In this document: piece by piece, positions 1-64,000 of the stretch
Numbering within the stretch: the first letter of the stretch is position 1
How the letters are laid out: every line of letters starts with the position of its first letter
Source: Bdellovibrio sp.
GTDB lineage: Bacteria; Bdellovibrionota; Bdellovibrionia; Bdellovibrionales; Bdellovibrionaceae
Assembly (NCBI GenBank): GCA_036676395.1
Contig: JAKFCY010000003.1
Span: 512,001-576,000 of the forward strand
Direction of reading: 5' to 3'
DNA: 64,000 nucleotides
Notes under the pieces: model-generated
The model's database searches: none
Told to the model about the DNA's origin: nothing
Seen by the model: only the letters and a program-made list of their open reading frames with translations
Program-made: the position numbers and the translations under genes

Positions 1-44
1 AAACGCTGAATTCGTTACAGAAGTAAGGCCCTACCTAAAAAAAG

Positions 45-76
45 AAAAGGCCTGGTTCATCACCAAGCCTTTTTTT
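45..76. terminator. Bidirectional rho-independent terminator downstream of tig
   Basis: Stem AAAAGGCCTGGT/ACCAAGCCTTTT flanked by A- and T-runs. Confidence 0.7.
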
Positions 77-98
77 ATTTCGAAATTTTAAGAAGAAA

Positions 99-1412
99 CT
101 AGTTTTGTTCTTCTTTTAATTCTTTCGCGTCTACTTCTTTAACTTTAGCTTTATCAGTTAAAAGCTTAATCACTTTTTCTTCAGTGATCATGTAAGTTAA
201 ACGACTTGCTTGTTCAGGTTTAGCGTACCACTCGCGGATGCGAGTTTCTTCTAAGCCAGTTTGTTTTGCGTATTCAGCAAATTTAGCTTCAAGGTCTTCT
301 TTAGTGCAGATTAATTTGTGTTCTGTTGCTAAAGCGTCGATTAAGAATGAAGACTGGATCATTTCGCCAGCTGTTTTTGCGAAGTCTGCATCCCATTTTT
401 GTACATAAGATTCGAAATCACCTTCTTGCATACCTTGATCAGACATACGTTTTTTGAAATCTTCGATTAACGCTGCTTTTTGATCTTTAAGTAAAGAAGC
501 TGGTACATCAACTGGATTTGCTTCAACCATTTTTTTGATTAAACGGTTTTTGAAGTTATCTTCGATACGTTTTTTATCAGATTGTTCGATATCATCACGT
601 AAAGTTTTTTTGAATTCTTCAACAGTTTGTTTTGTTCCAATCTGGGCAAGTAATTCTTCATTGATTTCAGGTAATTCTTTTTTCTTAAGACCTTTTAATG
701 TCACTTTGAAGTCTACTGGTTTTCCAGCGATTTCAGCAGAGTGGTATGGATCTGGAAATTTTAAGTTAACAGTTTTTTTGTCGCCGATTTTCATTCCAAC
801 GATAGCTTCTTCGAAACCTTCGATGAATTGTTTTGAACCTAATTCTAGATTGTGATCAACGCCTACGCCATTTTCTAATGGACCACCGTTAACAAAACCT
901 TCGAAATCAACAACTGCAGTGTCACCCATTTGAGCCGGGCGATCTTCTAACACGTCTACGATTTTAGCGCGTGAGCTGCGTACGTTATTTAAAACTTGTT
1001 CAAATTGAGCGTCATTGAAAACGAATTTTTCTTTTTCAACTTCTAAGCCTTCCCATTTTTTGATTTTAACTTCGGGGCGAACTTCGATGATCGCTGTGAA
1101 TGCGAAGTCTTTTTCTTCAGATGGATCTTCGAATTCGAACTCAGGGTAATTGATTGGGTCAATATTTGATTCTTTAAGAGCTTGTGGATAATGCGATTGG
1201 ATAAGATCTTGCGCCACATCACCAAGAACTTGAGTTTTGTACATAGATTTAATTGTGCTTAAAGGAGCTTTACCTTTACGAAAGCCTTTAATTTGCACGC
1301 TACGCTGAATGCTTTGGTAAACTTTTTCAAACGCGTTAGTTACCACGGTTTGCGGAATCTCAACATTAATTTTTCTTTGTAAACCTTGAGTGATTTGAAC
1401 TTGTGCTTTCAC
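99..1412 (-). CDS. tig: Trigger factor
   Basis: GFRKGKAP ribosome-binding signature, FKBP-type PPIase domain (FIEGFEEAIVGMK), 437 aa, GGAG RBS before GTG. Confidence 0.97.
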   Translation of the reverse strand: MKAQVQITQGLQRKINVEIPQTVVTNAFEKVYQSIQRSVQIKGFRKGKAPLSTIKSMYKTQVLGDVAQDLIQSHYPQALKESNIDPINYPEFEFEDPSEEKDFAFTAIIEVRPEVKIKKWEGLEVEKEKFVFNDAQFEQVLNNVRSSRAKIVDVLEDRPAQMGDTAVVDFEGFVNGGPLENGVGVDHNLELGSKQFIEGFEEAIVGMKIGDKKTVNLKFPDPYHSAEIAGKPVDFKVTLKGLKKKELPEINEELLAQIGTKQTVEEFKKTLRDDIEQSDKKRIEDNFKNRLIKKMVEANPVDVPASLLKDQKAALIEDFKKRMSDQGMQEGDFESYVQKWDADFAKTAGEMIQSSFLIDALATEHKLICTKEDLEAKFAEYAKQTGLEETRIREWYAKPEQASRLTYMITEEKVIKLLTDKAKVKEVDAKELKEEQN

Positions 1413-1489
1413 TACGACTCCTTTTAAACTTAACTCGTAATTCGTCTCTGATAATTGAACTTTGAATTTGGGAAATTAGAGTATTTAGT

Positions 1490-2353
1490 ATGCAAAAGCA
1501 ACAAATACATTTTGTGACTGGTAAAGGGGGCGTGGGGAAGTCGTTTTTCGCTGCAGCTCTAGCTCAAGGTCTGGCTAAAAAGGCCAACTTTTCACCTGAA
1601 AAAAATGGCCCCTCTAAGCCTATTTTGCTAGCAGAATTCAATGATCATAGCTTCTATCGCGAATACCTCGGCGATAAGCCCGTTTATTTCGATTTAGCTC
1701 AGTGGACAGGCGGCGAATGCCTTAAAGAATATGCTATTCACCTGCTAAAAATCGAATCGCTGTATAAACTTTTTTTTGCAAATCCAATATCAAAAGCCTT
1801 AATCGATGTATCGCCAGGGTTGCTTGAACTAGCCATTTTAGGGCGGGCGACATCGTTTCAACGCAAACATGGGCCGCCTTTAAAATACAATCACATGGTG
1901 TTTGATGCCTTTGCGACCGGCCATTTTTTAACCATGTTTCGTGCCCCTTCAGCCCTTGCAAAAATTATCCAGTTTGGACCAATGGGAGAACAAACCCGTT
2001 CGATCGATAAGTGGATTCGCAACCCTGAATTTTGTCATGTGCATTTAGTGTCATTACCAGAAGAAATGCCCGCGACTGAAACGGCTGAACTTTATCACAG
2101 TCTAAAAGATGAATTTGGTTTAACCCCGAAAGTTTATCTGAATAAATATTTTTTCTTAAAAAAAGAAGACTTAGCAAATGAACCCGAAAGCGTAAAAAAA
2201 TATTTTACCAATATGTTAGAGCAGCAAGAGCTGGCTGAAAAAATCTTTGCAGACCATAAAATTAAATATATTCCTGTGCCGTTAATTCCTGAAATTGAAA
2301 CTGATAAACTTCTGCATGAAGCTTCTGAGTATTTATTAAAGGAAGTTTTATGA
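1490..2353 (+). CDS. ArsA/Get3-like ATPase, subunit 1
   Basis: Deviant Walker A GKGGVGKS, DAFATGH switch region, LPEEMP motif. Confidence 0.85.
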   Translation: MQKQQIHFVTGKGGVGKSFFAAALAQGLAKKANFSPEKNGPSKPILLAEFNDHSFYREYLGDKPVYFDLAQWTGGECLKEYAIHLLKIESLYKLFFANPISKALIDVSPGLLELAILGRATSFQRKHGPPLKYNHMVFDAFATGHFLTMFRAPSALAKIIQFGPMGEQTRSIDKWIRNPEFCHVHLVSLPEEMPATETAELYHSLKDEFGLTPKVYLNKYFFLKKEDLANEPESVKKYFTNMLEQQELAEKIFADHKIKYIPVPLIPEIETDKLLHEASEYLLKEVL

Positions 2354-3372
2354 TGAAGATTGCAAGTACAACAAAAACAATTATCTGCATTGGCACCGGC
2401 GGTGTCGGTAAAACCACAATGGCAGCTTCAATTGCTTCGGGATTATCAGCGGATAAAAAAGTTTTAGTGTTAACAATTGATCCATCACTGCGATTAGCCC
2501 AAGCGCTGGGGATCAAGCCAGACGGCGAAGTGTATAAAGTTAAAAATAATCTTTATGCTTGCACGTTAAATCATGCAAAAGCGTTTCATGAATTCGTCTT
2601 AAAGGCCGCAAGTCATTCAGCAACCCCAGAAGAAATTGAAAAATTATTACATAATAAATTGTATCAACAGCTTTCAACACAACTAAGTGGCTCGCAGGAT
2701 TTTTCAGCGTTATTTAAATTAAATGAATTTGTACACTCTAAAGAATACGACATTGTGATTTTAGATACTCCGCCAGCCCAACACACTTGGCATTTTTTGC
2801 ATGCGCCAGAAAAACTGGGTCAGCTATTTAATGAAGGTGTAGCGCAATGGTTTCGTGACCCAGAACAAAAAGACACAAGCCTATTGAAAAGAATTTTAAA
2901 CACAGGCACTACTCAGGTTTTAAAAGTCTTAGAAAATTTAACTGGTTCAGAATTTGTTAAAGAACTGGCGATTTTTTTTCGCGCTATTCAACGCTGGCAA
3001 ACACCGCTTGAAAAACAAGTTTGGGATTGCCATAAATTACTAACTGCAAAAAGCACCGAATTTATTTTGGTGACGGCTCTTGACCCTTCGCGAATTACTG
3101 AAGCTTTACGTTTAAGTGCAGAAATTGAAAAGCAGGGTTACAATTTAAAATCGATCATCATTAATCGTGTACCGGTTTGGATTACCGAAGAGTCGACTTT
3201 GGGGCCAGTGGTTCGTTATGTGAAATATTTAAAAGCTCTTGAAGCAAGGCTTCTTGGATCTAAGTCTAAGTTTGGTCCACATCTTAAGGTGTACAAATCG
3301 CATGAACTTAGTCACAATCAATTGCATGTGGAAAATCTTAGCGATATCTATCACCGTATTGAGCCTATCTAG
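2350..3372 (+). CDS. ArsA/Get3-like ATPase, subunit 2
   Basis: GTGGVGKTT, TIDPSxRLAQALG, DTPP; ATGA overlap with the upstream gene. Confidence 0.88.
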   Translation: MMKIASTTKTIICIGTGGVGKTTMAASIASGLSADKKVLVLTIDPSLRLAQALGIKPDGEVYKVKNNLYACTLNHAKAFHEFVLKAASHSATPEEIEKLLHNKLYQQLSTQLSGSQDFSALFKLNEFVHSKEYDIVILDTPPAQHTWHFLHAPEKLGQLFNEGVAQWFRDPEQKDTSLLKRILNTGTTQVLKVLENLTGSEFVKELAIFFRAIQRWQTPLEKQVWDCHKLLTAKSTEFILVTALDPSRITEALRLSAEIEKQGYNLKSIIINRVPVWITEESTLGPVVRYVKYLKALEARLLGSKSKFGPHLKVYKSHELSHNQLHVENLSDIYHRIEPI

Positions 3373-4108
3373 CTGTTCGTTATTTGGCCGTTCAGAAACT
3401 AAAAAAGCATTGTTAACCGATTTCGAACAAGGAAAGTATTTAGTTTCGATTTCTGAATATGAAAAAGCTGAGCCCTATTTGCTTAAAACTGTAGTGCGTG
3501 AAGATGATAACTATGCTCAAGCGGTTTTAATGTTAGGTAAAATCTACGATCAGGTGGCATTACCAGAACGTGCGATCTTGAATTTGCGCGATTTTTTACA
3601 GCGTGGACAGGGTTCGCCACTTGAAATCATGCAGGCCAAAGCGCTGTTAATTAAAAACTTAGCCAAAGTAAATGCGCCCATCGAAAATGCCGACGAAAAA
3701 AAATACATCTCGCGTGTTATGACGTCGAAATCTCAAGATTTGCGCCTAGCTTTGGAAAGCTTACGTTGGACACTGGATTTTAACTGTGGCGTCTATTGTG
3801 TCGAAGAAGTGAATTATTTAAAAGAAATTCAGGTGCAACTTCTTTACGCTATTGAGACTGATCCTACGCTCTATAAACGTGTGTTTGATATCTTAACTTC
3901 GCGATATGACTACTTTGAAACATTTTTAAAAGAACCGGTGCTGGATCTAGAATACCGAAAAAAAATCGGCTTAGCGCTTTACGAGGCTTTACAAAAGCTA
4001 AAAAGCTCACATCTTGAAAGCAGTACTTTGGGTTCGGTTAAAGCCGCAGAATTAATTTCCTATTTAGAAGCGTATCAAAAAAGAATTGAACGCTGGTTAT
4101 ACGAGTAA
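3326..4108 (+). CDS. Lipoprotein with TPR-like helical repeats
   Basis: ATG 3326 gives MWKILAISITVLSLSSC (lipobox); TPR-like AVLMLGKIY segment. Confidence 0.65.
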   Translation: MWKILAISITVLSLSSCSLFGRSETKKALLTDFEQGKYLVSISEYEKAEPYLLKTVVREDDNYAQAVLMLGKIYDQVALPERAILNLRDFLQRGQGSPLEIMQAKALLIKNLAKVNAPIENADEKKYISRVMTSKSQDLRLALESLRWTLDFNCGVYCVEEVNYLKEIQVQLLYAIETDPTLYKRVFDILTSRYDYFETFLKEPVLDLEYRKKIGLALYEALQKLKSSHLESSTLGSVKAAELISYLEAYQKRIERWLYE

Positions 4109-4111
4109 AAT

Positions 4112-5377
4112 ATGACATACACAGGGGCGCAAGCTCAGCTTCATGCTAACATTTGCAAAAATATCGACAACGCTACTGATTGGTTTAAAAAACAAACTTC
4201 AGTTTTAGAGTATCCGATTTATTCAAGCTACGATATTCGTGATGCTGGTTACAAAGTCACTAACGTTGATGCAAATATTTATCCCGCCGGATTTAATAAC
4301 ATTTGCCCAACGGATAAAGAGTCGGCAGTAGACCTATTTCAAAAATATATTCATGTGCATTATGGAAAAAACGTAAAAAAGATTCTTTTAGTGACTGAAG
4401 AGCATACGGCGAATCCCTATTATTTAGAAAACGTAGCTACAATTTCTGAATTATTAGTGGCGGGTGGTTTTTTCGTGCAAGTGGCGTTTCCGAAAATGTT
4501 AGAAGCTCCGCTTGAATTAACCAGTGTGACGGGTAAAAAAGTGATCGCTTACAGTGGTTATACAAACTCAGCAAGCTTTCAGCAATTTGCTCCGGATATC
4601 GTGATTAGTAATAACGATTTTTCGATGGCCTTAGCTGAATGGGGTGATCAATTAAAATTACCTCTAAACCCACCGCGTGAACTTGGTTGGTATCAAAGAC
4701 AAAAATCACGCTACTTTGAAAATTATAACTCATTAGTAAATACTTTTTCAGACATCGTGGGTATTGATCCATTTTTAATGCGTGTTGAAACTGAATTGTT
4801 TGAACACTTCGACATTAACAGCGATGAAAGCCGCGATGCTTTGGCTGCACGCGTAGATGCATTTTTAGCAAAACTTCAAGCTAAGTACGCTGAAGAAAAA
4901 ATTGAGCAAAAGCCTTTTTGTTTTGTAAAAAACAATGCCGGAACTTACGGTTTAGGTGTTATTAAAGTTTCTTCGGGCCAAGAAGTTAAAGAGTGGACTT
5001 ACAAATCACGTAAAAAAATGAAAGCCGCAAAAGGCGGTCGTGAAGTTGAAGAAGTGATTATCCAAGAAGGTATTCCTTCGGTTGTAACTTCAGAACAGGC
5101 TTCAGCAGAACCCGTAATCTATATGGTTGGTTGTGAATTAGCAGGTGGCTTCTTACGTACTCACTCAGAGAAGTCGTCGACTGAAAGTTTGAATTCTCCG
5201 GGGGCCGTTTACAAAAAACTTTGTGTAACAGACCTTCTCGACAATCGTCCGGGCTGTCCGCAAGAAAACGTTTACGGATGGTCAGCAAAACTTGGTTTAC
5301 TAGCGATTGGTCTAGAAGCGCAGCAGATGAAAGTCCAATTTAAGGGCTACCAAAAAGCAGAATGCGGATCGATATGA
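4112..5377 (+). CDS. gshA: Glutamate-cysteine ligase (ATP-grasp GshA type)
   Basis: VDANIYPAGFNN, KNNAGTYGLG, IIQEG and LNSPG motifs. Confidence 0.85.
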   Translation: MTYTGAQAQLHANICKNIDNATDWFKKQTSVLEYPIYSSYDIRDAGYKVTNVDANIYPAGFNNICPTDKESAVDLFQKYIHVHYGKNVKKILLVTEEHTANPYYLENVATISELLVAGGFFVQVAFPKMLEAPLELTSVTGKKVIAYSGYTNSASFQQFAPDIVISNNDFSMALAEWGDQLKLPLNPPRELGWYQRQKSRYFENYNSLVNTFSDIVGIDPFLMRVETELFEHFDINSDESRDALAARVDAFLAKLQAKYAEEKIEQKPFCFVKNNAGTYGLGVIKVSSGQEVKEWTYKSRKKMKAAKGGREVEEVIIQEGIPSVVTSEQASAEPVIYMVGCELAGGFLRTHSEKSSTESLNSPGAVYKKLCVTDLLDNRPGCPQENVYGWSAKLGLLAIGLEAQQMKVQFKGYQKAECGSI

Positions 5378-5389
5378 TATTATTTATGT

Positions 5390-5995
5390 ATGGAGCAATT
5401 CGTACATAAATTTAAGTCAGTATTTTTATTTTTCCTGACCTTTACATTAGGATTCTCTTTATTTTACGGCTACTTTAATGAAAATTTCTCAGAGCGTGAT
5501 CCGGCGGCGATCGGAAATAAAGTACATCAGTTAAAAAACTTCGACCCTGAACAACTTAAAGAAGAGTTAGCACATAAAATTCAGGTGCAAAATCTTCCGG
5601 ATGGTAAAAAGTATTTACGCTTTACCAGTCTGTCTTCAAATGTTTGTCGCCAATATCCAAAAGTACAAATTCAGTTTTCTGCTGATGGTATATCAGTTGC
5701 TGGCGAGCCACCAATCATGACTATCGAAGCTGATTGTTTACCGGCGCAAGACCCAGTTGAAATGGCGTCGATTGAAATTCCTGTTGATAAAATTTTGAAG
5801 CAAAAGCCAACAAATGCGTCTTACAAATTTGACGGTTTAACTTCAACGTTCACGTTTTCTGGCTCAGGGGATGAGTGGCCAAAAACGTGGATATTACGTT
5901 CAGTCATTTTCAAAAATCAAAATGGCAACACTAAAATCGTGGCTTTTGAAAAAGCCATTTCAGCAGATCACAGACCAACAATCTTAGAATTCTAA
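5390..5995 (+). CDS. Hypothetical protein with N-terminal membrane anchor
   Basis: 201-aa ORF, hydrophobic N-terminus followed by RDPA. Confidence 0.7.
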   Translation: MEQFVHKFKSVFLFFLTFTLGFSLFYGYFNENFSERDPAAIGNKVHQLKNFDPEQLKEELAHKIQVQNLPDGKKYLRFTSLSSNVCRQYPKVQIQFSADGISVAGEPPIMTIEADCLPAQDPVEMASIEIPVDKILKQKPTNASYKFDGLTSTFTFSGSGDEWPKTWILRSVIFKNQNGNTKIVAFEKAISADHRPTILEF

Positions 5996-5996
5996 A

Positions 5997-6015
5997 GGTG
6001 CCAGGCCCTGTTTCT
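5997..6015 (+). repeat. 19-bp REP-like element GGTGCCAGGCCCTGTTTCT, copy 1
   Basis: Exact reverse-complement copy at 25629-25647; both lie just after a stop codon. Confidence 0.75.
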
Positions 6016-6055
6016 GGTTGCAGCGAATCAATCTAACTATTTCATAGGGGGAATT

Positions 6056-6448
6056 ATGAAGAAGTTCTTATTCGTTTTTATTTTTTTTCTTAATTGTTTA
6101 GCCTTAGCTGCGACACCCAATGAACAGGCGTGTGCAGATAAAACTCAAAAGCAAAATGAAATGCAGCTAATCTCTGCAAAGTTATCGCGTAGTGAACAGC
6201 TCGGCATGAATACCGAAAAAGAAACGCAAGCTATGACATTAGCTCAGCAAGAATTAGATAGAGCCGAAGAGGCTTGTCCAATGACAAAAGATGAAGCCTG
6301 CGCAGTTCGAGTTTTAAAAAAGAAGCAATACGATGCTTTAATCGGAAATATTTCAAGAAATCCATTAATGGATATGGACGGCGCACTTAAAAAATTAAAA
6401 GCCGTCTCTAAAGAATACAAACACGCAAAATCAATCTGCCCCCAGTAA
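6056..6448 (+). CDS. Secreted protein with two tandem ACA...CP helical repeats
   Basis: Signal peptide; two roughly 50-aa units each bracketed by Cys; GGGGG RBS. Confidence 0.75.
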   Translation: MKKFLFVFIFFLNCLALAATPNEQACADKTQKQNEMQLISAKLSRSEQLGMNTEKETQAMTLAQQELDRAEEACPMTKDEACAVRVLKKKQYDALIGNISRNPLMDMDGALKKLKAVSKEYKHAKSICPQ

Positions 6449-6466
6449 CATCACAAATACAGAGCG

Positions 6467-6496
6467 AAAAAAAAGGAGCCCTAAAGCTCCTTTTTT
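6467..6496. terminator. Bidirectional terminator between convergent genes
   Basis: A-run GGAGC...GCTCC T-run. Confidence 0.8.
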
Positions 6497-6553
6497 AATT
6501 TTTGAGATCTTTTCTTTTTGAAATGCATTGCATTTCAAAAAGGGAGGGACTTC

Positions 6554-8065
6554 CTAAAACTGCTTAGCAATCTCAACGAATGTACGAACCATTACGCCTG
6601 TTGCGCCTTTTGGTGAGCAGTAATTTAAACGATTACCACAAGCCCAGCCGGTACCGGCGATATCAAAGTGAGCCCAAGGAATACCTTCAGCTACGAATTG
6701 CTCTAAGAATGCTGCTGCTGTTCCAGAACCCGCACCACCTGTGTAAGAGATGTTTGAAAGGTCTGCGTATGTGCCTTTCATATCTTTAGTGTGGTGTTCA
6801 TTGAATGGCATATTCCAGATGGCTTCGCCAGAAGTTGATCCTGCTTTTTCAATTTTAGTTTTTAAAGCCGAGTTTTTAGTAAAATATCCTGTGTGGATAT
6901 TACCTAAAGCAACAACCATAGCTCCAGTTAAAGTCGCTGCATCGATGATCGCTGCAGGTTCTTGTTCAGAAGCATACACTAAAGCATCAGACAGAATTAA
7001 ACGGCCTTCAGCATCAGTGTTGTTAATTTCAAAAGTTTTGCCATTACGTGCCGTGTGCACATCACCTGGTTTAGTTGCGCTGCCGTTAATCATGTTTTCA
7101 GTTGCAGGTACGAACGCGATCACATTTACTTTTAATTTTAATTGAGCGATAGCTAACATTGTTCCGATAACTGCAGCGCCGCCGCCTTTATCGTATTTCA
7201 TTTCTTCCATTTTAGCGCCTGGCTTAATGCTTACGCCGCCGCAGTCAAAAGTTAAACCTTTTCCTACGAATGCCAATGGTTTTTTAGTTTTGGCTGCGCC
7301 AAAATATTCCATAACGATAAAACGTGGCTCTTGATCAGAACCTTGAGCAACACCTAATAGGCCGCCCATTTTTTCTTTTTCAATGCGTTTTTTATCCCAT
7401 GATTGAACTTTTAAAGCTGTGCCTTTAGCGCCGCGAATAGCTTCGTTGCCTAAGATTGTCGGTGTCATCAAGTTACCTGGCATATCACCTAAGCGACGTG
7501 CGAAGTTAGTGCATGAAGCAAGGATAGTCCCTTCGTTAAATGCAGCGATGATACCTTTTTCTTTACCGGCTTTAGATACTAAATGAACATTGATAGTTTC
7601 ATCTTTTTTGTCTTTAGGTTTTGATTTTAACTCATCGAAAGAATAGCCAGCTAAGTTTAAACCTTCTACGAAAGCTTGTGTGTATTCAGCTAAATCTTTT
7701 TTGCTTGAAGCTAAACCGTCTAATTGAACAAACGCTTCGTTAGCTTTTAAAGCTTTAATTTCTTTGTATAAAGCGGCTGCGGCCTGACGAACAGTTTCGT
7801 GTGTCATTTTGCTGTCAGCGCCTAGACCCACTGTGATCACATGGCGAAAATTATTTAAATTAGCTTCACGAAAAGAAACGGTTTCGTTAGCTGCTCCTGT
7901 GATTAGTTTATCGTCTAAAGAAGCTTCGAAGATTTCGTTAACGTCTTTATCAGTGATTTGTGCTGGTTTGTCTTTTTGCGCATTGGTTTTTGCAAAAAAC
8001 ACTACCGTTTGACCTGTTAATGTTGAAATATCTTTCGCGTGCAAATGGACTTGCAAATTAGACAT
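6554..8065 (-). CDS. pepA: Leucyl aminopeptidase (M17)
   Basis: GKGLTFDCGG, NTDAEGRL, ATLTGA, HFDIAG motifs. Confidence 0.95.
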   Translation of the reverse strand: MSNLQVHLHAKDISTLTGQTVVFFAKTNAQKDKPAQITDKDVNEIFEASLDDKLITGAANETVSFREANLNNFRHVITVGLGADSKMTHETVRQAAAALYKEIKALKANEAFVQLDGLASSKKDLAEYTQAFVEGLNLAGYSFDELKSKPKDKKDETINVHLVSKAGKEKGIIAAFNEGTILASCTNFARRLGDMPGNLMTPTILGNEAIRGAKGTALKVQSWDKKRIEKEKMGGLLGVAQGSDQEPRFIVMEYFGAAKTKKPLAFVGKGLTFDCGGVSIKPGAKMEEMKYDKGGGAAVIGTMLAIAQLKLKVNVIAFVPATENMINGSATKPGDVHTARNGKTFEINNTDAEGRLILSDALVYASEQEPAAIIDAATLTGAMVVALGNIHTGYFTKNSALKTKIEKAGSTSGEAIWNMPFNEHHTKDMKGTYADLSNISYTGGAGSGTAAAFLEQFVAEGIPWAHFDIAGTGWACGNRLNYCSPKGATGVMVRTFVEIAKQF

Positions 8066-8315
8066 GAGAGCATCCTTCCGAAGCTACTAAATTCACTTCA
8101 ATTTATAGAGACCCATATTGTCCCAAATTGATAAAGGATTGAAGCATAATTCTTAAGAAGAGGCATTTCGACTAGACTGGTCGAGGCTTTTTCTGGACTC
8201 ATGTTAAAAAAAATAAAGTGTGAACATTAAAAGTCCGAAAAATACATAGCGCAATCAACACCCAAAGTGGGTAATGAAGTAGCAGCAAAGACGACAACTA
8301 GAACAGGAGCCTCCA

Positions 8316-8921
8316 GTGGCAGTAATACCATACGTAATAGAACAGACAAATAAGGGCGAAAGATCTTATGATATTTACTCAAGACTTTTAAAAGATCGCA
8401 TCATTATCTTAGGATCAGCAGTGACAGACGAGGTCGCCAACGCAATTATTGCCCAAATCTTGTTCTTAGAGGTGGATAATCCTGAAAAAGACATTCAATT
8501 TTATATTAATTCGCCAGGTGGCAGCGTTTCTGCAGGCATGGCGATCTACGATATGATGCAATTCGTGAAGTGCGATATCGCAACTTATTGTTTAGGAATG
8601 GCAGCCAGCATGGGCTCTTTGCTCTTAACTGCTGGCACTAAGGGGAAAAGATACTCAATGCCTAGTTCTAGAATCATGATCCATCAACCGCTTTTAGCTG
8701 GTGGTGGCTTATCTGGGCAGGTAACAGATATCGAAATCCACGCCAGAGAATTGATTAAGACGAAAGAAAAGTTAACTCGTATTTATGAAAAGCACACGGG
8801 TAAAGACTACGCAACACTTCACGCGGCTATGGAGCGCGATAATTTTATGGATGCTAAAACAGCCTTAGATTTCGGTTTAATTGACCATGTGATTGAATCT
8901 CGTAAAGCGAACAAAGGATAA
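8316..8921 (+). CDS. clpP: Clp protease proteolytic subunit
   Basis: [29 protein letters not shown]. Confidence 0.98.
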
Positions 8922-8924
8922 TAG

Positions 8925-10208
8925 ATGAAAGACGCTCAATTAAGATGCTCATTTTGTGGTAAAGGCCAAAAAGAAGTTAAAAAACTTATTGCAGGCCCAA
9001 GCGTTTATATCTGTGACGAATGTATCGATCTTTGCATGGATATCATCGACGAAGAAAAAGACAAAGAAGTTGCGGTTAAGGGAGCTTTCAGAGTTCCGAA
9101 ACCAGCAGAGATCAAAGCTTTCTTAGATGACTATGTTATCGGTCAGCTTTCTGCGAAGAAGACAATCGCTGTAGCAGTTCACAATCACTACAAGCGTATC
9201 AATGCTCTTCAAGGTAAAAAAGCAACTGATGTTGAATTACAAAAATCAAATATTTTATTAGTTGGTCCGACAGGATCAGGTAAAACATTAATCGCTCAAA
9301 CTATCGCACGTGTATTAAATGTACCGTTTGCAATGGCAGATGCGACGACGTTAACTGAAGCTGGTTACGTGGGTGAAGACGTTGAAAATATCGTTCTTAA
9401 TTTATTACAAGCGGCTGATTACGATATCGAAAAAGCAAAACGTGGAATCATCTACGTGGATGAGATCGATAAAATTTCTCGTAAATCAGAAAATCCATCA
9501 ATCACTCGTGATGTATCGGGTGAGGGTGTACAGCAAGCATTATTAAAAATTTTAGAAGGAACTGTTGCGAACTTACCTCCAAAAGGTGGTCGTAAACATC
9601 CACAACAAGAATTTATTCAAGTCGATACAACAAATATCTTATTCATTTGCGGTGGTGCTTTCTCTGGTTTAGATAAAATCGTAGAAAACAGAACTGTTAA
9701 TAAATCGATGGGTATCGGCGGAGAAATCAATCACAATGCTGACGGTGACACAGAACACTTATTAGCAAAAGTAACTCCTGAAGATTTAACAAAGTTTGGT
9801 CTTATTCCAGAGTTCATCGGTCGTTTACCGGCAATCGCTACTTTAGCACCGTTAAAAGAAGATGCTTTAATGGAAATCTTAACTCGCCCTAAAAATGCGA
9901 TCACTAAGCAGTACCAAAAATTATTCTCTTTCGAAGGTGTTGATTTAAGATTTACTGATGAAGCTTTAAAAGCAATTGCTCGCGAAGCTTTAAAACGTAA
10001 AACAGGTGCCCGCGGTCTGCGTGGTGTTATCGAATCATCAATGTTAGATGTGATGTATGATGTTCCGGGTTTAACAAACGTTAAAGAAGTGATCATCGAC
10101 GAAAAAGTAATCCAGGAAATGGCGCAGCCGAAAATGGTTTATTACACAGATGACGAAATGAAGGCTAAAGCTGAAAAAGCGAAAAAGTCTGAATCAGAAT
10201 CTGCCTAG
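8925..10208 (+). CDS. clpX: Clp protease ATP-binding subunit
   Basis: CSFC/CDEC Zn-binding domain, [11 protein letters not shown] loop, TGARGLR. Confidence 0.98.
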
Positions 10209-10231
10209 TTAGAAAATTAAAAGAAAAAAAT

Positions 10232-10266
10232 AAAAAAAAGGAGAGTGTTCAGCTCTCCTTTTTTTT
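10232..10266. terminator. Bidirectional terminator after clpX
   Basis: A-run GGAGAG...CTCTCC T-run. Confidence 0.8.
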
Positions 10267-10283
10267 ATTCTGTAATCTAAGAA

Positions 10284-11702
10284 TTATTGTTCAAAAACAT
10301 CGTTAGCACCTTGTCCGCCACCAAGCGCAAGGCCGGGTAATGCCGGAGTGTTTTCAGGAGCTTCGTCTTCATCGTAGTTATCCATGTTGTCTTTAAGTGG
10401 ATTGTCCATGATGTAATTAAACGGTACGCCACGAACCTGTTTTACTAATTTAATTAATTCAGCGTTAATCATCGCACGAGCACGGTTTTCTTCTTTTCTA
10501 GACATTGAAGAAATCTGAACGTTATAAAAGAAATAATGTGGGCCATTTGTGCTGTTGATTACACCACCTAAAGCGATGTTGGTTCCGACGGTTCCGGTTT
10601 TAGCGACAACCATGCCACGTGTTTGTGGTTTTGTGTAAGCCGCTCCACCAACAGTAGAGCCCTTATCAACGCCCATTACGGCAACGATGTCAGTGATTTG
10701 TTTCTTTTGTTTTTGCACCGCTGTGTTTAGGGCACGAATCGTACGAACTACAACGCTACAAGAAGCTTCGTTGTATAAACGCCCAGAACCATCTAAATCG
10801 TGATTTTGTCCTGAACCATTAACAAATGAAAATTCAGATTCAGAAACTTTTAAAGTATCGTAATAGAAAGAATTTAATTTTTCTAAACCGCCGGCAGCCA
10901 CTAATAGACGATTTGAAGAGTGGTTGTTTGAATTCCAGTTCATTGATTTAATAATGGTGCGCATATCTTGAGAAGACACGTAAAGTTTAATTGCGTTTGC
11001 AGCTGGTTTAAATTCATTTGAAGCTTTGAACGAAGTTTTTGCGACAACAAAACGCGGAGATTTAAAAAGTTCGATACCGGCAGCCTTAGCAGTTAAATAA
11101 GTTTTAGAATAATCAGCTAAGATCACGCGTTGTTCTTTTAGTTGCGCTTCAACTAATTCTTTAGGCGGGTAATTTAAAGTCGCTTTTAAAGTCGTTGGGC
11201 GAACATAGGTGCGCGAAGGCACAGTTACTTTTTTTCCTTGTTTATTTTTAGTTACGCGATAACCAACCACGACAGAAAAGCCATTATAGGCGTCAGTATC
11301 GTGAAGATATTTTACATTTTCATCAAATGTAAGATTACGAATATTTTTAACTCCCGCTTCATTTAAACGAGAAACAATCATTTGCATTTTATAACGGTTG
11401 AAATATGGATCAGCGCTTCCTGTGATGTGTACATCGTGCGTAGTTTTATCAACCGGTGTAGCAAACACTTGTGTAGAAAAAGTTGTGCCTAAGTCGAAAG
11501 TCGTTGTGGCTAATAAACTAGTAAACAATTTAGAAACTGATGCAATTGGGTACTTAATGTTGATATTTGTACCTTTAATCTCTTTCATGTTCTGGTCCAT
11601 ATGACATGAACTAATCATCTTTGCGCCATAAACAGAATTCGCCACCAATGTGCCGATCATAAAAGACAAAAGAATAGGTTTGTTTACTAACTTGTTTAAC
11701 AT
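10284..11702 (-). CDS. Secreted DacB/PBP4-like DD-carboxy/endopeptidase (peptidase S13)
   Basis: SxxK (ASVSK), SxN (SNN), KTGT, NGSG; signal peptide from ATG 11702 with AGGTGG RBS. Confidence 0.85.
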   Translation of the reverse strand: MLNKLVNKPILLSFMIGTLVANSVYGAKMISSCHMDQNMKEIKGTNINIKYPIASVSKLFTSLLATTTFDLGTTFSTQVFATPVDKTTHDVHITGSADPYFNRYKMQMIVSRLNEAGVKNIRNLTFDENVKYLHDTDAYNGFSVVVGYRVTKNKQGKKVTVPSRTYVRPTTLKATLNYPPKELVEAQLKEQRVILADYSKTYLTAKAAGIELFKSPRFVVAKTSFKASNEFKPAANAIKLYVSSQDMRTIIKSMNWNSNNHSSNRLLVAAGGLEKLNSFYYDTLKVSESEFSFVNGSGQNHDLDGSGRLYNEASCSVVVRTIRALNTAVQKQKKQITDIVAVMGVDKGSTVGGAAYTKPQTRGMVVAKTGTVGTNIALGGVINSTNGPHYFFYNVQISSMSRKEENRARAMINAELIKLVKQVRGVPFNYIMDNPLKDNMDNYDEDEAPENTPALPGLALGGGQGANDVFEQ

Positions 11703-11730
11703 CACGTACCACCTGTTTGAGATGACATAA

Positions 11731-11746
11731 AGCAAGATAGAAACCC
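11731..11746 (-). promoter_or_regulatory. Sigma54-type promoter of the dacB-like gene
   Basis: GGGTTTCTATCTTGCT = GG-N10-GC. Confidence 0.55.
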
Positions 11747-11925
11747 CATTAAAGCTAATATATGCGACTTGGAGCAAGCATTGTCTAGTTATGTATCAAA
11801 TTGAGCTGTAAATTGTTAGTCAGGTGATCGTGTAAATTTTGACTTCAGGACCCAAAGATATTTTTATTTCTACAATAACGAAAAAGGCTTTGCTCTTTAG
11901 AAGTAACCCAATAAAATGATATGTA

Positions 11926-11941
11926 AGGCCGCGGTTTTGCA
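11926..11941 (+). promoter_or_regulatory. Sigma54-type promoter upstream of lon
   Basis: AGGCCGCGGTTTTGCA = GG-N10-GC. Confidence 0.5.
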
Positions 11942-12090
11942 TTCAATATAAATCACTTTATAATGAATAAATTAACCGCTCCCGACCAAGAAAGGGTCAC
12001 AAACCCAATCTCTGGTACTCGGTTAGGATAACCGGGGCGAAAAACTGGTAAAATGATTTACCGGTTTTATTCAAGGAAGGAGTTCTTTCA

Positions 12091-14616
12091 ATGGCGAAAA
12101 CAAACACAGCCGATACTCAACAACTACCCTTACTTCCTCTACGTGATCTCATCATCTTTCCTCATATGATGATGCCGTTATTTGTAGGACGTGAAAAAAG
12201 CATCAATGCATTAGAAGATGCTATGAGCAAACAAACGGATATCATTTTAGCAGCGCAAAAAGATGCTAAAACAAATAACCCTGAAGAAAAAGATATCTAC
12301 ACTATCGGCACTGTGGGTTCAATCATCCAACTTTTACGTTTACCAGATGGTACAGTAAAAGTATTAGTTGAAGGTAAACGCAGAGCACGCATCAAAGGTT
12401 TCGTACCGAATGATGGTTTCTTTGTAGTTAACTGCGAAGTCATTGAAGAAGAAGTTGAAAATCCAACTGAGGCTTCGGCTTTAGTCAGATCTGTAAAATC
12501 AACTTTTGAAACATACGTTAAATTAAATAAACGTATTCCACCTGAGATTTTAATGCGCGTTTCAAGCATTGAAAGCCCAGGAGAATTAGCTGACATTATC
12601 GTGGCTCAGTTAAATCTTAAATTAGAAGACAAACAAAATATTTTAGAAATCCTTGATCCATCTAAACGTTTAGAAAATCTATTAAACCTAATGACAGGTG
12701 AAATCGAAATTCTAGAAGTTGAGAAAAAAATTCGCACGCGTGTGAAAAAACAGATGGAAAAATCGCAGAAGGAATACTATTTGAATGAGCAAATGCAGGC
12801 TATTCAAAAAGAACTTGGCGAAAAAGATGATTATCAAGCCGAGTTAGAAGACCTTTCGACTAAGTGCAAAGATAAGAAAATGCCTCAAGAGGCAAAAGAT
12901 AAAGTTAATAAAGAAATCAAAAAATTGAAATTGATGTCACCCATGAGTGCTGAAGCTACTGTTGTAAGAAATTACATTGACTGGGTTTTATCGCTTCCTT
13001 GGACTGACTACTCAGAAGATCGTCATGACGTGAAAAACGCCAAGAAAATCTTAGATGAAGATCACTGGGGATTAGAAAAAGTTAAAGATCGTATTTTAGA
13101 ATACCTTGCTGTTTTATCGTTATCGAAAAACATGCGCGGGCCTATTATCTGTCTTGCCGGCCCTCCGGGCGTAGGTAAAACATCTTTAGCTAGATCTATC
13201 GCTGAATCTCTTAACAGACCATTTGCGCGTATCTCTTTAGGTGGCGTACGTGATGAAGCAGAGATTCGCGGTCATAGAAAAACATACGTAGGCGCGATGC
13301 CAGGTAAAATCCTGCAAGCATTACGTAAAGTTGATAAAGGCAATCCGGTAGTTCTATTAGATGAAATCGATAAAATGGCTAATGACTTCAGAGGTGACCC
13401 AGCGTCAGCAATGCTTGAAGTATTAGATCCAGAACAAAATTCATCTTTTTCGGATCACTATTTAGAGCTTGAGTACGATTTATCAAATGTGATGTTCGTG
13501 GCTACAGCAAATAATTTAGGTAATGTGCCAAGACCGTTACTTGATCGTATGGAAATCATTTATTTAGATGGTTACATCGAGCAAGAAAAGTTTCACATTG
13601 CTAAGAATTATTTAATCCCGAAACAAATCGGCAATCACGGTTTGAAAGATCTAAATATTACAATGAATGATAAAGCAGTTCGCGATGTTATTCGTTACTA
13701 CACTCGTGAAGCGGGCGTTCGTAACTTAGAGCGTGAATTTGCAAACGTGTTTCGTAAGGTAGCTAAAGACGTTGTTATGAATAACATGATCGACGATCTT
13801 AAATCTGAAGGAACGGCGACTACAAAAACTAAAGCTGCGCCGGCTAAAAAAGCGGCTAAAGGCAAAGCGGCTGCTAAAACTGCTAAAGCGCACAAAAAAG
13901 ATGGCTACGTAATTACATCAGAAAAACTGGTTGAATTACTTGGGCCACACAAACTACGCCATGGCGAGATCGAGAAAACAAACGAGATCGGTCTTACAAA
14001 TGGTATGGCTTGGACAGAAGTGGGCGGAGACTTACTAGCAGTAGAAGTTTCTGCGGTTCCGGGTAAAGGTAAATTCACAGTCACTGGTCAATTAGGTGAT
14101 GTGATGAAAGAGTCTTGTTCGGCAGCGATGAGCTACGTACGTTCTCGTGGACCTTTATTTGGTTTCGATAAAGAGTTTTACGCAAACATCGATATTCATA
14201 TCCATTTACCAGAAGGCGCTACTCCAAAAGATGGTCCTTCAGCAGGTATTGCTCTTGTAACTTCGGTTGTATCAGCGATCACGAAAATCCCGGTTCGTCG
14301 CACAGTTGCGATGACTGGCGAGATCTCGTTACGTGGTAAAGTATTAGCTATCGGTGGTTTAAAAGAGAAAGTCTTAGCTGCTCATCGTGGTGGTATTAAG
14401 ATGATTATCTGCCCGAAAGAAAACGAAAAAGATCTTAAAGACATTCCAAAAGAAGTTCTTAAAGAGCTAAAAGTGATCTTGGTAGACCATGTTGATCAAG
14501 TTTTAATCAACGCTTTAGACATTAAATCGCCTAAAGAGTTGTTCAAAATGCAGTCAGAGCGTGAATTCGGTATCAAAGCCAATTACACCGGGCAACAAGT
14601 TCATACTCAGCACTAA
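12091..14616 (+). CDS. lon: Lon protease
   Basis: LPLRD N-terminus, [17 protein letters not shown] catalytic Ser, IGGLKEK. Confidence 0.98.
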
Positions 14617-14649
14617 TAAGATTCTGTTAAAAAACTGAATAAATACTTT

Positions 14650-14685
14650 AGAAGGAGAGCCTAAAAACTCTCCTTCTTGCTTTTT
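14650..14685 (+). terminator. Terminator after lon
   Basis: AGAAGGAGAG...CTCTCCTTCT stem followed by a T-rich tract. Confidence 0.75.
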
Positions 14686-14890
14686 ATTTTGGCATAAATG
14701 GTATTATTCAGTGCAATGTTCTTAAAAACCTACATAACTGTATGAAATTTTTAAGTTAACTCAAGAATCACAGAGCCCTTAAATTTAAAAAAATTCGACT
14801 AGATGTAAGTTTGTTGACCCGATCTTACAAAATCTGTACTTTCCTTTTCATTCATTTCCAGACGAAAAACTGACAAAGGATTAACACAAA

Positions 14891-16003
14891 ATGAACGCAG
14901 ATCGTGTATACGAACTAGGTAAGCTCTACTGCGATCGTGGTGATTATCAACTAGCATTACCCAACTTGATTGAAGCCGCAGACGCCTACTTAGCCGAGAA
15001 AAATTTTGAGGTTTACTTAAAAGCTGCTCAGCATATCTTACGTATTTATGCTGAACGTGAAGAGTTTGAACGCCTATCAGCGTACAAAGAAAAGCTGCAA
15101 GACACCGTTATCCGTGAAAATATTCAATTAAATTCACGCGTGTATTATGTTTTTGGTATCGCCGCTGTTTACAAAGGCCAAATCGAAAACGGTTTAGAAT
15201 ATTTTAAAATTGCTTTAGACCATGCTTTAAAAACTGATCACAAAGAAGACATCTGCTTTGCGATCTTAGGTATCGCGATTTGTTACCGTCATCAAAAACG
15301 TTACGAAGAATCGTTAAAAGAAATTTACAATTTAAATATCTTTACCCAATTCACCGACAACGTAGATTTAAAAACATCTGTGTTATCAGTGAACGCGAAC
15401 ATTTTAATTTCACTTAAAAAATACGACCAAGCTTTAGATTTATTATGGCAGGCCTATGATGTGACTAAACAATCGAAAAAGATGGCAACATCTTTAACGA
15501 TCATGGGTAACATCGGCGTTTGCTTATTTGAATTGGGTCAACGTGATGCTGCTAAAATTTATTTCGATTTAGTTTTACGCAGTGTTGATACAGATAATTC
15601 AAAAAAAATCTTACGCTCGTATGAAAATTACATCGATAGCTACAAGAACACGAACAAAGACACTTTTGATTTATCTTTCGACTTTGATAATCACTTAGTT
15701 AAAGAACGCCAATTAGGTAAAATTGATTTCAAAAACCAATTTATTCTTTTGGATCTGTTAAAACTGTTTATCTCTAAACAGGGTGAAGTGTTTTCAAAAG
15801 AATACCTTGTCGAACACATCTGGAAACAAGAATATGATCCGGCAGTTCACGACAATAAAATCTATGTGACGATTAAGCGTCTTAGAAAAATGATCGAGCC
15901 AGATTACGATCGTCCAAAATATATTTTTAGGTCTAAGAACGGTTATTTCTTAAACAAATCAATCAAAGTTAGTGATCAGATTGCTCAAGAGGGGAGAGTC
16001 TAG
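14891..16003 (+). CDS. TPR protein with C-terminal OmpR/PhoB-type winged-helix domain
   Basis: TPR-like repeats; GEVFSKEYLVEHIW...IYVTIKRLRK...GYF. Confidence 0.85.
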   Translation: MNADRVYELGKLYCDRGDYQLALPNLIEAADAYLAEKNFEVYLKAAQHILRIYAEREEFERLSAYKEKLQDTVIRENIQLNSRVYYVFGIAAVYKGQIENGLEYFKIALDHALKTDHKEDICFAILGIAICYRHQKRYEESLKEIYNLNIFTQFTDNVDLKTSVLSVNANILISLKKYDQALDLLWQAYDVTKQSKKMATSLTIMGNIGVCLFELGQRDAAKIYFDLVLRSVDTDNSKKILRSYENYIDSYKNTNKDTFDLSFDFDNHLVKERQLGKIDFKNQFILLDLLKLFISKQGEVFSKEYLVEHIWKQEYDPAVHDNKIYVTIKRLRKMIEPDYDRPKYIFRSKNGYFLNKSIKVSDQIAQEGRV

Positions 16004-16596
16004 TGAAACAGGTAGCTTTATTATTAACGGTAGTATTATCGGGGTTATTCGCGCACGCACAGGTAGATGATGTCGGCGGGGATAAGCAAACTAAGGTAGG
16101 TTCTTGCGGTTATAACACATCAGGTGGGGGCGCAGATACTTTTCCTTGGTCATTAGCTCAACCATTTCCTTGGGATTCAATTCAAGGTTTATGGAAAGTC
16201 AGCGACGATCCAGATCAAGTCGTTCGTATGCGTGTAGTTCGCCAAGACCAAAAAGTTAAACACTTGAGCGTAGATGTGCTTTCACGTCTTGCATGTGCTT
16301 CGACGATGAAAGGTGTTGGTATCATCACGGCCGCTGAGAAAAACGTAGTCCGTTTAAGCTTAACGGATACTCAAGGCCAAACTCATTTAATGAAGTTAGC
16401 TTTCTTTGATACTCGCGATCTAAAAATGGACACGAATGTCTGCGGCCAATCAGTTTTGGCGGCTACAGTGGTTCATTTTGAAGGCGAAGGCGAAGACGAT
16501 GGCAGTAGTGATCAAAAACCAGCAGAACAATCAAATATGATGCTGAAAAAGATTACAAACTCGACAGAGTTCTACTGCAAAAAACGCAGAAGATAG
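16003..16596 (+). CDS. Secreted hypothetical protein
   Basis: Signal peptide (AHA), Gly-rich N-terminus, GAGGGGAG RBS. Confidence 0.75.
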   Translation: MKQVALLLTVVLSGLFAHAQVDDVGGDKQTKVGSCGYNTSGGGADTFPWSLAQPFPWDSIQGLWKVSDDPDQVVRMRVVRQDQKVKHLSVDVLSRLACASTMKGVGIITAAEKNVVRLSLTDTQGQTHLMKLAFFDTRDLKMDTNVCGQSVLAATVVHFEGEGEDDGSSDQKPAEQSNMMLKKITNSTEFYCKKRRR

Positions 16597-16656
16597 TATT
16601 TTTTAGTTGAACGCGGGCTATAGCTTATATATATCTATAGCCCAATCGCAAACGAC

Positions 16657-16732
16657 AGGGAATTAGCTCAGTTGGTAGAGCGCCACCCTTACAAGGTGGA
16701 TGTCGTCGGTTCGAATCCGGCATTCCCTACCA
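16657..16732 (+). tRNA. tRNA-Val(TAC)
   Basis: AGGGAAT/ATTCCCT acceptor stem, anticodon arm CCACC-CTTACAA-GGTGG, GGTTCGAATCC, encoded CCA. Confidence 0.97.
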
Positions 16733-16756
16733 TTTTCAGACATTTAGTTTGTGATA

Positions 16757-16784
16757 AAAAAACCAGCCTCGCAGCTGGTTTTTT
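16757..16784. terminator. Bidirectional terminator after tRNA-Val
   Basis: A6-CCAGC...GCTGG-T6. Confidence 0.8.
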
Positions 16785-16798
16785 AGTTTTACGGGTAT

Positions 16799-17536
16799 TT
16801 ATTCTAAAGCGATTCCTACACCGACTGATATACCGCTCTGATCGAATTCAATTTTTGTTGTAGTTGAACCTTGTGACATATCTCCATCTCCCGATCCAAA
16901 GGTATAATTCACATCTAAAAATGCTGCATCTGCCATAAAGACAAGTACACCAAGCGCAATAGCAGTTGCAGACATTTTTCCTTCGATTCTAGGGTTTGCG
17001 TAGAGATCAGAACTTAAACCTATAAATTCTAGCCCTGCATAAGGAATAGCTTTATTTTTTGAAATATTTTCGACAAAAAAGTATTTTCCGCCAAACCCGA
17101 ATGAAGTTGAAAGGTCTTCAAAGCCATCAACACTTTCTTTTTTGTTAAAGATTGAAAAACCCAGAGCGAAATTTTTGAAATTATAATAATAATTTCCATC
17201 AATCTCAGTCGTTTTCGCTTCAGTTTTTACTGAAGTACTTCCGTTTTTAACTGTTACATCTTGAGTGTAAGACTTTAGAAACCCAGTAATTAAGTGAGTT
17301 CGTTTATAATCTGGCTTAACTTCGACATTCATCGGTGTAATAACTTGAGCTTGAGCAATCTGACTAGGTTCAGAATCAATAGATAAATTTTGCAATACCA
17401 GTGTGGAAGATGTAGTAATCGCATCGCTCGGATCAAACTTAATTACTGCCTTACCATTAGCAACTTGAACTACAGTAATTTCAGCATTTGCTGCCGCTGA
17501 TGCAAAAATTGCCAAGATGCCGAATAAAAATCTCAT
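16799..17536 (-). CDS. Outer-membrane beta-barrel protein
   Basis: Signal peptide, alternating amphipathic strands (IPYAGLEF, ISVGVGIAL). Confidence 0.7.
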   Translation of the reverse strand: MRFLFGILAIFASAAANAEITVVQVANGKAVIKFDPSDAITTSSTLVLQNLSIDSEPSQIAQAQVITPMNVEVKPDYKRTHLITGFLKSYTQDVTVKNGSTSVKTEAKTTEIDGNYYYNFKNFALGFSIFNKKESVDGFEDLSTSFGFGGKYFFVENISKNKAIPYAGLEFIGLSSDLYANPRIEGKMSATAIALGVLVFMADAAFLDVNYTFGSGDGDMSQGSTTTKIEFDQSGISVGVGIALE

Positions 17537-17642
17537 GAGAACTCCTTCAGTGTAATGAAAGTCTCAATGAGTAAATAGGCGTCGGCAACTAAAAATTTAT
17601 TTACCTCAACGAAGGTCGGCTTCTAAAACAAAATCAAAATTC

Positions 17643-18422
17643 TTAAGATTCGTTTTTCGCACCAGTTCCTAAAAAGGGTTTAATTAAATCCATCGGAAAC
17701 GGAACAATAATCGTTGATGTGCGTTCGTTGGTCATTTCAATCATGGATTGCAGATAGCGTAACTGTAGTGAGACCGAATTTTTTGATAACACGTCGGCAG
17801 CTTCTGAAATTTTTTGGCTGGCTTGCATTTCGCCTTCAGCAGAGATGACTTTGGCCCGACGTTCACGCTCGGCTTCGGCTTGTCGAGCCATGGCTCTTTG
17901 CATTTCATTCGGAAGATCTACGCCCTTGATTTCTACGTGACTGACTTTCACACCCCAAGGATCAGTTTGCGCATCTAAAATTTCTTGTAAGTTTTTATTC
18001 AAACGTTCGCGTTCGCTCAGTACGGTATCTAAATCTACCTGGCCTAAGACTGAGCGTAGCGTGGTTTGTGCTAATTGCGAAGTAGCTATGAAATAATCTT
18101 CGACTTCGATGGTTGAGCGTATCGGTTCGACTACTCTGAAAAACACGACGGCATTCACTTTCATGGTGACGTTATCTTTGGTGATAATGTCTTGCGGTTG
18201 TACATCCATGGTTACGGTTCGTAAATCTACGCGCACCATTTTATCAATCACCGGAATAAGAATGATCAAGCCGGGCCCTTTGGCGCCGATGATACGCCCA
18301 AGGCGAAAAATAACACCACGTTCATACTCTTTAAGGATGCGGATAGCCTGAACTAAAAACCATCCAATCGCTATCGCGATTAATAACATTCCCGAAGGTA
18401 TTGATAGTCCGAAATCTTCCAT
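17643..18422 (-). CDS. SPFH/stomatin (slipin) family protein
   Basis: [39 protein letters not shown]. Confidence 0.95.
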
Positions 18423-18427
18423 GTTAA

Positions 18428-19738
18428 CTACTCCTTATCTCGAACTACATCGAGAGTTAAACCGTGCATGTCGCGTACGACAACGGCATCATTTTCATTT
18501 AAGCGATCCTTTGAAACGAATTTCCATAATTCACCGTGAATTAATATTTGTCCGGATTTACCATCGGTATCCAAATTTTTAACTTGTCCTTTGCGGCCTT
18601 GAACGCCGGCAATGCCACCGCGATCTAGTAATGCTTTCTCAGATTGTTTTTTAAGTCGTGAAACTAAATAGCCCATCAGCAAGGTTGCAAATAATGAAAC
18701 ACTGCCGATGATGGCGATGAGCCAACGGCTGATTCTTAAATCGGTGGCCGCAGGATCAACAACCCATAAAAGCCCAAAAACTAAAGCAATGCTTCCGCCA
18801 AAAGCGAGAACGCCTCCAGAGCCCACAAAAATTTCGGCAATAATTAAAGCGGCACCAAGCCCTAAAAGAATGAGTCCGCCAAGATGTATAGGTATAGATT
18901 GAAAAGCAATAAAGGCGACGATCAAACACAGTCCACCTAGAATTCCACCTAATCCTAAGCCGGGGGCTGATAGTTCGGCATAAATCAGCAAGATGCCGAT
19001 CGACATTAAGATAGCTGCGACATTCGGATGCGCTAAATAATTTAGAACTTGTTCACCTAAAGTCATTTCAACAGTATGAAGTGTTGGTGCGGGATTGGTG
19101 TTTAACGTGATGTTCGTTTGTCCGATAAGTACACGTCGTTGATGAATGGATTGCCATAGAATTTTTTGCTCAGGGGCGATGACATCAATTAACTTAATTT
19201 TTAAAGCTTCTTCAGCAGTGAAGCTATTACTTTTAGTCACGACTTCGCCAGCGGCTTTGATATTTCGTTTTCGTAATTCAGCCATTGACCTGGCAAAGGC
19301 CGCAATATCGTTGACGGCTTTTTCGGCCATAGTGCCTTTGATATCTTCGCCCTGAGCCCCCACGGGATGAGCGGCGCCAATGTTGGTTCCGGGTGCCATT
19401 GCTGCTATGTGGGATGAAATCATTAACAGCGCACCTGCAGATGTAGCAGCGGCTCCGGCTGGAGCTGTATAAACGATCACAGGAATTTTTGCGTTTTGAA
19501 TACTTTGCGCCATTTCGCGCACGCTAGAAACAAGACCGCCTGGAGTATCAAGTTCAATTAGTAAAAAATCGGCTTTAGCAGCTTCGGCTTTTTCTATCGC
19601 TCGCGCCATGTAGCGCGCTACTGCAGGGTTAATCGTGCCACGAATTTTAATATGATAAGAAACTGATGCCACCGCATTAACAGAAGTAAAAAAAAGTATC
19701 GCGAGGCACACGAAGCGTAAAAATTTTGGCATAATCAT
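18428..19738 (-). CDS. nfeD: NfeD long-form membrane serine protease
   Basis: [21 protein letters not shown]-terminal HGELW; canonical partner of the SPFH gene; start moved to ATG 19738 (or 19732) because the longer ORF start overlaps the promoter. Confidence 0.9.
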
Positions 19739-19748
19739 TCTCGTATAG

Positions 19749-19764
19749 AGCAATGCCTATGCCA
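19749..19764 (-). promoter_or_regulatory. Sigma54-type promoter of nfeD-SPFH
   Basis: TGGCATAGGCATTGCT, near consensus. Confidence 0.7.
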
Positions 19765-19791
19765 CGGGGCAAACTACCTCGAAAATTATAA

Positions 19792-20205
19792 TTAATCTTT
19801 TAATTCAACACACGACATTTGAAGTGCGTCTTTGCGAAATTCTGATTCTGGAAATTGGCCAGAAAAAATTCCTAAACCTTCGATGGGTAATATGCTCATC
19901 ACAAGTTGTTCGTTCATATCGGCATGGTCTAATTGAACTGCATCTACTTGTGGATTTAGATTTACATTCGCATTTACTGCAGAACGTTTTTCTAAAAGGC
20001 CTTGTGAACCCATTGTCCATAAAGATACTTCGGCGATTGTGCCTGCAACATCGCGCACGCGAATTTCAAAAAGCTCGTCGATGTGTGCCGGTGAATAGCA
20101 GTTAAATTCACGAGCTCTTTCATCGCCTCCGCTTGAAATAGGGCCGGCTACAGCCATTGCAGATAATAGGGTCATTGTTAATGTGATCAATACTTTTAGT
20201 TTCAT
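19792..20205 (-). CDS. Small secreted protein
   Basis: AGGAG RBS, MKLKVLITL signal peptide, GPISSGG N-terminus, two Cys. Confidence 0.75.
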   Translation of the reverse strand: MKLKVLITLTMTLLSAMAVAGPISSGGDERAREFNCYSPAHIDELFEIRVRDVAGTIAEVSLWTMGSQGLLEKRSAVNANVNLNPQVDAVQLDHADMNEQLVMSILPIEGLGIFSGQFPESEFRKDALQMSCVELKD

Positions 20206-20263
20206 AACTTGTTCTCCTTGTAGCCGATCTTGTAACAAAAAAGCAAATTTACTTCAGTATGAA

Positions 20264-20298
20264 TTAAATAATCAAAATAATTGAGTTTGATTATTTAA
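20264..20298. promoter_or_regulatory. 13-bp perfect inverted repeat, candidate operator
   Basis: TTAAATAATCAAA-N9-TTTGATTATTTAA between divergent genes. Confidence 0.55.
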
Positions 20299-20322
20299 CA
20301 TAAACGATATAAAAACCTCGCC

Positions 20323-21123
20323 ATGACTGATTTATTCAAATTCCACGACTATAAAGACTATTTAAAACAATTGGTTAAAATTAATGAAGATGTCAGGGGC
20401 TATCAGGCGCGTTTGGCCCGCGAAGCTGCATGCCAGCCGTCGTACCTTTCACAGGTGTTAACAGCTAATGCTGATTTAACCACAGACCATGCTTTAAACC
20501 TTTCAACATTCTTAGGATTTGATGATTTAGAAAAAGAATATCTTTTAACTTTGATCATGTTGGCTAAGGCTGCGTCGGTAAAAAATAAACGCTATTTTGA
20601 AAAAAAGTTATCCCAGCTACGCAAACAACATTCAAGCCTGACGAAAAGAATTAACTCTGATGAAGAGTACGCAAAAGACGTTGAGCTTATCTACCATAGC
20701 AGTTGGGTCTATGCGGCGGTGCATGTGGCGACCAGTATTTCAGGGCAAACGGCAATGGCTATCGCTGAAAAGCTGCGTCTAACTGTAGGTGAAGTTTCAA
20801 GTGTTTTAAAAATTTTGGCGGGATACGGTTTAGTAAAAAGCGATGGTGATAAATGGATTTATGTCACAGGTTCGACGCATCTTCCGGATGAATCCTATAT
20901 GACAATGGTGAATCATTCAAACTGGCGCCTAAAATCAGTGAGCAACATTCCTCAACGTAATGAAAACGATCTGCGTTACACCTCTGTATTTACAATGTCG
21001 CAAGAAGATGCGGATAAATTAAAAGAAGAAATGTTGAAAGTGATAAAACAATGGCGCGGCAAGATCGCTCCTTCACAACCTGAAGTAACGATGGCGATCT
21101 TGTGCGATTTTTTTGAAGTTTAA
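20323..21123 (+). CDS. TIGR02147-like protein (N-terminal HTH, DUF4423-like C-terminus)
   Basis: DYKDYLK, PSYLSQVL HTH, YHSSW, C-terminal DFF. Confidence 0.8.
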   Translation: MTDLFKFHDYKDYLKQLVKINEDVRGYQARLAREAACQPSYLSQVLTANADLTTDHALNLSTFLGFDDLEKEYLLTLIMLAKAASVKNKRYFEKKLSQLRKQHSSLTKRINSDEEYAKDVELIYHSSWVYAAVHVATSISGQTAMAIAEKLRLTVGEVSSVLKILAGYGLVKSDGDKWIYVTGSTHLPDESYMTMVNHSNWRLKSVSNIPQRNENDLRYTSVFTMSQEDADKLKEEMLKVIKQWRGKIAPSQPEVTMAILCDFFEV

Positions 21124-21125
21124 TT
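21099..21125 (+). repeat. Left direct repeat (3' end of the TIGR02147-like gene)
   Basis: CTTGTGCGA-T7-GAAGTTTAATT; second copy at 22986-23013. Confidence 0.8.
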
Positions 21126-21143
21126 GTTCTAAAGTGCGAATAT

Positions 21144-21929
21144 TTAAAGAAGTTTAATAAATTCTGCGATAGTTTGAACATCTTCGTCTTTTAATCCATA
21201 CAAAATAATTGGTGAGAATCGAGGATTCTCAGAAACTAAATGGATTACAGTATCTTGTTCGGTATCACTATCATTAGTTGTTTTAGGTGGTGTTTGCCTT
21301 ACATATTTTTTGATTACGAAACTTTCTGCAGACTCAGGGTCGCGCAGACTACGCGCTTGAATCAGAAAAACTTTTCCTTGTCTAGAGCCGCCTGTATATT
21401 TACGAAACAAACATAGATCGCCGTTATTAATACGCGGCTGCATTGATTCGCCCTGAACATAAGTTGCAAAGTAATCTGCAGAGGAAGACTTTAAATTAAC
21501 TTCGACCCAGCCCAAAGGAGTGCTATCTGCATACTGATCGTTATCAGAAAATTTACCGGCGGCAACCTTGATAGGGTATACAGGTATATAGTTTGGCGGC
21601 GGCTTGAAATCTTCCTCATAGGGAATGACTCGCGAATCTTTAGCTATATTGGGCATGTCTTTTAAAAAAGCCAATAAGTCTAGTAGAGATACGTTCAGTG
21701 CTTCTGCATACCTGAGGAGAACTAGCACTTGAGCATCAGCAGTGCCCTTTTCTAGGCGGTCAATACTAGCTGATGAAAGCTGACTGGCTTCCTTAGATAG
21801 GCGATCAATCGAGTATCCTTTTTGTAATCTGAGTTTACGGCAATGATCGCCCAATGCTTTTAAGAAAAATTCATTCTTGTATCTTTTGCGAGGCAAACCA
21901 AGACGTTTGGCGGGTTTTGCAAGTGTCAT
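21144..21929 (-). CDS. XRE HTH plus S24 peptidase (CI/LexA-like) repressor
   Basis: HTH (RKLRLQKGYSIDRLS...IDRLEKG), VAAG cleavage site, GESM Ser and IKK Lys, LVSENP; start set to ATG 21929 because the longer start runs through the operators. Confidence 0.88.
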   Translation of the reverse strand: MTLAKPAKRLGLPRKRYKNEFFLKALGDHCRKLRLQKGYSIDRLSKEASQLSSASIDRLEKGTADAQVLVLLRYAEALNVSLLDLLAFLKDMPNIAKDSRVIPYEEDFKPPPNYIPVYPIKVAAGKFSDNDQYADSTPLGWVEVNLKSSSADYFATYVQGESMQPRINNGDLCLFRKYTGGSRQGKVFLIQARSLRDPESAESFVIKKYVRQTPPKTTNDSDTEQDTVIHLVSENPRFSPIILYGLKDEDVQTIAEFIKLL

Positions 21930-21961
21930 AAGTCTAGGATATCCCAAATACAATTTGGCCC

Positions 21962-22000
21962 ATTCCTTATTAGGAATATATATTATTCCTAATAAGGAAT
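21962..22000. promoter_or_regulatory. Twin palindromic operators ATTCCT-N4-AGGAAT
   Basis: Copies at 21962-21977 and 21985-22000, together a 17-bp perfect inverted repeat with a 5-nt spacer. Confidence 0.75.
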
Positions 22001-22005
22001 AAAGC

Positions 22006-22971
22006 GTGATCAATTATTATATTAAAAATTCAGTTACATTGCTCTTGATTGGCCTGCTCACTGCTTGTGGTAAAGAATCCCCAGTAAACAAACAAGCTGT
22101 TTTTACTCTAAGCTTACATGGCAGTGCGACTACATTTTACGAAAAAACAAATCCTGCATTTAATGCAGGTGCTATCGTCGAGAATTCGATGGTGAGCTTT
22201 CAAAATCAAATTTTTGCTTTCTATGATGAAGGTGCTAACGGAAATTTCACAAGCGCAGAGTTGGGCAATTCAGGTCAGAATTTTTTCAATCAAAAGATAT
22301 TGAATTTAGACAGGCGTTTTTCTTACGTACTAAATTATCAAGAAACGCTTTATAACTTCTTTTATAAAGCAAACTCAATTTATTTAGAAAAAAGCACAGA
22401 TGGTTTAAATTGGCAGCTAATAAACAATGGGTTACCAGTATTAAATTCTGAACCGGATCCAAATTCAATTTACTATAATGTGTGGAATGTTGCTGTAACG
22501 GTCGACGAGATGGGTGTCTGGCATCTATTCGTTGAGTGTGCTGATATCCGTAATAATACGTATGCTGGCTTAGCGTATTCGACAGCAGTTATGGTTGGCG
22601 ATCAGATAGATTTTAATCCGAATAAATCCAGCACTTTTTTAATTCAGCAGGCGGGAAATCCTTACGTCACTAATGTACCTGGTAAAGGCCTTCTAATTGT
22701 GTATGGCCAAATATTTTTGCCGAACGAAAATTTTGATTATGAATGGTATGTATCGGCAGCAACATTCAATTTGAATACTAATACTGTGACGGAGCATAAT
22801 GAGTTTCAAGTTGGCGTGCGGGGTATTCATGTCGCTGATCCTCATTTGGTAGAGTTACCTAATGGAAAAATTTTGTTAAGTTTAAGCGTTAATCAGAATT
22901 CAACTTATTTTGCCTATTCGGATCAAAGCATGAGCGAGTTTTATGATTTGTTGCTAAATGGGCTTTACTAA
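22006..22971 (+). CDS. Lipoprotein, probable beta-propeller (glycoside-hydrolase-like)
   Basis: Lipobox LTAC; STDGLNW Asp-box-like motif, GNPYV and ADPHL blade motifs. Confidence 0.65.
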   Translation: MINYYIKNSVTLLLIGLLTACGKESPVNKQAVFTLSLHGSATTFYEKTNPAFNAGAIVENSMVSFQNQIFAFYDEGANGNFTSAELGNSGQNFFNQKILNLDRRFSYVLNYQETLYNFFYKANSIYLEKSTDGLNWQLINNGLPVLNSEPDPNSIYYNVWNVAVTVDEMGVWHLFVECADIRNNTYAGLAYSTAVMVGDQIDFNPNKSSTFLIQQAGNPYVTNVPGKGLLIVYGQIFLPNENFDYEWYVSAATFNLNTNTVTEHNEFQVGVRGIHVADPHLVELPNGKILLSLSVNQNSTYFAYSDQSMSEFYDLLLNGLY

Positions 22972-22985
22972 TGCAGGTCTTGCGG

Positions 22986-23013
22986 CTTGTGTGATTTTTT
23001 TTGAAGTTTAATT
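22986..23013 (+). repeat. Right direct repeat
   Basis: CTTGTGTGA-T8-GAAGTTTAATT; one mismatch and one extra T versus the left copy. Confidence 0.8.
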
Positions 23014-23114
23014 CTTGTCTACGAAATTGACAGTCCCTTTCTTATTTTCCTGAACCTGTGTTCTTCTGTGTTTTCTGAGCGAAACCGGCCTCGTTATGCT
23101 AAAAAATAGCTTCT

Positions 23115-23879
23115 ATGAAAGCCTTTCTGCTGACATTACTTTTTACTGTTTCTGTACAAGCTCAAGTTAATCTTGCAGAGGAATATAATAAAATTCGTTT
23201 CGAGGCGACTCAGCTTGCTGGGCGACCGCAAGATATTCCACAACGGGTCGAACAGCTTAAAAAAATGTATTTAGATTCTAATGGTCGCTATGCTTTTCCG
23301 TTAGTGGCCGCTCATGGTGCAAAATACGCTGATAAGATTTTTTCAATTACGCAAACGGCCAGCGAGTTATTTTCTATTACGACATGGTTCATGGATTCTA
23401 AAGAGATGACTCAGCTCGATCGGTTGAATCTTTTAGTTTATGATTTAACCAATGAATTAGAGGATGTGAATCGGTTTGTTTTTATCGATACGTATACGAA
23501 TTACTACTTCGCTAAGAAGTACGGTCGAATGATAGGTGCTGATAAATTTATTCCAGCTGTATTGTTGCAGCAATTAAATAAAATGCTGACGATTCCAGTT
23601 TATACGGCTGAAGCCAAGCGAGAGTTGTTCTATCAAGCTTTAATGTATGAGCAACACGCGCGTGTCAGCCCGATGATTAAAAGAGTTTGTGGTGGTTTTT
23701 CAGAACAATGGTTATTGCCATTGATTATGAAGCCGCAAGTGCAGTTTTCTTATTTTCCTGTAAGTACTAAGTTTCAATTTCAAGACTTTTCTTCTGAAGA
23801 AGAACGTATTTATTATGCTTTAAAATCGTATGATCTAGCGGCGCAGGTCGGCTGGCCGCATGTGTTAAATACGTTATAA
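23115..23879 (+). CDS. Secreted hypothetical protein
   Basis: Signal peptide (VQA), 254 aa. Confidence 0.75.
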   Translation: MKAFLLTLLFTVSVQAQVNLAEEYNKIRFEATQLAGRPQDIPQRVEQLKKMYLDSNGRYAFPLVAAHGAKYADKIFSITQTASELFSITTWFMDSKEMTQLDRLNLLVYDLTNELEDVNRFVFIDTYTNYYFAKKYGRMIGADKFIPAVLLQQLNKMLTIPVYTAEAKRELFYQALMYEQHARVSPMIKRVCGGFSEQWLLPLIMKPQVQFSYFPVSTKFQFQDFSSEEERIYYALKSYDLAAQVGWPHVLNTL

Positions 23880-24242
23880 CTAATCTTGGTATACGCGAGT
23901 GAAGCAAGAAAAACGGTGGTGAACGCCGCTCTCATAAACATCAACGCGGATGTTGTCGTTGTTTGTTCCAAAAACACCTTTTGGAAACACTAAGTAAGAT
24001 TCATTAACAGCATCAACTAATTTGTAGTAGATACCATCTTCTTTTTCTTCGATTTTTTCAATGTGGTAAAGTTGGTGAGCGTCTGTTTCTGCACCTAAAG
24101 TTACGAAAAGCGTGCCTTTTTCTAACGTTGGTAAGTTCACAACGCTGTAAAATTCTTTATCTAAGTCTGAACACTGTGTGTACTGACGGGCAAAAGCTGT
24201 TGTTGATACTAATAATCCTAATACTAAAATCATCATTTTCAT
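23880..24242 (-). CDS. Small secreted protein
   Basis: GGAG RBS, signal peptide (AFA), Cys near each end. Confidence 0.75.
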   Translation of the reverse strand: MKMMILVLGLLVSTTAFARQYTQCSDLDKEFYSVVNLPTLEKGTLFVTLGAETDAHQLYHIEKIEEKEDGIYYKLVDAVNESYLVFPKGVFGTNNDNIRVDVYESGVHHRFSCFTRVYQD

Positions 24243-24392
24243 AAGACCCACTCCTTGTTAATTTAAAAGTGTTTATGGGCGTAAACACCAAGCTAGTCAA
24301 TGAAACCAAGACGGTCGGTAGAAATGAAAACTAAGTGAATTTTTATGCGCATAATATTCAAGGTATTTCAAAATGAGACAGTTAAATAACGG

Positions 24393-24420
24393 TGAAAATT
24401 CGAAAACAAAAAGCCGATAA
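24393..24420 (+). promoter_or_regulatory. Sigma28 (FliA)-type promoter of the lytic transglycosylase
   Basis: TGAA-N16-GCCGATAA with a perfect -10 box, 7 nt before ATG 24428. Confidence 0.65.
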
Positions 24421-24427
24421 GTCTTGT

Positions 24428-25570
24428 ATGAAACTAGTCTTATCCGTTCTTCTATTGTCGTGGTCTTTAGCCAGCTTGGCGCAACAAAATATTTCTAATG
24501 TCGGTCTAGCGACTTGGGTTCCGCCCAATTGGCAGACTTATCAGGCGATCGGATACACTGCAGATACTTTTAGAGTGCCCGAAGGGCTTAAAAAGAGCGT
24601 CGATTTCTGGATTCAAATTTACACGAAATACACGACCCAGCAGGGCGTGTTTCACGTTGCCGGCGATACTGACCAGATTCTTGGGGATTTTGACCTGACG
24701 CAGGTTTATGCCAATCAAAAATGGTCGCCGGTTCGTCGTGAATTAGAGGCCGAGATTTTAATTAGACGTCAGAAAAAATTATTGGCTTCGCGCTTTAAAA
24801 TTGATGTTAAAAAAATTCGTCTGCAAATGGGTTTAAAAGATCGCATGCAGCATGCAATTAAGGTTTCTGGCTATTATTTGCCACAGATGGAAAAAATCTT
24901 TGAACAAGAAAAAATTCCGAAAGAATTAACACGCGTGGTGTTTGTTGAAAGTTCATTTAATATTTTTGCTGAATCAAAAGTCGGTGCAAGTGGTCTTTGG
25001 CAGATCATGCCGCGTGTATCAAGAAAATTTAAATACATGCAAGATGCGCAGGATCTGCGAAATCACCCGATCTATGCAACAAAACTAGCAGCTAAAATCT
25101 TTAAAGAAAATTATCAGATCTTGAAATCATGGCCATTGGCAGTGACTGGTTACAATCACGGCGTGGGCAGCATGAAAAAACTTGTGAAAAAGTATAAATC
25201 GAACGACATTTCTTATTTAGTAGATAACGTAGGTGCCAGTAAAAGTTTTGGTTTTGCATCTCGAAATTTCTATGCAACTTATTTAGCGGCCTTATACGTT
25301 GAATCACATGCTAATTTATATTTTCCAGAACCAGTTTATAAGTTTCAGGAATTACAGGTGCGCGCCGTTAAGGTTGTAAAACCTATGCCGTATCATGAGC
25401 TATTAAGCTATTTCGGCTCTGATCGCATTAAATTGCGCTTGTATAACCCGCACATCAAATCAAGTTACCTAAAGCCCGGCAGAAGCCTTCCTAAAGGCGT
25501 AATCGCGAATCTTCCGAAAGTCGATAAGGTTACGAAAATCGCTGGCGTTATTGATCAAGGCGAACTTTAA
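24428..25570 (+). CDS. Lytic transglycosylase (SLT/MltD-like)
   Basis: Catalytic VESSF, GASGLWQIM, YNHG; signal peptide. Confidence 0.9.
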   Translation: MKLVLSVLLLSWSLASLAQQNISNVGLATWVPPNWQTYQAIGYTADTFRVPEGLKKSVDFWIQIYTKYTTQQGVFHVAGDTDQILGDFDLTQVYANQKWSPVRRELEAEILIRRQKKLLASRFKIDVKKIRLQMGLKDRMQHAIKVSGYYLPQMEKIFEQEKIPKELTRVVFVESSFNIFAESKVGASGLWQIMPRVSRKFKYMQDAQDLRNHPIYATKLAAKIFKENYQILKSWPLAVTGYNHGVGSMKKLVKKYKSNDISYLVDNVGASKSFGFASRNFYATYLAALYVESHANLYFPEPVYKFQELQVRAVKVVKPMPYHELLSYFGSDRIKLRLYNPHIKSSYLKPGRSLPKGVIANLPKVDKVTKIAGVIDQGEL

Positions 25571-25628
25571 AATAAAAAAGCCTGGTTCAATCCAGGCTTT
25601 TTTATTTAATCTATGTCGCAACGATACA

Positions 25629-25647
25629 AGAAACAGGGCCTGGCACC
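25629..25647 (-). repeat. 19-bp REP-like element, copy 2
   Basis: Exact reverse complement of 5997-6015. Confidence 0.75.
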
Positions 25648-25649
25648 AA

Positions 25650-27320
25650 TTAAGGTTTTGATAAAGTCTGTAATTTAATAGGTACGAAAATTCCTTTTGA
25701 AATATTTGATCGTAATAAGTAAGGAACGGCATAATATCGGTTATACTGGTTCGGTATAACGCGAGAAGATTGTAGATCTTCAACCGCTAATTTAATTTTA
25801 GCTGTGTAGCTATCGATCGACATAAATGCATCATAGGCTGCTTTGCTTTTTTCCCAAAGGTTACCAATTTTAGCGCCCACGCCAGAATTAGCCGGTGGTG
25901 GTGATTGGAACACGCGCATCAAATCGGTGTAAGATTTTAGATCGCCCAGTGATTCAGATAATTTAGGAAACAAGAAAGAAAAGATTATTTTATTAAACTG
26001 ATGTTTTTCTTCTAATGAATAAGTCACAAACTCAGTTTTACCGTTTGATTTAGGTAAGACAGGTTTTCCTTTTGGGTCTAAAGCTAACTCTAAAAGATAG
26101 CCTTGCTGAGTGCTTGTATTGTTTTTTACGAAATAAATATCACGGCCAAAAATAGTATAAACTAACGAGCGCATATTCGATACACGTAAAGCCATTTCTT
26201 TTTCCCAGATAGGGCCGTCTTCTTCTTTTTCAAAGCGGTGATATTCATTCATTGGTTGGGGAACAAGTCCACGTAATAACGAGTGAATGATCTTAGTTGT
26301 TAAACCTTCATTACCACCTAGTGAAACAACATAGCGAGCATCAATAGTTTCAGCAGGACGCCCTAAAGCTTTTAAGATCATTGGTTGGTTAACAATCTTC
26401 TTAAAATTTTCTCGGTCTTCAGACAAAGCCAGCGAAATACTTGCTGCGGCCTGAAACGAATCTTGACCAGGGGTATAGTTTTTTAAATAAGTCTCAACAC
26501 CGTTAGTTACATAGCCAAGTTTTTTTGCGCGATCAAAAACATTATTTAAGGCAAAATCTACGAATTCAGGTTCGTTTAAAATTTTCTTAGAAACATATTT
26601 ATGAATGAGCTGGTTTGAGTGATATAACTCGCCAAGGGCAGCGCCGTCTAATTTAGCGTTAGGGCCTTTATCAGAAAACGCGATTTCGTAATCGATTTCA
26701 GATTCAGGTAATAGTGTGCGTACCGCAACCATGGCTTTTAAAACTGAACGGGCCATTGCGAAATATTTTTCAACTGAAGCTGCATCTACATAAGGACGAT
26801 CAGGGTGATGCCAAAAATGTGCATGGCCTAATTCAGCTACTGTACCTGCGTGAGCAAATGAATCTTCTAAGGTATGAAGACCCGCAGAGATCTTCATTAA
26901 GTTACCTTCCATTAAACCTTCAGTGAAAAGTTCTGTCGCAAATTCATGATCTGCTTCTGTTTCTGTATAAGTATTTAATTCAATTCCAGAAGAGGGATCT
27001 TGTTTCAATAAACCCGCGAATCGGGTCATTGCATCTTGAGGATTTAGTTTATTTGCTAATGGATCTCCCGGAAAATGTAATAGGCGGCGTTTTTTAATAC
27101 CTGTAGCAGGCAGAATAATCATACTTAAAGGATCAGAAATATAAGACTCATCCATCCATTGTGCGCCTAAAGCCAGCTTAAGTGCCACATTGTGTTTGAT
27201 GCCGGCAAAACGGGCCATCGAGTATGTTCCATAAAAGTGAGTATCGACATCATAAGCTGATGCAGAAACTGAAACTAATAAGATCGCTGGCATTATCAAT
27301 TTTTGAATAAGTTTTTTCAT
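25650..27320 (-). CDS. Secreted protein, Zn-dependent phospholipase C/P1-nuclease-like (DUF6765-like)
   Basis: Signal peptide; mature N-terminus YDVDTHFYGTY, LHF, LHTLEDSFAH metal-ligand pattern. Confidence 0.6.
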   Translation of the reverse strand: MKKLIQKLIMPAILLVSVSASAYDVDTHFYGTYSMARFAGIKHNVALKLALGAQWMDESYISDPLSMIILPATGIKKRRLLHFPGDPLANKLNPQDAMTRFAGLLKQDPSSGIELNTYTETEADHEFATELFTEGLMEGNLMKISAGLHTLEDSFAHAGTVAELGHAHFWHHPDRPYVDAASVEKYFAMARSVLKAMVAVRTLLPESEIDYEIAFSDKGPNAKLDGAALGELYHSNQLIHKYVSKKILNEPEFVDFALNNVFDRAKKLGYVTNGVETYLKNYTPGQDSFQAAASISLALSEDRENFKKIVNQPMILKALGRPAETIDARYVVSLGGNEGLTTKIIHSLLRGLVPQPMNEYHRFEKEEDGPIWEKEMALRVSNMRSLVYTIFGRDIYFVKNNTSTQQGYLLELALDPKGKPVLPKSNGKTEFVTYSLEEKHQFNKIIFSFLFPKLSESLGDLKSYTDLMRVFQSPPPANSGVGAKIGNLWEKSKAAYDAFMSIDSYTAKIKLAVEDLQSSRVIPNQYNRYYAVPYLLRSNISKGIFVPIKLQTLSKP

Positions 27321-27523
27321 ATCCTGATAATGTGCAAAATATAAACCCTTCTAGATCAATTACACCAGTTTTGGACTGTCAAAGATCTGAACAGAGCCGT
27401 TAGATTGTCATCGCCTGGGCGGCCCGTCTCAGAATGAGATTCAGATATTTTCGCAGGATATTAACATATGACAAGTCTAGCCAACCTGAACTAGCGTGGC
27501 TGGTATTAAGCCTTTGGGGGGTT

Positions 27524-28156
27524 ATGAAATCATCATTAGTTATTGCCACATTCATTCTAACTTTCACTGCAGTTTTAAGTGCTTTTTCAGCTGATGATCA
27601 ACGCGTAAGAGCCGGATTATTCGAAGTGCAAAGCGCGTACAGCCAAACACAAATTTTATTTAACGAAGTTACACCTCAACAAAAAGAACGTGTTCGTTAT
27701 ATCAGTCAAAAATTAGCGCTTGCTGAGAGCTATTTACAACAATCGCTAAATCAGCTTCCGCCAAATCCGCCGCATCAAGAAGCGAATGTAGAATTATTTC
27801 GTAGTGATTCATGTAGCAGTGATTTAGTCGCTGTTGTAAATTCGACGACAGATTGTTCGCGATTTAACGATACCGAATCAGTTTGGGCGATTCGGGTAAA
27901 TAACAAATGCCAAGATATCGACGACACAAATTTAATGATGGGCTGCCGGGCATTTAAGGCGATGAATTCACCCCGTGCCGTGAAGCTTTACCACTCGGAT
28001 ACTTGCCGTGATTCAATGATTGCGGCGATTGATCATAACACCGCTTGCGAAAGCTTGACTGGCTTAGAAAATGTTTGGGCTATTCAAAGCAACGGACAAT
28101 GCCAAGACGTCAGTGATCTTGATGTTGTGACTGCTTGTAAGAGATTTAAGCCCTAA
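27524..28156 (+). CDS. Secreted protein with two tandem 4-Cys domains
   Basis: Signal peptide from ATG 27524; duplicated SDxC...C...VWAI...CQD...C..FK unit. Confidence 0.75.
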   Translation: MKSSLVIATFILTFTAVLSAFSADDQRVRAGLFEVQSAYSQTQILFNEVTPQQKERVRYISQKLALAESYLQQSLNQLPPNPPHQEANVELFRSDSCSSDLVAVVNSTTDCSRFNDTESVWAIRVNNKCQDIDDTNLMMGCRAFKAMNSPRAVKLYHSDTCRDSMIAAIDHNTACESLTGLENVWAIQSNGQCQDVSDLDVVTACKRFKP

Positions 28157-28329
28157 ATAAAATTTATCTCTAAATCTTAACAAAATTGCGCAAATCATTT
28201 GCGTGAATATGGGCATTTGGTCTAACCATTGACATTATTATTAGTAAACTTACTCTAACCCCCAATTCAGGGGGTGACGCTCTCTCAAGTTGACCTCAGA
28301 CTATATAAATAAAAAGGCGTCTAAATTGG

Positions 28330-29067
28330 ATGAAGATGCTCACCAAGAATGCTATAAAAGATAGCCTCCTGATGACAACTTTAAGAAAGAGTAGCTTGAA
28401 AACATTAGCTGAATTCGCACAGAGCATTTGCTTAGTCATAGAAGATAATACAACCCAATTTTTATCAAAAGTAGTGACCTCGGCCTTTCCGGGGATTTCT
28501 GTGCATTGTACACCTTCTATAAAAGAAGCTCAAAGCTGGTTACATGAGCGCACGACAAATACAAAACGGACTCCATTGTATTTAGCCTTAGTTGATTTGG
28601 GCTTGCCTGACGGATCCGGCTTAGAAGTGATTCGTTTATTAAAAGAAAAAGAGCCACATACACAGTCTGTTGTTGTGACGATTTATGAACAAGATAAATA
28701 TCTTTTCGAAGCCTTAAGTGCGGGAGCAGTTGGTTATCTACTTAAAAAAGATGATCCAAGTTTGTTATCGGATATTTTAAAACGCATTTTACATAACGAA
28801 CCCCCATTATCACCATCGATTGCAAATCGTTTGATTGAATATTTTCGCGAACCTGAAAAACATAGCACAATTAAAACTGAGCTAACCATTCGTGAAAGTG
28901 AAACTTTAGCGCATTTAGCTAGGGGATTAACCGTGGCCGAAGCAGCTGCACGCATGGGTTTAAGTGCGCAGACTGTAGCGGGTTATGTGAAAGTTATTTA
29001 TCAAAAGTTACATGTCTCTAATCGCGCCGAAGCAACACGCGAAGCCATTCGTCGCGGCCTAGTCTAA
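28330..29067 (+). CDS. NarL/LuxR-family response regulator (no adjacent kinase)
   Basis: LVDLGLPDGSG receiver, GAVGYLLK, LTIRE...IYQKLHV HTH; start uncertain. Confidence 0.9.
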   Translation: MKMLTKNAIKDSLLMTTLRKSSLKTLAEFAQSICLVIEDNTTQFLSKVVTSAFPGISVHCTPSIKEAQSWLHERTTNTKRTPLYLALVDLGLPDGSGLEVIRLLKEKEPHTQSVVVTIYEQDKYLFEALSAGAVGYLLKKDDPSLLSDILKRILHNEPPLSPSIANRLIEYFREPEKHSTIKTELTIRESETLAHLARGLTVAEAAARMGLSAQTVAGYVKVIYQKLHVSNRAEATREAIRRGLV

Positions 29068-29146
29068 TATGCCATAGCGACCCCATTACGCCGGGACTTT
29101 TTTACCGGTAAATTCTGTTTTATGGAATACGCCGCACAAGGCCTGA

Positions 29147-29162
29147 TGGCCCTGTGCTTGCT
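29147..29162 (+). promoter_or_regulatory. Sigma54-type promoter
   Basis: TGGCCCTGTGCTTGCT. Confidence 0.65.
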
Positions 29163-29213
29163 CCTCTTTGTAAAATTAGGCAAAACACCTTTTACGAAAG
29201 ACGGAGTTCTCGT

Positions 29214-30482
29214 ATGTTCAAATTATTTAAAAGATTTGTCGTGATCATAGCATCACTTTATTCAACCCAAGTTTTCGCTGATGCTGTGCCTGCTTGTTAC
29301 GGCTTTACCGTCGCTGAAAGCCCAGAAGCTGATGCGGCAGTGGTCGAAAATAAAGAGATCTGGTGTTACCAGCAATTAAGTCATCCGCAAGGTATGCTTT
29401 TTGTTTTTAATGCTGATAGTGATACAATTAAGCCTGAATTGGCATTCACAGTAGATGCGGGCGGAGTCATGACTCATGCTTCGATGGTGCAAGGCCGGCG
29501 TTCGGTTCACAAAGTTTTAGTTAAAGAATTTAATCCGTTTTCAATACCAGCGAATGAACCAAAAGGTTTGCCATCGCTTGCGCCACAATATTTAAATCAC
29601 AAGATGCTAAGTTCAGCCAATGAAGCTTTACGCGTGTTATCCACGTCACGCTCAACATTAGCATCGCTAGCAATCGACACAGGCACTATCGTTGAAGATG
29701 CTGATATTAAACCCTGGCGTGGATATTGGTGGGCTTACAACGGGCGTCGTTTATCTAACGGATCAAATTCTCCGATGGCCAAATATGATCGCTTTGTTAA
29801 AGCCAGAACTGGGTCAAACCCAGGGGCGCAGTCATGGGAAAATTCGCGTCATCGTTATCACGGCATTAATTGGGAGGGTCATTGTAATGGGTGGGCGGCA
29901 AGTTCAGTTTTACGCTCAGAACCTAAGGCTTCAAAAATTGATCAACAATCAGGAATGATTTTTTCGGTGTCTGATCAAAAGGGTTTATTAGCTGAAACTG
30001 ATTACTGTGTAAAAATCGCATTTTTTGGTAATCGATATCGCGGCTCAAACAGCAATCGTCGCGATATTAATCCAGCGTTATTTCATAAAACTTTACGTTA
30101 CTACATTGGTAATTTAAAAAAACCAGTTGCTGCAGATTACAAACAACTAGCCGAAGTGGATAATCATGTGATTTCTGGCTACACGATGACTATCAAACAA
30201 ACCGGAGAAAATACTTATTCTGTGAAAACCCAAATTCGTATTCACAAATATGATAAGGGCACTAGCTCAGTTCCTGGAGAAGCTCCCATGTATACGCGTA
30301 CCTATTCGTATCGTTTGCGTGAAGCTGCAGATGGAAGTTTAACCGGTTCATGGATATCCACTAATCCAGACTTTTTATGGGTGCCGTTAGCCAGCGAAGA
30401 TTGTAACAATAACAATCCACGTATTGATCACGCCCGAATTCAGGAAATGTTAGATTTACCTGAAGTTACTTCTGATAATTAA
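29214..30482 (+). CDS. Secreted transglutaminase-elicitor-like protein
   Basis: PWRGYWW, SPMAKYD, WEGHCNGWA (catalytic Cys), NPDFLW; GGAG RBS before ATG 29214. Confidence 0.7.
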   Translation: MFKLFKRFVVIIASLYSTQVFADAVPACYGFTVAESPEADAAVVENKEIWCYQQLSHPQGMLFVFNADSDTIKPELAFTVDAGGVMTHASMVQGRRSVHKVLVKEFNPFSIPANEPKGLPSLAPQYLNHKMLSSANEALRVLSTSRSTLASLAIDTGTIVEDADIKPWRGYWWAYNGRRLSNGSNSPMAKYDRFVKARTGSNPGAQSWENSRHRYHGINWEGHCNGWAASSVLRSEPKASKIDQQSGMIFSVSDQKGLLAETDYCVKIAFFGNRYRGSNSNRRDINPALFHKTLRYYIGNLKKPVAADYKQLAEVDNHVISGYTMTIKQTGENTYSVKTQIRIHKYDKGTSSVPGEAPMYTRTYSYRLREAADGSLTGSWISTNPDFLWVPLASEDCNNNNPRIDHARIQEMLDLPEVTSDN

Positions 30483-30599
30483 TATTTTATTTAGTATCTT
30501 TATATTTATTGCTCCTTAGGGTTTCTGAGGAGCAATTTTTTCGACTTTAGGCCAGCCCTAGACTTTGTCTTTCACTTTAAATTCTGCCAAAATTAATGA

Positions 30600-31166
30600 A
30601 TGGTAAAAAAAATAATTTCATTCTTATTCTGCACTGTTTTAGTCTCAATAGCTTCAGCCAAATCCGTAGTTGCAGAACTTGGATTATTTTATTTCACTGA
30701 TGATTTATCTTCGACAAGCAGTTTATCTACTTCACGCACAATCTATGATGTTTCAGTATTGATGACCTCTGAAGGCCGCAGACTTTTAGGTATCGGCTGG
30801 AATTACGTGGGTGTTTCTTCAGAAGAAAGTGCTGCGACAACGACTTCATATTCTTCAACCGAGACTGGCCCAAAATTCACCTACATGTTTGGTCGTGAAC
30901 AAGATTGGTATGTGGGTTTAGCTTATAACTTACTGGCGAAAGCTCAATTTTCAGATGCTAACGGCGAAGCCGAATGGCGCGGAACTTCACTTAAGGGTGA
31001 ATTCGGATTTATACCTAAGATCAATAATCGTATAAATGCCGGGGTAAAGCTTGTTTACCACCAAGCTAGTTATAACGAGCAAATCACGAACACGACGACT
31101 TTGACTCAGACGACCAATACAAAAACCATGATTTATCCAACATTTTCGCTGGTTTTTAAGTTTTAA
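30600..31166 (+). CDS. Small outer-membrane beta-barrel protein
   Basis: Signal peptide, amphipathic strands, C-terminal Phe. Confidence 0.7.
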   Translation: MVKKIISFLFCTVLVSIASAKSVVAELGLFYFTDDLSSTSSLSTSRTIYDVSVLMTSEGRRLLGIGWNYVGVSSEESAATTTSYSSTETGPKFTYMFGREQDWYVGLAYNLLAKAQFSDANGEAEWRGTSLKGEFGFIPKINNRINAGVKLVYHQASYNEQITNTTTLTQTTNTKTMIYPTFSLVFKF

Positions 31167-31288
31167 AAACGCCTTTAACGGCTACTCAGCTGTAAAATCT
31201 TCAATAGCAGTTTCTTAAAGGCTTTACGGTTTGCCTCTGGGCGCAGACTCCCTTATTTTTTGGGTTCGTTTTACTCGGGGGAGTTACT

Positions 31289-31963
31289 ATGATTAAGGCC
31301 TTTATTTTGACTTTCATTTTTGCGTTAAGCACCCAAGCCCAAGTGTGGGATCCTGCAGTTGATACCTTAACTATACCGACAGATTTTTCAGCGCGTGAAT
31401 TTAACGAATCTGATTTTCAAAACTACCCGTGGTTAAAAGAATTTAAATTAGTTGTTGTGATTAATAAAGCCAACTCTGGTAACGACCGCCAAACATTACG
31501 TGTTTTTGAAAATCAAAAAATAATTATGCTTACAAAAATTTCTTCAGGCCGCGAAGAGTACGAAAAAGGCTGCAACCCTGGTCAAGATCCGAAAAAAGAT
31601 CACTGTTCAAAACGCGCTTACTGGTCAACAACCCCAGTAGGGTATTTTGACGTTGATACATTAGACGAAAATTATTTTTCTAACCTATGGCAAACTTGGA
31701 TGCCGTATGCGGTATTTTTTGAATCAGGTATAGCGACTCACCAAGCCCCGGCGGGTACCGAAGGTAAATTAGGCGGTCGTGCTTCTGGCGGTTGCGTAAG
31801 AATGCATCCAAATATGGCGCCGGTGTTATTTAGTTATGTGCAAAAGGCTGGCAAAGGTTTAGTTCCGAAAGTAAATCGCGATGGCTCGGTGGCTAAAACT
31901 AAACAAGGTGACACAGTTCGCTGGCAAGGTTACAGAACTTTGGTTATTGTACAGAATAAATAA
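31289..31963 (+). CDS. L,D-transpeptidase (YkuD family)
   Basis: MPYAVFF, IATH...ASGGCVRM catalytic His/Cys; signal peptide. Confidence 0.9.
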   Translation: MIKAFILTFIFALSTQAQVWDPAVDTLTIPTDFSAREFNESDFQNYPWLKEFKLVVVINKANSGNDRQTLRVFENQKIIMLTKISSGREEYEKGCNPGQDPKKDHCSKRAYWSTTPVGYFDVDTLDENYFSNLWQTWMPYAVFFESGIATHQAPAGTEGKLGGRASGGCVRMHPNMAPVLFSYVQKAGKGLVPKVNRDGSVAKTKQGDTVRWQGYRTLVIVQNK

Positions 31964-31980
31964 TTTTAGAGGATTGGCCG

Positions 31981-32670
31981 TTGAACTTACAAGAACACTT
32001 AAAAACTAAAGAGCAAGATCGCAATTTTAACTGGGACGAAAAATTTTTTAAGTTGTTCAGTGAAGTCGAAATCGGTTTGGTGTCTAACGATCCACAACAA
32101 GGCCCAGATGGTTGGCCGTATTTAATTTGCCAAACATTAACCCCAAATAATCAAAGCCAGTTCGATGGCGATCGTATTGAACATTCGCAAAAAATCATGA
32201 AATGGTGTTCAACTAAAGGCATTGGTTTAGTGGTAAACCCACAACGTGAACCTTACCCTGATTACGTTTTTTCTTACGGCATGATTTGGTCATTTATTGA
32301 AACTGGATATTTCATGCGTCCTGATTTGGCGCAAGCTTCAGGAAAAGTAGAATACCGCAACGATAAGATCTTCAGCGGTGAGCCGACAGAGCAGTATCTT
32401 CCGTTATATGTACGTAAAGTTTTAAAAGATTTTTTTAATGACCAGACGGTTTTTAATCCGAAAATTTTAATGATTTCTCCGGATGAAAAAAATTATGACT
32501 TAGCGTTCTCGCTTGAATCTCTTGGCAACCCACCAGAAAATGAACACGCGGGCATTGCCGAAGCGATTTCATGGTTCTTACCACCGCATTACTCGGTGGT
32601 GCTGGTCAGTGAACAAGGTCTGCCAAAGTTTACTGAGCTATTAGGTAGCCCAGCTAAACTTATGAATTAG
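31981..32670 (+). CDS. Hypothetical protein
   Basis: 229-aa ORF, GAGGA RBS before TTG; GPDGWPY and WFLPPHY motifs. Confidence 0.7.
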   Translation: MNLQEHLKTKEQDRNFNWDEKFFKLFSEVEIGLVSNDPQQGPDGWPYLICQTLTPNNQSQFDGDRIEHSQKIMKWCSTKGIGLVVNPQREPYPDYVFSYGMIWSFIETGYFMRPDLAQASGKVEYRNDKIFSGEPTEQYLPLYVRKVLKDFFNDQTVFNPKILMISPDEKNYDLAFSLESLGNPPENEHAGIAEAISWFLPPHYSVVLVSEQGLPKFTELLGSPAKLMN

Positions 32671-33082
32671 GTAATAAATCAATTAAACATTCGCGCCAGT
32701 ATTCAGGAGCATCAGTACTGTAATCTACAGCGACCTGAAATCCTTTTTTACCTAAGAACTTAGTGCGGGCGACTGTTCCTGAAATTTCAAGATCCATTTC
32801 ATGAATCGTGAAATACACCTTATGGCCTACTAAAGAATCTAAATTTAAATTTGCGCGTAATTCTTTTTTAATAAAGTCTTCACGCTTAAAATTAATTAGA
32901 ATCCCTGAAGCAGAGGCTTCAATAATTTCGCCGTATTTTGCAATCTTTTCTAAACTTTCCAGCGAAGAAAAAGAATCCAGTGTTAATGGAGTAATTTCTT
33001 TGCGGGGAGCCTGTCTGATTTTTCTTTGTGTTGCACCCATAATTTTTGTCTGCTCAGCCTTAGGTTGAACATCCTTTCGCAT
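32660..33082 (-). CDS. PilZ-domain protein
   Basis: RQAPR (RxxxR) and EASASG (D/NxSxxG-like). Confidence 0.7.
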   Translation of the reverse strand: MRKDVQPKAEQTKIMGATQRKIRQAPRKEITPLTLDSFSSLESLEKIAKYGEIIEASASGILINFKREDFIKKELRANLNLDSLVGHKVYFTIHEMDLEISGTVARTKFLGKKGFQVAVDYSTDAPEYWRECLIDLLPNS

Positions 33083-33089
33083 AACTAAC

Positions 33090-33117
33090 TCATCGGGGGA
33101 TACTAGACCAAGGTTGA
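33090..33117 (-). promoter_or_regulatory. Sigma28-type promoter of the PilZ gene
   Basis: TCAA-N16-CCCGATGA, 7 nt before ATG 33082. Confidence 0.55.
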
Positions 33118-33150
33118 GGGACGGCTGATTGAATTATTTTTAAAGGTCTA

Positions 33151-33729
33151 TTAGAAAAAAAAGATTGTCCAATTGTGATCCAAAATGCGCTGTGTATAGC
33201 CCACATTGTGTTTCAACTTGATACCATTTGGTGCTTTCGCATGGAATTTGAAAGTATCTGCAAAGGTGCAGGGTTGCCATTCACCAACAACGGCTTGTGA
33301 CATCACTTCTAGTGATAAGGCTTTGAAGACTGCTTCTTTAGCAGTCCACAGATAATCTGTGCCCGGAGCTTCTTGCATTTCGATTGCAGAAGATACGCGT
33401 TGAATAGTTTTAGTTAAAACTCGTTCGCTGCGTTCGATATCCATTCCGATAATTTGATCAGACTGAACATAGCCCCCAATTTTATCTGAATGTGAAATTG
33501 AAAAATTCCAATCAGCCGTTTTCGGGCGCTGATTTAAATCTAAAAGTAATTCGTTTTCTTTTGCCGTTAAAACATTACTTTCAACAATGCCCATACGAAT
33601 ATTTAATCTAAAGTTAGGATTTTTTGAACTGAACTCTTCTAAAATTAAACCCGAAGCCATAAGGCCGCTGTCGCGTTCAACAAACGCCGCAAACTGATTA
33701 AATAAGTCAGTGAACGACGGATTAGCCAT
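33151..33729 (-). CDS. 4'-phosphopantetheinyl transferase family protein
   Basis: FSISHS, IGMDIE, WTAKEAVFKA. Confidence 0.85.
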   Translation of the reverse strand: MANPSFTDLFNQFAAFVERDSGLMASGLILEEFSSKNPNFRLNIRMGIVESNVLTAKENELLLDLNQRPKTADWNFSISHSDKIGGYVQSDQIIGMDIERSERVLTKTIQRVSSAIEMQEAPGTDYLWTAKEAVFKALSLEVMSQAVVGEWQPCTFADTFKFHAKAPNGIKLKHNVGYTQRILDHNWTIFFF

Positions 33730-34693
33730 TAAACTTTGCCGGCCATTCTACGGGTTGTTGGCTTGTGATCTTCATCATACGATCAAGTGATGCGTAAGCT
33801 TTTAAACGCAGATTTTCATCAAGCTTAACTTCAGGTTTAAAATGCGTCAGGGCATGATGAATTTTTTGTAGATTATTTAATTTCATAAACGGGCAGTCAT
33901 TGCACATGCAGTTTTCATCAACCACCGGGGCTTGAATTAATTCAGCATCCGGACGCAGTTTTTTCATTTGATGAAAAATTCCGGTTTCAGTGGCTACGAT
34001 AAATTTATTAAATGATTTATTCTTTTCAACTTCTTCTAATAAACGTGAAGTCGAACCAATAACGGTTGCATATTTTAAAATCTCATCATCACATTCAGGA
34101 TGCGCGATCACTTGGGCATCAGGGTGTTCTTGAATAAGTTTTTTTAAGCGTTCGGCATTAAATAAAATATGCACCTGACAAGCTCCAGGCCATAAAATGA
34201 ATTCGCGATTTAATTGTTTTGATAACCATTTACCTAAATGCTGATCCGGCCCAAATAGAATGCGGCGATCTTTAGGAATTGATTCAACGATTTGTTTGGC
34301 GTTGCTTGAAGTAATAATCACATCAGAAATTGATTTCACTTCAGCTGAAGAATTAATGTATGTTACACAAATCGCATCCGGGTACTGGTGGCGCCATGCT
34401 AAGTATTTATCATAAGGCGCACCTTCGACTAACGAACAGCCTGCATTCAGGTCAGGAACAAGAACAGTTTTTTCAGGATTAAGAATTTTCACACTTTCAG
34501 CCATAAAAACAACGCCGGCTAAAAGAATATTTTTATTGGGAACAGTTTGGCCCATTTTAGAAAGATAAAAACTATCACCCACATAATCAGCGATATCTTG
34601 AATCACACCATCTTCATAATAGTGCGCAAGTAGAGCTACATCTTTTTCTTTTTTAAGCTTTTGAATTTCAACGATCAATTGGGCATCGTTCAT
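33722..34693 (-). CDS. nadA: Quinolinate synthase
   Basis: LAHYY, GDSF, GVVFMAE, YINSSA, AHPEC, CPFMK. Confidence 0.96.
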   Translation of the reverse strand: MNDAQLIVEIQKLKKEKDVALLAHYYEDGVIQDIADYVGDSFYLSKMGQTVPNKNILLAGVVFMAESVKILNPEKTVLVPDLNAGCSLVEGAPYDKYLAWRHQYPDAICVTYINSSAEVKSISDVIITSSNAKQIVESIPKDRRILFGPDQHLGKWLSKQLNREFILWPGACQVHILFNAERLKKLIQEHPDAQVIAHPECDDEILKYATVIGSTSRLLEEVEKNKSFNKFIVATETGIFHQMKKLRPDAELIQAPVVDENCMCNDCPFMKLNNLQKIHHALTHFKPEVKLDENLRLKAYASLDRMMKITSQQPVEWPAKFNG

Positions 34694-34707
34694 GTGGCTC
34701 CCGCAAC

Positions 34708-35301
34708 CTAAACTGTCGATCCACCCTTAAGAGTCTGGATAATCGATTTAGACATCATTTTGAAGCTCTCAAGTACACCTTTGCCTTCGAAGGCACAAGC
34801 TTCAATTTCCTGAGCGTTAAAACGATTTAAATGTTTGCGCAATTCGCTGATGGGTAACGCTGTAGGAAGATCACGTTTATTATACTGTAAAATTAAAGGA
34901 ATATCTTTGATGTCATAACCCTGTTGGATCAAGTTTTTCTCTAAATTATCAAGCGCTTGAAGATTTTCATCTAAACGATCAGCTTGTGAATCAGCCACGA
35001 AAATAATGCCATCAATGCCTTGAAGGATCAGCTTACGAGTCGCATCGTAAACAATCTGGCCTGGAACGCTGTAAACATGAAAACGTGTTTTAAAGCCACG
35101 AATTTCGCCGATATCCAGCGGTAAAAAATCAAATAACAAAGTACGTTCAATTTCAGTGTTTAAAGCCATCAGCTTTGATTTCTGATCTTGCGCTAAAGAT
35201 TGGTACATCCATTGGATGTTTGTCGTTTTACCGCCCAGTGATGGCCCGTAATAAACGATCTTGCAGTGAATTTCTTTAGCATTGTAATTAAATAAAGACA
35301 T
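34708..35301 (-). CDS. mglA: MglA Ras-like GTPase
   Basis: KIVYYGPSLGGKTTN, VPGQ, FVADSQ, QYNKRDLP. Confidence 0.95.
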   Translation of the reverse strand: MSLFNYNAKEIHCKIVYYGPSLGGKTTNIQWMYQSLAQDQKSKLMALNTEIERTLLFDFLPLDIGEIRGFKTRFHVYSVPGQIVYDATRKLILQGIDGIIFVADSQADRLDENLQALDNLEKNLIQQGYDIKDIPLILQYNKRDLPTALPISELRKHLNRFNAQEIEACAFEGKGVLESFKMMSKSIIQTLKGGSTV

Positions 35302-35916
35302 TTAGAGTTCAATCCTGTTCTCTAAGGCGCGACCCATAGTGCGATCGTCGATAAAATCAATATCTGAACCAATCGGAATTCCGTGTGCAATGCGTGAAAG
35401 CTTAATGCCTTTACCTTGAAATGTTTTAGCTAAGTATAAAGCTGTGGTGTCGCCTTCAAGATCTGCATCAAGAGCAAGAATAACTTCTTTAATAACTGGG
35501 CCATCGCCATCAACCCCTTTTTGGATTTTGGCCATGAGCTCTTTAATTTTTAAATCTTTTGCTGTGATTCCTTCTAACGGAGATATAACCCCGTGAAGCA
35601 CATGATAGCGGCCGCGAAAAGCGCCCGAAGATTCAATACGAAAAATATCTGAAGGTTCTTCAACCAAACAAATTGAATCATTGCCGCGATGTGGGTCTTC
35701 ACAAAATTTGCAAAGTTCACGATCGGTGTAGTTGTAACACTCAGGGCACGAATGCACTTCGGTTTGCACACGAAGCAAAGCTTCAGATAATTTTTCAGGA
35801 AACGAGTCTTTAGATTTTAAAATATAGAACGCCAGACGTTGAGCGGTTTTGGGCCCAATGCCTGGTAAGCGTGAAAGCTCGTGAACTAATTTTTCTAAAG
35901 AAGCGATATGTAACAT
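35302..35916 (-). CDS. recR: Recombination protein RecR
   Basis: LPGIGPKTAQRL, C4 Zn finger, YHVLHG, EGDTTA. Confidence 0.97.
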   Translation of the reverse strand: MLHIASLEKLVHELSRLPGIGPKTAQRLAFYILKSKDSFPEKLSEALLRVQTEVHSCPECYNYTDRELCKFCEDPHRGNDSICLVEEPSDIFRIESSGAFRGRYHVLHGVISPLEGITAKDLKIKELMAKIQKGVDGDGPVIKEVILALDADLEGDTTALYLAKTFQGKGIKLSRIAHGIPIGSDIDFIDDRTMGRALENRIEL

Positions 35917-35919
35917 CGA

Positions 35920-36258
35920 TTAGAACATTCCTGGAATATTCATGCCGCCAGTAATTTTAGACATCTCTTTTGCAGATTCATCTTTGGCAGTTTTTAAAGC
36001 ATCATTAACAGCAGCAGTTACCAGATCTTGTAACATTTCTGTGTCGCCAGCTTTCATAACTTCAGGATTAATTGTTAACGCTAAAACTTTATTTTCGCCG
36101 TTAACTTTAGCTGTTACTGCGCCACCACCAGCTGTGCCAGTGTATTCACGAGTTGCTAGTTCTTCTTGAAGCTTTTTCATTTTCATTTGCATTTGGTTAG
36201 CTTGTTTCATTAAACCAGCCATACCGTTCATTCCGCCGCCGCCGCCGAAACCTTTCAT
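35920..36258 (-). CDS. ybaB: YbaB/EbfC nucleoid-associated protein
   Basis: AGGGAV, LQDLVTAAVNDA; position between dnaX and recR. Confidence 0.95.
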   Translation of the reverse strand: MKGFGGGGGMNGMAGLMKQANQMQMKMKKLQEELATREYTGTAGGGAVTAKVNGENKVLALTINPEVMKAGDTEMLQDLVTAAVNDALKTAKDESAKEMSKITGGMNIPGMF

Positions 36259-36261
36259 ACG

Positions 36262-37878
36262 TTACTCCTTGTTCGAAATAATCTTTGCCTGAGCTTTGAA
36301 GACTCGTTGTGCAGCTTGCACACGCGGATCTTGCATAATCTCAGTCGTTAATTTGTCTTCAGATTCTTTTTCAATTTTTTGATTCATGCTTTTGCTAGAA
36401 TCCCCTGAAGCGACTTTTGCTTTAACAACTGTAAAAGTGTAGCCCTCTCCAAAGAACGAATCAATAAAACCTTGTAATTTTTGATGGGTTTCCCCTTGGC
36501 TCAGCTGCTCGGCTAAAAACGAAAATTGGGCAGCAGCTTCCAGGGTGAAATGCTTCTCATTTAGGCCAGCAAAAACGATGTTATCAAGTTTTGCGGCTAA
36601 GAATGCATTTTCTTGTTTAAGGTGAGATACAAATTTCATCCAGCTCTCTGCATTTAGAGAGGGTTTGGCCACCACTTTCACCGGTTCTGGTTTAGGCGGC
36701 GTTGGAGCGGAAGCGGACTCTGATTTAGGGAGTCCCTGAAACTTTGGGATAGTTGGAGCACCCGAGAGTAAGTTTTGAATATCAGCAATGCGGGGTGCTT
36801 GTGCTATGCGAAGTAAACAAACTTCAAAAACCATAAATGGATCAGTGGCGCGCACCAAATCAGATAATGATTTTAACGCCATATCAAAAAGCAGGTGTAA
36901 ATCTGAATCTGATTGGGTCTTTGCAAATTCACGTAAGCTTTGAACTTCTTCAGCCGGTAAATCGATTAAAATTTCACTGTCTGGAGCCGTTTTTAAAACA
37001 ATCGTATGTCGCAATAATTGAATCAACTCTTCAAAAAATAATGAAGGGCTTGTTCCCATCGTGTGAGCTTTTTCAAGATCAGCAACAACGGCTTTGGGAT
37101 TGCGCTCTAGTAAGTGCGCATAGATATCATAAATTAAGCCACGATCAGTTAAACCTAAAACACCAGCGACGTTTTGTTCAGTTAGCTGACCAGTCGTGAA
37201 ATTTACGACTTGGTCTAATAAACTTAAGCTATCACGGGCAGAACCATCACCTTGGCGGGCGATCAACCATAACGCTTTATCTTCGGCTTCGATTTTTTCT
37301 AAATCACAGATCTTACGCAGTAAGCCGGCCATTTGTTTAAAAGGAATACGGCGTAAATCAAAACGTTGGCAACGCGATAAAATCGTTTGCGGAATTTTAT
37401 GAACCTCGGTTGTGGCCATCATAAAAATCACATGCGCTGGTGGTTCTTCTAATGTTTTTAGTAAAGCATTAAAAGCCGAAGTCGATAACATGTGAACTTC
37501 ATCAATAATAAAAATTTTGTATTTGCCAGAAGTCGGCATAAACATCACGTTGTCGCGTAAATCACGAATTGCATCGACACCGTTGTTCGAAGCTCCATCG
37601 ATTTCAATAATATCAACAGCGCGCCCACTGCTAGCTTCAACACATGAAGCGCAAACATTGCACGGAGAAAAATTAACTGGGTTTTCGCAACGAAGAGTTT
37701 TCGCTAAAATTCTGGCTGAAGTGGTTTTTCCGGTTCCACGTAAGCCTGTAAATAAAATTGCATGCGGAACACGGCCAGCTTTTAAAGCGTTAATCAGTGT
37801 TTGCGAAATATGACTTTGTCCAACCAGTTGGTCGAACGATTGCGGTCGATATTTACGGGCAAAAACTTGATACGACAA
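36262..37878 (-). CDS. dnaX: DNA polymerase III subunit gamma/tau
   Basis: ARKYRPQSF, GTGKTT, EIDGAS, IIDEVHML, SRC. Confidence 0.97.
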   Translation of the reverse strand: MSYQVFARKYRPQSFDQLVGQSHISQTLINALKAGRVPHAILFTGLRGTGKTTSARILAKTLRCENPVNFSPCNVCASCVEASSGRAVDIIEIDGASNNGVDAIRDLRDNVMFMPTSGKYKIFIIDEVHMLSTSAFNALLKTLEEPPAHVIFMMATTEVHKIPQTILSRCQRFDLRRIPFKQMAGLLRKICDLEKIEAEDKALWLIARQGDGSARDSLSLLDQVVNFTTGQLTEQNVAGVLGLTDRGLIYDIYAHLLERNPKAVVADLEKAHTMGTSPSLFFEELIQLLRHTIVLKTAPDSEILIDLPAEEVQSLREFAKTQSDSDLHLLFDMALKSLSDLVRATDPFMVFEVCLLRIAQAPRIADIQNLLSGAPTIPKFQGLPKSESASAPTPPKPEPVKVVAKPSLNAESWMKFVSHLKQENAFLAAKLDNIVFAGLNEKHFTLEAAAQFSFLAEQLSQGETHQKLQGFIDSFFGEGYTFTVVKAKVASGDSSKSMNQKIEKESEDKLTTEIMQDPRVQAAQRVFKAQAKIISNKE

Positions 37879-37927
37879 CTGATCCCCTCGAGATACAAAC
37901 TTAGCCTTCGGCTAAATAAAATAAAAA

Positions 37928-38024
37928 GAGCTGGGCACCCCATATCGCATAGCTCTTTAGACACCGTTGCTTCCTTCCGGACCTAGCGGAATTCACTAAA
38001 GAGTCTATCGTATGGGACCCAGCC
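37928..38024 (-). ncRNA. ffs: Small SRP RNA (4.5S)
   Basis: AGGTCCGGAAGGAAGCA domain IV within a long hairpin closed by GCTGGG/CCCAGC; upstream of dnaX; ends approximate. Confidence 0.92.
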
Positions 38025-38174
38025 ACTATTGGGTGTAGCTGAAATAGGGGGGCCAATCAGTGATTAACACTCAGGGTCAGAGTAGATTGTTACATTGTCG
38101 ACTTTGTCGTCAGCTTTTTGGGCTCAAAATCGTTTATTTCACTCTGAATTTGGCTGGATTTTGGCAAATACGGC

Positions 38175-39692
38175 TTGGCGAGGACGTACACGGTGATAGC
38201 AAAATCAAAATTAGCTTATTTATTAGCCCTATTATTGGGCTTCTCAGTCGCAGCTGAAGCCTCAGCCGGCCGCGCCAAAACAGTTTGTACGATGACTTTT
38301 AATTCTGAGAACGAACGCACGGTTTTTACGAAGAACTTGGCTCCGTTAGGTTACGACATCGTTGAATTAACTCCTGAAAGTAAAGATCCGAGCTGGTTTT
38401 CTCGCGCCTGTAATTCGCAAATTAAATGCGACATCGTTTTGATGTCAGGGCACTTTGGTGGATTATTTTTTGGTGAAGGCGGAAAAGCTTCAACACTTTC
38501 AGTTGCAGATTTAGTGGCAACACGTGAAGCGCGCACCTGCGGAAATATATTAGATGCACAAGCCGTTTACTTAATGGGTTGTAATACTTTAGCTTCAAAA
38601 ATTAAAGATCACCGAACAATTGATCAATATTTACGAGTGTTAATTAACGATGGTTTTCCGCTGAATATGGCAGAAAGTGTGGCGTCAGCCCGCTATTTAA
38701 ATTTCGGTCAGAGCATGGGCGAAATCATGACTCAAATTTTTTCAAATTCAAAAATGATTGCAGGTTTTGATTCAACAGGCCCTCTTGGCGCGCAAGCGGC
38801 GCCGCTATTACAAAAAGCTTTTGCCCATTCTACGCCAGAAGAAAAAATGTCGACAGGTATCGGGCAAAAAGCTTTAAAAGCTCAGTTTACAAAACACAAT
38901 ATGCGCGTGATTAATCCGACACAAATTGCTGTCGATGAAAATTTAAAGGCCGCTCTCACTTCTGATCCGATCGGGGCAACCAAGGCCTGGAAAAATATTT
39001 TAGCATCGCAGTCTTCGATCAGAAAATACTGGGATTTTATCACTCGCCAGCAGTTAAATAGCTCGCTAGCACAAGTGATTATAAGTGAACCGACCATTCG
39101 TGCCCGTTTAGAACTAACGTTTGTTGAAATTATTAAAACGGCTCAAGGCTTGTCTGCGATTCAGTTAAAATCATTAAACTTTTTAAAACGTTTTCAGGTG
39201 ATCCAGCCAGAATCTCACACCGCTGCGGTTCTTAAGATCGTTGCTGGTATTCTATCAAAACAAATCGATTATGTCAGTGCTGATCAATTATGTGAAATCT
39301 TTAAAGAGCAAAAAAATTTAGTGTTGCCAGAAACTTCGAAGCAGAAAATTTCTCAAAGTATCTATTCTGAATTTTTAAATAAATGCCGTGGCGAAGTTAA
39401 ACCCCTTGTCGGCACACCGGCTATGCGCTGTTTATATGGCGATGGTTCAAGACGCTCAGACTGGTCATGTTTAACAGATAACTGGATGCAATTAGATGTG
39501 CCGTCTTGCCAGTTAGCTAAATCCAGAAATAACGATCCAGAAAATTCAGACGATATGTTGTGGTTCTGTTATTCAAAAATGTTAGATATGCGCCAGCTGA
39601 ATCGCCCGGCTTGTTTAGAGCTCACCCATAGCTTTTCGATCTTAAGTAATCAGCTGAAAATGAACTGGAATTGTTTGAATAGAGTGAATTAA
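38175..39692 (+). CDS. Secreted protein with putative clan CD (caspase-fold) His/Cys dyad and Cys-rich C-terminus
   Basis: Signal peptide; IVLMSGHFGG and VYLMGCNT; start uncertain. Confidence 0.6.
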   Translation: MARTYTVIAKSKLAYLLALLLGFSVAAEASAGRAKTVCTMTFNSENERTVFTKNLAPLGYDIVELTPESKDPSWFSRACNSQIKCDIVLMSGHFGGLFFGEGGKASTLSVADLVATREARTCGNILDAQAVYLMGCNTLASKIKDHRTIDQYLRVLINDGFPLNMAESVASARYLNFGQSMGEIMTQIFSNSKMIAGFDSTGPLGAQAAPLLQKAFAHSTPEEKMSTGIGQKALKAQFTKHNMRVINPTQIAVDENLKAALTSDPIGATKAWKNILASQSSIRKYWDFITRQQLNSSLAQVIISEPTIRARLELTFVEIIKTAQGLSAIQLKSLNFLKRFQVIQPESHTAAVLKIVAGILSKQIDYVSADQLCEIFKEQKNLVLPETSKQKISQSIYSEFLNKCRGEVKPLVGTPAMRCLYGDGSRRSDWSCLTDNWMQLDVPSCQLAKSRNNDPENSDDMLWFCYSKMLDMRQLNRPACLELTHSFSILSNQLKMNWNCLNRVN

Positions 39693-39891
39693 ATCGAATA
39701 CATTCCACCATTTTTGTTTCTGCCTGTTAGGAATCTAGACAGTTTCAGTGTTTCATTTTGAGAATTTCACTGTCTGAGCTGCAGTAAAACGCATTTTTAA
39801 ATCTTAAAACGATTTTAACACGTTCTTGTCAGGTTGGACCAGATATTGAACTACTTCCTATTGTTACAAGTTTTAACTTTTAGGAGTATGT

Positions 39892-41472
39892 ATGAAAAAG
39901 TCTTTTGTTTTATTATCAGCTTTAGTTGTTACAACAACGTTTATCGTTAATTGTCAAAAAGCTCCGGATAAAAGACGCGTTCGCCCTACAGCAGGTGGCT
40001 CAGGTTCACCAACTGATGTAGTTGATAAAACAAAACTTCCTACAAAAGTTTGCAGTGCTGAATTATTAAATAACTATAAATCATTTCATAAAAGCCAAGT
40101 TTTATTAAATAAAACTACGATCACAGCATCTTCAACTGAAGCAGAAAAAGAATCGCAAAGAAAATTAGGCGTTGAGACGTTAGCAAAATGTGACGAAGTT
40201 ATTGATAAATTAAAACTAGAAGACAACCAAGGTTGTTACATGGATAACGGCGTTAAAGATGTATCAAATGCTTTAATGGTTCCTAGCATGCAAAATATCT
40301 GTAATAAATTAGGTGCAAAATTAAAAGCAGAAGTTGAATTAGATAGTTCTTACGCTGATGCGGCAAAAGAAAACGAAAAAGCAAAACAAGAAGCTAAAAA
40401 AGTTCAAGAAAACTTTATCGGTAAAGATAAAACTTTTAAAATTTCAGAACAAGTTCTTGATATGATGTACGAAGGTAACACAAACCTTGGTATGTTCTTA
40501 ACTGAAGGTGAAGTTAAATCTTCGAAATCTTCTTTAGAAACAGCTCTAGCAGCTTCTAAAACTGTTTGTACGGCGATCGGTGAAGGTATCACTAAAGATC
40601 AAACTTTAAAAGAGACTGTTTTGACTTTTACTTCATTTGAAAATGCTGACAAATCGAACTTAGATGAATTAGCTATTGAATTTAAAGGCAAAGCTACAAT
40701 GATTAACTTAGTTCTTCAATCTGAAGGCGAAATTACAACGGCAGGTAATTTACTTTGCTTAAACTTAGAGGTCGCAAAATTATCAGTAAATAAATTAACA
40801 GAAGTTTTCGGAAAAGGTATTACATCTGCTCCGGTAAAAGTATCAACTGAAGTAACAGGCGCAACATCTGAATCAACTCCAGCTGCGGCTTCAGCAACAG
40901 CTACTGCATCTGCTACGGCATTTACATCGCAAGATTTAGCTGCGAAACAACCTGCTGGTTCACCCCAAGATCAGCACTTAGCTTCAGGTACTGCGCAAAT
41001 GATTGCTGATGCTAATAAAGAAGTTTCACAAAAAGAAGCTAATCAAAAAGCTGCTGCTGACAAAGCGGCTGCAGAGAAAAAAGATAAAGAAGAAAAAGCA
41101 GCCGCAGATAAATTAGCTGCTGATAAAGCTGAAAAAGAAGAAGCCGCTAAAGAAGAAGCCGCTAAAGAAGAAGCTGCTAAAGTTACAGTGGTAACGACAC
41201 CAGTTGCTTCTACTGGCGCCTCTGCAACAGCTGCTACAAAAGAACAAGCTGAAGATGCTGCTGGCCAATTAGCAATGTTAAAAGAAAAAGCTGAGCGTTT
41301 AGAAGCTGAAGCCGTTGCTGCTGAAGCTGATGTTAAAAAATTAGAAGAAGCAAATGCTAAAGCTGAAGACGTTGACCAAGCAAAAGCAAAAGCCCGCATC
41401 ACTCGTGAATCGGCAAATTCAGCAAAAGCAGACTACGATGCAGCTAACAAAACTGCAGTAGCTGCAAAATAA
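39892..41472 (+). CDS. Lipoprotein with Ala/Lys/Glu-rich coiled-coil tail
   Basis: AGGAG RBS, lipobox IVNC, low-complexity C-terminus. Confidence 0.8.
   Translation: MKKSFVLLSALVVTTTFIVNCQKAPDKRRVRPTAGGSGSPTDVVDKTKLPTKVCSAELLNNYKSFHKSQVLLNKTTITASSTEAEKESQRKLGVETLAKCDEVIDKLKLEDNQGCYMDNGVKDVSNALMVPSMQNICNKLGAKLKAEVELDSSYADAAKENEKAKQEAKKVQENFIGKDKTFKISEQVLDMMYEGNTNLGMFLTEGEVKSSKSSLETALAASKTVCTAIGEGITKDQTLKETVLTFTSFENADKSNLDELAIEFKGKATMINLVLQSEGEITTAGNLLCLNLEVAKLSVNKLTEVFGKGITSAPVKVSTEVTGATSESTPAAASATATASATAFTSQDLAAKQPAGSPQDQHLASGTAQMIADANKEVSQKEANQKAAADKAAAEKKDKEEKAAADKLAADKAEKEEAAKEEAAKEEAAKVTVVTTPVASTGASATAATKEQAEDAAGQLAMLKEKAERLEAEAVAAEADVKKLEEANAKAEDVDQAKAKARITRESANSAKADYDAANKTAVAAK
41134..41178 (+). 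repeat. In-frame 15-bp tandem repeat x3 (KEEAA)
   Basis: AAAGAAGAAGCCGCT twice plus AAAGAAGAAGCTGCT. Confidence 0.85.
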
Positions 41473-41473
41473 T

Positions 41474-42439
41474 TTAATCTTTAATGATCTTGCGGAGTGA
41501 ATCAAATTCCTCCGCCCAATATCTGTAAGTGTTAAACTCAGGAAAAATTTTCGGAAAGCTTGGATCGTTCCAGCGATTTAAAATCCACCCCGCATAACAA
41601 ATCACACGGTACGCGCGTAAATACGGAACCAGCTCTAACTGCCGTTCATCAAATTTACGTAGAGTTTCATAACCTTTTAAAAATAATTCGAATTCTTTAG
41701 TTGGCGTAAATTCCTGATCAGGAAAGATCATCCAGAAATCCTGCACCACCGGCCCATTGATAAAATCATCAAAATCGACAATGGTAATGTCGTTCTGGCC
41801 GTTATCTAATAAATTACCGCGGTGAAGATCGCCGTGAATGCGTATAAAGCCCTGGGGATCAAGTTTGTTATCAAGGGTTTCGAACACGTGCTCGGCTAAA
41901 TCCATGTACTGGTGATGAATCTCGGGCGCAATAACCGTATCTAGTTGATCAAGTAAAAACCATTTGTTGTCTTGGCTAGGCCCGAAGAAATTGCGATGAA
42001 GTGCTTCTTTTTTTTCGCCGGTATTATGTAATTGCGCAGTTAGGGATCCCAGTTTTTCAAATTGGTTTAACAGCACTTCTTGCATCATGCGGCCGCGCAC
42101 TTTTTCATAAAAGCAGTATAAAATGCCGTTAGCCTCAAAAACCGTTTCTTGATTTTTCGCGCGTAAGGGTAAGCCCACCGACAAGCCATCATTGTGCAGG
42201 TCAAAACAGAATTCATGTTCGTCGGCGATGGTTTCTTTTGACCAGCGCCCAGGGCGAAAGAACTTAGCAATCACTGATTGGCTGTCTTCTAATTTGATTT
42301 CGAAAACGCGGTTTTCATAAGAATTTAATTGGTGAATTTCACCAGTGGGTTTATAGCCATTAAGATCGGCGCACTGAAGAATCAGGTGCGGGTCTAAATT
42401 AAAAAACTGGTCTGTTTGAACCTTAGAATTCACTGTCAT
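41474..42439 (-). CDS. srkA: SrkA/RdoA-type Ser/Thr kinase
   Basis: LNSYENRV, KFFRPGRWS, IHGDLHRGN, DFDD, RWNDPSFP. Confidence 0.88.
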   Translation of the reverse strand: MTVNSKVQTDQFFNLDPHLILQCADLNGYKPTGEIHQLNSYENRVFEIKLEDSQSVIAKFFRPGRWSKETIADEHEFCFDLHNDGLSVGLPLRAKNQETVFEANGILYCFYEKVRGRMMQEVLLNQFEKLGSLTAQLHNTGEKKEALHRNFFGPSQDNKWFLLDQLDTVIAPEIHHQYMDLAEHVFETLDNKLDPQGFIRIHGDLHRGNLLDNGQNDITIVDFDDFINGPVVQDFWMIFPDQEFTPTKEFELFLKGYETLRKFDERQLELVPYLRAYRVICYAGWILNRWNDPSFPKIFPEFNTYRYWAEEFDSLRKIIKD

Positions 42440-42528
42440 TGAACAAATCACCCTTGCATATCTTACAATGAAAAACTACCGATTGTGCCCTACAGTAGCG
42501 GTATATTCGTTTTAAGGCTAGTCATTTG

Positions 42529-42544
42529 TGGCTCTTGGCTTGCT
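42529..42544 (+). promoter_or_regulatory. Sigma54-type promoter
   Basis: TGGCTCTTGGCTTGCT. Confidence 0.6.
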
Positions 42545-42590
42545 TAGTTTCTATCTTGATAGTTTTTAATTTAGGACTTCGGAGGCTTGC

Positions 42591-43886
42591 ATGTTGAACC
42601 AAAAATCACTTTTATTATCAGTAGCAGTACTTGCTGCATTTACTTTAACAACAACAGGTTGTGGTAAAAGCAAAGAAACGCGTTCAGATGTGCGCGGCAC
42701 CACGACAACACAAGAGCAAGCCGATGTAGAAAACCTTGATATCGTCGATGCCGATGGTCAAGGGGCTCCTTTACCTACTTCTGCAAGTGGTACGGCATTA
42801 CCGGGTTTACCACCATCGGTTGATTCAAATGATGCGGGCACATTAAATCCATTACCTAATTCAAATGGCAGTAACTCTGATGATGGCGGTGCTGATACTT
42901 TACCGCAATCTGGTAAAACTAAAAAATCAAACGGAGCGGTAAACGCTAAATTTGATGAAGCTGAAGCGGTAAAAACCGGCGGTAAGCTGGATACATTAAA
43001 TTACACATCATCTTCTGCTGATGGTTTGATGGCTGAATTTCGTGGTTACAATAATAAAGTAAACGCTGAACAAAAAACGATGAATTTAAATTTAGCTAAA
43101 GCTGTGATTAACGCTAAACTTAAACGTTCTACGGGTTCAGGCGATATGTTAGTTGATTTAACATTAGATGAATCATTAAACGGCGTTAAAAAGATTACGT
43201 CATACAGATTACAAGCTACCCAAGCAGGTGATAAATATTCATTAACTAAAATTAATTCAAATGGTGATCTAGAAGTTCAAGGTGGATTTTTAAAATGCAC
43301 TGATGCTGACGGCGGTTGTGAGAATGCTTACATCAAAGTTAAAATGTCTGGTGCTTATGTTCGTGTAATTTTTAGAAAATCATATGCAGATCGTTTCTTT
43401 ATTTTAGAAGAAGGTTCTGCAGGTTCTTCTTTTGAAATGTGGAAATCATATTTAACAAACACAGTGAACTTTGCTTCAACGTCGCAAAAATTAGATTACA
43501 TTCAAACTTCATCATTTGAAGTTGTTAACGGTCGCGCTGCCATGGGTGTGTTGATTGCGACTGAAGATAAAGAAGTTGTTGGTTTAGGTGTTCAGTTATT
43601 AGCGGCTGACAAAGGCACTGTTGCCGGATCAAGTATTGCTAAAGTAGCTGACCTATCAAAAAATTATGACTTACAATCGAACAGCAATGCTTCACAAAAT
43701 TTAGCGCAAGCTATTAAAGACGCAAAACTTGTGAACAACAATGGTAAAGGCCAGGTGCGCATTCGTTTAGATTTATCATCAGGTTCACAAAAAGCCGCGA
43801 TGTGGTTAACTTTATCGAATATTCAAAAAGCTTCGATGTCGATTGCTGAAATTCAAGGCTTCGAGAACAAGCTTTCTAAGTTTTAA
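42591..43886 (+). CDS. Lipoprotein, hypothetical
   Basis: GGAGG RBS, lipobox TTGC, disordered linker. Confidence 0.8.
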   Translation: MLNQKSLLLSVAVLAAFTLTTTGCGKSKETRSDVRGTTTTQEQADVENLDIVDADGQGAPLPTSASGTALPGLPPSVDSNDAGTLNPLPNSNGSNSDDGGADTLPQSGKTKKSNGAVNAKFDEAEAVKTGGKLDTLNYTSSSADGLMAEFRGYNNKVNAEQKTMNLNLAKAVINAKLKRSTGSGDMLVDLTLDESLNGVKKITSYRLQATQAGDKYSLTKINSNGDLEVQGGFLKCTDADGGCENAYIKVKMSGAYVRVIFRKSYADRFFILEEGSAGSSFEMWKSYLTNTVNFASTSQKLDYIQTSSFEVVNGRAAMGVLIATEDKEVVGLGVQLLAADKGTVAGSSIAKVADLSKNYDLQSNSNASQNLAQAIKDAKLVNNNGKGQVRIRLDLSSGSQKAAMWLTLSNIQKASMSIAEIQGFENKLSKF

Positions 43887-43962
43887 TATAAAGTTTTAAA
43901 CTAACCAGTTCTTTTCAATAAGTTGTCTACTATAAATCGGGCTATTTTTGGCCCTGATTTTT

Positions 43963-43978
43963 CGGCCCGCGCTTTGCT
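43963..43978 (+). promoter_or_regulatory. Sigma54-type promoter
   Basis: CGGCCCGCGCTTTGCT. Confidence 0.55.
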
Positions 43979-44012
43979 TTATACCCCTTGTGTACAAATA
44001 ACAGGGGGACAA

Positions 44013-44963
44013 ATGTTATCAAAATCATTCAAATTAACGTTATTAGCGATTTTAGCAACTGCATCGGTGTCAAATGCGCAATTCGGTATTCAACCGGGCG
44101 ATGGCTTTGACGATGGTGATCACCATTCAATGTGTGACAATCCATATGATCCAGATTGTTCAACTCAGCCAGGTTATCCGGGCCAGCCAGATTTTCCAGA
44201 CTATAATGATGACCAATCTTCTGATGTTAAATCGATCTCGATCTATCGTTCAGTAAGAAACGAAGTTTTAGACTTGCGTAGATTAGCAGGTTTAGGCGTT
44301 CAATACCGTGGCTACGAAGTAGTATCGGTTCGCGCAAGAACTCGCCCTGATTCTCCATACACTACAACGGTTCAGTTATTAGCTGATAACCGCAACGTAG
44401 CGACTCAAGTTAATCCAGGTAAACGTATTAACTTAGTTCCAAATCAACGTTTAGTTTTAGGATCTTCAGTACGTGAACTTGAAATGTATGTTAACGGTTC
44501 TACTTACATCGAAGAAATCGTGATTGAAATTCGCCGCACTGGTGGTCAACAACCTCCGCAATATCCTGGTCACCCACCACATGAACCACCCCCATACCCA
44601 GGTCATCCAGGTAACCCAGGAAATCCAGGTTACGATGATCAACGTGTAGAGCTTTACATTAACCGTTCAACATACAGCAACGACCGCATTGATTTAGGCA
44701 ACTACTTCAGCATGCAACAATACCGTGGCTACCGTATTGAACAAGTTATCGTAACTGCGAACGCACACAACAACGTGGCTTTAGCAGATTTATTAGTGAA
44801 CGGTTTTAACGCTGGAACTACACAGTTTGATCGTTACACAAGTTCACAATCTTTATACTTACATAACCGTCCAGATATCGGTGGAGCAGCTAGCAGCTTA
44901 GTGCTTTACACTCGTGGCAATATGACAGTTCAACGTGTAACGTTAGTTCTTAGCAGATACTAA
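44013..44963 (+). CDS. Secreted protein with two repeated beta-rich domains and Pro/Gly linkers
   Basis: Signal peptide from ATG 44013; repeated (L/I)DL...QYRGY unit. Confidence 0.75.
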   Translation: MLSKSFKLTLLAILATASVSNAQFGIQPGDGFDDGDHHSMCDNPYDPDCSTQPGYPGQPDFPDYNDDQSSDVKSISIYRSVRNEVLDLRRLAGLGVQYRGYEVVSVRARTRPDSPYTTTVQLLADNRNVATQVNPGKRINLVPNQRLVLGSSVRELEMYVNGSTYIEEIVIEIRRTGGQQPPQYPGHPPHEPPPYPGHPGNPGNPGYDDQRVELYINRSTYSNDRIDLGNYFSMQQYRGYRIEQVIVTANAHNNVALADLLVNGFNAGTTQFDRYTSSQSLYLHNRPDIGGAASSLVLYTRGNMTVQRVTLVLSRY

Positions 44964-44994
44964 GTTTTTCGCGAAAAATAATTGTCAAAAATAG

Positions 44995-45030
44995 GGCCGC
45001 ATGAGATTAATTTCTTGCGGCCTTTTTTTT
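44995..45030 (+). terminator. Rho-independent terminator
   Basis: GGCCGCA...TGCGGCC followed by T8. Confidence 0.75.
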
Positions 45031-45039
45031 AGGAGAAAT

Positions 45040-45966
45040 ATGGAAAATCAGCACATTCAGTTAAATCAAAATCCTGCAATTTCAGCTACTTCGGTTTTGG
45101 CTCCAACGTTATCAGATTACATGGATTTTCGTTTGTTTTTGGCTGATTTTTACCAGTTTAAAAAAGAATCTACTAAGCGCTCTTTGCGCCCTTACAACTA
45201 CGCGATTTTCTCGGCAGCCGCAGATATTAAGTCTCCGAATTATTTAAAAATGATCATCGAAGGCAAACGTAATCTATCAATGGATATGGTTGCAAAATTT
45301 GCCAGAGCCTGCAGTCTTAATAAAGCGCAAAGCGATGAATTTAAATTGTTAGTCACTTTCAACCAAGCTGATGATCCTGCAGACCGTAACTATGCCTTAA
45401 AACAATTATCTGAATACCGCGTGCAACAAAAACTTAAGCTTGGTGAATTTGATCGTAAAGTTTTTGATAAAGTTCCGAACTGGATTGGTTGGATCATTTA
45501 CGCTCTTGTCGACCAAGAGGGTGTTACTTTTGAGACCAGCAAACTAAAAGACTTACTTCGTGGTAAGGCGTCTGAATCTGAAATTGATCAAGCTCTAAAA
45601 AATCTTTTAATGAGTGGTGAATTACAAAAAGATTCAGCTACAGGAATCATTTCAAAAGGTAAATCTTCTGAAGCTCCTGAAGAAATTCCGTCAGCGTTAA
45701 TTCGTCAGTTACAAATGCAGTTAATGTATTTAGGCTTAGAGTCTTTATATCAAGATGCGCCGACCGAGCGTGAATTCGGGTCTTTAACGTTATCGTTATC
45801 GCAAGCTGAGTTTGAAGAGCTGAAGTTTAAGTTACGCCAAATGCGCAAATCGCTTCATAAAGAGAACAATATTGCCCGCATGAGTGGTAAAGGTGAGCGC
45901 GTGTATCAGCTAAATCTGCAACTTTTTCCTGTAAGTAACGTATCTAAAAAAGAGGCACTTACATAA
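45040..45966 (+). CDS. TIGR02147-like protein
   Basis: DYMDFRLFL, SPNYLKMIIEGKRNL, VYQLNLQLFP; AGGAG RBS before ATG 45040. Confidence 0.88.
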   Translation: MENQHIQLNQNPAISATSVLAPTLSDYMDFRLFLADFYQFKKESTKRSLRPYNYAIFSAAADIKSPNYLKMIIEGKRNLSMDMVAKFARACSLNKAQSDEFKLLVTFNQADDPADRNYALKQLSEYRVQQKLKLGEFDRKVFDKVPNWIGWIIYALVDQEGVTFETSKLKDLLRGKASESEIDQALKNLLMSGELQKDSATGIISKGKSSEAPEEIPSALIRQLQMQLMYLGLESLYQDAPTEREFGSLTLSLSQAEFEELKFKLRQMRKSLHKENNIARMSGKGERVYQLNLQLFPVSNVSKKEALT

Positions 45967-46395
45967 ATTTTATTGAGGTCGTGAGTACTGGTTTTACGCA
46001 ACTAGACCAGTACAGTTTTCGTAACAGAAACCTTCGCTGCTCAAAATTTACTCCCTAGAATTAAATTCTGAAATAATCTGAAATCTATTTTTCGGGGTCA
46101 CATTGACGCTGAAAAAACCTGTGTGTTGTGGAAAAGTCTGTGGATTTGGTTGATAACTCCCTCTCAAAATCAAATATATAACTAAAGAGCTGTTTACGCG
46201 CACAGATAATATTGCGTCGCGTGATACCTCGGGGTCTGTACGACACCATGACAGTTGCGATCAAAAAACAGCTAAAAAGTGAAATTGCATGACAGATTTA
46301 GAGCTAAAACTTTAGTGATTTTTGGGTCCGTATTTTTGCCACAACACTTTGTTGATTGGGGAGAATGTGTTTGTGACGGGATGCTGATTTGGTGT

Positions 46396-46428
46396 TTTAG
46401 GTGCGTCCATCAATTGAACGCACCTAAA
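46396..46428. terminator. Terminator hairpin downstream of the lipase gene
   Basis: TTTAGGTGCGT...ACGCACCTAAA. Confidence 0.7.
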
Positions 46429-46433
46429 GTATT

Positions 46434-47339
46434 TTAACTTAGTGTGTTGTTATGATCGTCAGCTGAGTTTGGGGTCTCTTCGCTTGTGGTGATAGCTGAA
46501 GTGAATTCAATGATTTGTGGCAGATTCGTTAGGATATTTTTTTCGTAAAGTCTCATGTCGTGATTTTTTGCCAGTTCTTTTGCATTAAATTTATTTGCAA
46601 ACTTCATACGTAAAGATGTGATGGCTAGCATGAAAAGACGAACCATCAAATTTTTTTCATAATTATCGTTGTATGGTGTGACTGAATTAAAATTAAGTAG
46701 GAAGCCTTTACCAGCGTGACTCCAGCTGCTTTTTCCATACGGTGGCGGTACATCAGTGACATAGTCACCGTCATTTACGAAGCGGAAGTAAGGAATATTT
46801 AGGCTATTGTAAAAGTTAATAAACTCTAAATTTCCGCAACGTGGTTGGCCGAATGTAATTAGATTTTTAACCGAAAGCTGAGGCGTCTTGGTTTGTAACA
46901 AAAAGCAATAAAGCATTGCCATCGCACCACCTAATGAGTGGCCGGTAATAACAACATTTAAATTCGGATTTTTGGCTACCTCAGATTGAATATGAGTTCC
47001 AATTTCTTTAAAACTTAGCGTGCAAGCATGCATAAAGCCTAGGTGATAATGTCCTGTCCCTGCAGGGTTTGGCGTGAGCTCAAGAATGGCATTCGTAATC
47101 CAGTCGGCAGTTGATTGTGACCCTTGAAATACAATATATAAATTAGTTTTGTCTTTAACGATAAAAGCTTGTGTGTCAGTAGCTGTAATATTGAACCACG
47201 TTAATTCTGACTCAGAGTCGAAAAATAAATTCTCAATCTTTTGTTTTGTTGCCTCAGCGTTATCAGAAAATTCATAAATCAATTGGCAAAGTTTAGCGCT
47301 GGTAACGATGTGTTCTACGGTCGGGTATGATGTTTTCAT
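46434..47339 (-). CDS. Class 3 lipase
   Basis: TGHSLGG nucleophile elbow, TFGQPRCG, D-x-V-x-x-VPP, C-terminal His. Confidence 0.92.
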   Translation of the reverse strand: MKTSYPTVEHIVTSAKLCQLIYEFSDNAEATKQKIENLFFDSESELTWFNITATDTQAFIVKDKTNLYIVFQGSQSTADWITNAILELTPNPAGTGHYHLGFMHACTLSFKEIGTHIQSEVAKNPNLNVVITGHSLGGAMAMLYCFLLQTKTPQLSVKNLITFGQPRCGNLEFINFYNSLNIPYFRFVNDGDYVTDVPPPYGKSSWSHAGKGFLLNFNSVTPYNDNYEKNLMVRLFMLAITSLRMKFANKFNAKELAKNHDMRLYEKNILTNLPQIIEFTSAITTSEETPNSADDHNNTLS

Positions 47340-47538
47340 CTGTTCTCCTCTTTAAAGTGGATGTTCACCACGAACATCCCGCAACTTAAGCATAGTACGG
47401 TCTAGTCGAGAGTTAAGAAGTATTACTGGTTCCAGACTGAAACTGGGCAATGGTCTAGTTTATGCGGCTCAGAGCCAATAGGATTTTTAATAGGTACTTG
47501 CAGGGAATAGGAGTACAATTACTGAGTACAAACTTAAT

Positions 47539-47891
47539 GGGGGTGTACTGGCTTCGACGTGGGTCGTGAAGCAAAGGGAGCATACCGGGGCGCATGTGGA
47601 CCTCGATAAAAACGTGCATATTACAATTGCTAACAACAATTATCAATTAGCAGCTTAGTTCTGTTAACGGATTTGGCGTAGGTCGACGGTGTCGATGCCT
47701 GATCCGACGATAATGCCGTCTCGGACTTCACTGGTTTCTCTGGAGTGAAGTCTTAATAGTTATCCAGGGGATTGGTGTTCAGAATTTTGTTTGTGGAAGT
47801 CTGAGCACCTTAATTAAAACATAAACTAAGTATGTAGCGCCTTTTCGTGGATCTCTTGCGGACCCGGGTTCAATTCCCGGCACCTCCACCA
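47539..47891 (+). ncRNA. ssrA: tmRNA; tag reading frame ANNNYQLAA* at 47629-47658
   Basis: 5' GGGGGTG...TTCGAC pairs with 3' CACCTCC-ACCA with a G3-U wobble; T-arm CCGGG-TTCAATT-CCCGG; tag ending LAA. Confidence 0.97.
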
Positions 47892-47904
47892 ATTTTTTAG
47901 TTAG

Positions 47905-47945
47905 AACCCGAACGTCCACGTAGGATTTTCGGGTTTTTCTTTTTT
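47905..47945 (+). terminator. ssrA terminator
   Basis: AACCCGAA...TTCGGGTT followed by a T-tract. Confidence 0.8.
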
Positions 47946-48018
47946 AAAATACTATTTTGATAAGTTATATTAACTGTATATGGAGGTTATTAGAAATCGA
48001 ACCCTCAGAGCACTCATT

Positions 48019-48990
48019 TTATTCTTTAGCGTTATCGTTATCACCTGGTAGATTTTCTGGATTTTGCGGAGCTGTTAATAGCAATACTTCTTTGGTTGAT
48101 TCGAGAAGTTTCTTTGATTGATCTTCTACTTGAGCACTACAAGCTACTTCAATTTTTTTCGTAATAAGTGGAATTTCGAGGTCAGAGCCACGTTCAAATA
48201 AATCACTTAAAGCCTCAAGTGATTTATTATATCTAATCAAAGCTTCATTCCCGTCTGGTGTGCCCAGAATTCCATACTCCTGGGCTAATGATACTGAGAG
48301 TCTTTGTTTCAAATAGGAATTTTTAAGTTTGTTGGTTTCAGTTAAAGATTTAATATACTCAGTTGTGGCTTCGGTTAACTGAGTAGTTGATTCTACGCCT
48401 TTGGTTTTTGCGATTTCAGTTTTTAATTTTTGATTCTCATTGGCAATTTCCATTGCACCTTTTACGACGTCTAGAAAAGTTTTTAAACCGTCTCCAATTA
48501 TTTTAAGAATTAGCCAATCTGTTCCGGTATCGACTCCACGAAATTCAATTTGAGGAGCCTTAGCGTTGCCGGAAAATAATTGAGAGAAGCTCTTCTCCAA
48601 AATATCTATATCTTCTTTTAAATCACTTAAATTTCGCTCTTGAGGCAATTTGAAATATACGAAGCCTTTTTCGGGTTTTTTAACCGCTTGATCTAGAATT
48701 TGATTCGCTTGATTCGCGAGTGATATTAAGATGTTTGTTCTGTTTTGAATAGTTTTATGTAATTCGCTTGAAACATTATCGAGCATTTTATCGTCTTTTA
48801 CGACAGGCAGACTTGCAATTAATTGCATGGCTGCAATTTTAAGTGCGGCAATTTGTGATAAATTTTCTGCAGCTGACTTTAACGTTAGCAAACCAGAAAT
48901 AGCAAAGCTATTACCTAAACTGTTTTGTGATTTCAAGATAATTTTATCTAAGTTGTTAATGATAATTTCTTGCATCTTGGATAATCGCAT
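48019..48990 (-). CDS. Hypothetical protein, helical/coiled-coil
   Basis: Long ORF, AGGTGG RBS before ATG 48990. Confidence 0.75.
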   Translation of the reverse strand: MRLSKMQEIIINNLDKIILKSQNSLGNSFAISGLLTLKSAAENLSQIAALKIAAMQLIASLPVVKDDKMLDNVSSELHKTIQNRTNILISLANQANQILDQAVKKPEKGFVYFKLPQERNLSDLKEDIDILEKSFSQLFSGNAKAPQIEFRGVDTGTDWLILKIIGDGLKTFLDVVKGAMEIANENQKLKTEIAKTKGVESTTQLTEATTEYIKSLTETNKLKNSYLKQRLSVSLAQEYGILGTPDGNEALIRYNKSLEALSDLFERGSDLEIPLITKKIEVACSAQVEDQSKKLLESTKEVLLLTAPQNPENLPGDNDNAKE

Positions 48991-49238
48991 AAGGCCACCT
49001 TGTGTAAATAAAAACATATCGACATAAAAAAGTAAAAGTTTAGAAAATCCTTTATATCCAATTGTTCATTTCTGAGATTAAATCCGAACGATTGGAACAT
49101 AATAAATTTTAGTTTAGTAATTTTGAATCCGAATAGCTTCATACAAAGAAAATCAGCACATTTGAAGTATGTGCTGATTTTCTTATTCATGAGTGCCACT
49201 AAATATTAAAATTTTCGATTCACTCACTTGGGAGCAAT

Positions 49239-49934
49239 ATGAAAAACGCTACTAAGTCAGATCTTGCGAAGATTTTCCTGACGGCAATTCATAATGAAGA
49301 AATTGGTTTATCACGTCTAAATGTCTTACATGCGGCTACTCAAAGTTTGAATGGGATAGCTTCTGATCTATTACAGATTGGTACTTCTCGGCAAGATACG
49401 TTGATCTTATCTTGTGCACTTTTATCCCGTCTTGCCACTGAGTTAATTGATGGAATTTTTACGATGTTTAAACAAGGAAATGAATATTCGGCAGCATGTC
49501 TGCTTCGGCAACTGGTCGAAATTGAATATTTATTTTTTCTTGGCTATTCAAATCCACAAAACTTAAATAAATGGTATAATGCTAGCCCTGAAGAACTCCG
49601 AAAGAAATTTACTCCCCAAAAAATGCGAAAAGAAGCTGATGGATTATTTAGCGATCAAGAATATTGGCATCATTGCGAAGTCGGTGGACACCCCCATCCC
49701 AACTCAATAGTAATGTTGCGAGAATATGCTGGAGGCGGAGTTCCAGCAGCATTCCTTCATCCTGATTCGGCTCATCATGTAAGACGATTATGGACATCTT
49801 TGCGCCTATTATTACCAAAAATAGATTGTGCTGCAGTACTCGATAAACACAAAGATCCATTGGTTGAAGCTATAAGGGATTGGGAGACTAAGGAAGATCC
49901 GACGATTTTGAAGATAGATGGCCTTAATCATTAA
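49239..49934 (+). CDS. Hypothetical helical protein, DUF5677/HEPN-like
   Basis: YSAACLLRQLVE and Y..HCE..GHP motifs; family call tentative. Confidence 0.55.
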   Translation: MKNATKSDLAKIFLTAIHNEEIGLSRLNVLHAATQSLNGIASDLLQIGTSRQDTLILSCALLSRLATELIDGIFTMFKQGNEYSAACLLRQLVEIEYLFFLGYSNPQNLNKWYNASPEELRKKFTPQKMRKEADGLFSDQEYWHHCEVGGHPHPNSIVMLREYAGGGVPAAFLHPDSAHHVRRLWTSLRLLLPKIDCAAVLDKHKDPLVEAIRDWETKEDPTILKIDGLNH

Positions 49935-50037
49935 ATATAAGTGTTTGCTCCTCGGCTACTGTTCTATTCTGGACTACCCCTTTTTTATAAATAAATTAAT
50001 ATTTGTTCTTGAGCTTAAAATGATTCAAGGTGGGCTT

Positions 50038-51135
50038 GTGAGCGATTACGAAGAAAAAGAAGAGAAAGTACGTCGAGATAAGATAGAACTTTCGGAAGAA
50101 GAATTTGAAAAAGGTAGGCAGGAAATTCTTTTTGCCGTCAATTCAGCTAGAAATAATAAACTACAAGATAGAGTTGCTTGGATACTTAATCATTACCCAG
50201 CAGCTAGAGATTCAGACATAACACTTAGTTTAAGTTACTGGGAGCAATTTGAACCTGAATTTTTAGATGGTGAGGTAATTAAGAAGTTAAATCTTTTTAA
50301 ACTTACTAAAACTAATTCATTAACTCGAGAACGAGCGCGTATTCAAAATGTCTATAAATTGTATTTAGCAAGTGATAAAGTTCGAAAGCATCGTGGAAAA
50401 TTAGAAGAAGATCAGTATGCGGCGGCGATATCGGAGCAGCCTAATTTTCCTGTATCAGTAGTTTATGCGGACGAAAGTGGTAAGAATGATAAGTTTTTAA
50501 TTGTCGGCAGTCTTTGGATTCTTAATGGTCGCGAAGCCTTTCGCCTTCAGCAGCAAATTGAGGCCTGGAAAATTCAAAAATGTATAACTTATGAGTTTCA
50601 TTTTGCGGAATTAAAAAAACAGCAATTAGAAGAATACAAAGAGCTAGTTGATCTTTTGCATGCGGAATCTGCTTTACTAGGTTTCAAAGGAATGTTTGTA
50701 GAACGTGCGGGGACAGGGCATCAGTCTGAAGTATATGGCGATCTATTTTATCACTTAATTGTAAAAGGTATCGAACATGACCATGGTAAAAATAGGGCGC
50801 CACTGCCCAGAACTATTCAATTTTTGAAAGATCAAGAGAGTACGGGTGGCGATAAGCTTCTATTGGCTAATTTAAAAGATCGATTGCAACAGGTTTCTGT
50901 AAATAAATTCGATAAAAAATTATACATAGACCAGATTGAAGCGATGGACTCAAAGGCATTGATACATCTGCAGCTCACAGATTTATTTACTGGTTCAGTT
51001 AATCGACATTTAAATCATAATAACGATGTTAAGAATCATAAAGATGAATTTGCGGATTATTTTATAGATAAATTTCGCATCAAAAGAAAAAAGCTTTCTG
51101 GTGAAGATGTTACTGCCTTACTTAGTTTTGATTAA
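50038..51135 (+). CDS. DUF3800-like (RNase H-like fold) protein with extra N-terminal domain
   Basis: YADESG, EFHF, DS...LQLTDL; AAGGTGG RBS before GTG 50038. Confidence 0.75.
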   Translation: MSDYEEKEEKVRRDKIELSEEEFEKGRQEILFAVNSARNNKLQDRVAWILNHYPAARDSDITLSLSYWEQFEPEFLDGEVIKKLNLFKLTKTNSLTRERARIQNVYKLYLASDKVRKHRGKLEEDQYAAAISEQPNFPVSVVYADESGKNDKFLIVGSLWILNGREAFRLQQQIEAWKIQKCITYEFHFAELKKQQLEEYKELVDLLHAESALLGFKGMFVERAGTGHQSEVYGDLFYHLIVKGIEHDHGKNRAPLPRTIQFLKDQESTGGDKLLLANLKDRLQQVSVNKFDKKLYIDQIEAMDSKALIHLQLTDLFTGSVNRHLNHNNDVKNHKDEFADYFIDKFRIKRKKLSGEDVTALLSFD

Positions 51136-51271
51136 AGCTACTAGTTGATTAAGGTAACGCATTAGCAAGTGAGATAGTCTAACAAAGCAGAAGGCCGAGC
51201 GAAGTTAAGTGATTAAGTCACTTATTCGAATCTATGTAGAAGTTTTTTATTTGTAGGGTAAGGTATATTAT

Positions 51272-52135
51272 ATGGAAGAAATAAAAAGGTCTCGAAAAGC
51301 GCTTATTCTTTTTCCTCAGTCTAAGCTAGGAAAAATAATTTTGTACCTAATCTTGGGTGCTAAAGTTTTGATGTATGTGGTCAGGGCATTTACGCTGCCG
51401 GATAAAACTCTGACGGCTGATCCTAGCCTGCTGTCTTTGATTGGTATGTTAATAGATATTATAAGTGTTGTTAGTGTTGATCTTATTATCATGTGGATTG
51501 CGCGCTGGATACTTGTAAAAACTAAAATATTGGAAGTGCAGAATACTGATAAGACTGAGTTTAGCCGTCTCTTTGCGGCGATAGTTGGTATCATTCTTAT
51601 CAGTTCAATTGCTATTCCGATTTTCGTTAGTGGCGGTTTTCCGTTAAAGAAGACGTCATCTCCTACTTCTAATGTCGATAATCTTTCTTCTGAAGAAAAG
51701 GCAAGATTTCGGGAGATTATGACTGCTGTAATACAATCTAATGAGAATTTGACAGCAGAAATTCATTCTGAGTTTTGGATATTGTTGCGAAAAATGGGAG
51801 TTCGCGAAGAAGGACAAATCGCACAGCTTAAGGACGTAATGACAGGCGCTTCTGGAAAATATCAAAGATATGTTTGGGAAGATGCGCAGAAATCATTGCG
51901 AGAAGGTCGCGTATTCAAATCACCAGAACGAGAAGCATATGAAAAATATCTTCAGTCAATTGGTATGACCGAAGATCGTCGCATTCAGAACGATGAGTTC
52001 ATAAAGAAAATAGCAAATAAGATTGCGATCCCAATTCAAGGAGAAAATGTGGTTATGAACGAAGAAATGATTAAGGAAATACTTTCTAATCTTGCTAGTG
52101 CGACTGCGAGAATAGACAAACTTTTTACCCCTTAA
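51272..52135 (+). CDS. Membrane protein (about 3 TM plus soluble domain)
   Basis: Three hydrophobic segments in the N-terminal half. Confidence 0.7.
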   Translation: MEEIKRSRKALILFPQSKLGKIILYLILGAKVLMYVVRAFTLPDKTLTADPSLLSLIGMLIDIISVVSVDLIIMWIARWILVKTKILEVQNTDKTEFSRLFAAIVGIILISSIAIPIFVSGGFPLKKTSSPTSNVDNLSSEEKARFREIMTAVIQSNENLTAEIHSEFWILLRKMGVREEGQIAQLKDVMTGASGKYQRYVWEDAQKSLREGRVFKSPEREAYEKYLQSIGMTEDRRIQNDEFIKKIANKIAIPIQGENVVMNEEMIKEILSNLASATARIDKLFTP

Positions 52136-52291
52136 GTGATTTGTAGAAATAGAAATTCATGAGCAGTATTTTTCATCAGGTAAAGAGTTTTATAGATCAG
52201 ACATTGTTGAGAGATTTAAAAATTATTTTTTGGTTATGTAAGCCATACATATATTTTGGCGATTACAAAGATTAAGAGAGGGATAAGGTTT

Positions 52292-52420
52292 ATGAAAGGT
52301 ATTGTTGCGAATATCAATCAATGTCGTGGAATGGTTGCAGTAAAAACTAACAAGTATATGATTTTTGTGATTCAAGATTCATCAGTAATGAAAGCTCCGA
52401 TATTGAGAGATGAAATTTAA
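52292..52420 (+). pseudogene. Short ORF or gene remnant (MKGIVANINQCRGMVAVKT...)
   Basis: 42 codons with an AAGG RBS, abutting the next ATG; below the ORF-track cutoff. Confidence 0.35.
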
Positions 52421-52981
52421 ATGGATTTGACTTCAATAGTTAACATCATTTCTGCGATTGTAATTGGCATTCTTACTTTCTTGATATGGAGAGCAACACA
52501 AGCTCAGGCAGAGACTACAGATGCGTTGCGTGCAATAGAAACTCAGCGTGACTTCGCAGAAGATCCAAGAGTATTTATTTGCATCGATGGTTATCATCCA
52601 GACACCCAGGTAGCTAGTTTTGTCATGCAAAACTCAGGCAAGAAGAGTCTGTTTCTTCGGTCCTTGCAAATTTACTCTTCTGGAATGGAAGTAGAAATGT
52701 TTAACATGGAAATGGGATCTAAAAATGATCGAATGATGGTCCCAAGACAAGAAATTCGTGATTTAGTTATTACACCAGATAAAACCGAAAAATTTTATTT
52801 CAAACTTAACGGCAGTGGCCAGCACTTCGAGTTATTGGCTCAACTTTATACCGGCAATCCGGTTCGCCTTAAAATGAACCCATCCTACTATAACGGATAT
52901 GAATTGCGCGCTATAGGCGGAACTGAACTTAAAGCCTACTTTAAGGGTAGGGAGTTAAATAAAAACGGTGATGCTAGTTAA
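52421..52981 (+). CDS. Single-TM hypothetical protein
   Basis: N-terminal TM followed by a beta-rich domain. Confidence 0.7.
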   Translation: MDLTSIVNIISAIVIGILTFLIWRATQAQAETTDALRAIETQRDFAEDPRVFICIDGYHPDTQVASFVMQNSGKKSLFLRSLQIYSSGMEVEMFNMEMGSKNDRMMVPRQEIRDLVITPDKTEKFYFKLNGSGQHFELLAQLYTGNPVRLKMNPSYYNGYELRAIGGTELKAYFKGRELNKNGDAS

Positions 52982-53014
52982 TTAGATTAGTCAGAAAAAT
53001 AAATAGGAGCGATT

Positions 53015-53218
53015 ATGGATTCTAAAAAAGAAAATACTCAACGAATTACTGTGGGAGAGTTGATTGACCACTTAAAAGTTTTTGATAAAGATTCGGAAGT
53101 GATTTTTGGTAATGAGGAAATAAGTTTTTATCGAACGAAGTATAGGGGAGAAAAACTTGTTCAGATTGAGTTTAATGAAATAATACTTGATGGAAAGATT
53201 ACTAGACTCACGGAATAG
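53015..53218 (+). CDS. Small hypothetical protein
   Basis: AGGAG RBS; ITVGELIDHLK motif common in small phage/island proteins. Confidence 0.65.
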   Translation: MDSKKENTQRITVGELIDHLKVFDKDSEVIFGNEEISFYRTKYRGEKLVQIEFNEIILDGKITRLTE

Positions 53219-53292
53219 AAGACTCATTATAAAAGTACGTATGATGCAGGGTGGTTTGAAGTTACCCATTCTAACCTAAAAGGAGAGTTGGC

Positions 53293-53849
53293 GTGGATCA
53301 AAAAAAGTTAAAAATTGCGTACCATGAAACAGGTCATGCGGTTATGGCATTGATTTGTGGCCAAGATATACAGAAGGTTTCGCTTAGAGAAATGGACTCG
53401 CCTTTAGGAACAGATAAGTATCTTGCGTCTGCGTCACTTGAACCCTTCAGGCAAGAGCCGACTATTACGATTAACGAATCTAATCGGAGAATCATGATCT
53501 GGTTGGCAGGCTTTACAGGAGATGGATTATTTTCTGAGGGCGTAATCAGTAATTTCGGCGGTGACGACTTAATGAGGGCAACACGTTGGATTGAAAATAT
53601 GTTAGAAAACGAAATGTTTAGAAGTTTCGCAGAGCAGTTACCAGACCCCGCACCAGGTACATTAGATTTGATTGAGAACCTTCTGGTTAGACGATACATC
53701 GACTATATGATGCAAAAGTGCTTTGAGACACTGGGGCCGCTAAAACCGACAATTAAGGAATAGCTGAAGAATTGTATCGACGTGAGGAACTCACAGGAGA
53801 TGAGATCTCTGCCCTTTTCAATTCTTTTATGCAGTCGCGCCTATATTAA
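53293..53849 (+). pseudogene. Stand-alone M41 (FtsH-type) metallopeptidase-like gene, frameshifted near 53760
   Basis: AYHETGH, LAG, GGDD; C-terminal IAEELYRREELTGDEI continues in another frame to TAA 53847-53849. Confidence 0.7.
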
Positions 53850-53913
53850 GTTTAAGCTATTTCAAAAGCCTTGAAATTAGGCTAGAATAGCCAGGTACAC
53901 AAAAGAAGTGGGC

Positions 53914-54008
53914 TGCGGACATCATGGTTCGGCAATCGAGTCTCCACCTCCACCAATTTTTTAGTTAGAACCCAGATGTCCGCAAAGGATTTCTGCGTTC
54001 TCTTTTTT
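53914..54008 (+). repeat. Damaged copy of the ssrA 3' end plus terminator (att-like)
   Basis: 29-bp exact match of 53945-53973 to 47881-47909; upstream TGCGGAC...GGTTC; terminator with compensatory changes. Confidence 0.9.
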
Positions 54009-54048
54009 CAGACGTCAACGTCGCACGATGAACTAATCTCTATTTTTT

Positions 54049-54555
54049 TCAGACATATCGATGCATTCTTTTCTCCTGCAATTCAGTCTTGAGGTCGCAA
54101 CTTGTCAGTCGAAGCATTAAGATTGAACTCGAAATGCATTTTGTGTCGTGGATATCGCCGGGCAAGTAAACCCGACTTTCACCCGCCGTCATTCGGTACT
54201 TTTCACGTCGAACTATTTCGATGTTACCTTGCCGCTCAGTGCGCCCATAGGTTCCCATTTCAATTTCGCCTCGTTGAACAGCGTAGATGACCCATCCGTT
54301 TCCATGATCATGAGGGTGTCGATACAACCCCTCGTTTTCTGTGTGCGCTAAAAGAATGAATCCATGTTCGGGATCTCGATACAGTTCGCGGCTTTCATCA
54401 AGATCTTCTTTTAGAGCTGCTAGCCACGGTTCAGAAATGGGTGCATGTACAAGATCTTCGAGCAAAGCCTGGGTTTTTATAACCAGTTTTGAATCTAATG
54501 GTCCCCATATTTTTCGAATCTCTTCGATGAATTTAGTTAGCGAATCTTTTTTCAT
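54049..54555 (-). CDS. Cupin / cysteine-dioxygenase-like protein
   Basis: PHDHG...W..Y...GE.E and PGDIH motifs. Confidence 0.75.
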   Translation of the reverse strand: MKKDSLTKFIEEIRKIWGPLDSKLVIKTQALLEDLVHAPISEPWLAALKEDLDESRELYRDPEHGFILLAHTENEGLYRHPHDHGNGWVIYAVQRGEIEMGTYGRTERQGNIEIVRREKYRMTAGESRVYLPGDIHDTKCISSSILMLRLTSCDLKTELQEKRMHRYV

Positions 54556-55754
54556 AAGTTCTCCTTTTTTGAGTGTTTGAGTTGATTGATTAGCAGAATG
54601 ACGATCAAGAAGGCCGCCATCGAGAAAGTGATTTGTAATCCAACTGAAATGTTTTTCTCAGCCGCATCGGAGACGCTTCCCATTAAGTAAGTGCCAGCGA
54701 TCAAGCCCAAGTTGCGCGAAAGATTTAGTGCGCCTGCTGCGATCCCGCGATGTTCGGTGCGAGCGTTTTGCATGAAGCTGTTTGAATTAGCGGATAAAAA
54801 AAGTTGGTAACCAAAACTTAGAAGAACTGCAGAGATTACAAATCCTAAAGATCCAAACTGCTTCGGTAAAAAAATAAATGAGATGCTTCCAACTAATACC
54901 TGCATAAATCCAAATTTAATAATGAGGCTGTAACCGAACCGATCGACGGCGTAACCAGCAACTATTCCAGAAAGAATTGATGTGATGGGACCCGCCGACA
55001 TAACAAGACCCATGTGGCCAGGATCAAGGTGCAAAGCATGAGTCAGATAAAAGGGGCCTATGATCAAAGTTGAAACCATAACGGCCGATACCGCAAAATT
55101 TGAAAACAGATGCATTCTAAACGAAGAGTCAGAGCAGAATGATTTGGCCGTATCGAAAAAGTTACTCTGTTGTTTGTTATGGCTTGAACTTTCACTAAGC
55201 CGAACGAACTTGAAAATTAATAAAAGAGTAAAAATTCCAAGCGCCACCATCGCAGAAAATATCGTGCGCCAGCCAAACTCTGCGATAAGCAATCCGCTGA
55301 TCAATGGACCTGTCGCGGTTCCTACGGCCGACATCGTAGCAAGAAATCCGATGGCCCGACCCATTTTCTGATCAGGCAAAGTATCTGTTATGATGGCGAT
55401 GGGAAGTACGGCAAGTGCTGCGGCGCCAATTCCTTGTATCACTCGACCGAAGATCAAGGCTGAGAATGAAAATGAAAAACTGGAAATAAACGTTCCGGCG
55501 CTAAACATGGCCGCTCCTAATAGAAGAATATTTCGTCGTCCGTTTAGGTCTGCGAGCCTACCTGCGACAAGACTAAATAATGTGATTGCCAATAGATACG
55601 AGAGAACGATCCATCGTACGGCCGAAAAAGAAAGTGAGAATTCCTCGGCGATAGACGGTAATGCAAGATTAGCCATGCTTGTGCCGGCCGAGACAAGAAG
55701 AGCCGATAAGGCCAGAGTTCCTACCAATAAGTTTTGTTTGCATCGTAATCTCAT
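54552..55754 (-). CDS. MFS efflux transporter
   Basis: GRLADLNGRR motif A, GRVIQGIG, GPLISG; ATG 55754. Confidence 0.9.
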   Translation of the reverse strand: MRLRCKQNLLVGTLALSALLVSAGTSMANLALPSIAEEFSLSFSAVRWIVLSYLLAITLFSLVAGRLADLNGRRNILLLGAAMFSAGTFISSFSFSFSALIFGRVIQGIGAAALAVLPIAIITDTLPDQKMGRAIGFLATMSAVGTATGPLISGLLIAEFGWRTIFSAMVALGIFTLLLIFKFVRLSESSSHNKQQSNFFDTAKSFCSDSSFRMHLFSNFAVSAVMVSTLIIGPFYLTHALHLDPGHMGLVMSAGPITSILSGIVAGYAVDRFGYSLIIKFGFMQVLVGSISFIFLPKQFGSLGFVISAVLLSFGYQLFLSANSNSFMQNARTEHRGIAAGALNLSRNLGLIAGTYLMGSVSDAAEKNISVGLQITFSMAAFLIVILLINQLKHSKKENL

Positions 55755-55760
55755 GATCCC

Positions 55761-55791
55761 AGTGTGCAACCTCAAGTGAACTTGAGTTCAA
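55761..55791 (-). promoter_or_regulatory. MerR-type promoter with SoxR-like operator
   Basis: TTGAAC-N19-CACACT enclosing the palindrome CTCAAGT-GA-ACTTGAG. Confidence 0.8.
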
Positions 55792-55852
55792 GTCTATTCT
55801 GGCAAAAATAGACTTTTTATTGGCTTTTATAGGTGTTTGCCTTAACCTGAGA

Positions 55853-55870
55853 CCTCAAGTTCAATTGAGG
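55853..55870. promoter_or_regulatory. Second MerR operator, probably autoregulatory
   Basis: CCTCAA-N6-TTGAGG, 6 nt before the regulator ATG. Confidence 0.7.
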
Positions 55871-55876
55871 TTAGAC

Positions 55877-56302
55877 ATGAAATCGAATTCTATAAATAAA
55901 ACGCTCGATATTGGTGACGTAGTTCAGTTGTCAGGGGTGCCCCCTTCGACACTTCGCTTTTATGAAGAGAAGGGTTTAATCCGATCAACGGGCCGTCATG
56001 GGCTAAGAAGGCTTTTCAATGCTCATGTCTTACAGCAGCTAGAATTTATTGCGCTGGGAAGACACGCTGGTCTAACTTTAGAAGATATTGCTTCGATGTT
56101 TACGACCGAAGGCGAACTTCAGGTCAGCAGAGAGTTTCTTTTCGAGAAGGCCAATGAAATGGAAAAGAGCATTCGCAAGCTTACTGCAGTTCGTAGCACT
56201 CTTTTGCATGTAGCCAAGTGTTCTGCGCCAAACCATATGGAATGTCCTAAATTTCAACGCTTACTGCGAGTCGCCGGTAAAAAGAAACATTCCCGCAGGT
56301 AG
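55877..56302 (+). CDS. MerR-family regulator
   Basis: LDIGDV...STLRFYEEKGLI HTH; C-terminal CSAPNHMEC. Confidence 0.92.
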   Translation: MKSNSINKTLDIGDVVQLSGVPPSTLRFYEEKGLIRSTGRHGLRRLFNAHVLQQLEFIALGRHAGLTLEDIASMFTTEGELQVSREFLFEKANEMEKSIRKLTAVRSTLLHVAKCSAPNHMECPKFQRLLRVAGKKKHSRR

Positions 56303-56313
56303 GTTGAGAAAGC

Positions 56314-56751
56314 TTAAAACATTGTATTATCGTTAGCGGCTTTTTCTGGAACCTCTTGAACGACATCCCAATGTTCGACTAGTTTTCCATTTTTGAGCCG
56401 GAAGATGTCCATGATAGCAAGTCCACGAGTTTTGTCATTTACCTTCCCATGAGCGTGCACGACGACCAAATCACCTTTTGCGATAATTCTTTTAATCACA
56501 ATTTTAGAGTCGGGATTTTTTTTGAACAGAGGTTCAAAAAATGCCACGAAGGCATCTGCTCCATTGGCAACAGAGGGATTATGCTGAATATAACTTTCTC
56601 CAAAATACTTCTGAGTTGCTTCGCGTGGCTTATGCTTGTTGAAGGCAAGTTCAAAGAAAGCGATAACGACTTTCTTGTTGGTTTCTTCAAGCTCACTGGC
56701 AAAGGAAATTTGAGAGAATGCAACCACGGCGATCGCTAAAATCATTTTCAT
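56314..56751 (-). CDS. SnoaL/NTF2-like protein with signal peptide
   Basis: YIQHNP, GDLVVVH, DIFR...EHWDV. Confidence 0.9.
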   Translation of the reverse strand: MKMILAIAVVAFSQISFASELEETNKKVVIAFFELAFNKHKPREATQKYFGESYIQHNPSVANGADAFVAFFEPLFKKNPDSKIVIKRIIAKGDLVVVHAHGKVNDKTRGLAIMDIFRLKNGKLVEHWDVVQEVPEKAANDNTMF

Positions 56752-56815
56752 TTTTATCTCCAACCTGGGAAATGTCCCAAAAAATTAATCCGAATAAGAA
56801 TAAAAAAATATAAGA

Positions 56816-57586
56816 TCATTTTGCTTCAGCCTTTAGCGCTTTTGCAACAGCTTCTCCAAAAGGCTTTGCCGATGGAGGATTCTGACCAGTAATCAGACGT
56901 CCATCGATTACGACTTTACTTTTTAAGATAGGTGCTTTTTCGAAAATAGCTCCAGCTTTTCTAAGAGCAGTTTCAAGATCAAATGGAATTAGTTTTTCAT
57001 ATTTGAGAGAGATTTCTTCTTCTTTAGTGAATGCTGTCAGTTTTTTGCCAGCAATAAGACTTTCACCATTGCTAAGTTTTACCTTAAGAAATCCAGCGGG
57101 ACCATGGCATACGGCACTCACAATTCCATTGTTTTCGTAAATGACACGTATGATGTTTTGCAGATCAACGTTGTCGACGAAATCAAACATGGGCCCATGT
57201 CCACCAACCAGTTGAATAGCATCATATTTTGTAGGGTCGATATCCGAAAGTTTTAGAGTGTTACCGAGTTTGTTTCGATATTTTGGATTAGTCCAAAACC
57301 ATAAATTCGCTTCATCTTTTAAATCAAAACCATCGAAGGGTGAAAGTCCTCCTTTAGGACTGACTATGTCGATATCAAAGCCAGCTTTATCATAAACCTG
57401 AACAGGATGAGTTAGTTCAGGAAACCAGAATCCCGCTACTAGGCCTTCGCCTTTCTTGTCTTGGCTTGATACCACTATGAGAATTTTCCTATTCTTATTT
57501 TCAGTACTTTTAGCCATTGAGATAGTTGAGAAAGATAAGAACATTGAGATGATGGCTGTTGTTATTGCAATTGAGTGCTTATTCAT
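56816..57586 (-). CDS. DJ-1/PfpI (class I glutamine amidotransferase-like) protein with signal peptide
   Basis: GFWFPEL, GGHGPM, AVCHGP, ITGQNP. Confidence 0.92.
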   Translation of the reverse strand: MNKHSIAITTAIISMFLSFSTISMAKSTENKNRKILIVVSSQDKKGEGLVAGFWFPELTHPVQVYDKAGFDIDIVSPKGGLSPFDGFDLKDEANLWFWTNPKYRNKLGNTLKLSDIDPTKYDAIQLVGGHGPMFDFVDNVDLQNIIRVIYENNGIVSAVCHGPAGFLKVKLSNGESLIAGKKLTAFTKEEEISLKYEKLIPFDLETALRKAGAIFEKAPILKSKVVIDGRLITGQNPPSAKPFGEAVAKALKAEAK

Positions 57587-57713
57587 TTTTTCTCCTAGTG
57601 ATAAATTACAGTGCTCATTATATATTGAAAAGTATTGCTTAAGAATCCCATCTTATCTAAACTGGCTGTTTAGATAAATTAAACAATGCCCTTTTTTTAA
57701 AAATGGACTAAGT

Positions 57714-58620
57714 ATGTCAAATAATGATCCTTTTAGTTATTTAAGTGTTTTTTTTTGAGGTCGCTAAACAACAAAGTTTTCGTGCAGCTGCGCGTTCTTT
57801 AGAATTAACACCGGGAGCGATTAGCCAAGCAATCTCAAGCTTAGAAAAGCGATTAGGTCGCTCACTATTTCATCGAACAACCAGAAAAGTTGCATTAACA
57901 GAAGATGGGCAAGCATTCTTAAACGAAACGCTGTCTGCTGCAGAAAAAATTGGATCTGCAGTTAAGACATTTAAGGAAAATGGAGGCACAGTCACCGGGA
58001 CGCTACGGCTAATTGTGGAGCCAGTTGCAGCCACGCATGTTATAGAGACCATTCTTCCTGTTTTACGATCTCAATGGCCGGACATCTCTGTTGAGGTGGC
58101 GGTGGAAGATGTTCATACGAATTTTATTTCATCTGGATTTGACGCCGGTATAAGAATTGGATCTTATATCGCCCCCGACATGATCGCGATAAAAGTTTCT
58201 AAAAAATTCAAATGGATTATTTTAGGAGCACCTTCTTATTTTAAAAAATATGGAAAACCTGTAACTCCGAATGATCTATTAAAACACCAGTGCCTTGGGT
58301 TAAGACGTCTCGAAAAAAGCGACGTTTACCATTGGGAGCTTGTCGATGGAAATAAAACAATTCGAATTAATCCAGGCAGAAGAGTTGTGGTCAACAATGG
58401 CAGGCTAATGCGTCGTCTTGCCGCAAGAGGAATGGGTTTGATTTACACTTCAATGTTACATGCTTCGGAAGAATTGGAATCAGGAGAACTTGTGCCAGTT
58501 CTACAGTCTTATATGCCGACCAATGCTGAGTCGCTTTATTTATACTTTACAAAAACAAATAGAAACCAACCGAAGCTAAGAGCCCTTATAGAATGTTGTA
58601 AATCGCTGCACTCAATATAA
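57714..58620 (+). pseudogene. LysR-family regulator with a +1 frameshift in a T9 tract (57748-57756)
   Basis: ATG 57714 reads MSNNDPFSYLSVFF then TGA; removing one T joins it to EVAKQQSFRAAA... to give a complete LysR HTH. Confidence 0.75.
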
Positions 58621-58788
58621 ACTTTTGCCCAGGACATAGCTCGACTGACTCGTTCTCAAGCGCTCCACCTCTTAAGATGAAGGTGAGTTTGTGTTTACCC
58701 TTTGAGTCTTCTGGCCCTACTCAAACTCGTCAGCCCAGAAATCGCTGCTTGAACCTGCTGTAAAATTTGAGGTCGATGTCGGTGCCAC

Positions 58789-58804
58789 TGGCATGCTCCC
58801 TGCT
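58789..58804 (+). promoter_or_regulatory. Sigma54-type promoter of the ATPase operon
   Basis: TGGCATGCTCCCTGCT. Confidence 0.6.
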
Positions 58805-58919
58805 AGTATGGAGTACTTATGATTTTTATCTTGCTGTTCATGAAGTTGAGAGATCGCGATGAGACAAAGTGGCTCAATCAACAGACTCAGCCGGTCATTT
58901 TGTCAGAAGGTTATTTGTT

Positions 58920-61637
58920 ATGAACAAGCCGAGGGCGTGGCACTCACTTGATTCTGATGAATGTATTAGATGGCTAAGTACTGACGCGATACATGGCCTC
59001 TCTCAAAGGGTTGCAGCCGAGCGTCTGCAACAATTCGGATCGAATGAATTACCAGAACCAAAGCGCCGTTCTCTTCTATCTATTGCTCTTCATCAATTTC
59101 TAAGTCCTCTTATCTATCTTTTGCTAGTTGCGGCCGGCATCGCATTTTTTATCGGTGAAGCCCGCGATGCCATTGTCATCCTGGTCGTGGTTTTTTTTAA
59201 TGCTATCATAGGTGCATTTCAAGAAGGGCGCGCGGAACAGTCGCTCGCCGCACTCCGGAAACTATCAAAGTTAAAAGCTCGTGTGATACGTGGCGGACAA
59301 GAGCAACTCATCGAAGCGGGCGATGTCGTCCCCGGTGATATCCTGCTTCTTAGCTCGGGAGAAGCAGTTGCCGCTGATGCGAGACTCGTTGAGGCCTCAT
59401 CAATTGCAGTCGCTGAGGCTGCTCTTAGCGGCGAGTCCTTACCCGTGCGCAAGTTCGTTGAGCCACTTGTGGAAAATACGGTTCTCGCTGATCGACATAA
59501 TATGATTTATGCTGGCACTCACATTACAGCGGGACGAGGACTTGCCGTTGTGATCTCAACAGGTGTGAACAATGAGATTGGTAAAATCGCAAACCTCGCG
59601 ACCACGACTTTGCAGCCAAAGACCCAGCTGGAATTGCGAATCAGACAATTTGGAAAATACCTTGTCTTTGCGGCACTTGTTGTTTTTGGGCTTGTCGTTG
59701 CAATTGGCCTCTGGCGCAATATCGCCTTCTCGCAGATTTTTATGATCGCCATCAGTCAAATGGTGTCACTCGTACCAGAAGGCTTGCCGGTGGCAATGAC
59801 CATTGCGCTCGCGGTTGGCGTTCAGCGTATGGCTCGCCGAGGAACAATTGTCCGAAGACTCGCTGCAGTTGAAACCCTGGGTTCAACGACTGTTATATGT
59901 AGCGATAAAACCGGAACACTCACTCGCAATGAAATGGCAGTGACCGCCATTTATTTACCATCCAAGAAACGAGAAATTACCGTCGCAGGAGTCGGGTATG
60001 CCCCAGAGGGATATTTCGAGGAAAGTGGGCATAAACTTACGACTCAACTTGATGAAACATTACAGAAGCTTTTTGTCGCGAGTGTTTTGTGCAATGATGC
60101 TCAGCTGCTTGGCCCTGACGCCTTAGCTAATCAATGGCGGATTGTTGGCGACCCGACAGAGGGAGCGCTTCTTACGATGGCTGCAAAAGGTGGAGCTGAC
60201 ATAACCTCCCTTAAAAGACAATATCAAAGAAAAGCAGAGCTGCCGTTCGACTCAGATACTAAAATGATGGCAACCCAGCACACGATAAATACCAATAGCA
60301 TAGTATTTATTAAAGGAGCTCCAGAGACGTTACTAAGATACTGTGGCTCAGTATTTCACGATGGATGCATCGAGAAATTTGATGAGACGATTCTTGCCGA
60401 AGTTCAAAAAGCTTCCGAAAAAATGGCGAATTCGGCTCTTCGATTATTAGCGATCGGGCTTGTTGAAAATGCTTTCATTGATGGTTCGAAAGGTTTTGAG
60501 CCCTTTATGGGAAAGATCACATTAATTGGTTTGATTGGCGAACTTGATCCACCAAGAACCGAAGTGGCGGATTCGATCAGGGAATGTAAGGTCGCTGGAG
60601 TTAAACCTGTTATGGTTACCGGTGATCATAAAGCCACCGGGCTCGCCATAGCACGTGCGCTTGGCATCAGTCGAGATAATGATCTGGCGATTGATGGTCA
60701 AGAGCTTGATTTGTTATCGGATGCCGATCTTGCAGAAAAAATAAGTCGCATCAGTGTCTTTGCGCGCGTGCATCCTTCGCAAAAATTACGGATCGTCGAA
60801 GCCTTTCAAAAGCGAGGTGAAATAGTGGCAATGACCGGAGATGGCGTCAACGATGCCCCTGCTCTGGTGCGTGCAAATGTCGGAGTCGCTATGGGCATCA
60901 CAGGAACTGAAGTCGCCAAAGAAGCCGCGAAAATAGTAATCACCGACGATAACTTTTCAACCATAGTAACTGCTATTTCGGAAGGTCGGCTTGTCTATCA
61001 GAATATTAAAAAGTTAATTCTCTTTCTATTTGTAACCTCGATCGATGAAGTCGCAATACTTTTTTTGGCATTGATTCTTGGCTATCCGCCCCCGTTAGCG
61101 GCTGTTCAAATTCTATGGATCAATTTGGTGGCGGAAGGCACTTTAACCGTCAATCTTATCATGGAGCCAGCAGAGGGTGATGAGATGAAGCGGGCACCAA
61201 TCCCAGTGACACAATTACTATTAGATCGCGCCCTTCTATCACGGATTCCGCTGCTGGTAATTACAACCGTAATTTCTACGTTCGGGTGGTTTACCTATCG
61301 GATTTCGATGGGAGTTTCCCCGGATGTCGTGCAAAGCGAAACCTTTACGATACTTGTTGTATGTCAATGGTTCAACGTACTCAACTGCCGCTCAGCTACA
61401 CACTCAGCATTGACTTGGGATATTCTTAAGAATCCTTGGCTCTTGGGTGGATTAGTCATTAGCAATCTTCTTCAGGCTGCTGTCATCTATTGGCCGCCGC
61501 TAAGCCAGTTCTTTCATACGGTGCCAATCGATACAGCTCAGTTCTTTGCTATCGGAGCTGTGGCAAGTCTTGTTCTTTGGGCTGAAGAGGCACGAAAATT
61601 TATTGTAAGAAATAACATTTTTAACAGGTTCGCTTAG
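58920..61637 (+). CDS. Type II cation-transporting P-type ATPase
   Basis: SGES, PEGL, DKTGT, KGAPE, TGD, GDGVND; start ATG 58920 (or GTG 58869). Confidence 0.95.
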   Translation: MNKPRAWHSLDSDECIRWLSTDAIHGLSQRVAAERLQQFGSNELPEPKRRSLLSIALHQFLSPLIYLLLVAAGIAFFIGEARDAIVILVVVFFNAIIGAFQEGRAEQSLAALRKLSKLKARVIRGGQEQLIEAGDVVPGDILLLSSGEAVAADARLVEASSIAVAEAALSGESLPVRKFVEPLVENTVLADRHNMIYAGTHITAGRGLAVVISTGVNNEIGKIANLATTTLQPKTQLELRIRQFGKYLVFAALVVFGLVVAIGLWRNIAFSQIFMIAISQMVSLVPEGLPVAMTIALAVGVQRMARRGTIVRRLAAVETLGSTTVICSDKTGTLTRNEMAVTAIYLPSKKREITVAGVGYAPEGYFEESGHKLTTQLDETLQKLFVASVLCNDAQLLGPDALANQWRIVGDPTEGALLTMAAKGGADITSLKRQYQRKAELPFDSDTKMMATQHTINTNSIVFIKGAPETLLRYCGSVFHDGCIEKFDETILAEVQKASEKMANSALRLLAIGLVENAFIDGSKGFEPFMGKITLIGLIGELDPPRTEVADSIRECKVAGVKPVMVTGDHKATGLAIARALGISRDNDLAIDGQELDLLSDADLAEKISRISVFARVHPSQKLRIVEAFQKRGEIVAMTGDGVNDAPALVRANVGVAMGITGTEVAKEAAKIVITDDNFSTIVTAISEGRLVYQNIKKLILFLFVTSIDEVAILFLALILGYPPPLAAVQILWINLVAEGTLTVNLIMEPAEGDEMKRAPIPVTQLLLDRALLSRIPLLVITTVISTFGWFTYRISMGVSPDVVQSETFTILVVCQWFNVLNCRSATHSALTWDILKNPWLLGGLVISNLLQAAVIYWPPLSQFFHTVPIDTAQFFAIGAVASLVLWAEEARKFIVRNNIFNRFA

Positions 61638-61669
61638 CGATCATATTAACGTTTCTGGAGGAATAATAA

Positions 61670-62338
61670 ATGACGAAAGTACCTAAAAAATCAGACTCCA
61701 ATTTGAAATCTGAAGAAAAGCTTGAAGGCGTCGAAGGCACGAAGTCAGAACGACCGCCGCATTACTCATGGTCTACTCGCCATCTTCTTCTTGTGGTAGC
61801 GCTGTTGATTACTGTTGCTTTAGTGATCGTTCTCTCTACAGCCCCATTTGCCGCAATTCTAGGACCAAGCCACCATGCTTTGGCGGCAGCACTGCACGGG
61901 CTGTTCTCTTTTCTGTTTTTGGTCGTATCCACAGTGGGTCTCTATCTTGCCTTTCGACTTTTTACAGGAAGGATCCGTTCGTTTCCCGATCTTCAACTGG
62001 CTTCAACGACGATGGCGGTACTATCGCTGATCACAATCGTCTTTGGTAATTGGATTTACATCGCCTACCGTGCCAAAGATCCGAAAGCCCCGCGAACTTA
62101 TTTTCTAGAGAACATGCCCGAAGTTCACAAAGTGTTCTTCGAGTTTAAGGAATTCGCGGCCCTCTTTACGTTACCGCTTTCAGTGGCGGCAGCATTTATT
62201 CTCTGGCGATATGGCAGTGAAATCCTAGACAAGACGTGGACGCGCAAGGCGGTTTCAATCCTGATCGCGCTAAACTTTTTTTATCTCATGATTGCTTTTG
62301 GCCTGGGGGCCGCTGTGGCTAAGCTCAAGGGCATTTAA
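61670..62338 (+). CDS. Multi-TM membrane protein with two His near TM boundaries
   Basis: GGAGG RBS; LHG, WIYIAYR, VHKVFFEFKE. Confidence 0.75.
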   Translation: MTKVPKKSDSNLKSEEKLEGVEGTKSERPPHYSWSTRHLLLVVALLITVALVIVLSTAPFAAILGPSHHALAAALHGLFSFLFLVVSTVGLYLAFRLFTGRIRSFPDLQLASTTMAVLSLITIVFGNWIYIAYRAKDPKAPRTYFLENMPEVHKVFFEFKEFAALFTLPLSVAAAFILWRYGSEILDKTWTRKAVSILIALNFFYLMIAFGLGAAVAKLKGI

Positions 62339-62357
62339 CAAAGAAAGGGGACTGCTT

Positions 62358-62735
62358 ATGTCTAATCAAGTAAAAACGACTTCATCTCAGAGGATCCCAA
62401 ATGGGGCCGCGATCGCAGCCTATCTCTCGGCCATGATCGGTCTCTTGGTGCTTTCCCTTTCTGCTTTATTATCGGAAATCTCAGAGCCCATGAAGAATTG
62501 GATTCACGAAGTTGGTAAACTTTGGATTCTAGGAGCAGAAGGCATTGGTCCTTATTCCGGAAAAGAAACGCTTGGTCTTGTCGGGTGGCTTTTCAGTTGG
62601 CTCATTCTCAATAAGGTTCTGCGAAAAAAAGAACTGAGTGGCGGTTTTTGGCTAGTAATATTTCTGGTTGGAATCGGTATTGCGACTACGCTGATATGGC
62701 CACCTATCTGGGCGATTTTCGGGGCTACGCACTGA
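62358..62735 (+). CDS. Three-TM membrane protein
   Basis: AGGGG RBS before ATG 62358; NGAAIAA and GPYSGK motifs. Confidence 0.7.
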   Translation: MSNQVKTTSSQRIPNGAAIAAYLSAMIGLLVLSLSALLSEISEPMKNWIHEVGKLWILGAEGIGPYSGKETLGLVGWLFSWLILNKVLRKKELSGGFWLVIFLVGIGIATTLIWPPIWAIFGATH

Positions 62736-62760
62736 GTTGGCAGATCAAATATTGGGAGGA

Positions 62761-62808
62761 TGCGGACAGCAGGGTTCGACAATTGAAATTTCTCTACCAC
62801 CAATTTTT
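62761..62808 (+). repeat. Second damaged copy of the ssrA 3' end
   Basis: 37/48 ungapped identity (counted by hand) to 53914-53961; TGCGGAC...GGTTCG...CCACCAATTTTT. Confidence 0.75.
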
Positions 62809-62848
62809 GCGAACTAGTAATTGCAATTGCTTGCGCTGACTTTAGATC

Positions 62849-62864
62849 TGGCTCAAGCTATGCT
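62849..62864 (+). promoter_or_regulatory. Sigma54-type promoter
   Basis: TGGCTCAAGCTATGCT. Confidence 0.5.
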
Positions 62865-62894
62865 TCGGGACCAGATCAATAAAGGAAAGTTTCT

Positions 62895-63581
62895 ATGTTT
62901 AATAGCCCAGTTACCGAAAGCCAGCTTCACAGGCTGATGTCTGTTCAGCCAAAGTCAGCGATCGACATTGGCTGCGGAGATGGCTCGCTTTTAAATTGGT
63001 TGAGTGGGCAGTTTTCGACATCAGGAATGGGTGTTGATAAAGACGAAGCTGAAATCGCAAACGCGAATTCTAACTCTTCTGGCAAACAGCTTCAGTTCTT
63101 GGCTCGCTCATTTGATGTTAATGACTTTAAGGATAAAAAATTTCAGCTCGCTGCGTGTATCGGTTCAACTCACATATTCGCAGAGGGAGAACTAGCCCTA
63201 AAGATGGCTCTTGAAGGAATGAAGCCTCTTACCGAAAACGGTGGCTTTATCTTGATTGGCGACTGCTACTGGCGAAAAGAACCTTCTTCTGAATATCTTA
63301 AAATTTTTGGTGGCTCGCCTCCAGCCTATCGAAGTCACCAGGATAATATCGAACTTATTCATCAAGCAGGCTTGAAACTGATCTCATCGGATGAATGCTC
63401 GACCGAGCAGTGGGATGATTTCGAAAGTCGTCATCAAAAAAAACTCAAAGCTCGTTTTTCACAAATCTCGGATAACGAAGAAAGAGCAAAAAAAGAGAAA
63501 TTTTTAGAACTTTGGAATCACCATTATGAAAAATGGGGACGAGAGACTTTAGGTTTCGGGCTTTATCTAGCTCGCACTTGA
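62895..63581 (+). CDS. Class I SAM-dependent methyltransferase
   Basis: IDIGCGDG motif I, GVD, ACIGSTH. Confidence 0.9.
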   Translation: MFNSPVTESQLHRLMSVQPKSAIDIGCGDGSLLNWLSGQFSTSGMGVDKDEAEIANANSNSSGKQLQFLARSFDVNDFKDKKFQLAACIGSTHIFAEGELALKMALEGMKPLTENGGFILIGDCYWRKEPSSEYLKIFGGSPPAYRSHQDNIELIHQAGLKLISSDECSTEQWDDFESRHQKKLKARFSQISDNEERAKKEKFLELWNHHYEKWGRETLGFGLYLART

Positions 63582-63596
63582 TTGAAGCCGCAGTTA

Positions 63597-64000
63597 TTAC
63601 TTTGGAATAATCAATTGTAAATCTTGTAATCGTACAGACTTTCCTTTTTTAGAAACCATCTTAGTCTGGATAGAAACATCAGACTGATCTCTAGCATCGA
63701 CTAATCTTACGCATTTTTCATTGGGTTTAAAAAGGTGCCGCGTACTCCATTCTCGGATGAGTATAAGAGCTGGTAAAAGCTCTACACCATTTGGTGTAAG
63801 TGCGTATTCATGTCTACGCGCAGTCTCAGACACTAAGCGTTTTTCAAGAATACCAAACTCTACCAGCTTAGTCAGACGCTGGGTCAGGGTATTTCTGGGG
63901 ATTCCCAGATTAAGATGAAAATCATCAAATCGCGTGACCCCCGCAAAAGCTTCTCGAAGGATCAATAATGACCACCATTCTCCGATGACATCGAGTCCAC
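63597..64000 (-). CDS. HxlR-family winged-helix regulator, 5' end outside the window
   Basis: LDVIGEWWSLLILREAF.G..RF, L..RL..LV..GIL, EYALT. Confidence 0.9.
   Translation of the reverse strand, partial: GLDVIGEWWSLLILREAFAGVTRFDDFHLNLGIPRNTLTQRLTKLVEFGILEKRLVSETARRHEYALTPNGVELLPALILIREWSTRHLFKPNEKCVRLVDARDQSDVSIQTKMVSKKGKSVRLQDLQLIIPK

Follow-up and report, generated by a model that had tools for sequence, protein, structure and literature searches.

Islands of the P4 type, which carry a tyrosine integrase, are found at ssrA, the tmRNA gene; in E. coli, for example, CP4-57 has a pseudo-ssrA as its attR. In Dehalococcoides, 31 tandem ssrA islands have been described, which lie downstream of the one tmRNA gene and have repeated ssrA 3′-end sequence at their borders (McMurdie et al. 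2011, PMC3146451). As described in the parts of that report drawn on here, each 20-bp repeat is directly preceded by a conserved non-ssrA motif, crossover takes place in the T-loop, and the large serine recombinase DsiB is encoded antisense by attL. Moreover, no integration module is present in 15 of the 31 islands, for which mobilization in cis was proposed (PMC3146451). CIMEs, as defined in a section of a second source (PMC5704250, referring to Pavlovic 2004 and Bellanger 2011), are elements in which attL and attR persist although the genes for integration and transfer are gone; they are lined up one behind the other at the target gene's 3′ end and rely on the integrase of a related element. 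Judging from these portions of the two sources, integrase-less islands that are stacked at ssrA, bounded by att sites, and marked by an island-side motif have already been described (PMC3146451; CIME definition, PMC5704250).

In this report, we analyze a locus of Bdellovibrio sp. (genome G000) in which the native ssrA gene is followed, farther downstream, by two modified versions of its own 3′ end. Coordinates refer to the window, which is the whole stretch of 64,000 nucleotides on contig C3 that was analyzed. An earlier note on this DNA had viewed the locus as an integron-like platform for gene capture. We consider it probable instead that the copies are attR-type sites left by a family of islands that targets the ssrA 3′ end, and that these islands have since decayed into a CIME-like tandem arrangement.

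Two Modified ssrA 3′ Ends Share a Non-ssrA Arm

The native ssrA gene (47539 to 47891, plus strand), identified with ARAGORN and with Rfam model RF00023 (180.5 bits), specifies the tag ANNNYQLAA and is the proposed primary attachment target; its neighbors in G000 encode a lipase and a DUF4423 protein. Its 3′ end reads as given in the earlier note, with TGCGGAC followed by a 17-nt T-arm, CACCTCCACCA, and ATTTTT. The terminator behind the gene, termN (47892 to 47945, plus strand), is composed of an AGAACCC hairpin and a T-run, and is 99% identical to the terminator behind the displaced ssrA end of genome G018. The DNA behind ssrA in G000 and in the complete genome G377 resembles a native flank and is not obviously foreign, and the Bdellovibrio-type flank pattern behind ssrA of G377 is present in just 3 of 44 genus genomes.

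Pattern matching and alignment place copy 1 at 53914 to 53955 (48-nt span 53914 to 53961) and copy 2 at 62761 to 62802 (48-nt span 62761 to 62808), both on the plus strand. Each is a pseudo-ssrA 3′ end with an expanded arm, hereafter called a module, that retains TGCGGAC and CCACCAATTTTT and has an arm of 24 nt that is not ssrA sequence. Copy 2 is more decayed, with CTCTACC as its acceptor part. The gap-free alignment between them that had been reported before is reproduced here, with 37 of 48 positions identical overall and 16 of 24 within the arm. When the entire 3.4-Mb genome was searched with the strict flank pattern, four matches were returned. Three of these are the native end and the two copies, and the fourth is an unrelated site on C2; an exact match to the arm core is limited to the two copies.

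Identity to ssrA within modules is confined to the last ~11 nt and two islands of similarity. A direct repeat of the target-gene 3′ end at the distal boundary, by which site-specific tmRNA islands are recognized, is present for both copies. For copy 1, it is an exact run of 29 nt shared with the native end, from CACCTCC through AGAACCC, which continues into a diverged copy of the ssrA terminator, and for copy 2 it is 12 nt long. The diverged terminator, term′, occupies 53956 to 54043 (plus strand) together with the terminal part of a foreign gene that comes after it and runs convergently. Term′ has ~79% identity to termN and is nearer to the terminator that follows the module of genome G225, and TTTTTTCAGAC occurs at both 54003 and 54044. 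We read copy 1 as the island-side arm and crossover region of a putative att site.

The spacing of the copies relative to genes had been given as 25 and 64 nt past a co-oriented gene. The former value stands for copy 2, which follows a 147-aa membrane ORF in the ORF list. The latter applies to copy 1 only if a frameshift is read through to the stop at 53847 to 53849, since the uninterrupted ORF ends at 53763. The gene concerned (53293 to 53849, plus strand) encodes an M41-like metalloprotease domain, and has its frameshift near the 3′ end; in G000, G016, and G445, no other gene lies between it and the module.

The Module Is Conserved Beside Unrelated Cargo in Bdellovibrionota

In samples of 401 phylum genomes and 182 family genomes, and in metagenome contigs, we recognize 13 instances of the module, which are distributed over 10 Bdellovibrionota genomes from at least six GTDB families and two metagenome contigs, and which lie alongside unrelated cargo. 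The module spans ~42 nt and consists of TGCGGAC, 5 nt, the near-invariant core GGGTTCGACAATCGA, 10 variable nt, and CCACCA. In a gap-free alignment of 12 instances (that of G445 joined later as the 13th), cells deviating from the consensus number 6 of 180 in the core and 0 of 72 in CCACCA. The 10-nt spacer, in comparison, has 27 of 120 such cells, and the upstream sequence has 123 of 216. Homology ends sharply at the CCA in all 13 instances. These data bear out two earlier proposals, namely that the copies resemble each other more than independent decay would predict and that they carry a dedicated, conserved sequence foreign to ssrA. The copies in G000 are homologous to one another and are not products of independent decay.

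The module is linked to ssrA. Five instances share a contig with ssrA, and in every one the module follows the gene in the same orientation, at distances of 6.0, 14.9, 6.1, 5.2, and 63 kb. In the instances checked, it sits 25 to 66 nt past the 3′ end of a co-oriented gene. The islands that bear it have no protein in common, except between block 1 of G000 (see below) and G016 and for the M41-like gene, which is also found in G445; thus, the module is their common element. In these three genomes, the M41-like gene accompanies the module, and no other shared backbone gene was found.

The sequences beyond the CCA fit an ssrA flank. In L087, they match the flank of a Bdellovibrio ssrA. An ssrA-type terminator with AGAACCC follows copy 1 and the modules of G225 and G276, and the own ssrA genes of G225 and G276 are flanked differently.

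The module is rare. At the genus level, 3 of 52 genomes contain it, and at the family level 5 of 182, with at most two copies per genome, and the expectation of many copies was not borne out. Three pattern matches in viral contigs included no true homologue. Two further matches were judged non-homologous, as that of G328 lies inside an opposite-strand ORF and that of G306 lacks similarity in the upstream arm and acceptor part. A very decayed, module-like stretch behind the M41-like gene of G013 is doubtful and was left out of the count.

Measured against the parts of the Dehalococcoides report used here, the module of G000 has the same organization, with a conserved non-ssrA motif upstream of an ssrA repeat, as seen in 13 instances. 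However, the island-side motif is ~31 nt here, with an "arm" that is 7 nt longer, arrays contain no more than two units, and the recombinase is a candidate only. In addition, G000 has no DsiB-like large serine recombinase antisense by attL. Within the genus, such an arrangement is found in G021 and as a remnant in G018, and it leaves a perfect 46-nt repeat rather than a module; the right end of the G018 island of this type likewise differs from the module.

Blocks Behind ssrA Vary Among Strains

Block 1 (47946 to 54050) is a strain-variable insertion of 6.1 kb with low GC content (0.34 to 0.37), which was characterized by strain comparison and with Pfam, PHROGs, and PADLOC, and whose cargo consists of orphan genes and a DUF3800/PDC-M04A defense-like gene. 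Captured chromosomal flank is present at both of its ends. On the left, this is a second copy of the start of a DUF454 gene, with its promoter and ~14 initial codons (47961 to 48026, plus strand), the full version of which resides 25 kb downstream (G000:C3:585388-585768). Searches of orphan ORFs with PHROGs, PADLOC, and low-threshold Pfam gave defense-like matches to DUF3800/PDC-M04A, SIR2-like, Mrr/PDC-S02, and RmrA-like proteins.

Farther downstream is a trio (54049 to 56302) comprising a cupin-like ORF and an MFS transporter gene on the minus strand and a MerR regulator gene on the plus strand, which is shared with G018 at 91%. In that genome, the trio adjoins the ssrA terminator, followed by a truncated module whose arm is fused to the terminator. 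The SnoaL-like, DJ-1/PfpI, and LysR genes that come next (56313 to 58632) are missing in G018 and have >99% identity in a strain recovered from sequencing run X5. The last segment (58633 to 63603) is strain-variable and of high GC content (0.45 to 0.50), and contains a P-type ATPase gene (58869 to 61637), two membrane ORFs, copy 2, and a methyltransferase gene (62895 to 63581).

Block 1 is missing in G018 and in the X5 strain, which is 95 to 99% identical, and the X5 contig joins position 47948 to 54055. Relative to these two genomes, the indel extends from about 47946/47949 to 54043/54054, and therefore copy 1, a foreign terminator, and 41 nt fall within it; both empty sites still have a terminator beside ssrA. 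Its ends are offset from the CCA positions by 57 nt on the left and about 90 to 100 nt on the right. The latest gain or loss was therefore not a simple exchange at the copies. Copy 2 is likewise internal to both indels that include it, by about 0.7 to 0.8 kb, with the indel ending at 63488 or 63603; in the X5 strain, the segment from 58633 to 63603 is swapped for 1229 other bases. The blocks do differ among strains, but they neither begin nor end at the copies, which the earlier note had taken for block boundaries. In contigs from four sequencing runs, the ssrA end was never seen joined to a copy, although contigs drop rare forms and cannot show rare circles. Portions of the region are represented in runs X3 to X7.

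Recombinase Genes May Be Linked to the Module in Other Genomes

Between 47.9 and 64 kb, searches with Pfam, PHROGs, PADLOC, and tblastn using the genus's own integrases detected neither an integrase nor a transposase nor a phage structural gene, in agreement with the original reading of the array. Orphan ORFs were considered as hidden integrases and rejected, given that PHROGs, PADLOC, and low-threshold Pfam returned defense-like matches only. A conserved recombinase had been expected at the array end; Pfam revealed none in the 10.3 kb beyond the window, and whole-genome scans with PF00589 and PF00239 gave no match above cut-off near the array on C3. Similarly, tblastn of G000 with the serine recombinases of G021 and G225 yielded nothing past the ssrA overlap, and neither G000 nor G377 has a homologue of the G225 integrase at E ≤ 1e-25. 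The two blocks of G000, flanked by the ssrA end and a module, contain no recombinase or transfer genes, and no recombinase was found in the four islands seen whole (two in G000 and one each in G035 and G377).

Other genomes provide a candidate. G276 carries a partial tyrosine integrase gene, cut by the contig end, that is co-oriented with the module and 2.7 kb upstream of it. The encoded fragment has 43% identity to the integrase of an ICE in G225 and 37% identity to the ssrA-adjacent integrase of G003. The G225 integrase gene is 24.5 kb upstream of the module in that genome, but because its family is present in 201 of the 401 phylum genomes, this linkage could be due to chance, which leaves G276 as the sole case of close linkage. 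In G003, the integrase gene is beside ssrA and co-oriented with it, and the island terminates in a short CCTCCACCA repeat, which corresponds to a 3′-terminal crossover.

The Copies as Probable attR-Type Sites of Decayed Islands

Based on these features, we favor a model in which two islands of one family integrated where ssrA terminates, within its acceptor strand and CCA at the very 3′ end. The junction left by such an event would have three parts. First, the island would contribute the expanded arm of ~31 nt around the GGGTTCGACAATCGA core, a putative recombinase-binding sequence that loosely mimics the T-arm. Second, a short predicted crossover region would follow with CCACCA at its end. 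Third, the junction would continue into whatever stood behind ssrA at that time. The other island end would bring a new ssrA terminator. The candidate recombinase is the tyrosine integrase family represented in G276, G225, and G003. The islands in G000 would subsequently have lost any integrase and decayed, and present strain variation, including the latest transfer, may proceed mainly by homologous or microhomology-mediated exchange of larger fragments. Candidate histories of the locus are insertion from a donor through one-sided homology and T-run microhomology, deletion in G018 and the X5 strain, and exchange between homologous terminators. Several observations speak against the model, namely the native-looking DNA behind ssrA in G000 and G377, the lack of a G225-type integrase in both genomes at E ≤ 1e-25, the absence of a recombinase from the four islands seen whole, the offset of the block 1 indel from the CCA positions, and the location of copy 2 inside both indels.

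This model invites comparison with the systems introduced above. As with P4-type islands, an integrase gene is co-oriented beside ssrA with the island downstream (G003), and a displaced partial ssrA end forms the far boundary. In contrast to those islands, the ones in G000 are without an integrase, and what marks their far boundary is not simply a partial repeat but an arm that is conserved and foreign to ssrA. As far as the cited section on CIMEs extends, the blocks of G000 resemble such elements in lying between att-type sites (the ssrA end and a module) without integration and transfer genes. They differ in that strain differences are not att-to-att events and in that the G225-type integrase is lacking from G000 at the E-value threshold used above, and mobilization in cis would apply here only by analogy.

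Alternative Explanations

It is possible, although rather unlikely, that the module is a neutral relic, wherein one old and decayed displaced ssrA end was copied and passively carried by composite islands and by homologous recombination among relatives, with no present function as a site. Copy 1 was indeed a passenger in the latest transfer of block 1, 90 to 100 nt inside the fragment, whose two ends both captured chromosomal flank, and the M41-like gene accompanies the module in three genomes. Decay is also apparent in copy 2, in the truncated form of G018, and in the frameshifted M41-like gene. However, a neutral relic is expected to decay evenly and to keep its neighbors. Three findings count against this explanation. 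Only 6 of 180 cells depart from the consensus in the non-ssrA core, in contrast to the free variation of the spacer and both flanks; all 13 instances have a sharp boundary at the CCA; and the cargo is unrelated across at least six families.

At the opposite extreme, the ~42-nt module might still be a live, dedicated recombination site of a system that extends throughout Bdellovibrionota. An ICE or the chromosome would then supply, in trans, the recombinase that inserts and stacks recombinase-less islands with defense, efflux, and ion-pump cargo behind ssrA, and the unit of expanded arm, CCACCA, and terminator would serve as a portable attP that re-terminates ssrA. We regard this proposal as unlikely.

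Also improbable, in our judgment, is the integron-like platform of the earlier note, in which cassettes with a dedicated tmRNA-mimic site are stacked behind ssrA by a trans-acting recombinase. It would accommodate a module that is conserved beside unrelated cargo at the 3′ end of a co-oriented gene, the absence of a recombinase from most islands seen whole, and the resemblance of module-terminator units to complete sites. The likeness to integrons (attI/attC) is nonetheless one of logic only, in that units with a 3′ site are stacked behind one primary site. G000 has no intI by the primary site and no PF00589 match above cut-off near ssrA on C3, and a conserved recombinase is missing both by ssrA and at the array end. 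The blocks are not single promoterless ORFs but contain 7 and 9 ORFs on both strands with their own MerR and LysR regulators, no attC-type folded site is present, and folding of the module is without covariation support. Furthermore, copy number never exceeds two per genome, the module was found in only 5 of 182 family genomes, strain indels end away from the copies, and in G276 and G225 the module is in cis to, and downstream of, an ordinary tyrosine integrase or ICE.

Finally, a role at the RNA level, wherein a tmRNA-like 3′ structure would end the upstream mRNA and affect its stability or processing, is very improbable, because although the module always closely follows a co-oriented gene, in many cases precedes a terminator, and can be drawn as an 8- to 9-bp hairpin with 91.7% of cells paired, RNAalifold and pair counts give a covariation score (0.150) no higher than that of shuffled alignments (0.153), a single compensatory change at one pair only, a consensus energy of −4.05 kcal/mol, and no conserved upstream partner for the acceptor strand.

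Implications

The interpretation of the copies as attR-type sites of decayed ssrA islands explains a strain-variable store of defense, detoxification, and transport genes behind the tmRNA gene in predatory bacteria. It also makes the 42-nt module a concrete marker with which such islands, and eventually the recombinase, can be sought in Bdellovibrionota. As it stands, the locus is a further example of the known traffic at tmRNA genes. If the module is active and served in trans, the concept of CIMEs and ssrA islands would reach a new phylum, with an unusual site that mimics its target.

Results

The window corresponds to G000:C3:512001-576000. The tmRNA gene ssrA lies at 47539-47891 on the plus strand (two independent RNA-gene searches); the only other RNA genes in the window at the Rfam gathering score are an SRP RNA (37926-38024, minus strand) and a tRNA-Val (16657-16732). 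Native ssrA ends with TGCGGAC, a 17-nt T-arm and CACCTCCACCA, followed by a hairpin terminator. As the earlier note had claimed, two altered copies of this end share an arm of their own: copy 1 (53914-53961) and copy 2 (62761-62808) keep TGCGGAC and CCACCAATTTTT, and in both the native arm is replaced by 24 nt. The copies align without gaps at 37 of 48 positions, and at 16 of 24 in the arm alone. Copy 1 also has a 29-nt exact run in common with the native ssrA end, after which comes a diverged copy of the ssrA terminator. The 25-nt spacing from the upstream gene is correct for copy 2, whereas the 64 nt given for copy 1 requires reading an M41-like gene past a frameshift, up to the stop at 53847-53849, which the homologue in G016, another Bdellovibrio-genus species, shows to be the original gene end. 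When all 3.4 Mb of the assembly were searched with a strict pattern of both flanks, it matched the native end, the two copies and one unrelated site only, and the exact arm core occurs solely in the copies; thus, there are no further copies beyond the window.

A third copy with this arm is present in G016 (G016:C3:3134-3175), preceded by homologues (76% and 50% protein identity) of two genes from block 1, the strain-variable segment of ~6.1 kb between ssrA and a cupin/MFS/MerR trio. The closest relative, G018, has a shortened form in which the arm is fused to a terminator. We refer to the ~42-nt unit of TGCGGAC, 5 nt, conserved core, 10 variable nt and CCACCA as the module. An exact scan of 185,579 species genomes yielded 58 loci: five judged true homologues, all from Bdellovibrionota (L034, L039, L042 in G016, L058 and L077), one doubtful, and 52 chance matches in unrelated genomes. 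Metagenomes gave 10 loci (three true, one identical to L039) and viral contigs three (none true). With up to two mismatches allowed, 28 of 401 sampled phylum genomes matched (six matches for a reversed control pattern), and eight were true by inspection: the source genome G000, G377, G439, G035, G417, G284, G225 and G276. Three of 52 genus genomes were true, as were five of the seven matching genomes among 182 from the family (G445 being new, two rejected). The prediction that relatives would carry copies was therefore borne out, but not that copies would be many, since no genome has more than two and the module occurs in about 2-3% of genomes.

Twelve instances align without gaps, and conservation along them is uneven. 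Non-consensus cells number 6/180 in the core GGGTTCGACAATCGA, 0/72 in CCACCA, 27/120 in the 10-nt spacer and 21/84 in TGCGGAC, compared to 123/216 upstream of the module, where mean pairwise identity is 0.28; homology stops at the CCA. This pattern and the scan counts show that the module is real and under uneven constraint, but rare, and that its arm is not a product of private decay. A hairpin of 8-9 bp can be drawn through the core, and 91.7% of cells pair in it. For this hairpin, covariation (0.150) is no higher than the mean of shuffled alignments (0.153), the single compensatory change affects one hairpin pair only, and the consensus energy is -4.05 kcal/mol. Conservation thus acts on sequence and not on structure, making a DNA site for protein binding more likely than an RNA element or a folded attC-like element.

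In all five instances with ssrA on the same contig, the module is 3' of ssrA and co-oriented with it, at 6.0 and 14.9 kb in G000, 6.1 kb in G035, 5.2 kb in G377 (a complete Bdellovibrio genome) and 63 kb in G225. For the remaining eight, ssrA is absent from the 1.4-4.5 kb fetched upstream, or is on another contig or unassembled. Cargo differs wholly among islands (SIR2-like and IrrE-like genes; a trypsin-like protease with EamA/MarR; a kdp operon; AbiE; Fic; AHSA1-like), and all-against-all BLASTP found common proteins only for the G000 block 1/G016 pair. An M41-like gene (FtsH-protease-domain-only, Peptidase_M41-like, HEXXH) immediately precedes the module in three genomes, which belong to two genera: G000 (53293-53849, frameshifted), G016 (L003:2519-3070) and G445 (L135, minus strand, 5' truncated). 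Separately, a second, divergent piece of the ssrA 3' end, in which the T-arm looks intact, occurs in G013 (L007, G013:C159, minus strand, ~7353-7461), 4.7 kb upstream of another M41-like gene and on a different contig from the G013 ssrA itself. The 405-aa DUF3800 protein at 49918-51135 matches the candidate defence family PDC-M04A (PADLOC, E 2.6e-15), and ssrA islands of relatives carry ThsB-TIR, Mrr/PDC-S02, SIR2-like, AbiE and type I R-M genes. The ssrA locus is a defence-island hotspot.

Sequence past the CCA behaves like a former ssrA downstream flank. At locus L087 it matches a Bdellovibrio ssrA flank. An AGAACCC-hairpin terminator follows copy 1 and the G225 and G276 modules, and the same terminator follows ssrA in G000, G016 and G018, although G225 and G276 have different flanks at their own ssrA. 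In G035, a GC-rich stretch of ~115 nt (L039:1935-2050 and 8095-8210, copies >93% identical) follows both the ssrA and the post-module terminator; thus, the repeat around that island reaches beyond the att region.

The copies had also been proposed to delimit the blocks, and strain comparison does not support this. We used G018 (flanks 91-98% identical) and contigs of a 95-99% identical strain from an independent soil sequencing run, X5, and block 1 is missing from both. In G018 the terminator T-run leads directly into the cupin gene, and in an X5 contig only 4 other bases separate 47948 from 54055. The block-1 indel therefore includes copy 1 with its diverged terminator, plus a 41-nt stretch from the end of a foreign convergent gene; TTTTTTCAGAC is repeated at 54003 and 54044. 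The left end of the indel has ~35 nt in common with the G016 ssrA flank and, right after the ssrA terminator, a 60-nt duplicate (47961-48026) of a DUF454 promoter and first ~14 codons, 90% identical to G000:C3:585369-585428 (L005:9369-9428), the site of the full gene, 25 kb downstream of the duplicate; G018 has the distal copy only.

The cupin/MFS/MerR trio is common to G000 and G018, and 56313-63488 is missing from G018. The X5 strain keeps SnoaL/DJ-1/LysR at >99% identity and has 1229 other bases in place of 58633-63603 (ATPase, two membrane ORFs, copy 2, methyltransferase). Copy 2 thus sits 0.7-0.8 kb inside both indels. Surplus contig depth at 60216-61483 and, in all runs, numerous loose ends at 60825-60867 come from a conserved motif in P-type ATPase genes of other organisms, not from the G000 strain. 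Several regional indels (HxlR/ADH/SDR and others) lack any copy. One of these, 46399-47524, spans the lipase_3 (class-3 lipase) gene directly upstream of ssrA (46434-47339, minus strand), which is absent from G018 and the X5 strain, where 46398 is joined to 47525 with 24 other bases; therefore, the upstream side of ssrA is also an indel site. In G018, an 8.2-kb cluster absent from G000 (L001:2467-10631) separates the DUF4423 gene from ssrA; it comprises cbb3-type oxidase genes (CcoN/O, FixP, FixG-like) together with genes for a Crp regulator and a P-type ATPase. The blocks do indeed vary from strain to strain and are foreign in composition (GC 0.34-0.37 and 0.45-0.50 versus 0.39), and the recent events were larger-fragment exchanges that carried the copies as passengers.

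The earlier note was correct that 47.9-64 kb of the window holds no integrase, transposase or phage structural gene. A Pfam scan found none in the 10.3 kb past the window end either, so the conserved recombinase expected at the array end was not seen there. Genome-wide, G000 has one resolvase and six tyrosine-recombinase matches (four full-length, two partial or weak), each of them either on another contig or distant from the array. None of the four islands recovered in full (two in G000, one each in G035 and G377) contains a recombinase.

Several ssrA-targeting systems exist in the genus. In G003, ssrA is immediately followed by an HTH gene and a tyrosine integrase of 407 aa, and the island terminates in a short CCTCCACCA repeat, a 3'-terminal crossover. 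In G021, a large serine recombinase of 519 aa (L018:7935-9494) converges on ssrA, and its last 21 codons are antisense to the ssrA 3' end; a 79-codon remnant of this type persists in G018 (L001:11416-11652), where a perfect 46-nt repeat of ssrA, rather than the module, closes the 10.3-kb island. These serine-recombinase islands are a second, Dehalococcoides-like ssrA island type.

In G276, a co-oriented tyrosine integrase, incomplete because the contig begins within it, is located 2.7 kb upstream of the module; it shares 43% identity with the integrase of an ICE (TraG/VirB4-like, TrbI, FtsK-like) found 24.5 kb upstream of the module in G225, and 37% with the G003 integrase. G225 additionally encodes a serine recombinase (605 aa) 9.5 kb upstream. 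This tyrosine family occurs in 201 of 401 phylum genomes and was not found in G000 or G377 (E<=1e-25). Because cis linkage to the module is thin and four whole islands are recombinase-less, the family is only a candidate for the cognate recombinase.

Discussion

We propose that the att site comprises the island arm, a short crossover region ending in CCACCA, and a terminator that would re-terminate ssrA after integration; the ssrA-flank-like sequence past the CCA fits this arrangement. Tandem arrays would then contain junctions in which an arm and CCACCA are followed by the terminator of an older island, as copy 1 appears to be. For block 1, the most economical history has two steps. Canonical CCA integration in a related donor would have placed the donor terminator and cupin homologue now found after copy 1. 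Transfer to the G000 lineage would have followed, anchored by ssrA/terminator homology and closed at T-run microhomology. Alternatively, the difference may stem from an exchange between homologous terminators, or from deletion in G018 and the X5 strain.

McMurdie et al. 2011 (PMC3146451) describe 31 tandem Dehalococcoides islands bounded by a 20-bp ssrA repeat; immediately before each repeat is a conserved motif of 15 bp that has no counterpart in ssrA. Sixteen have a serine-integrase module beside attL, and the 15 without are proposed to be cis-mobilizable elements. Compared to that description, the present case has the same logic, but the island-side motif is its own, longer and target-mimicking, crossover would be 3'-terminal, and the candidate recombinase is possibly of the tyrosine type.

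The dedicated site and integrase-less tandem islands of the original interpretation are supported, whereas the integron-like platform is not; the case shows none of the testable defining features of an integron. Given the predominance of integrase-less carriers, a capture system truly served in trans is conceivable, though we consider it improbable. The module is a clean, phylum-specific marker for Bdellovibrionota.
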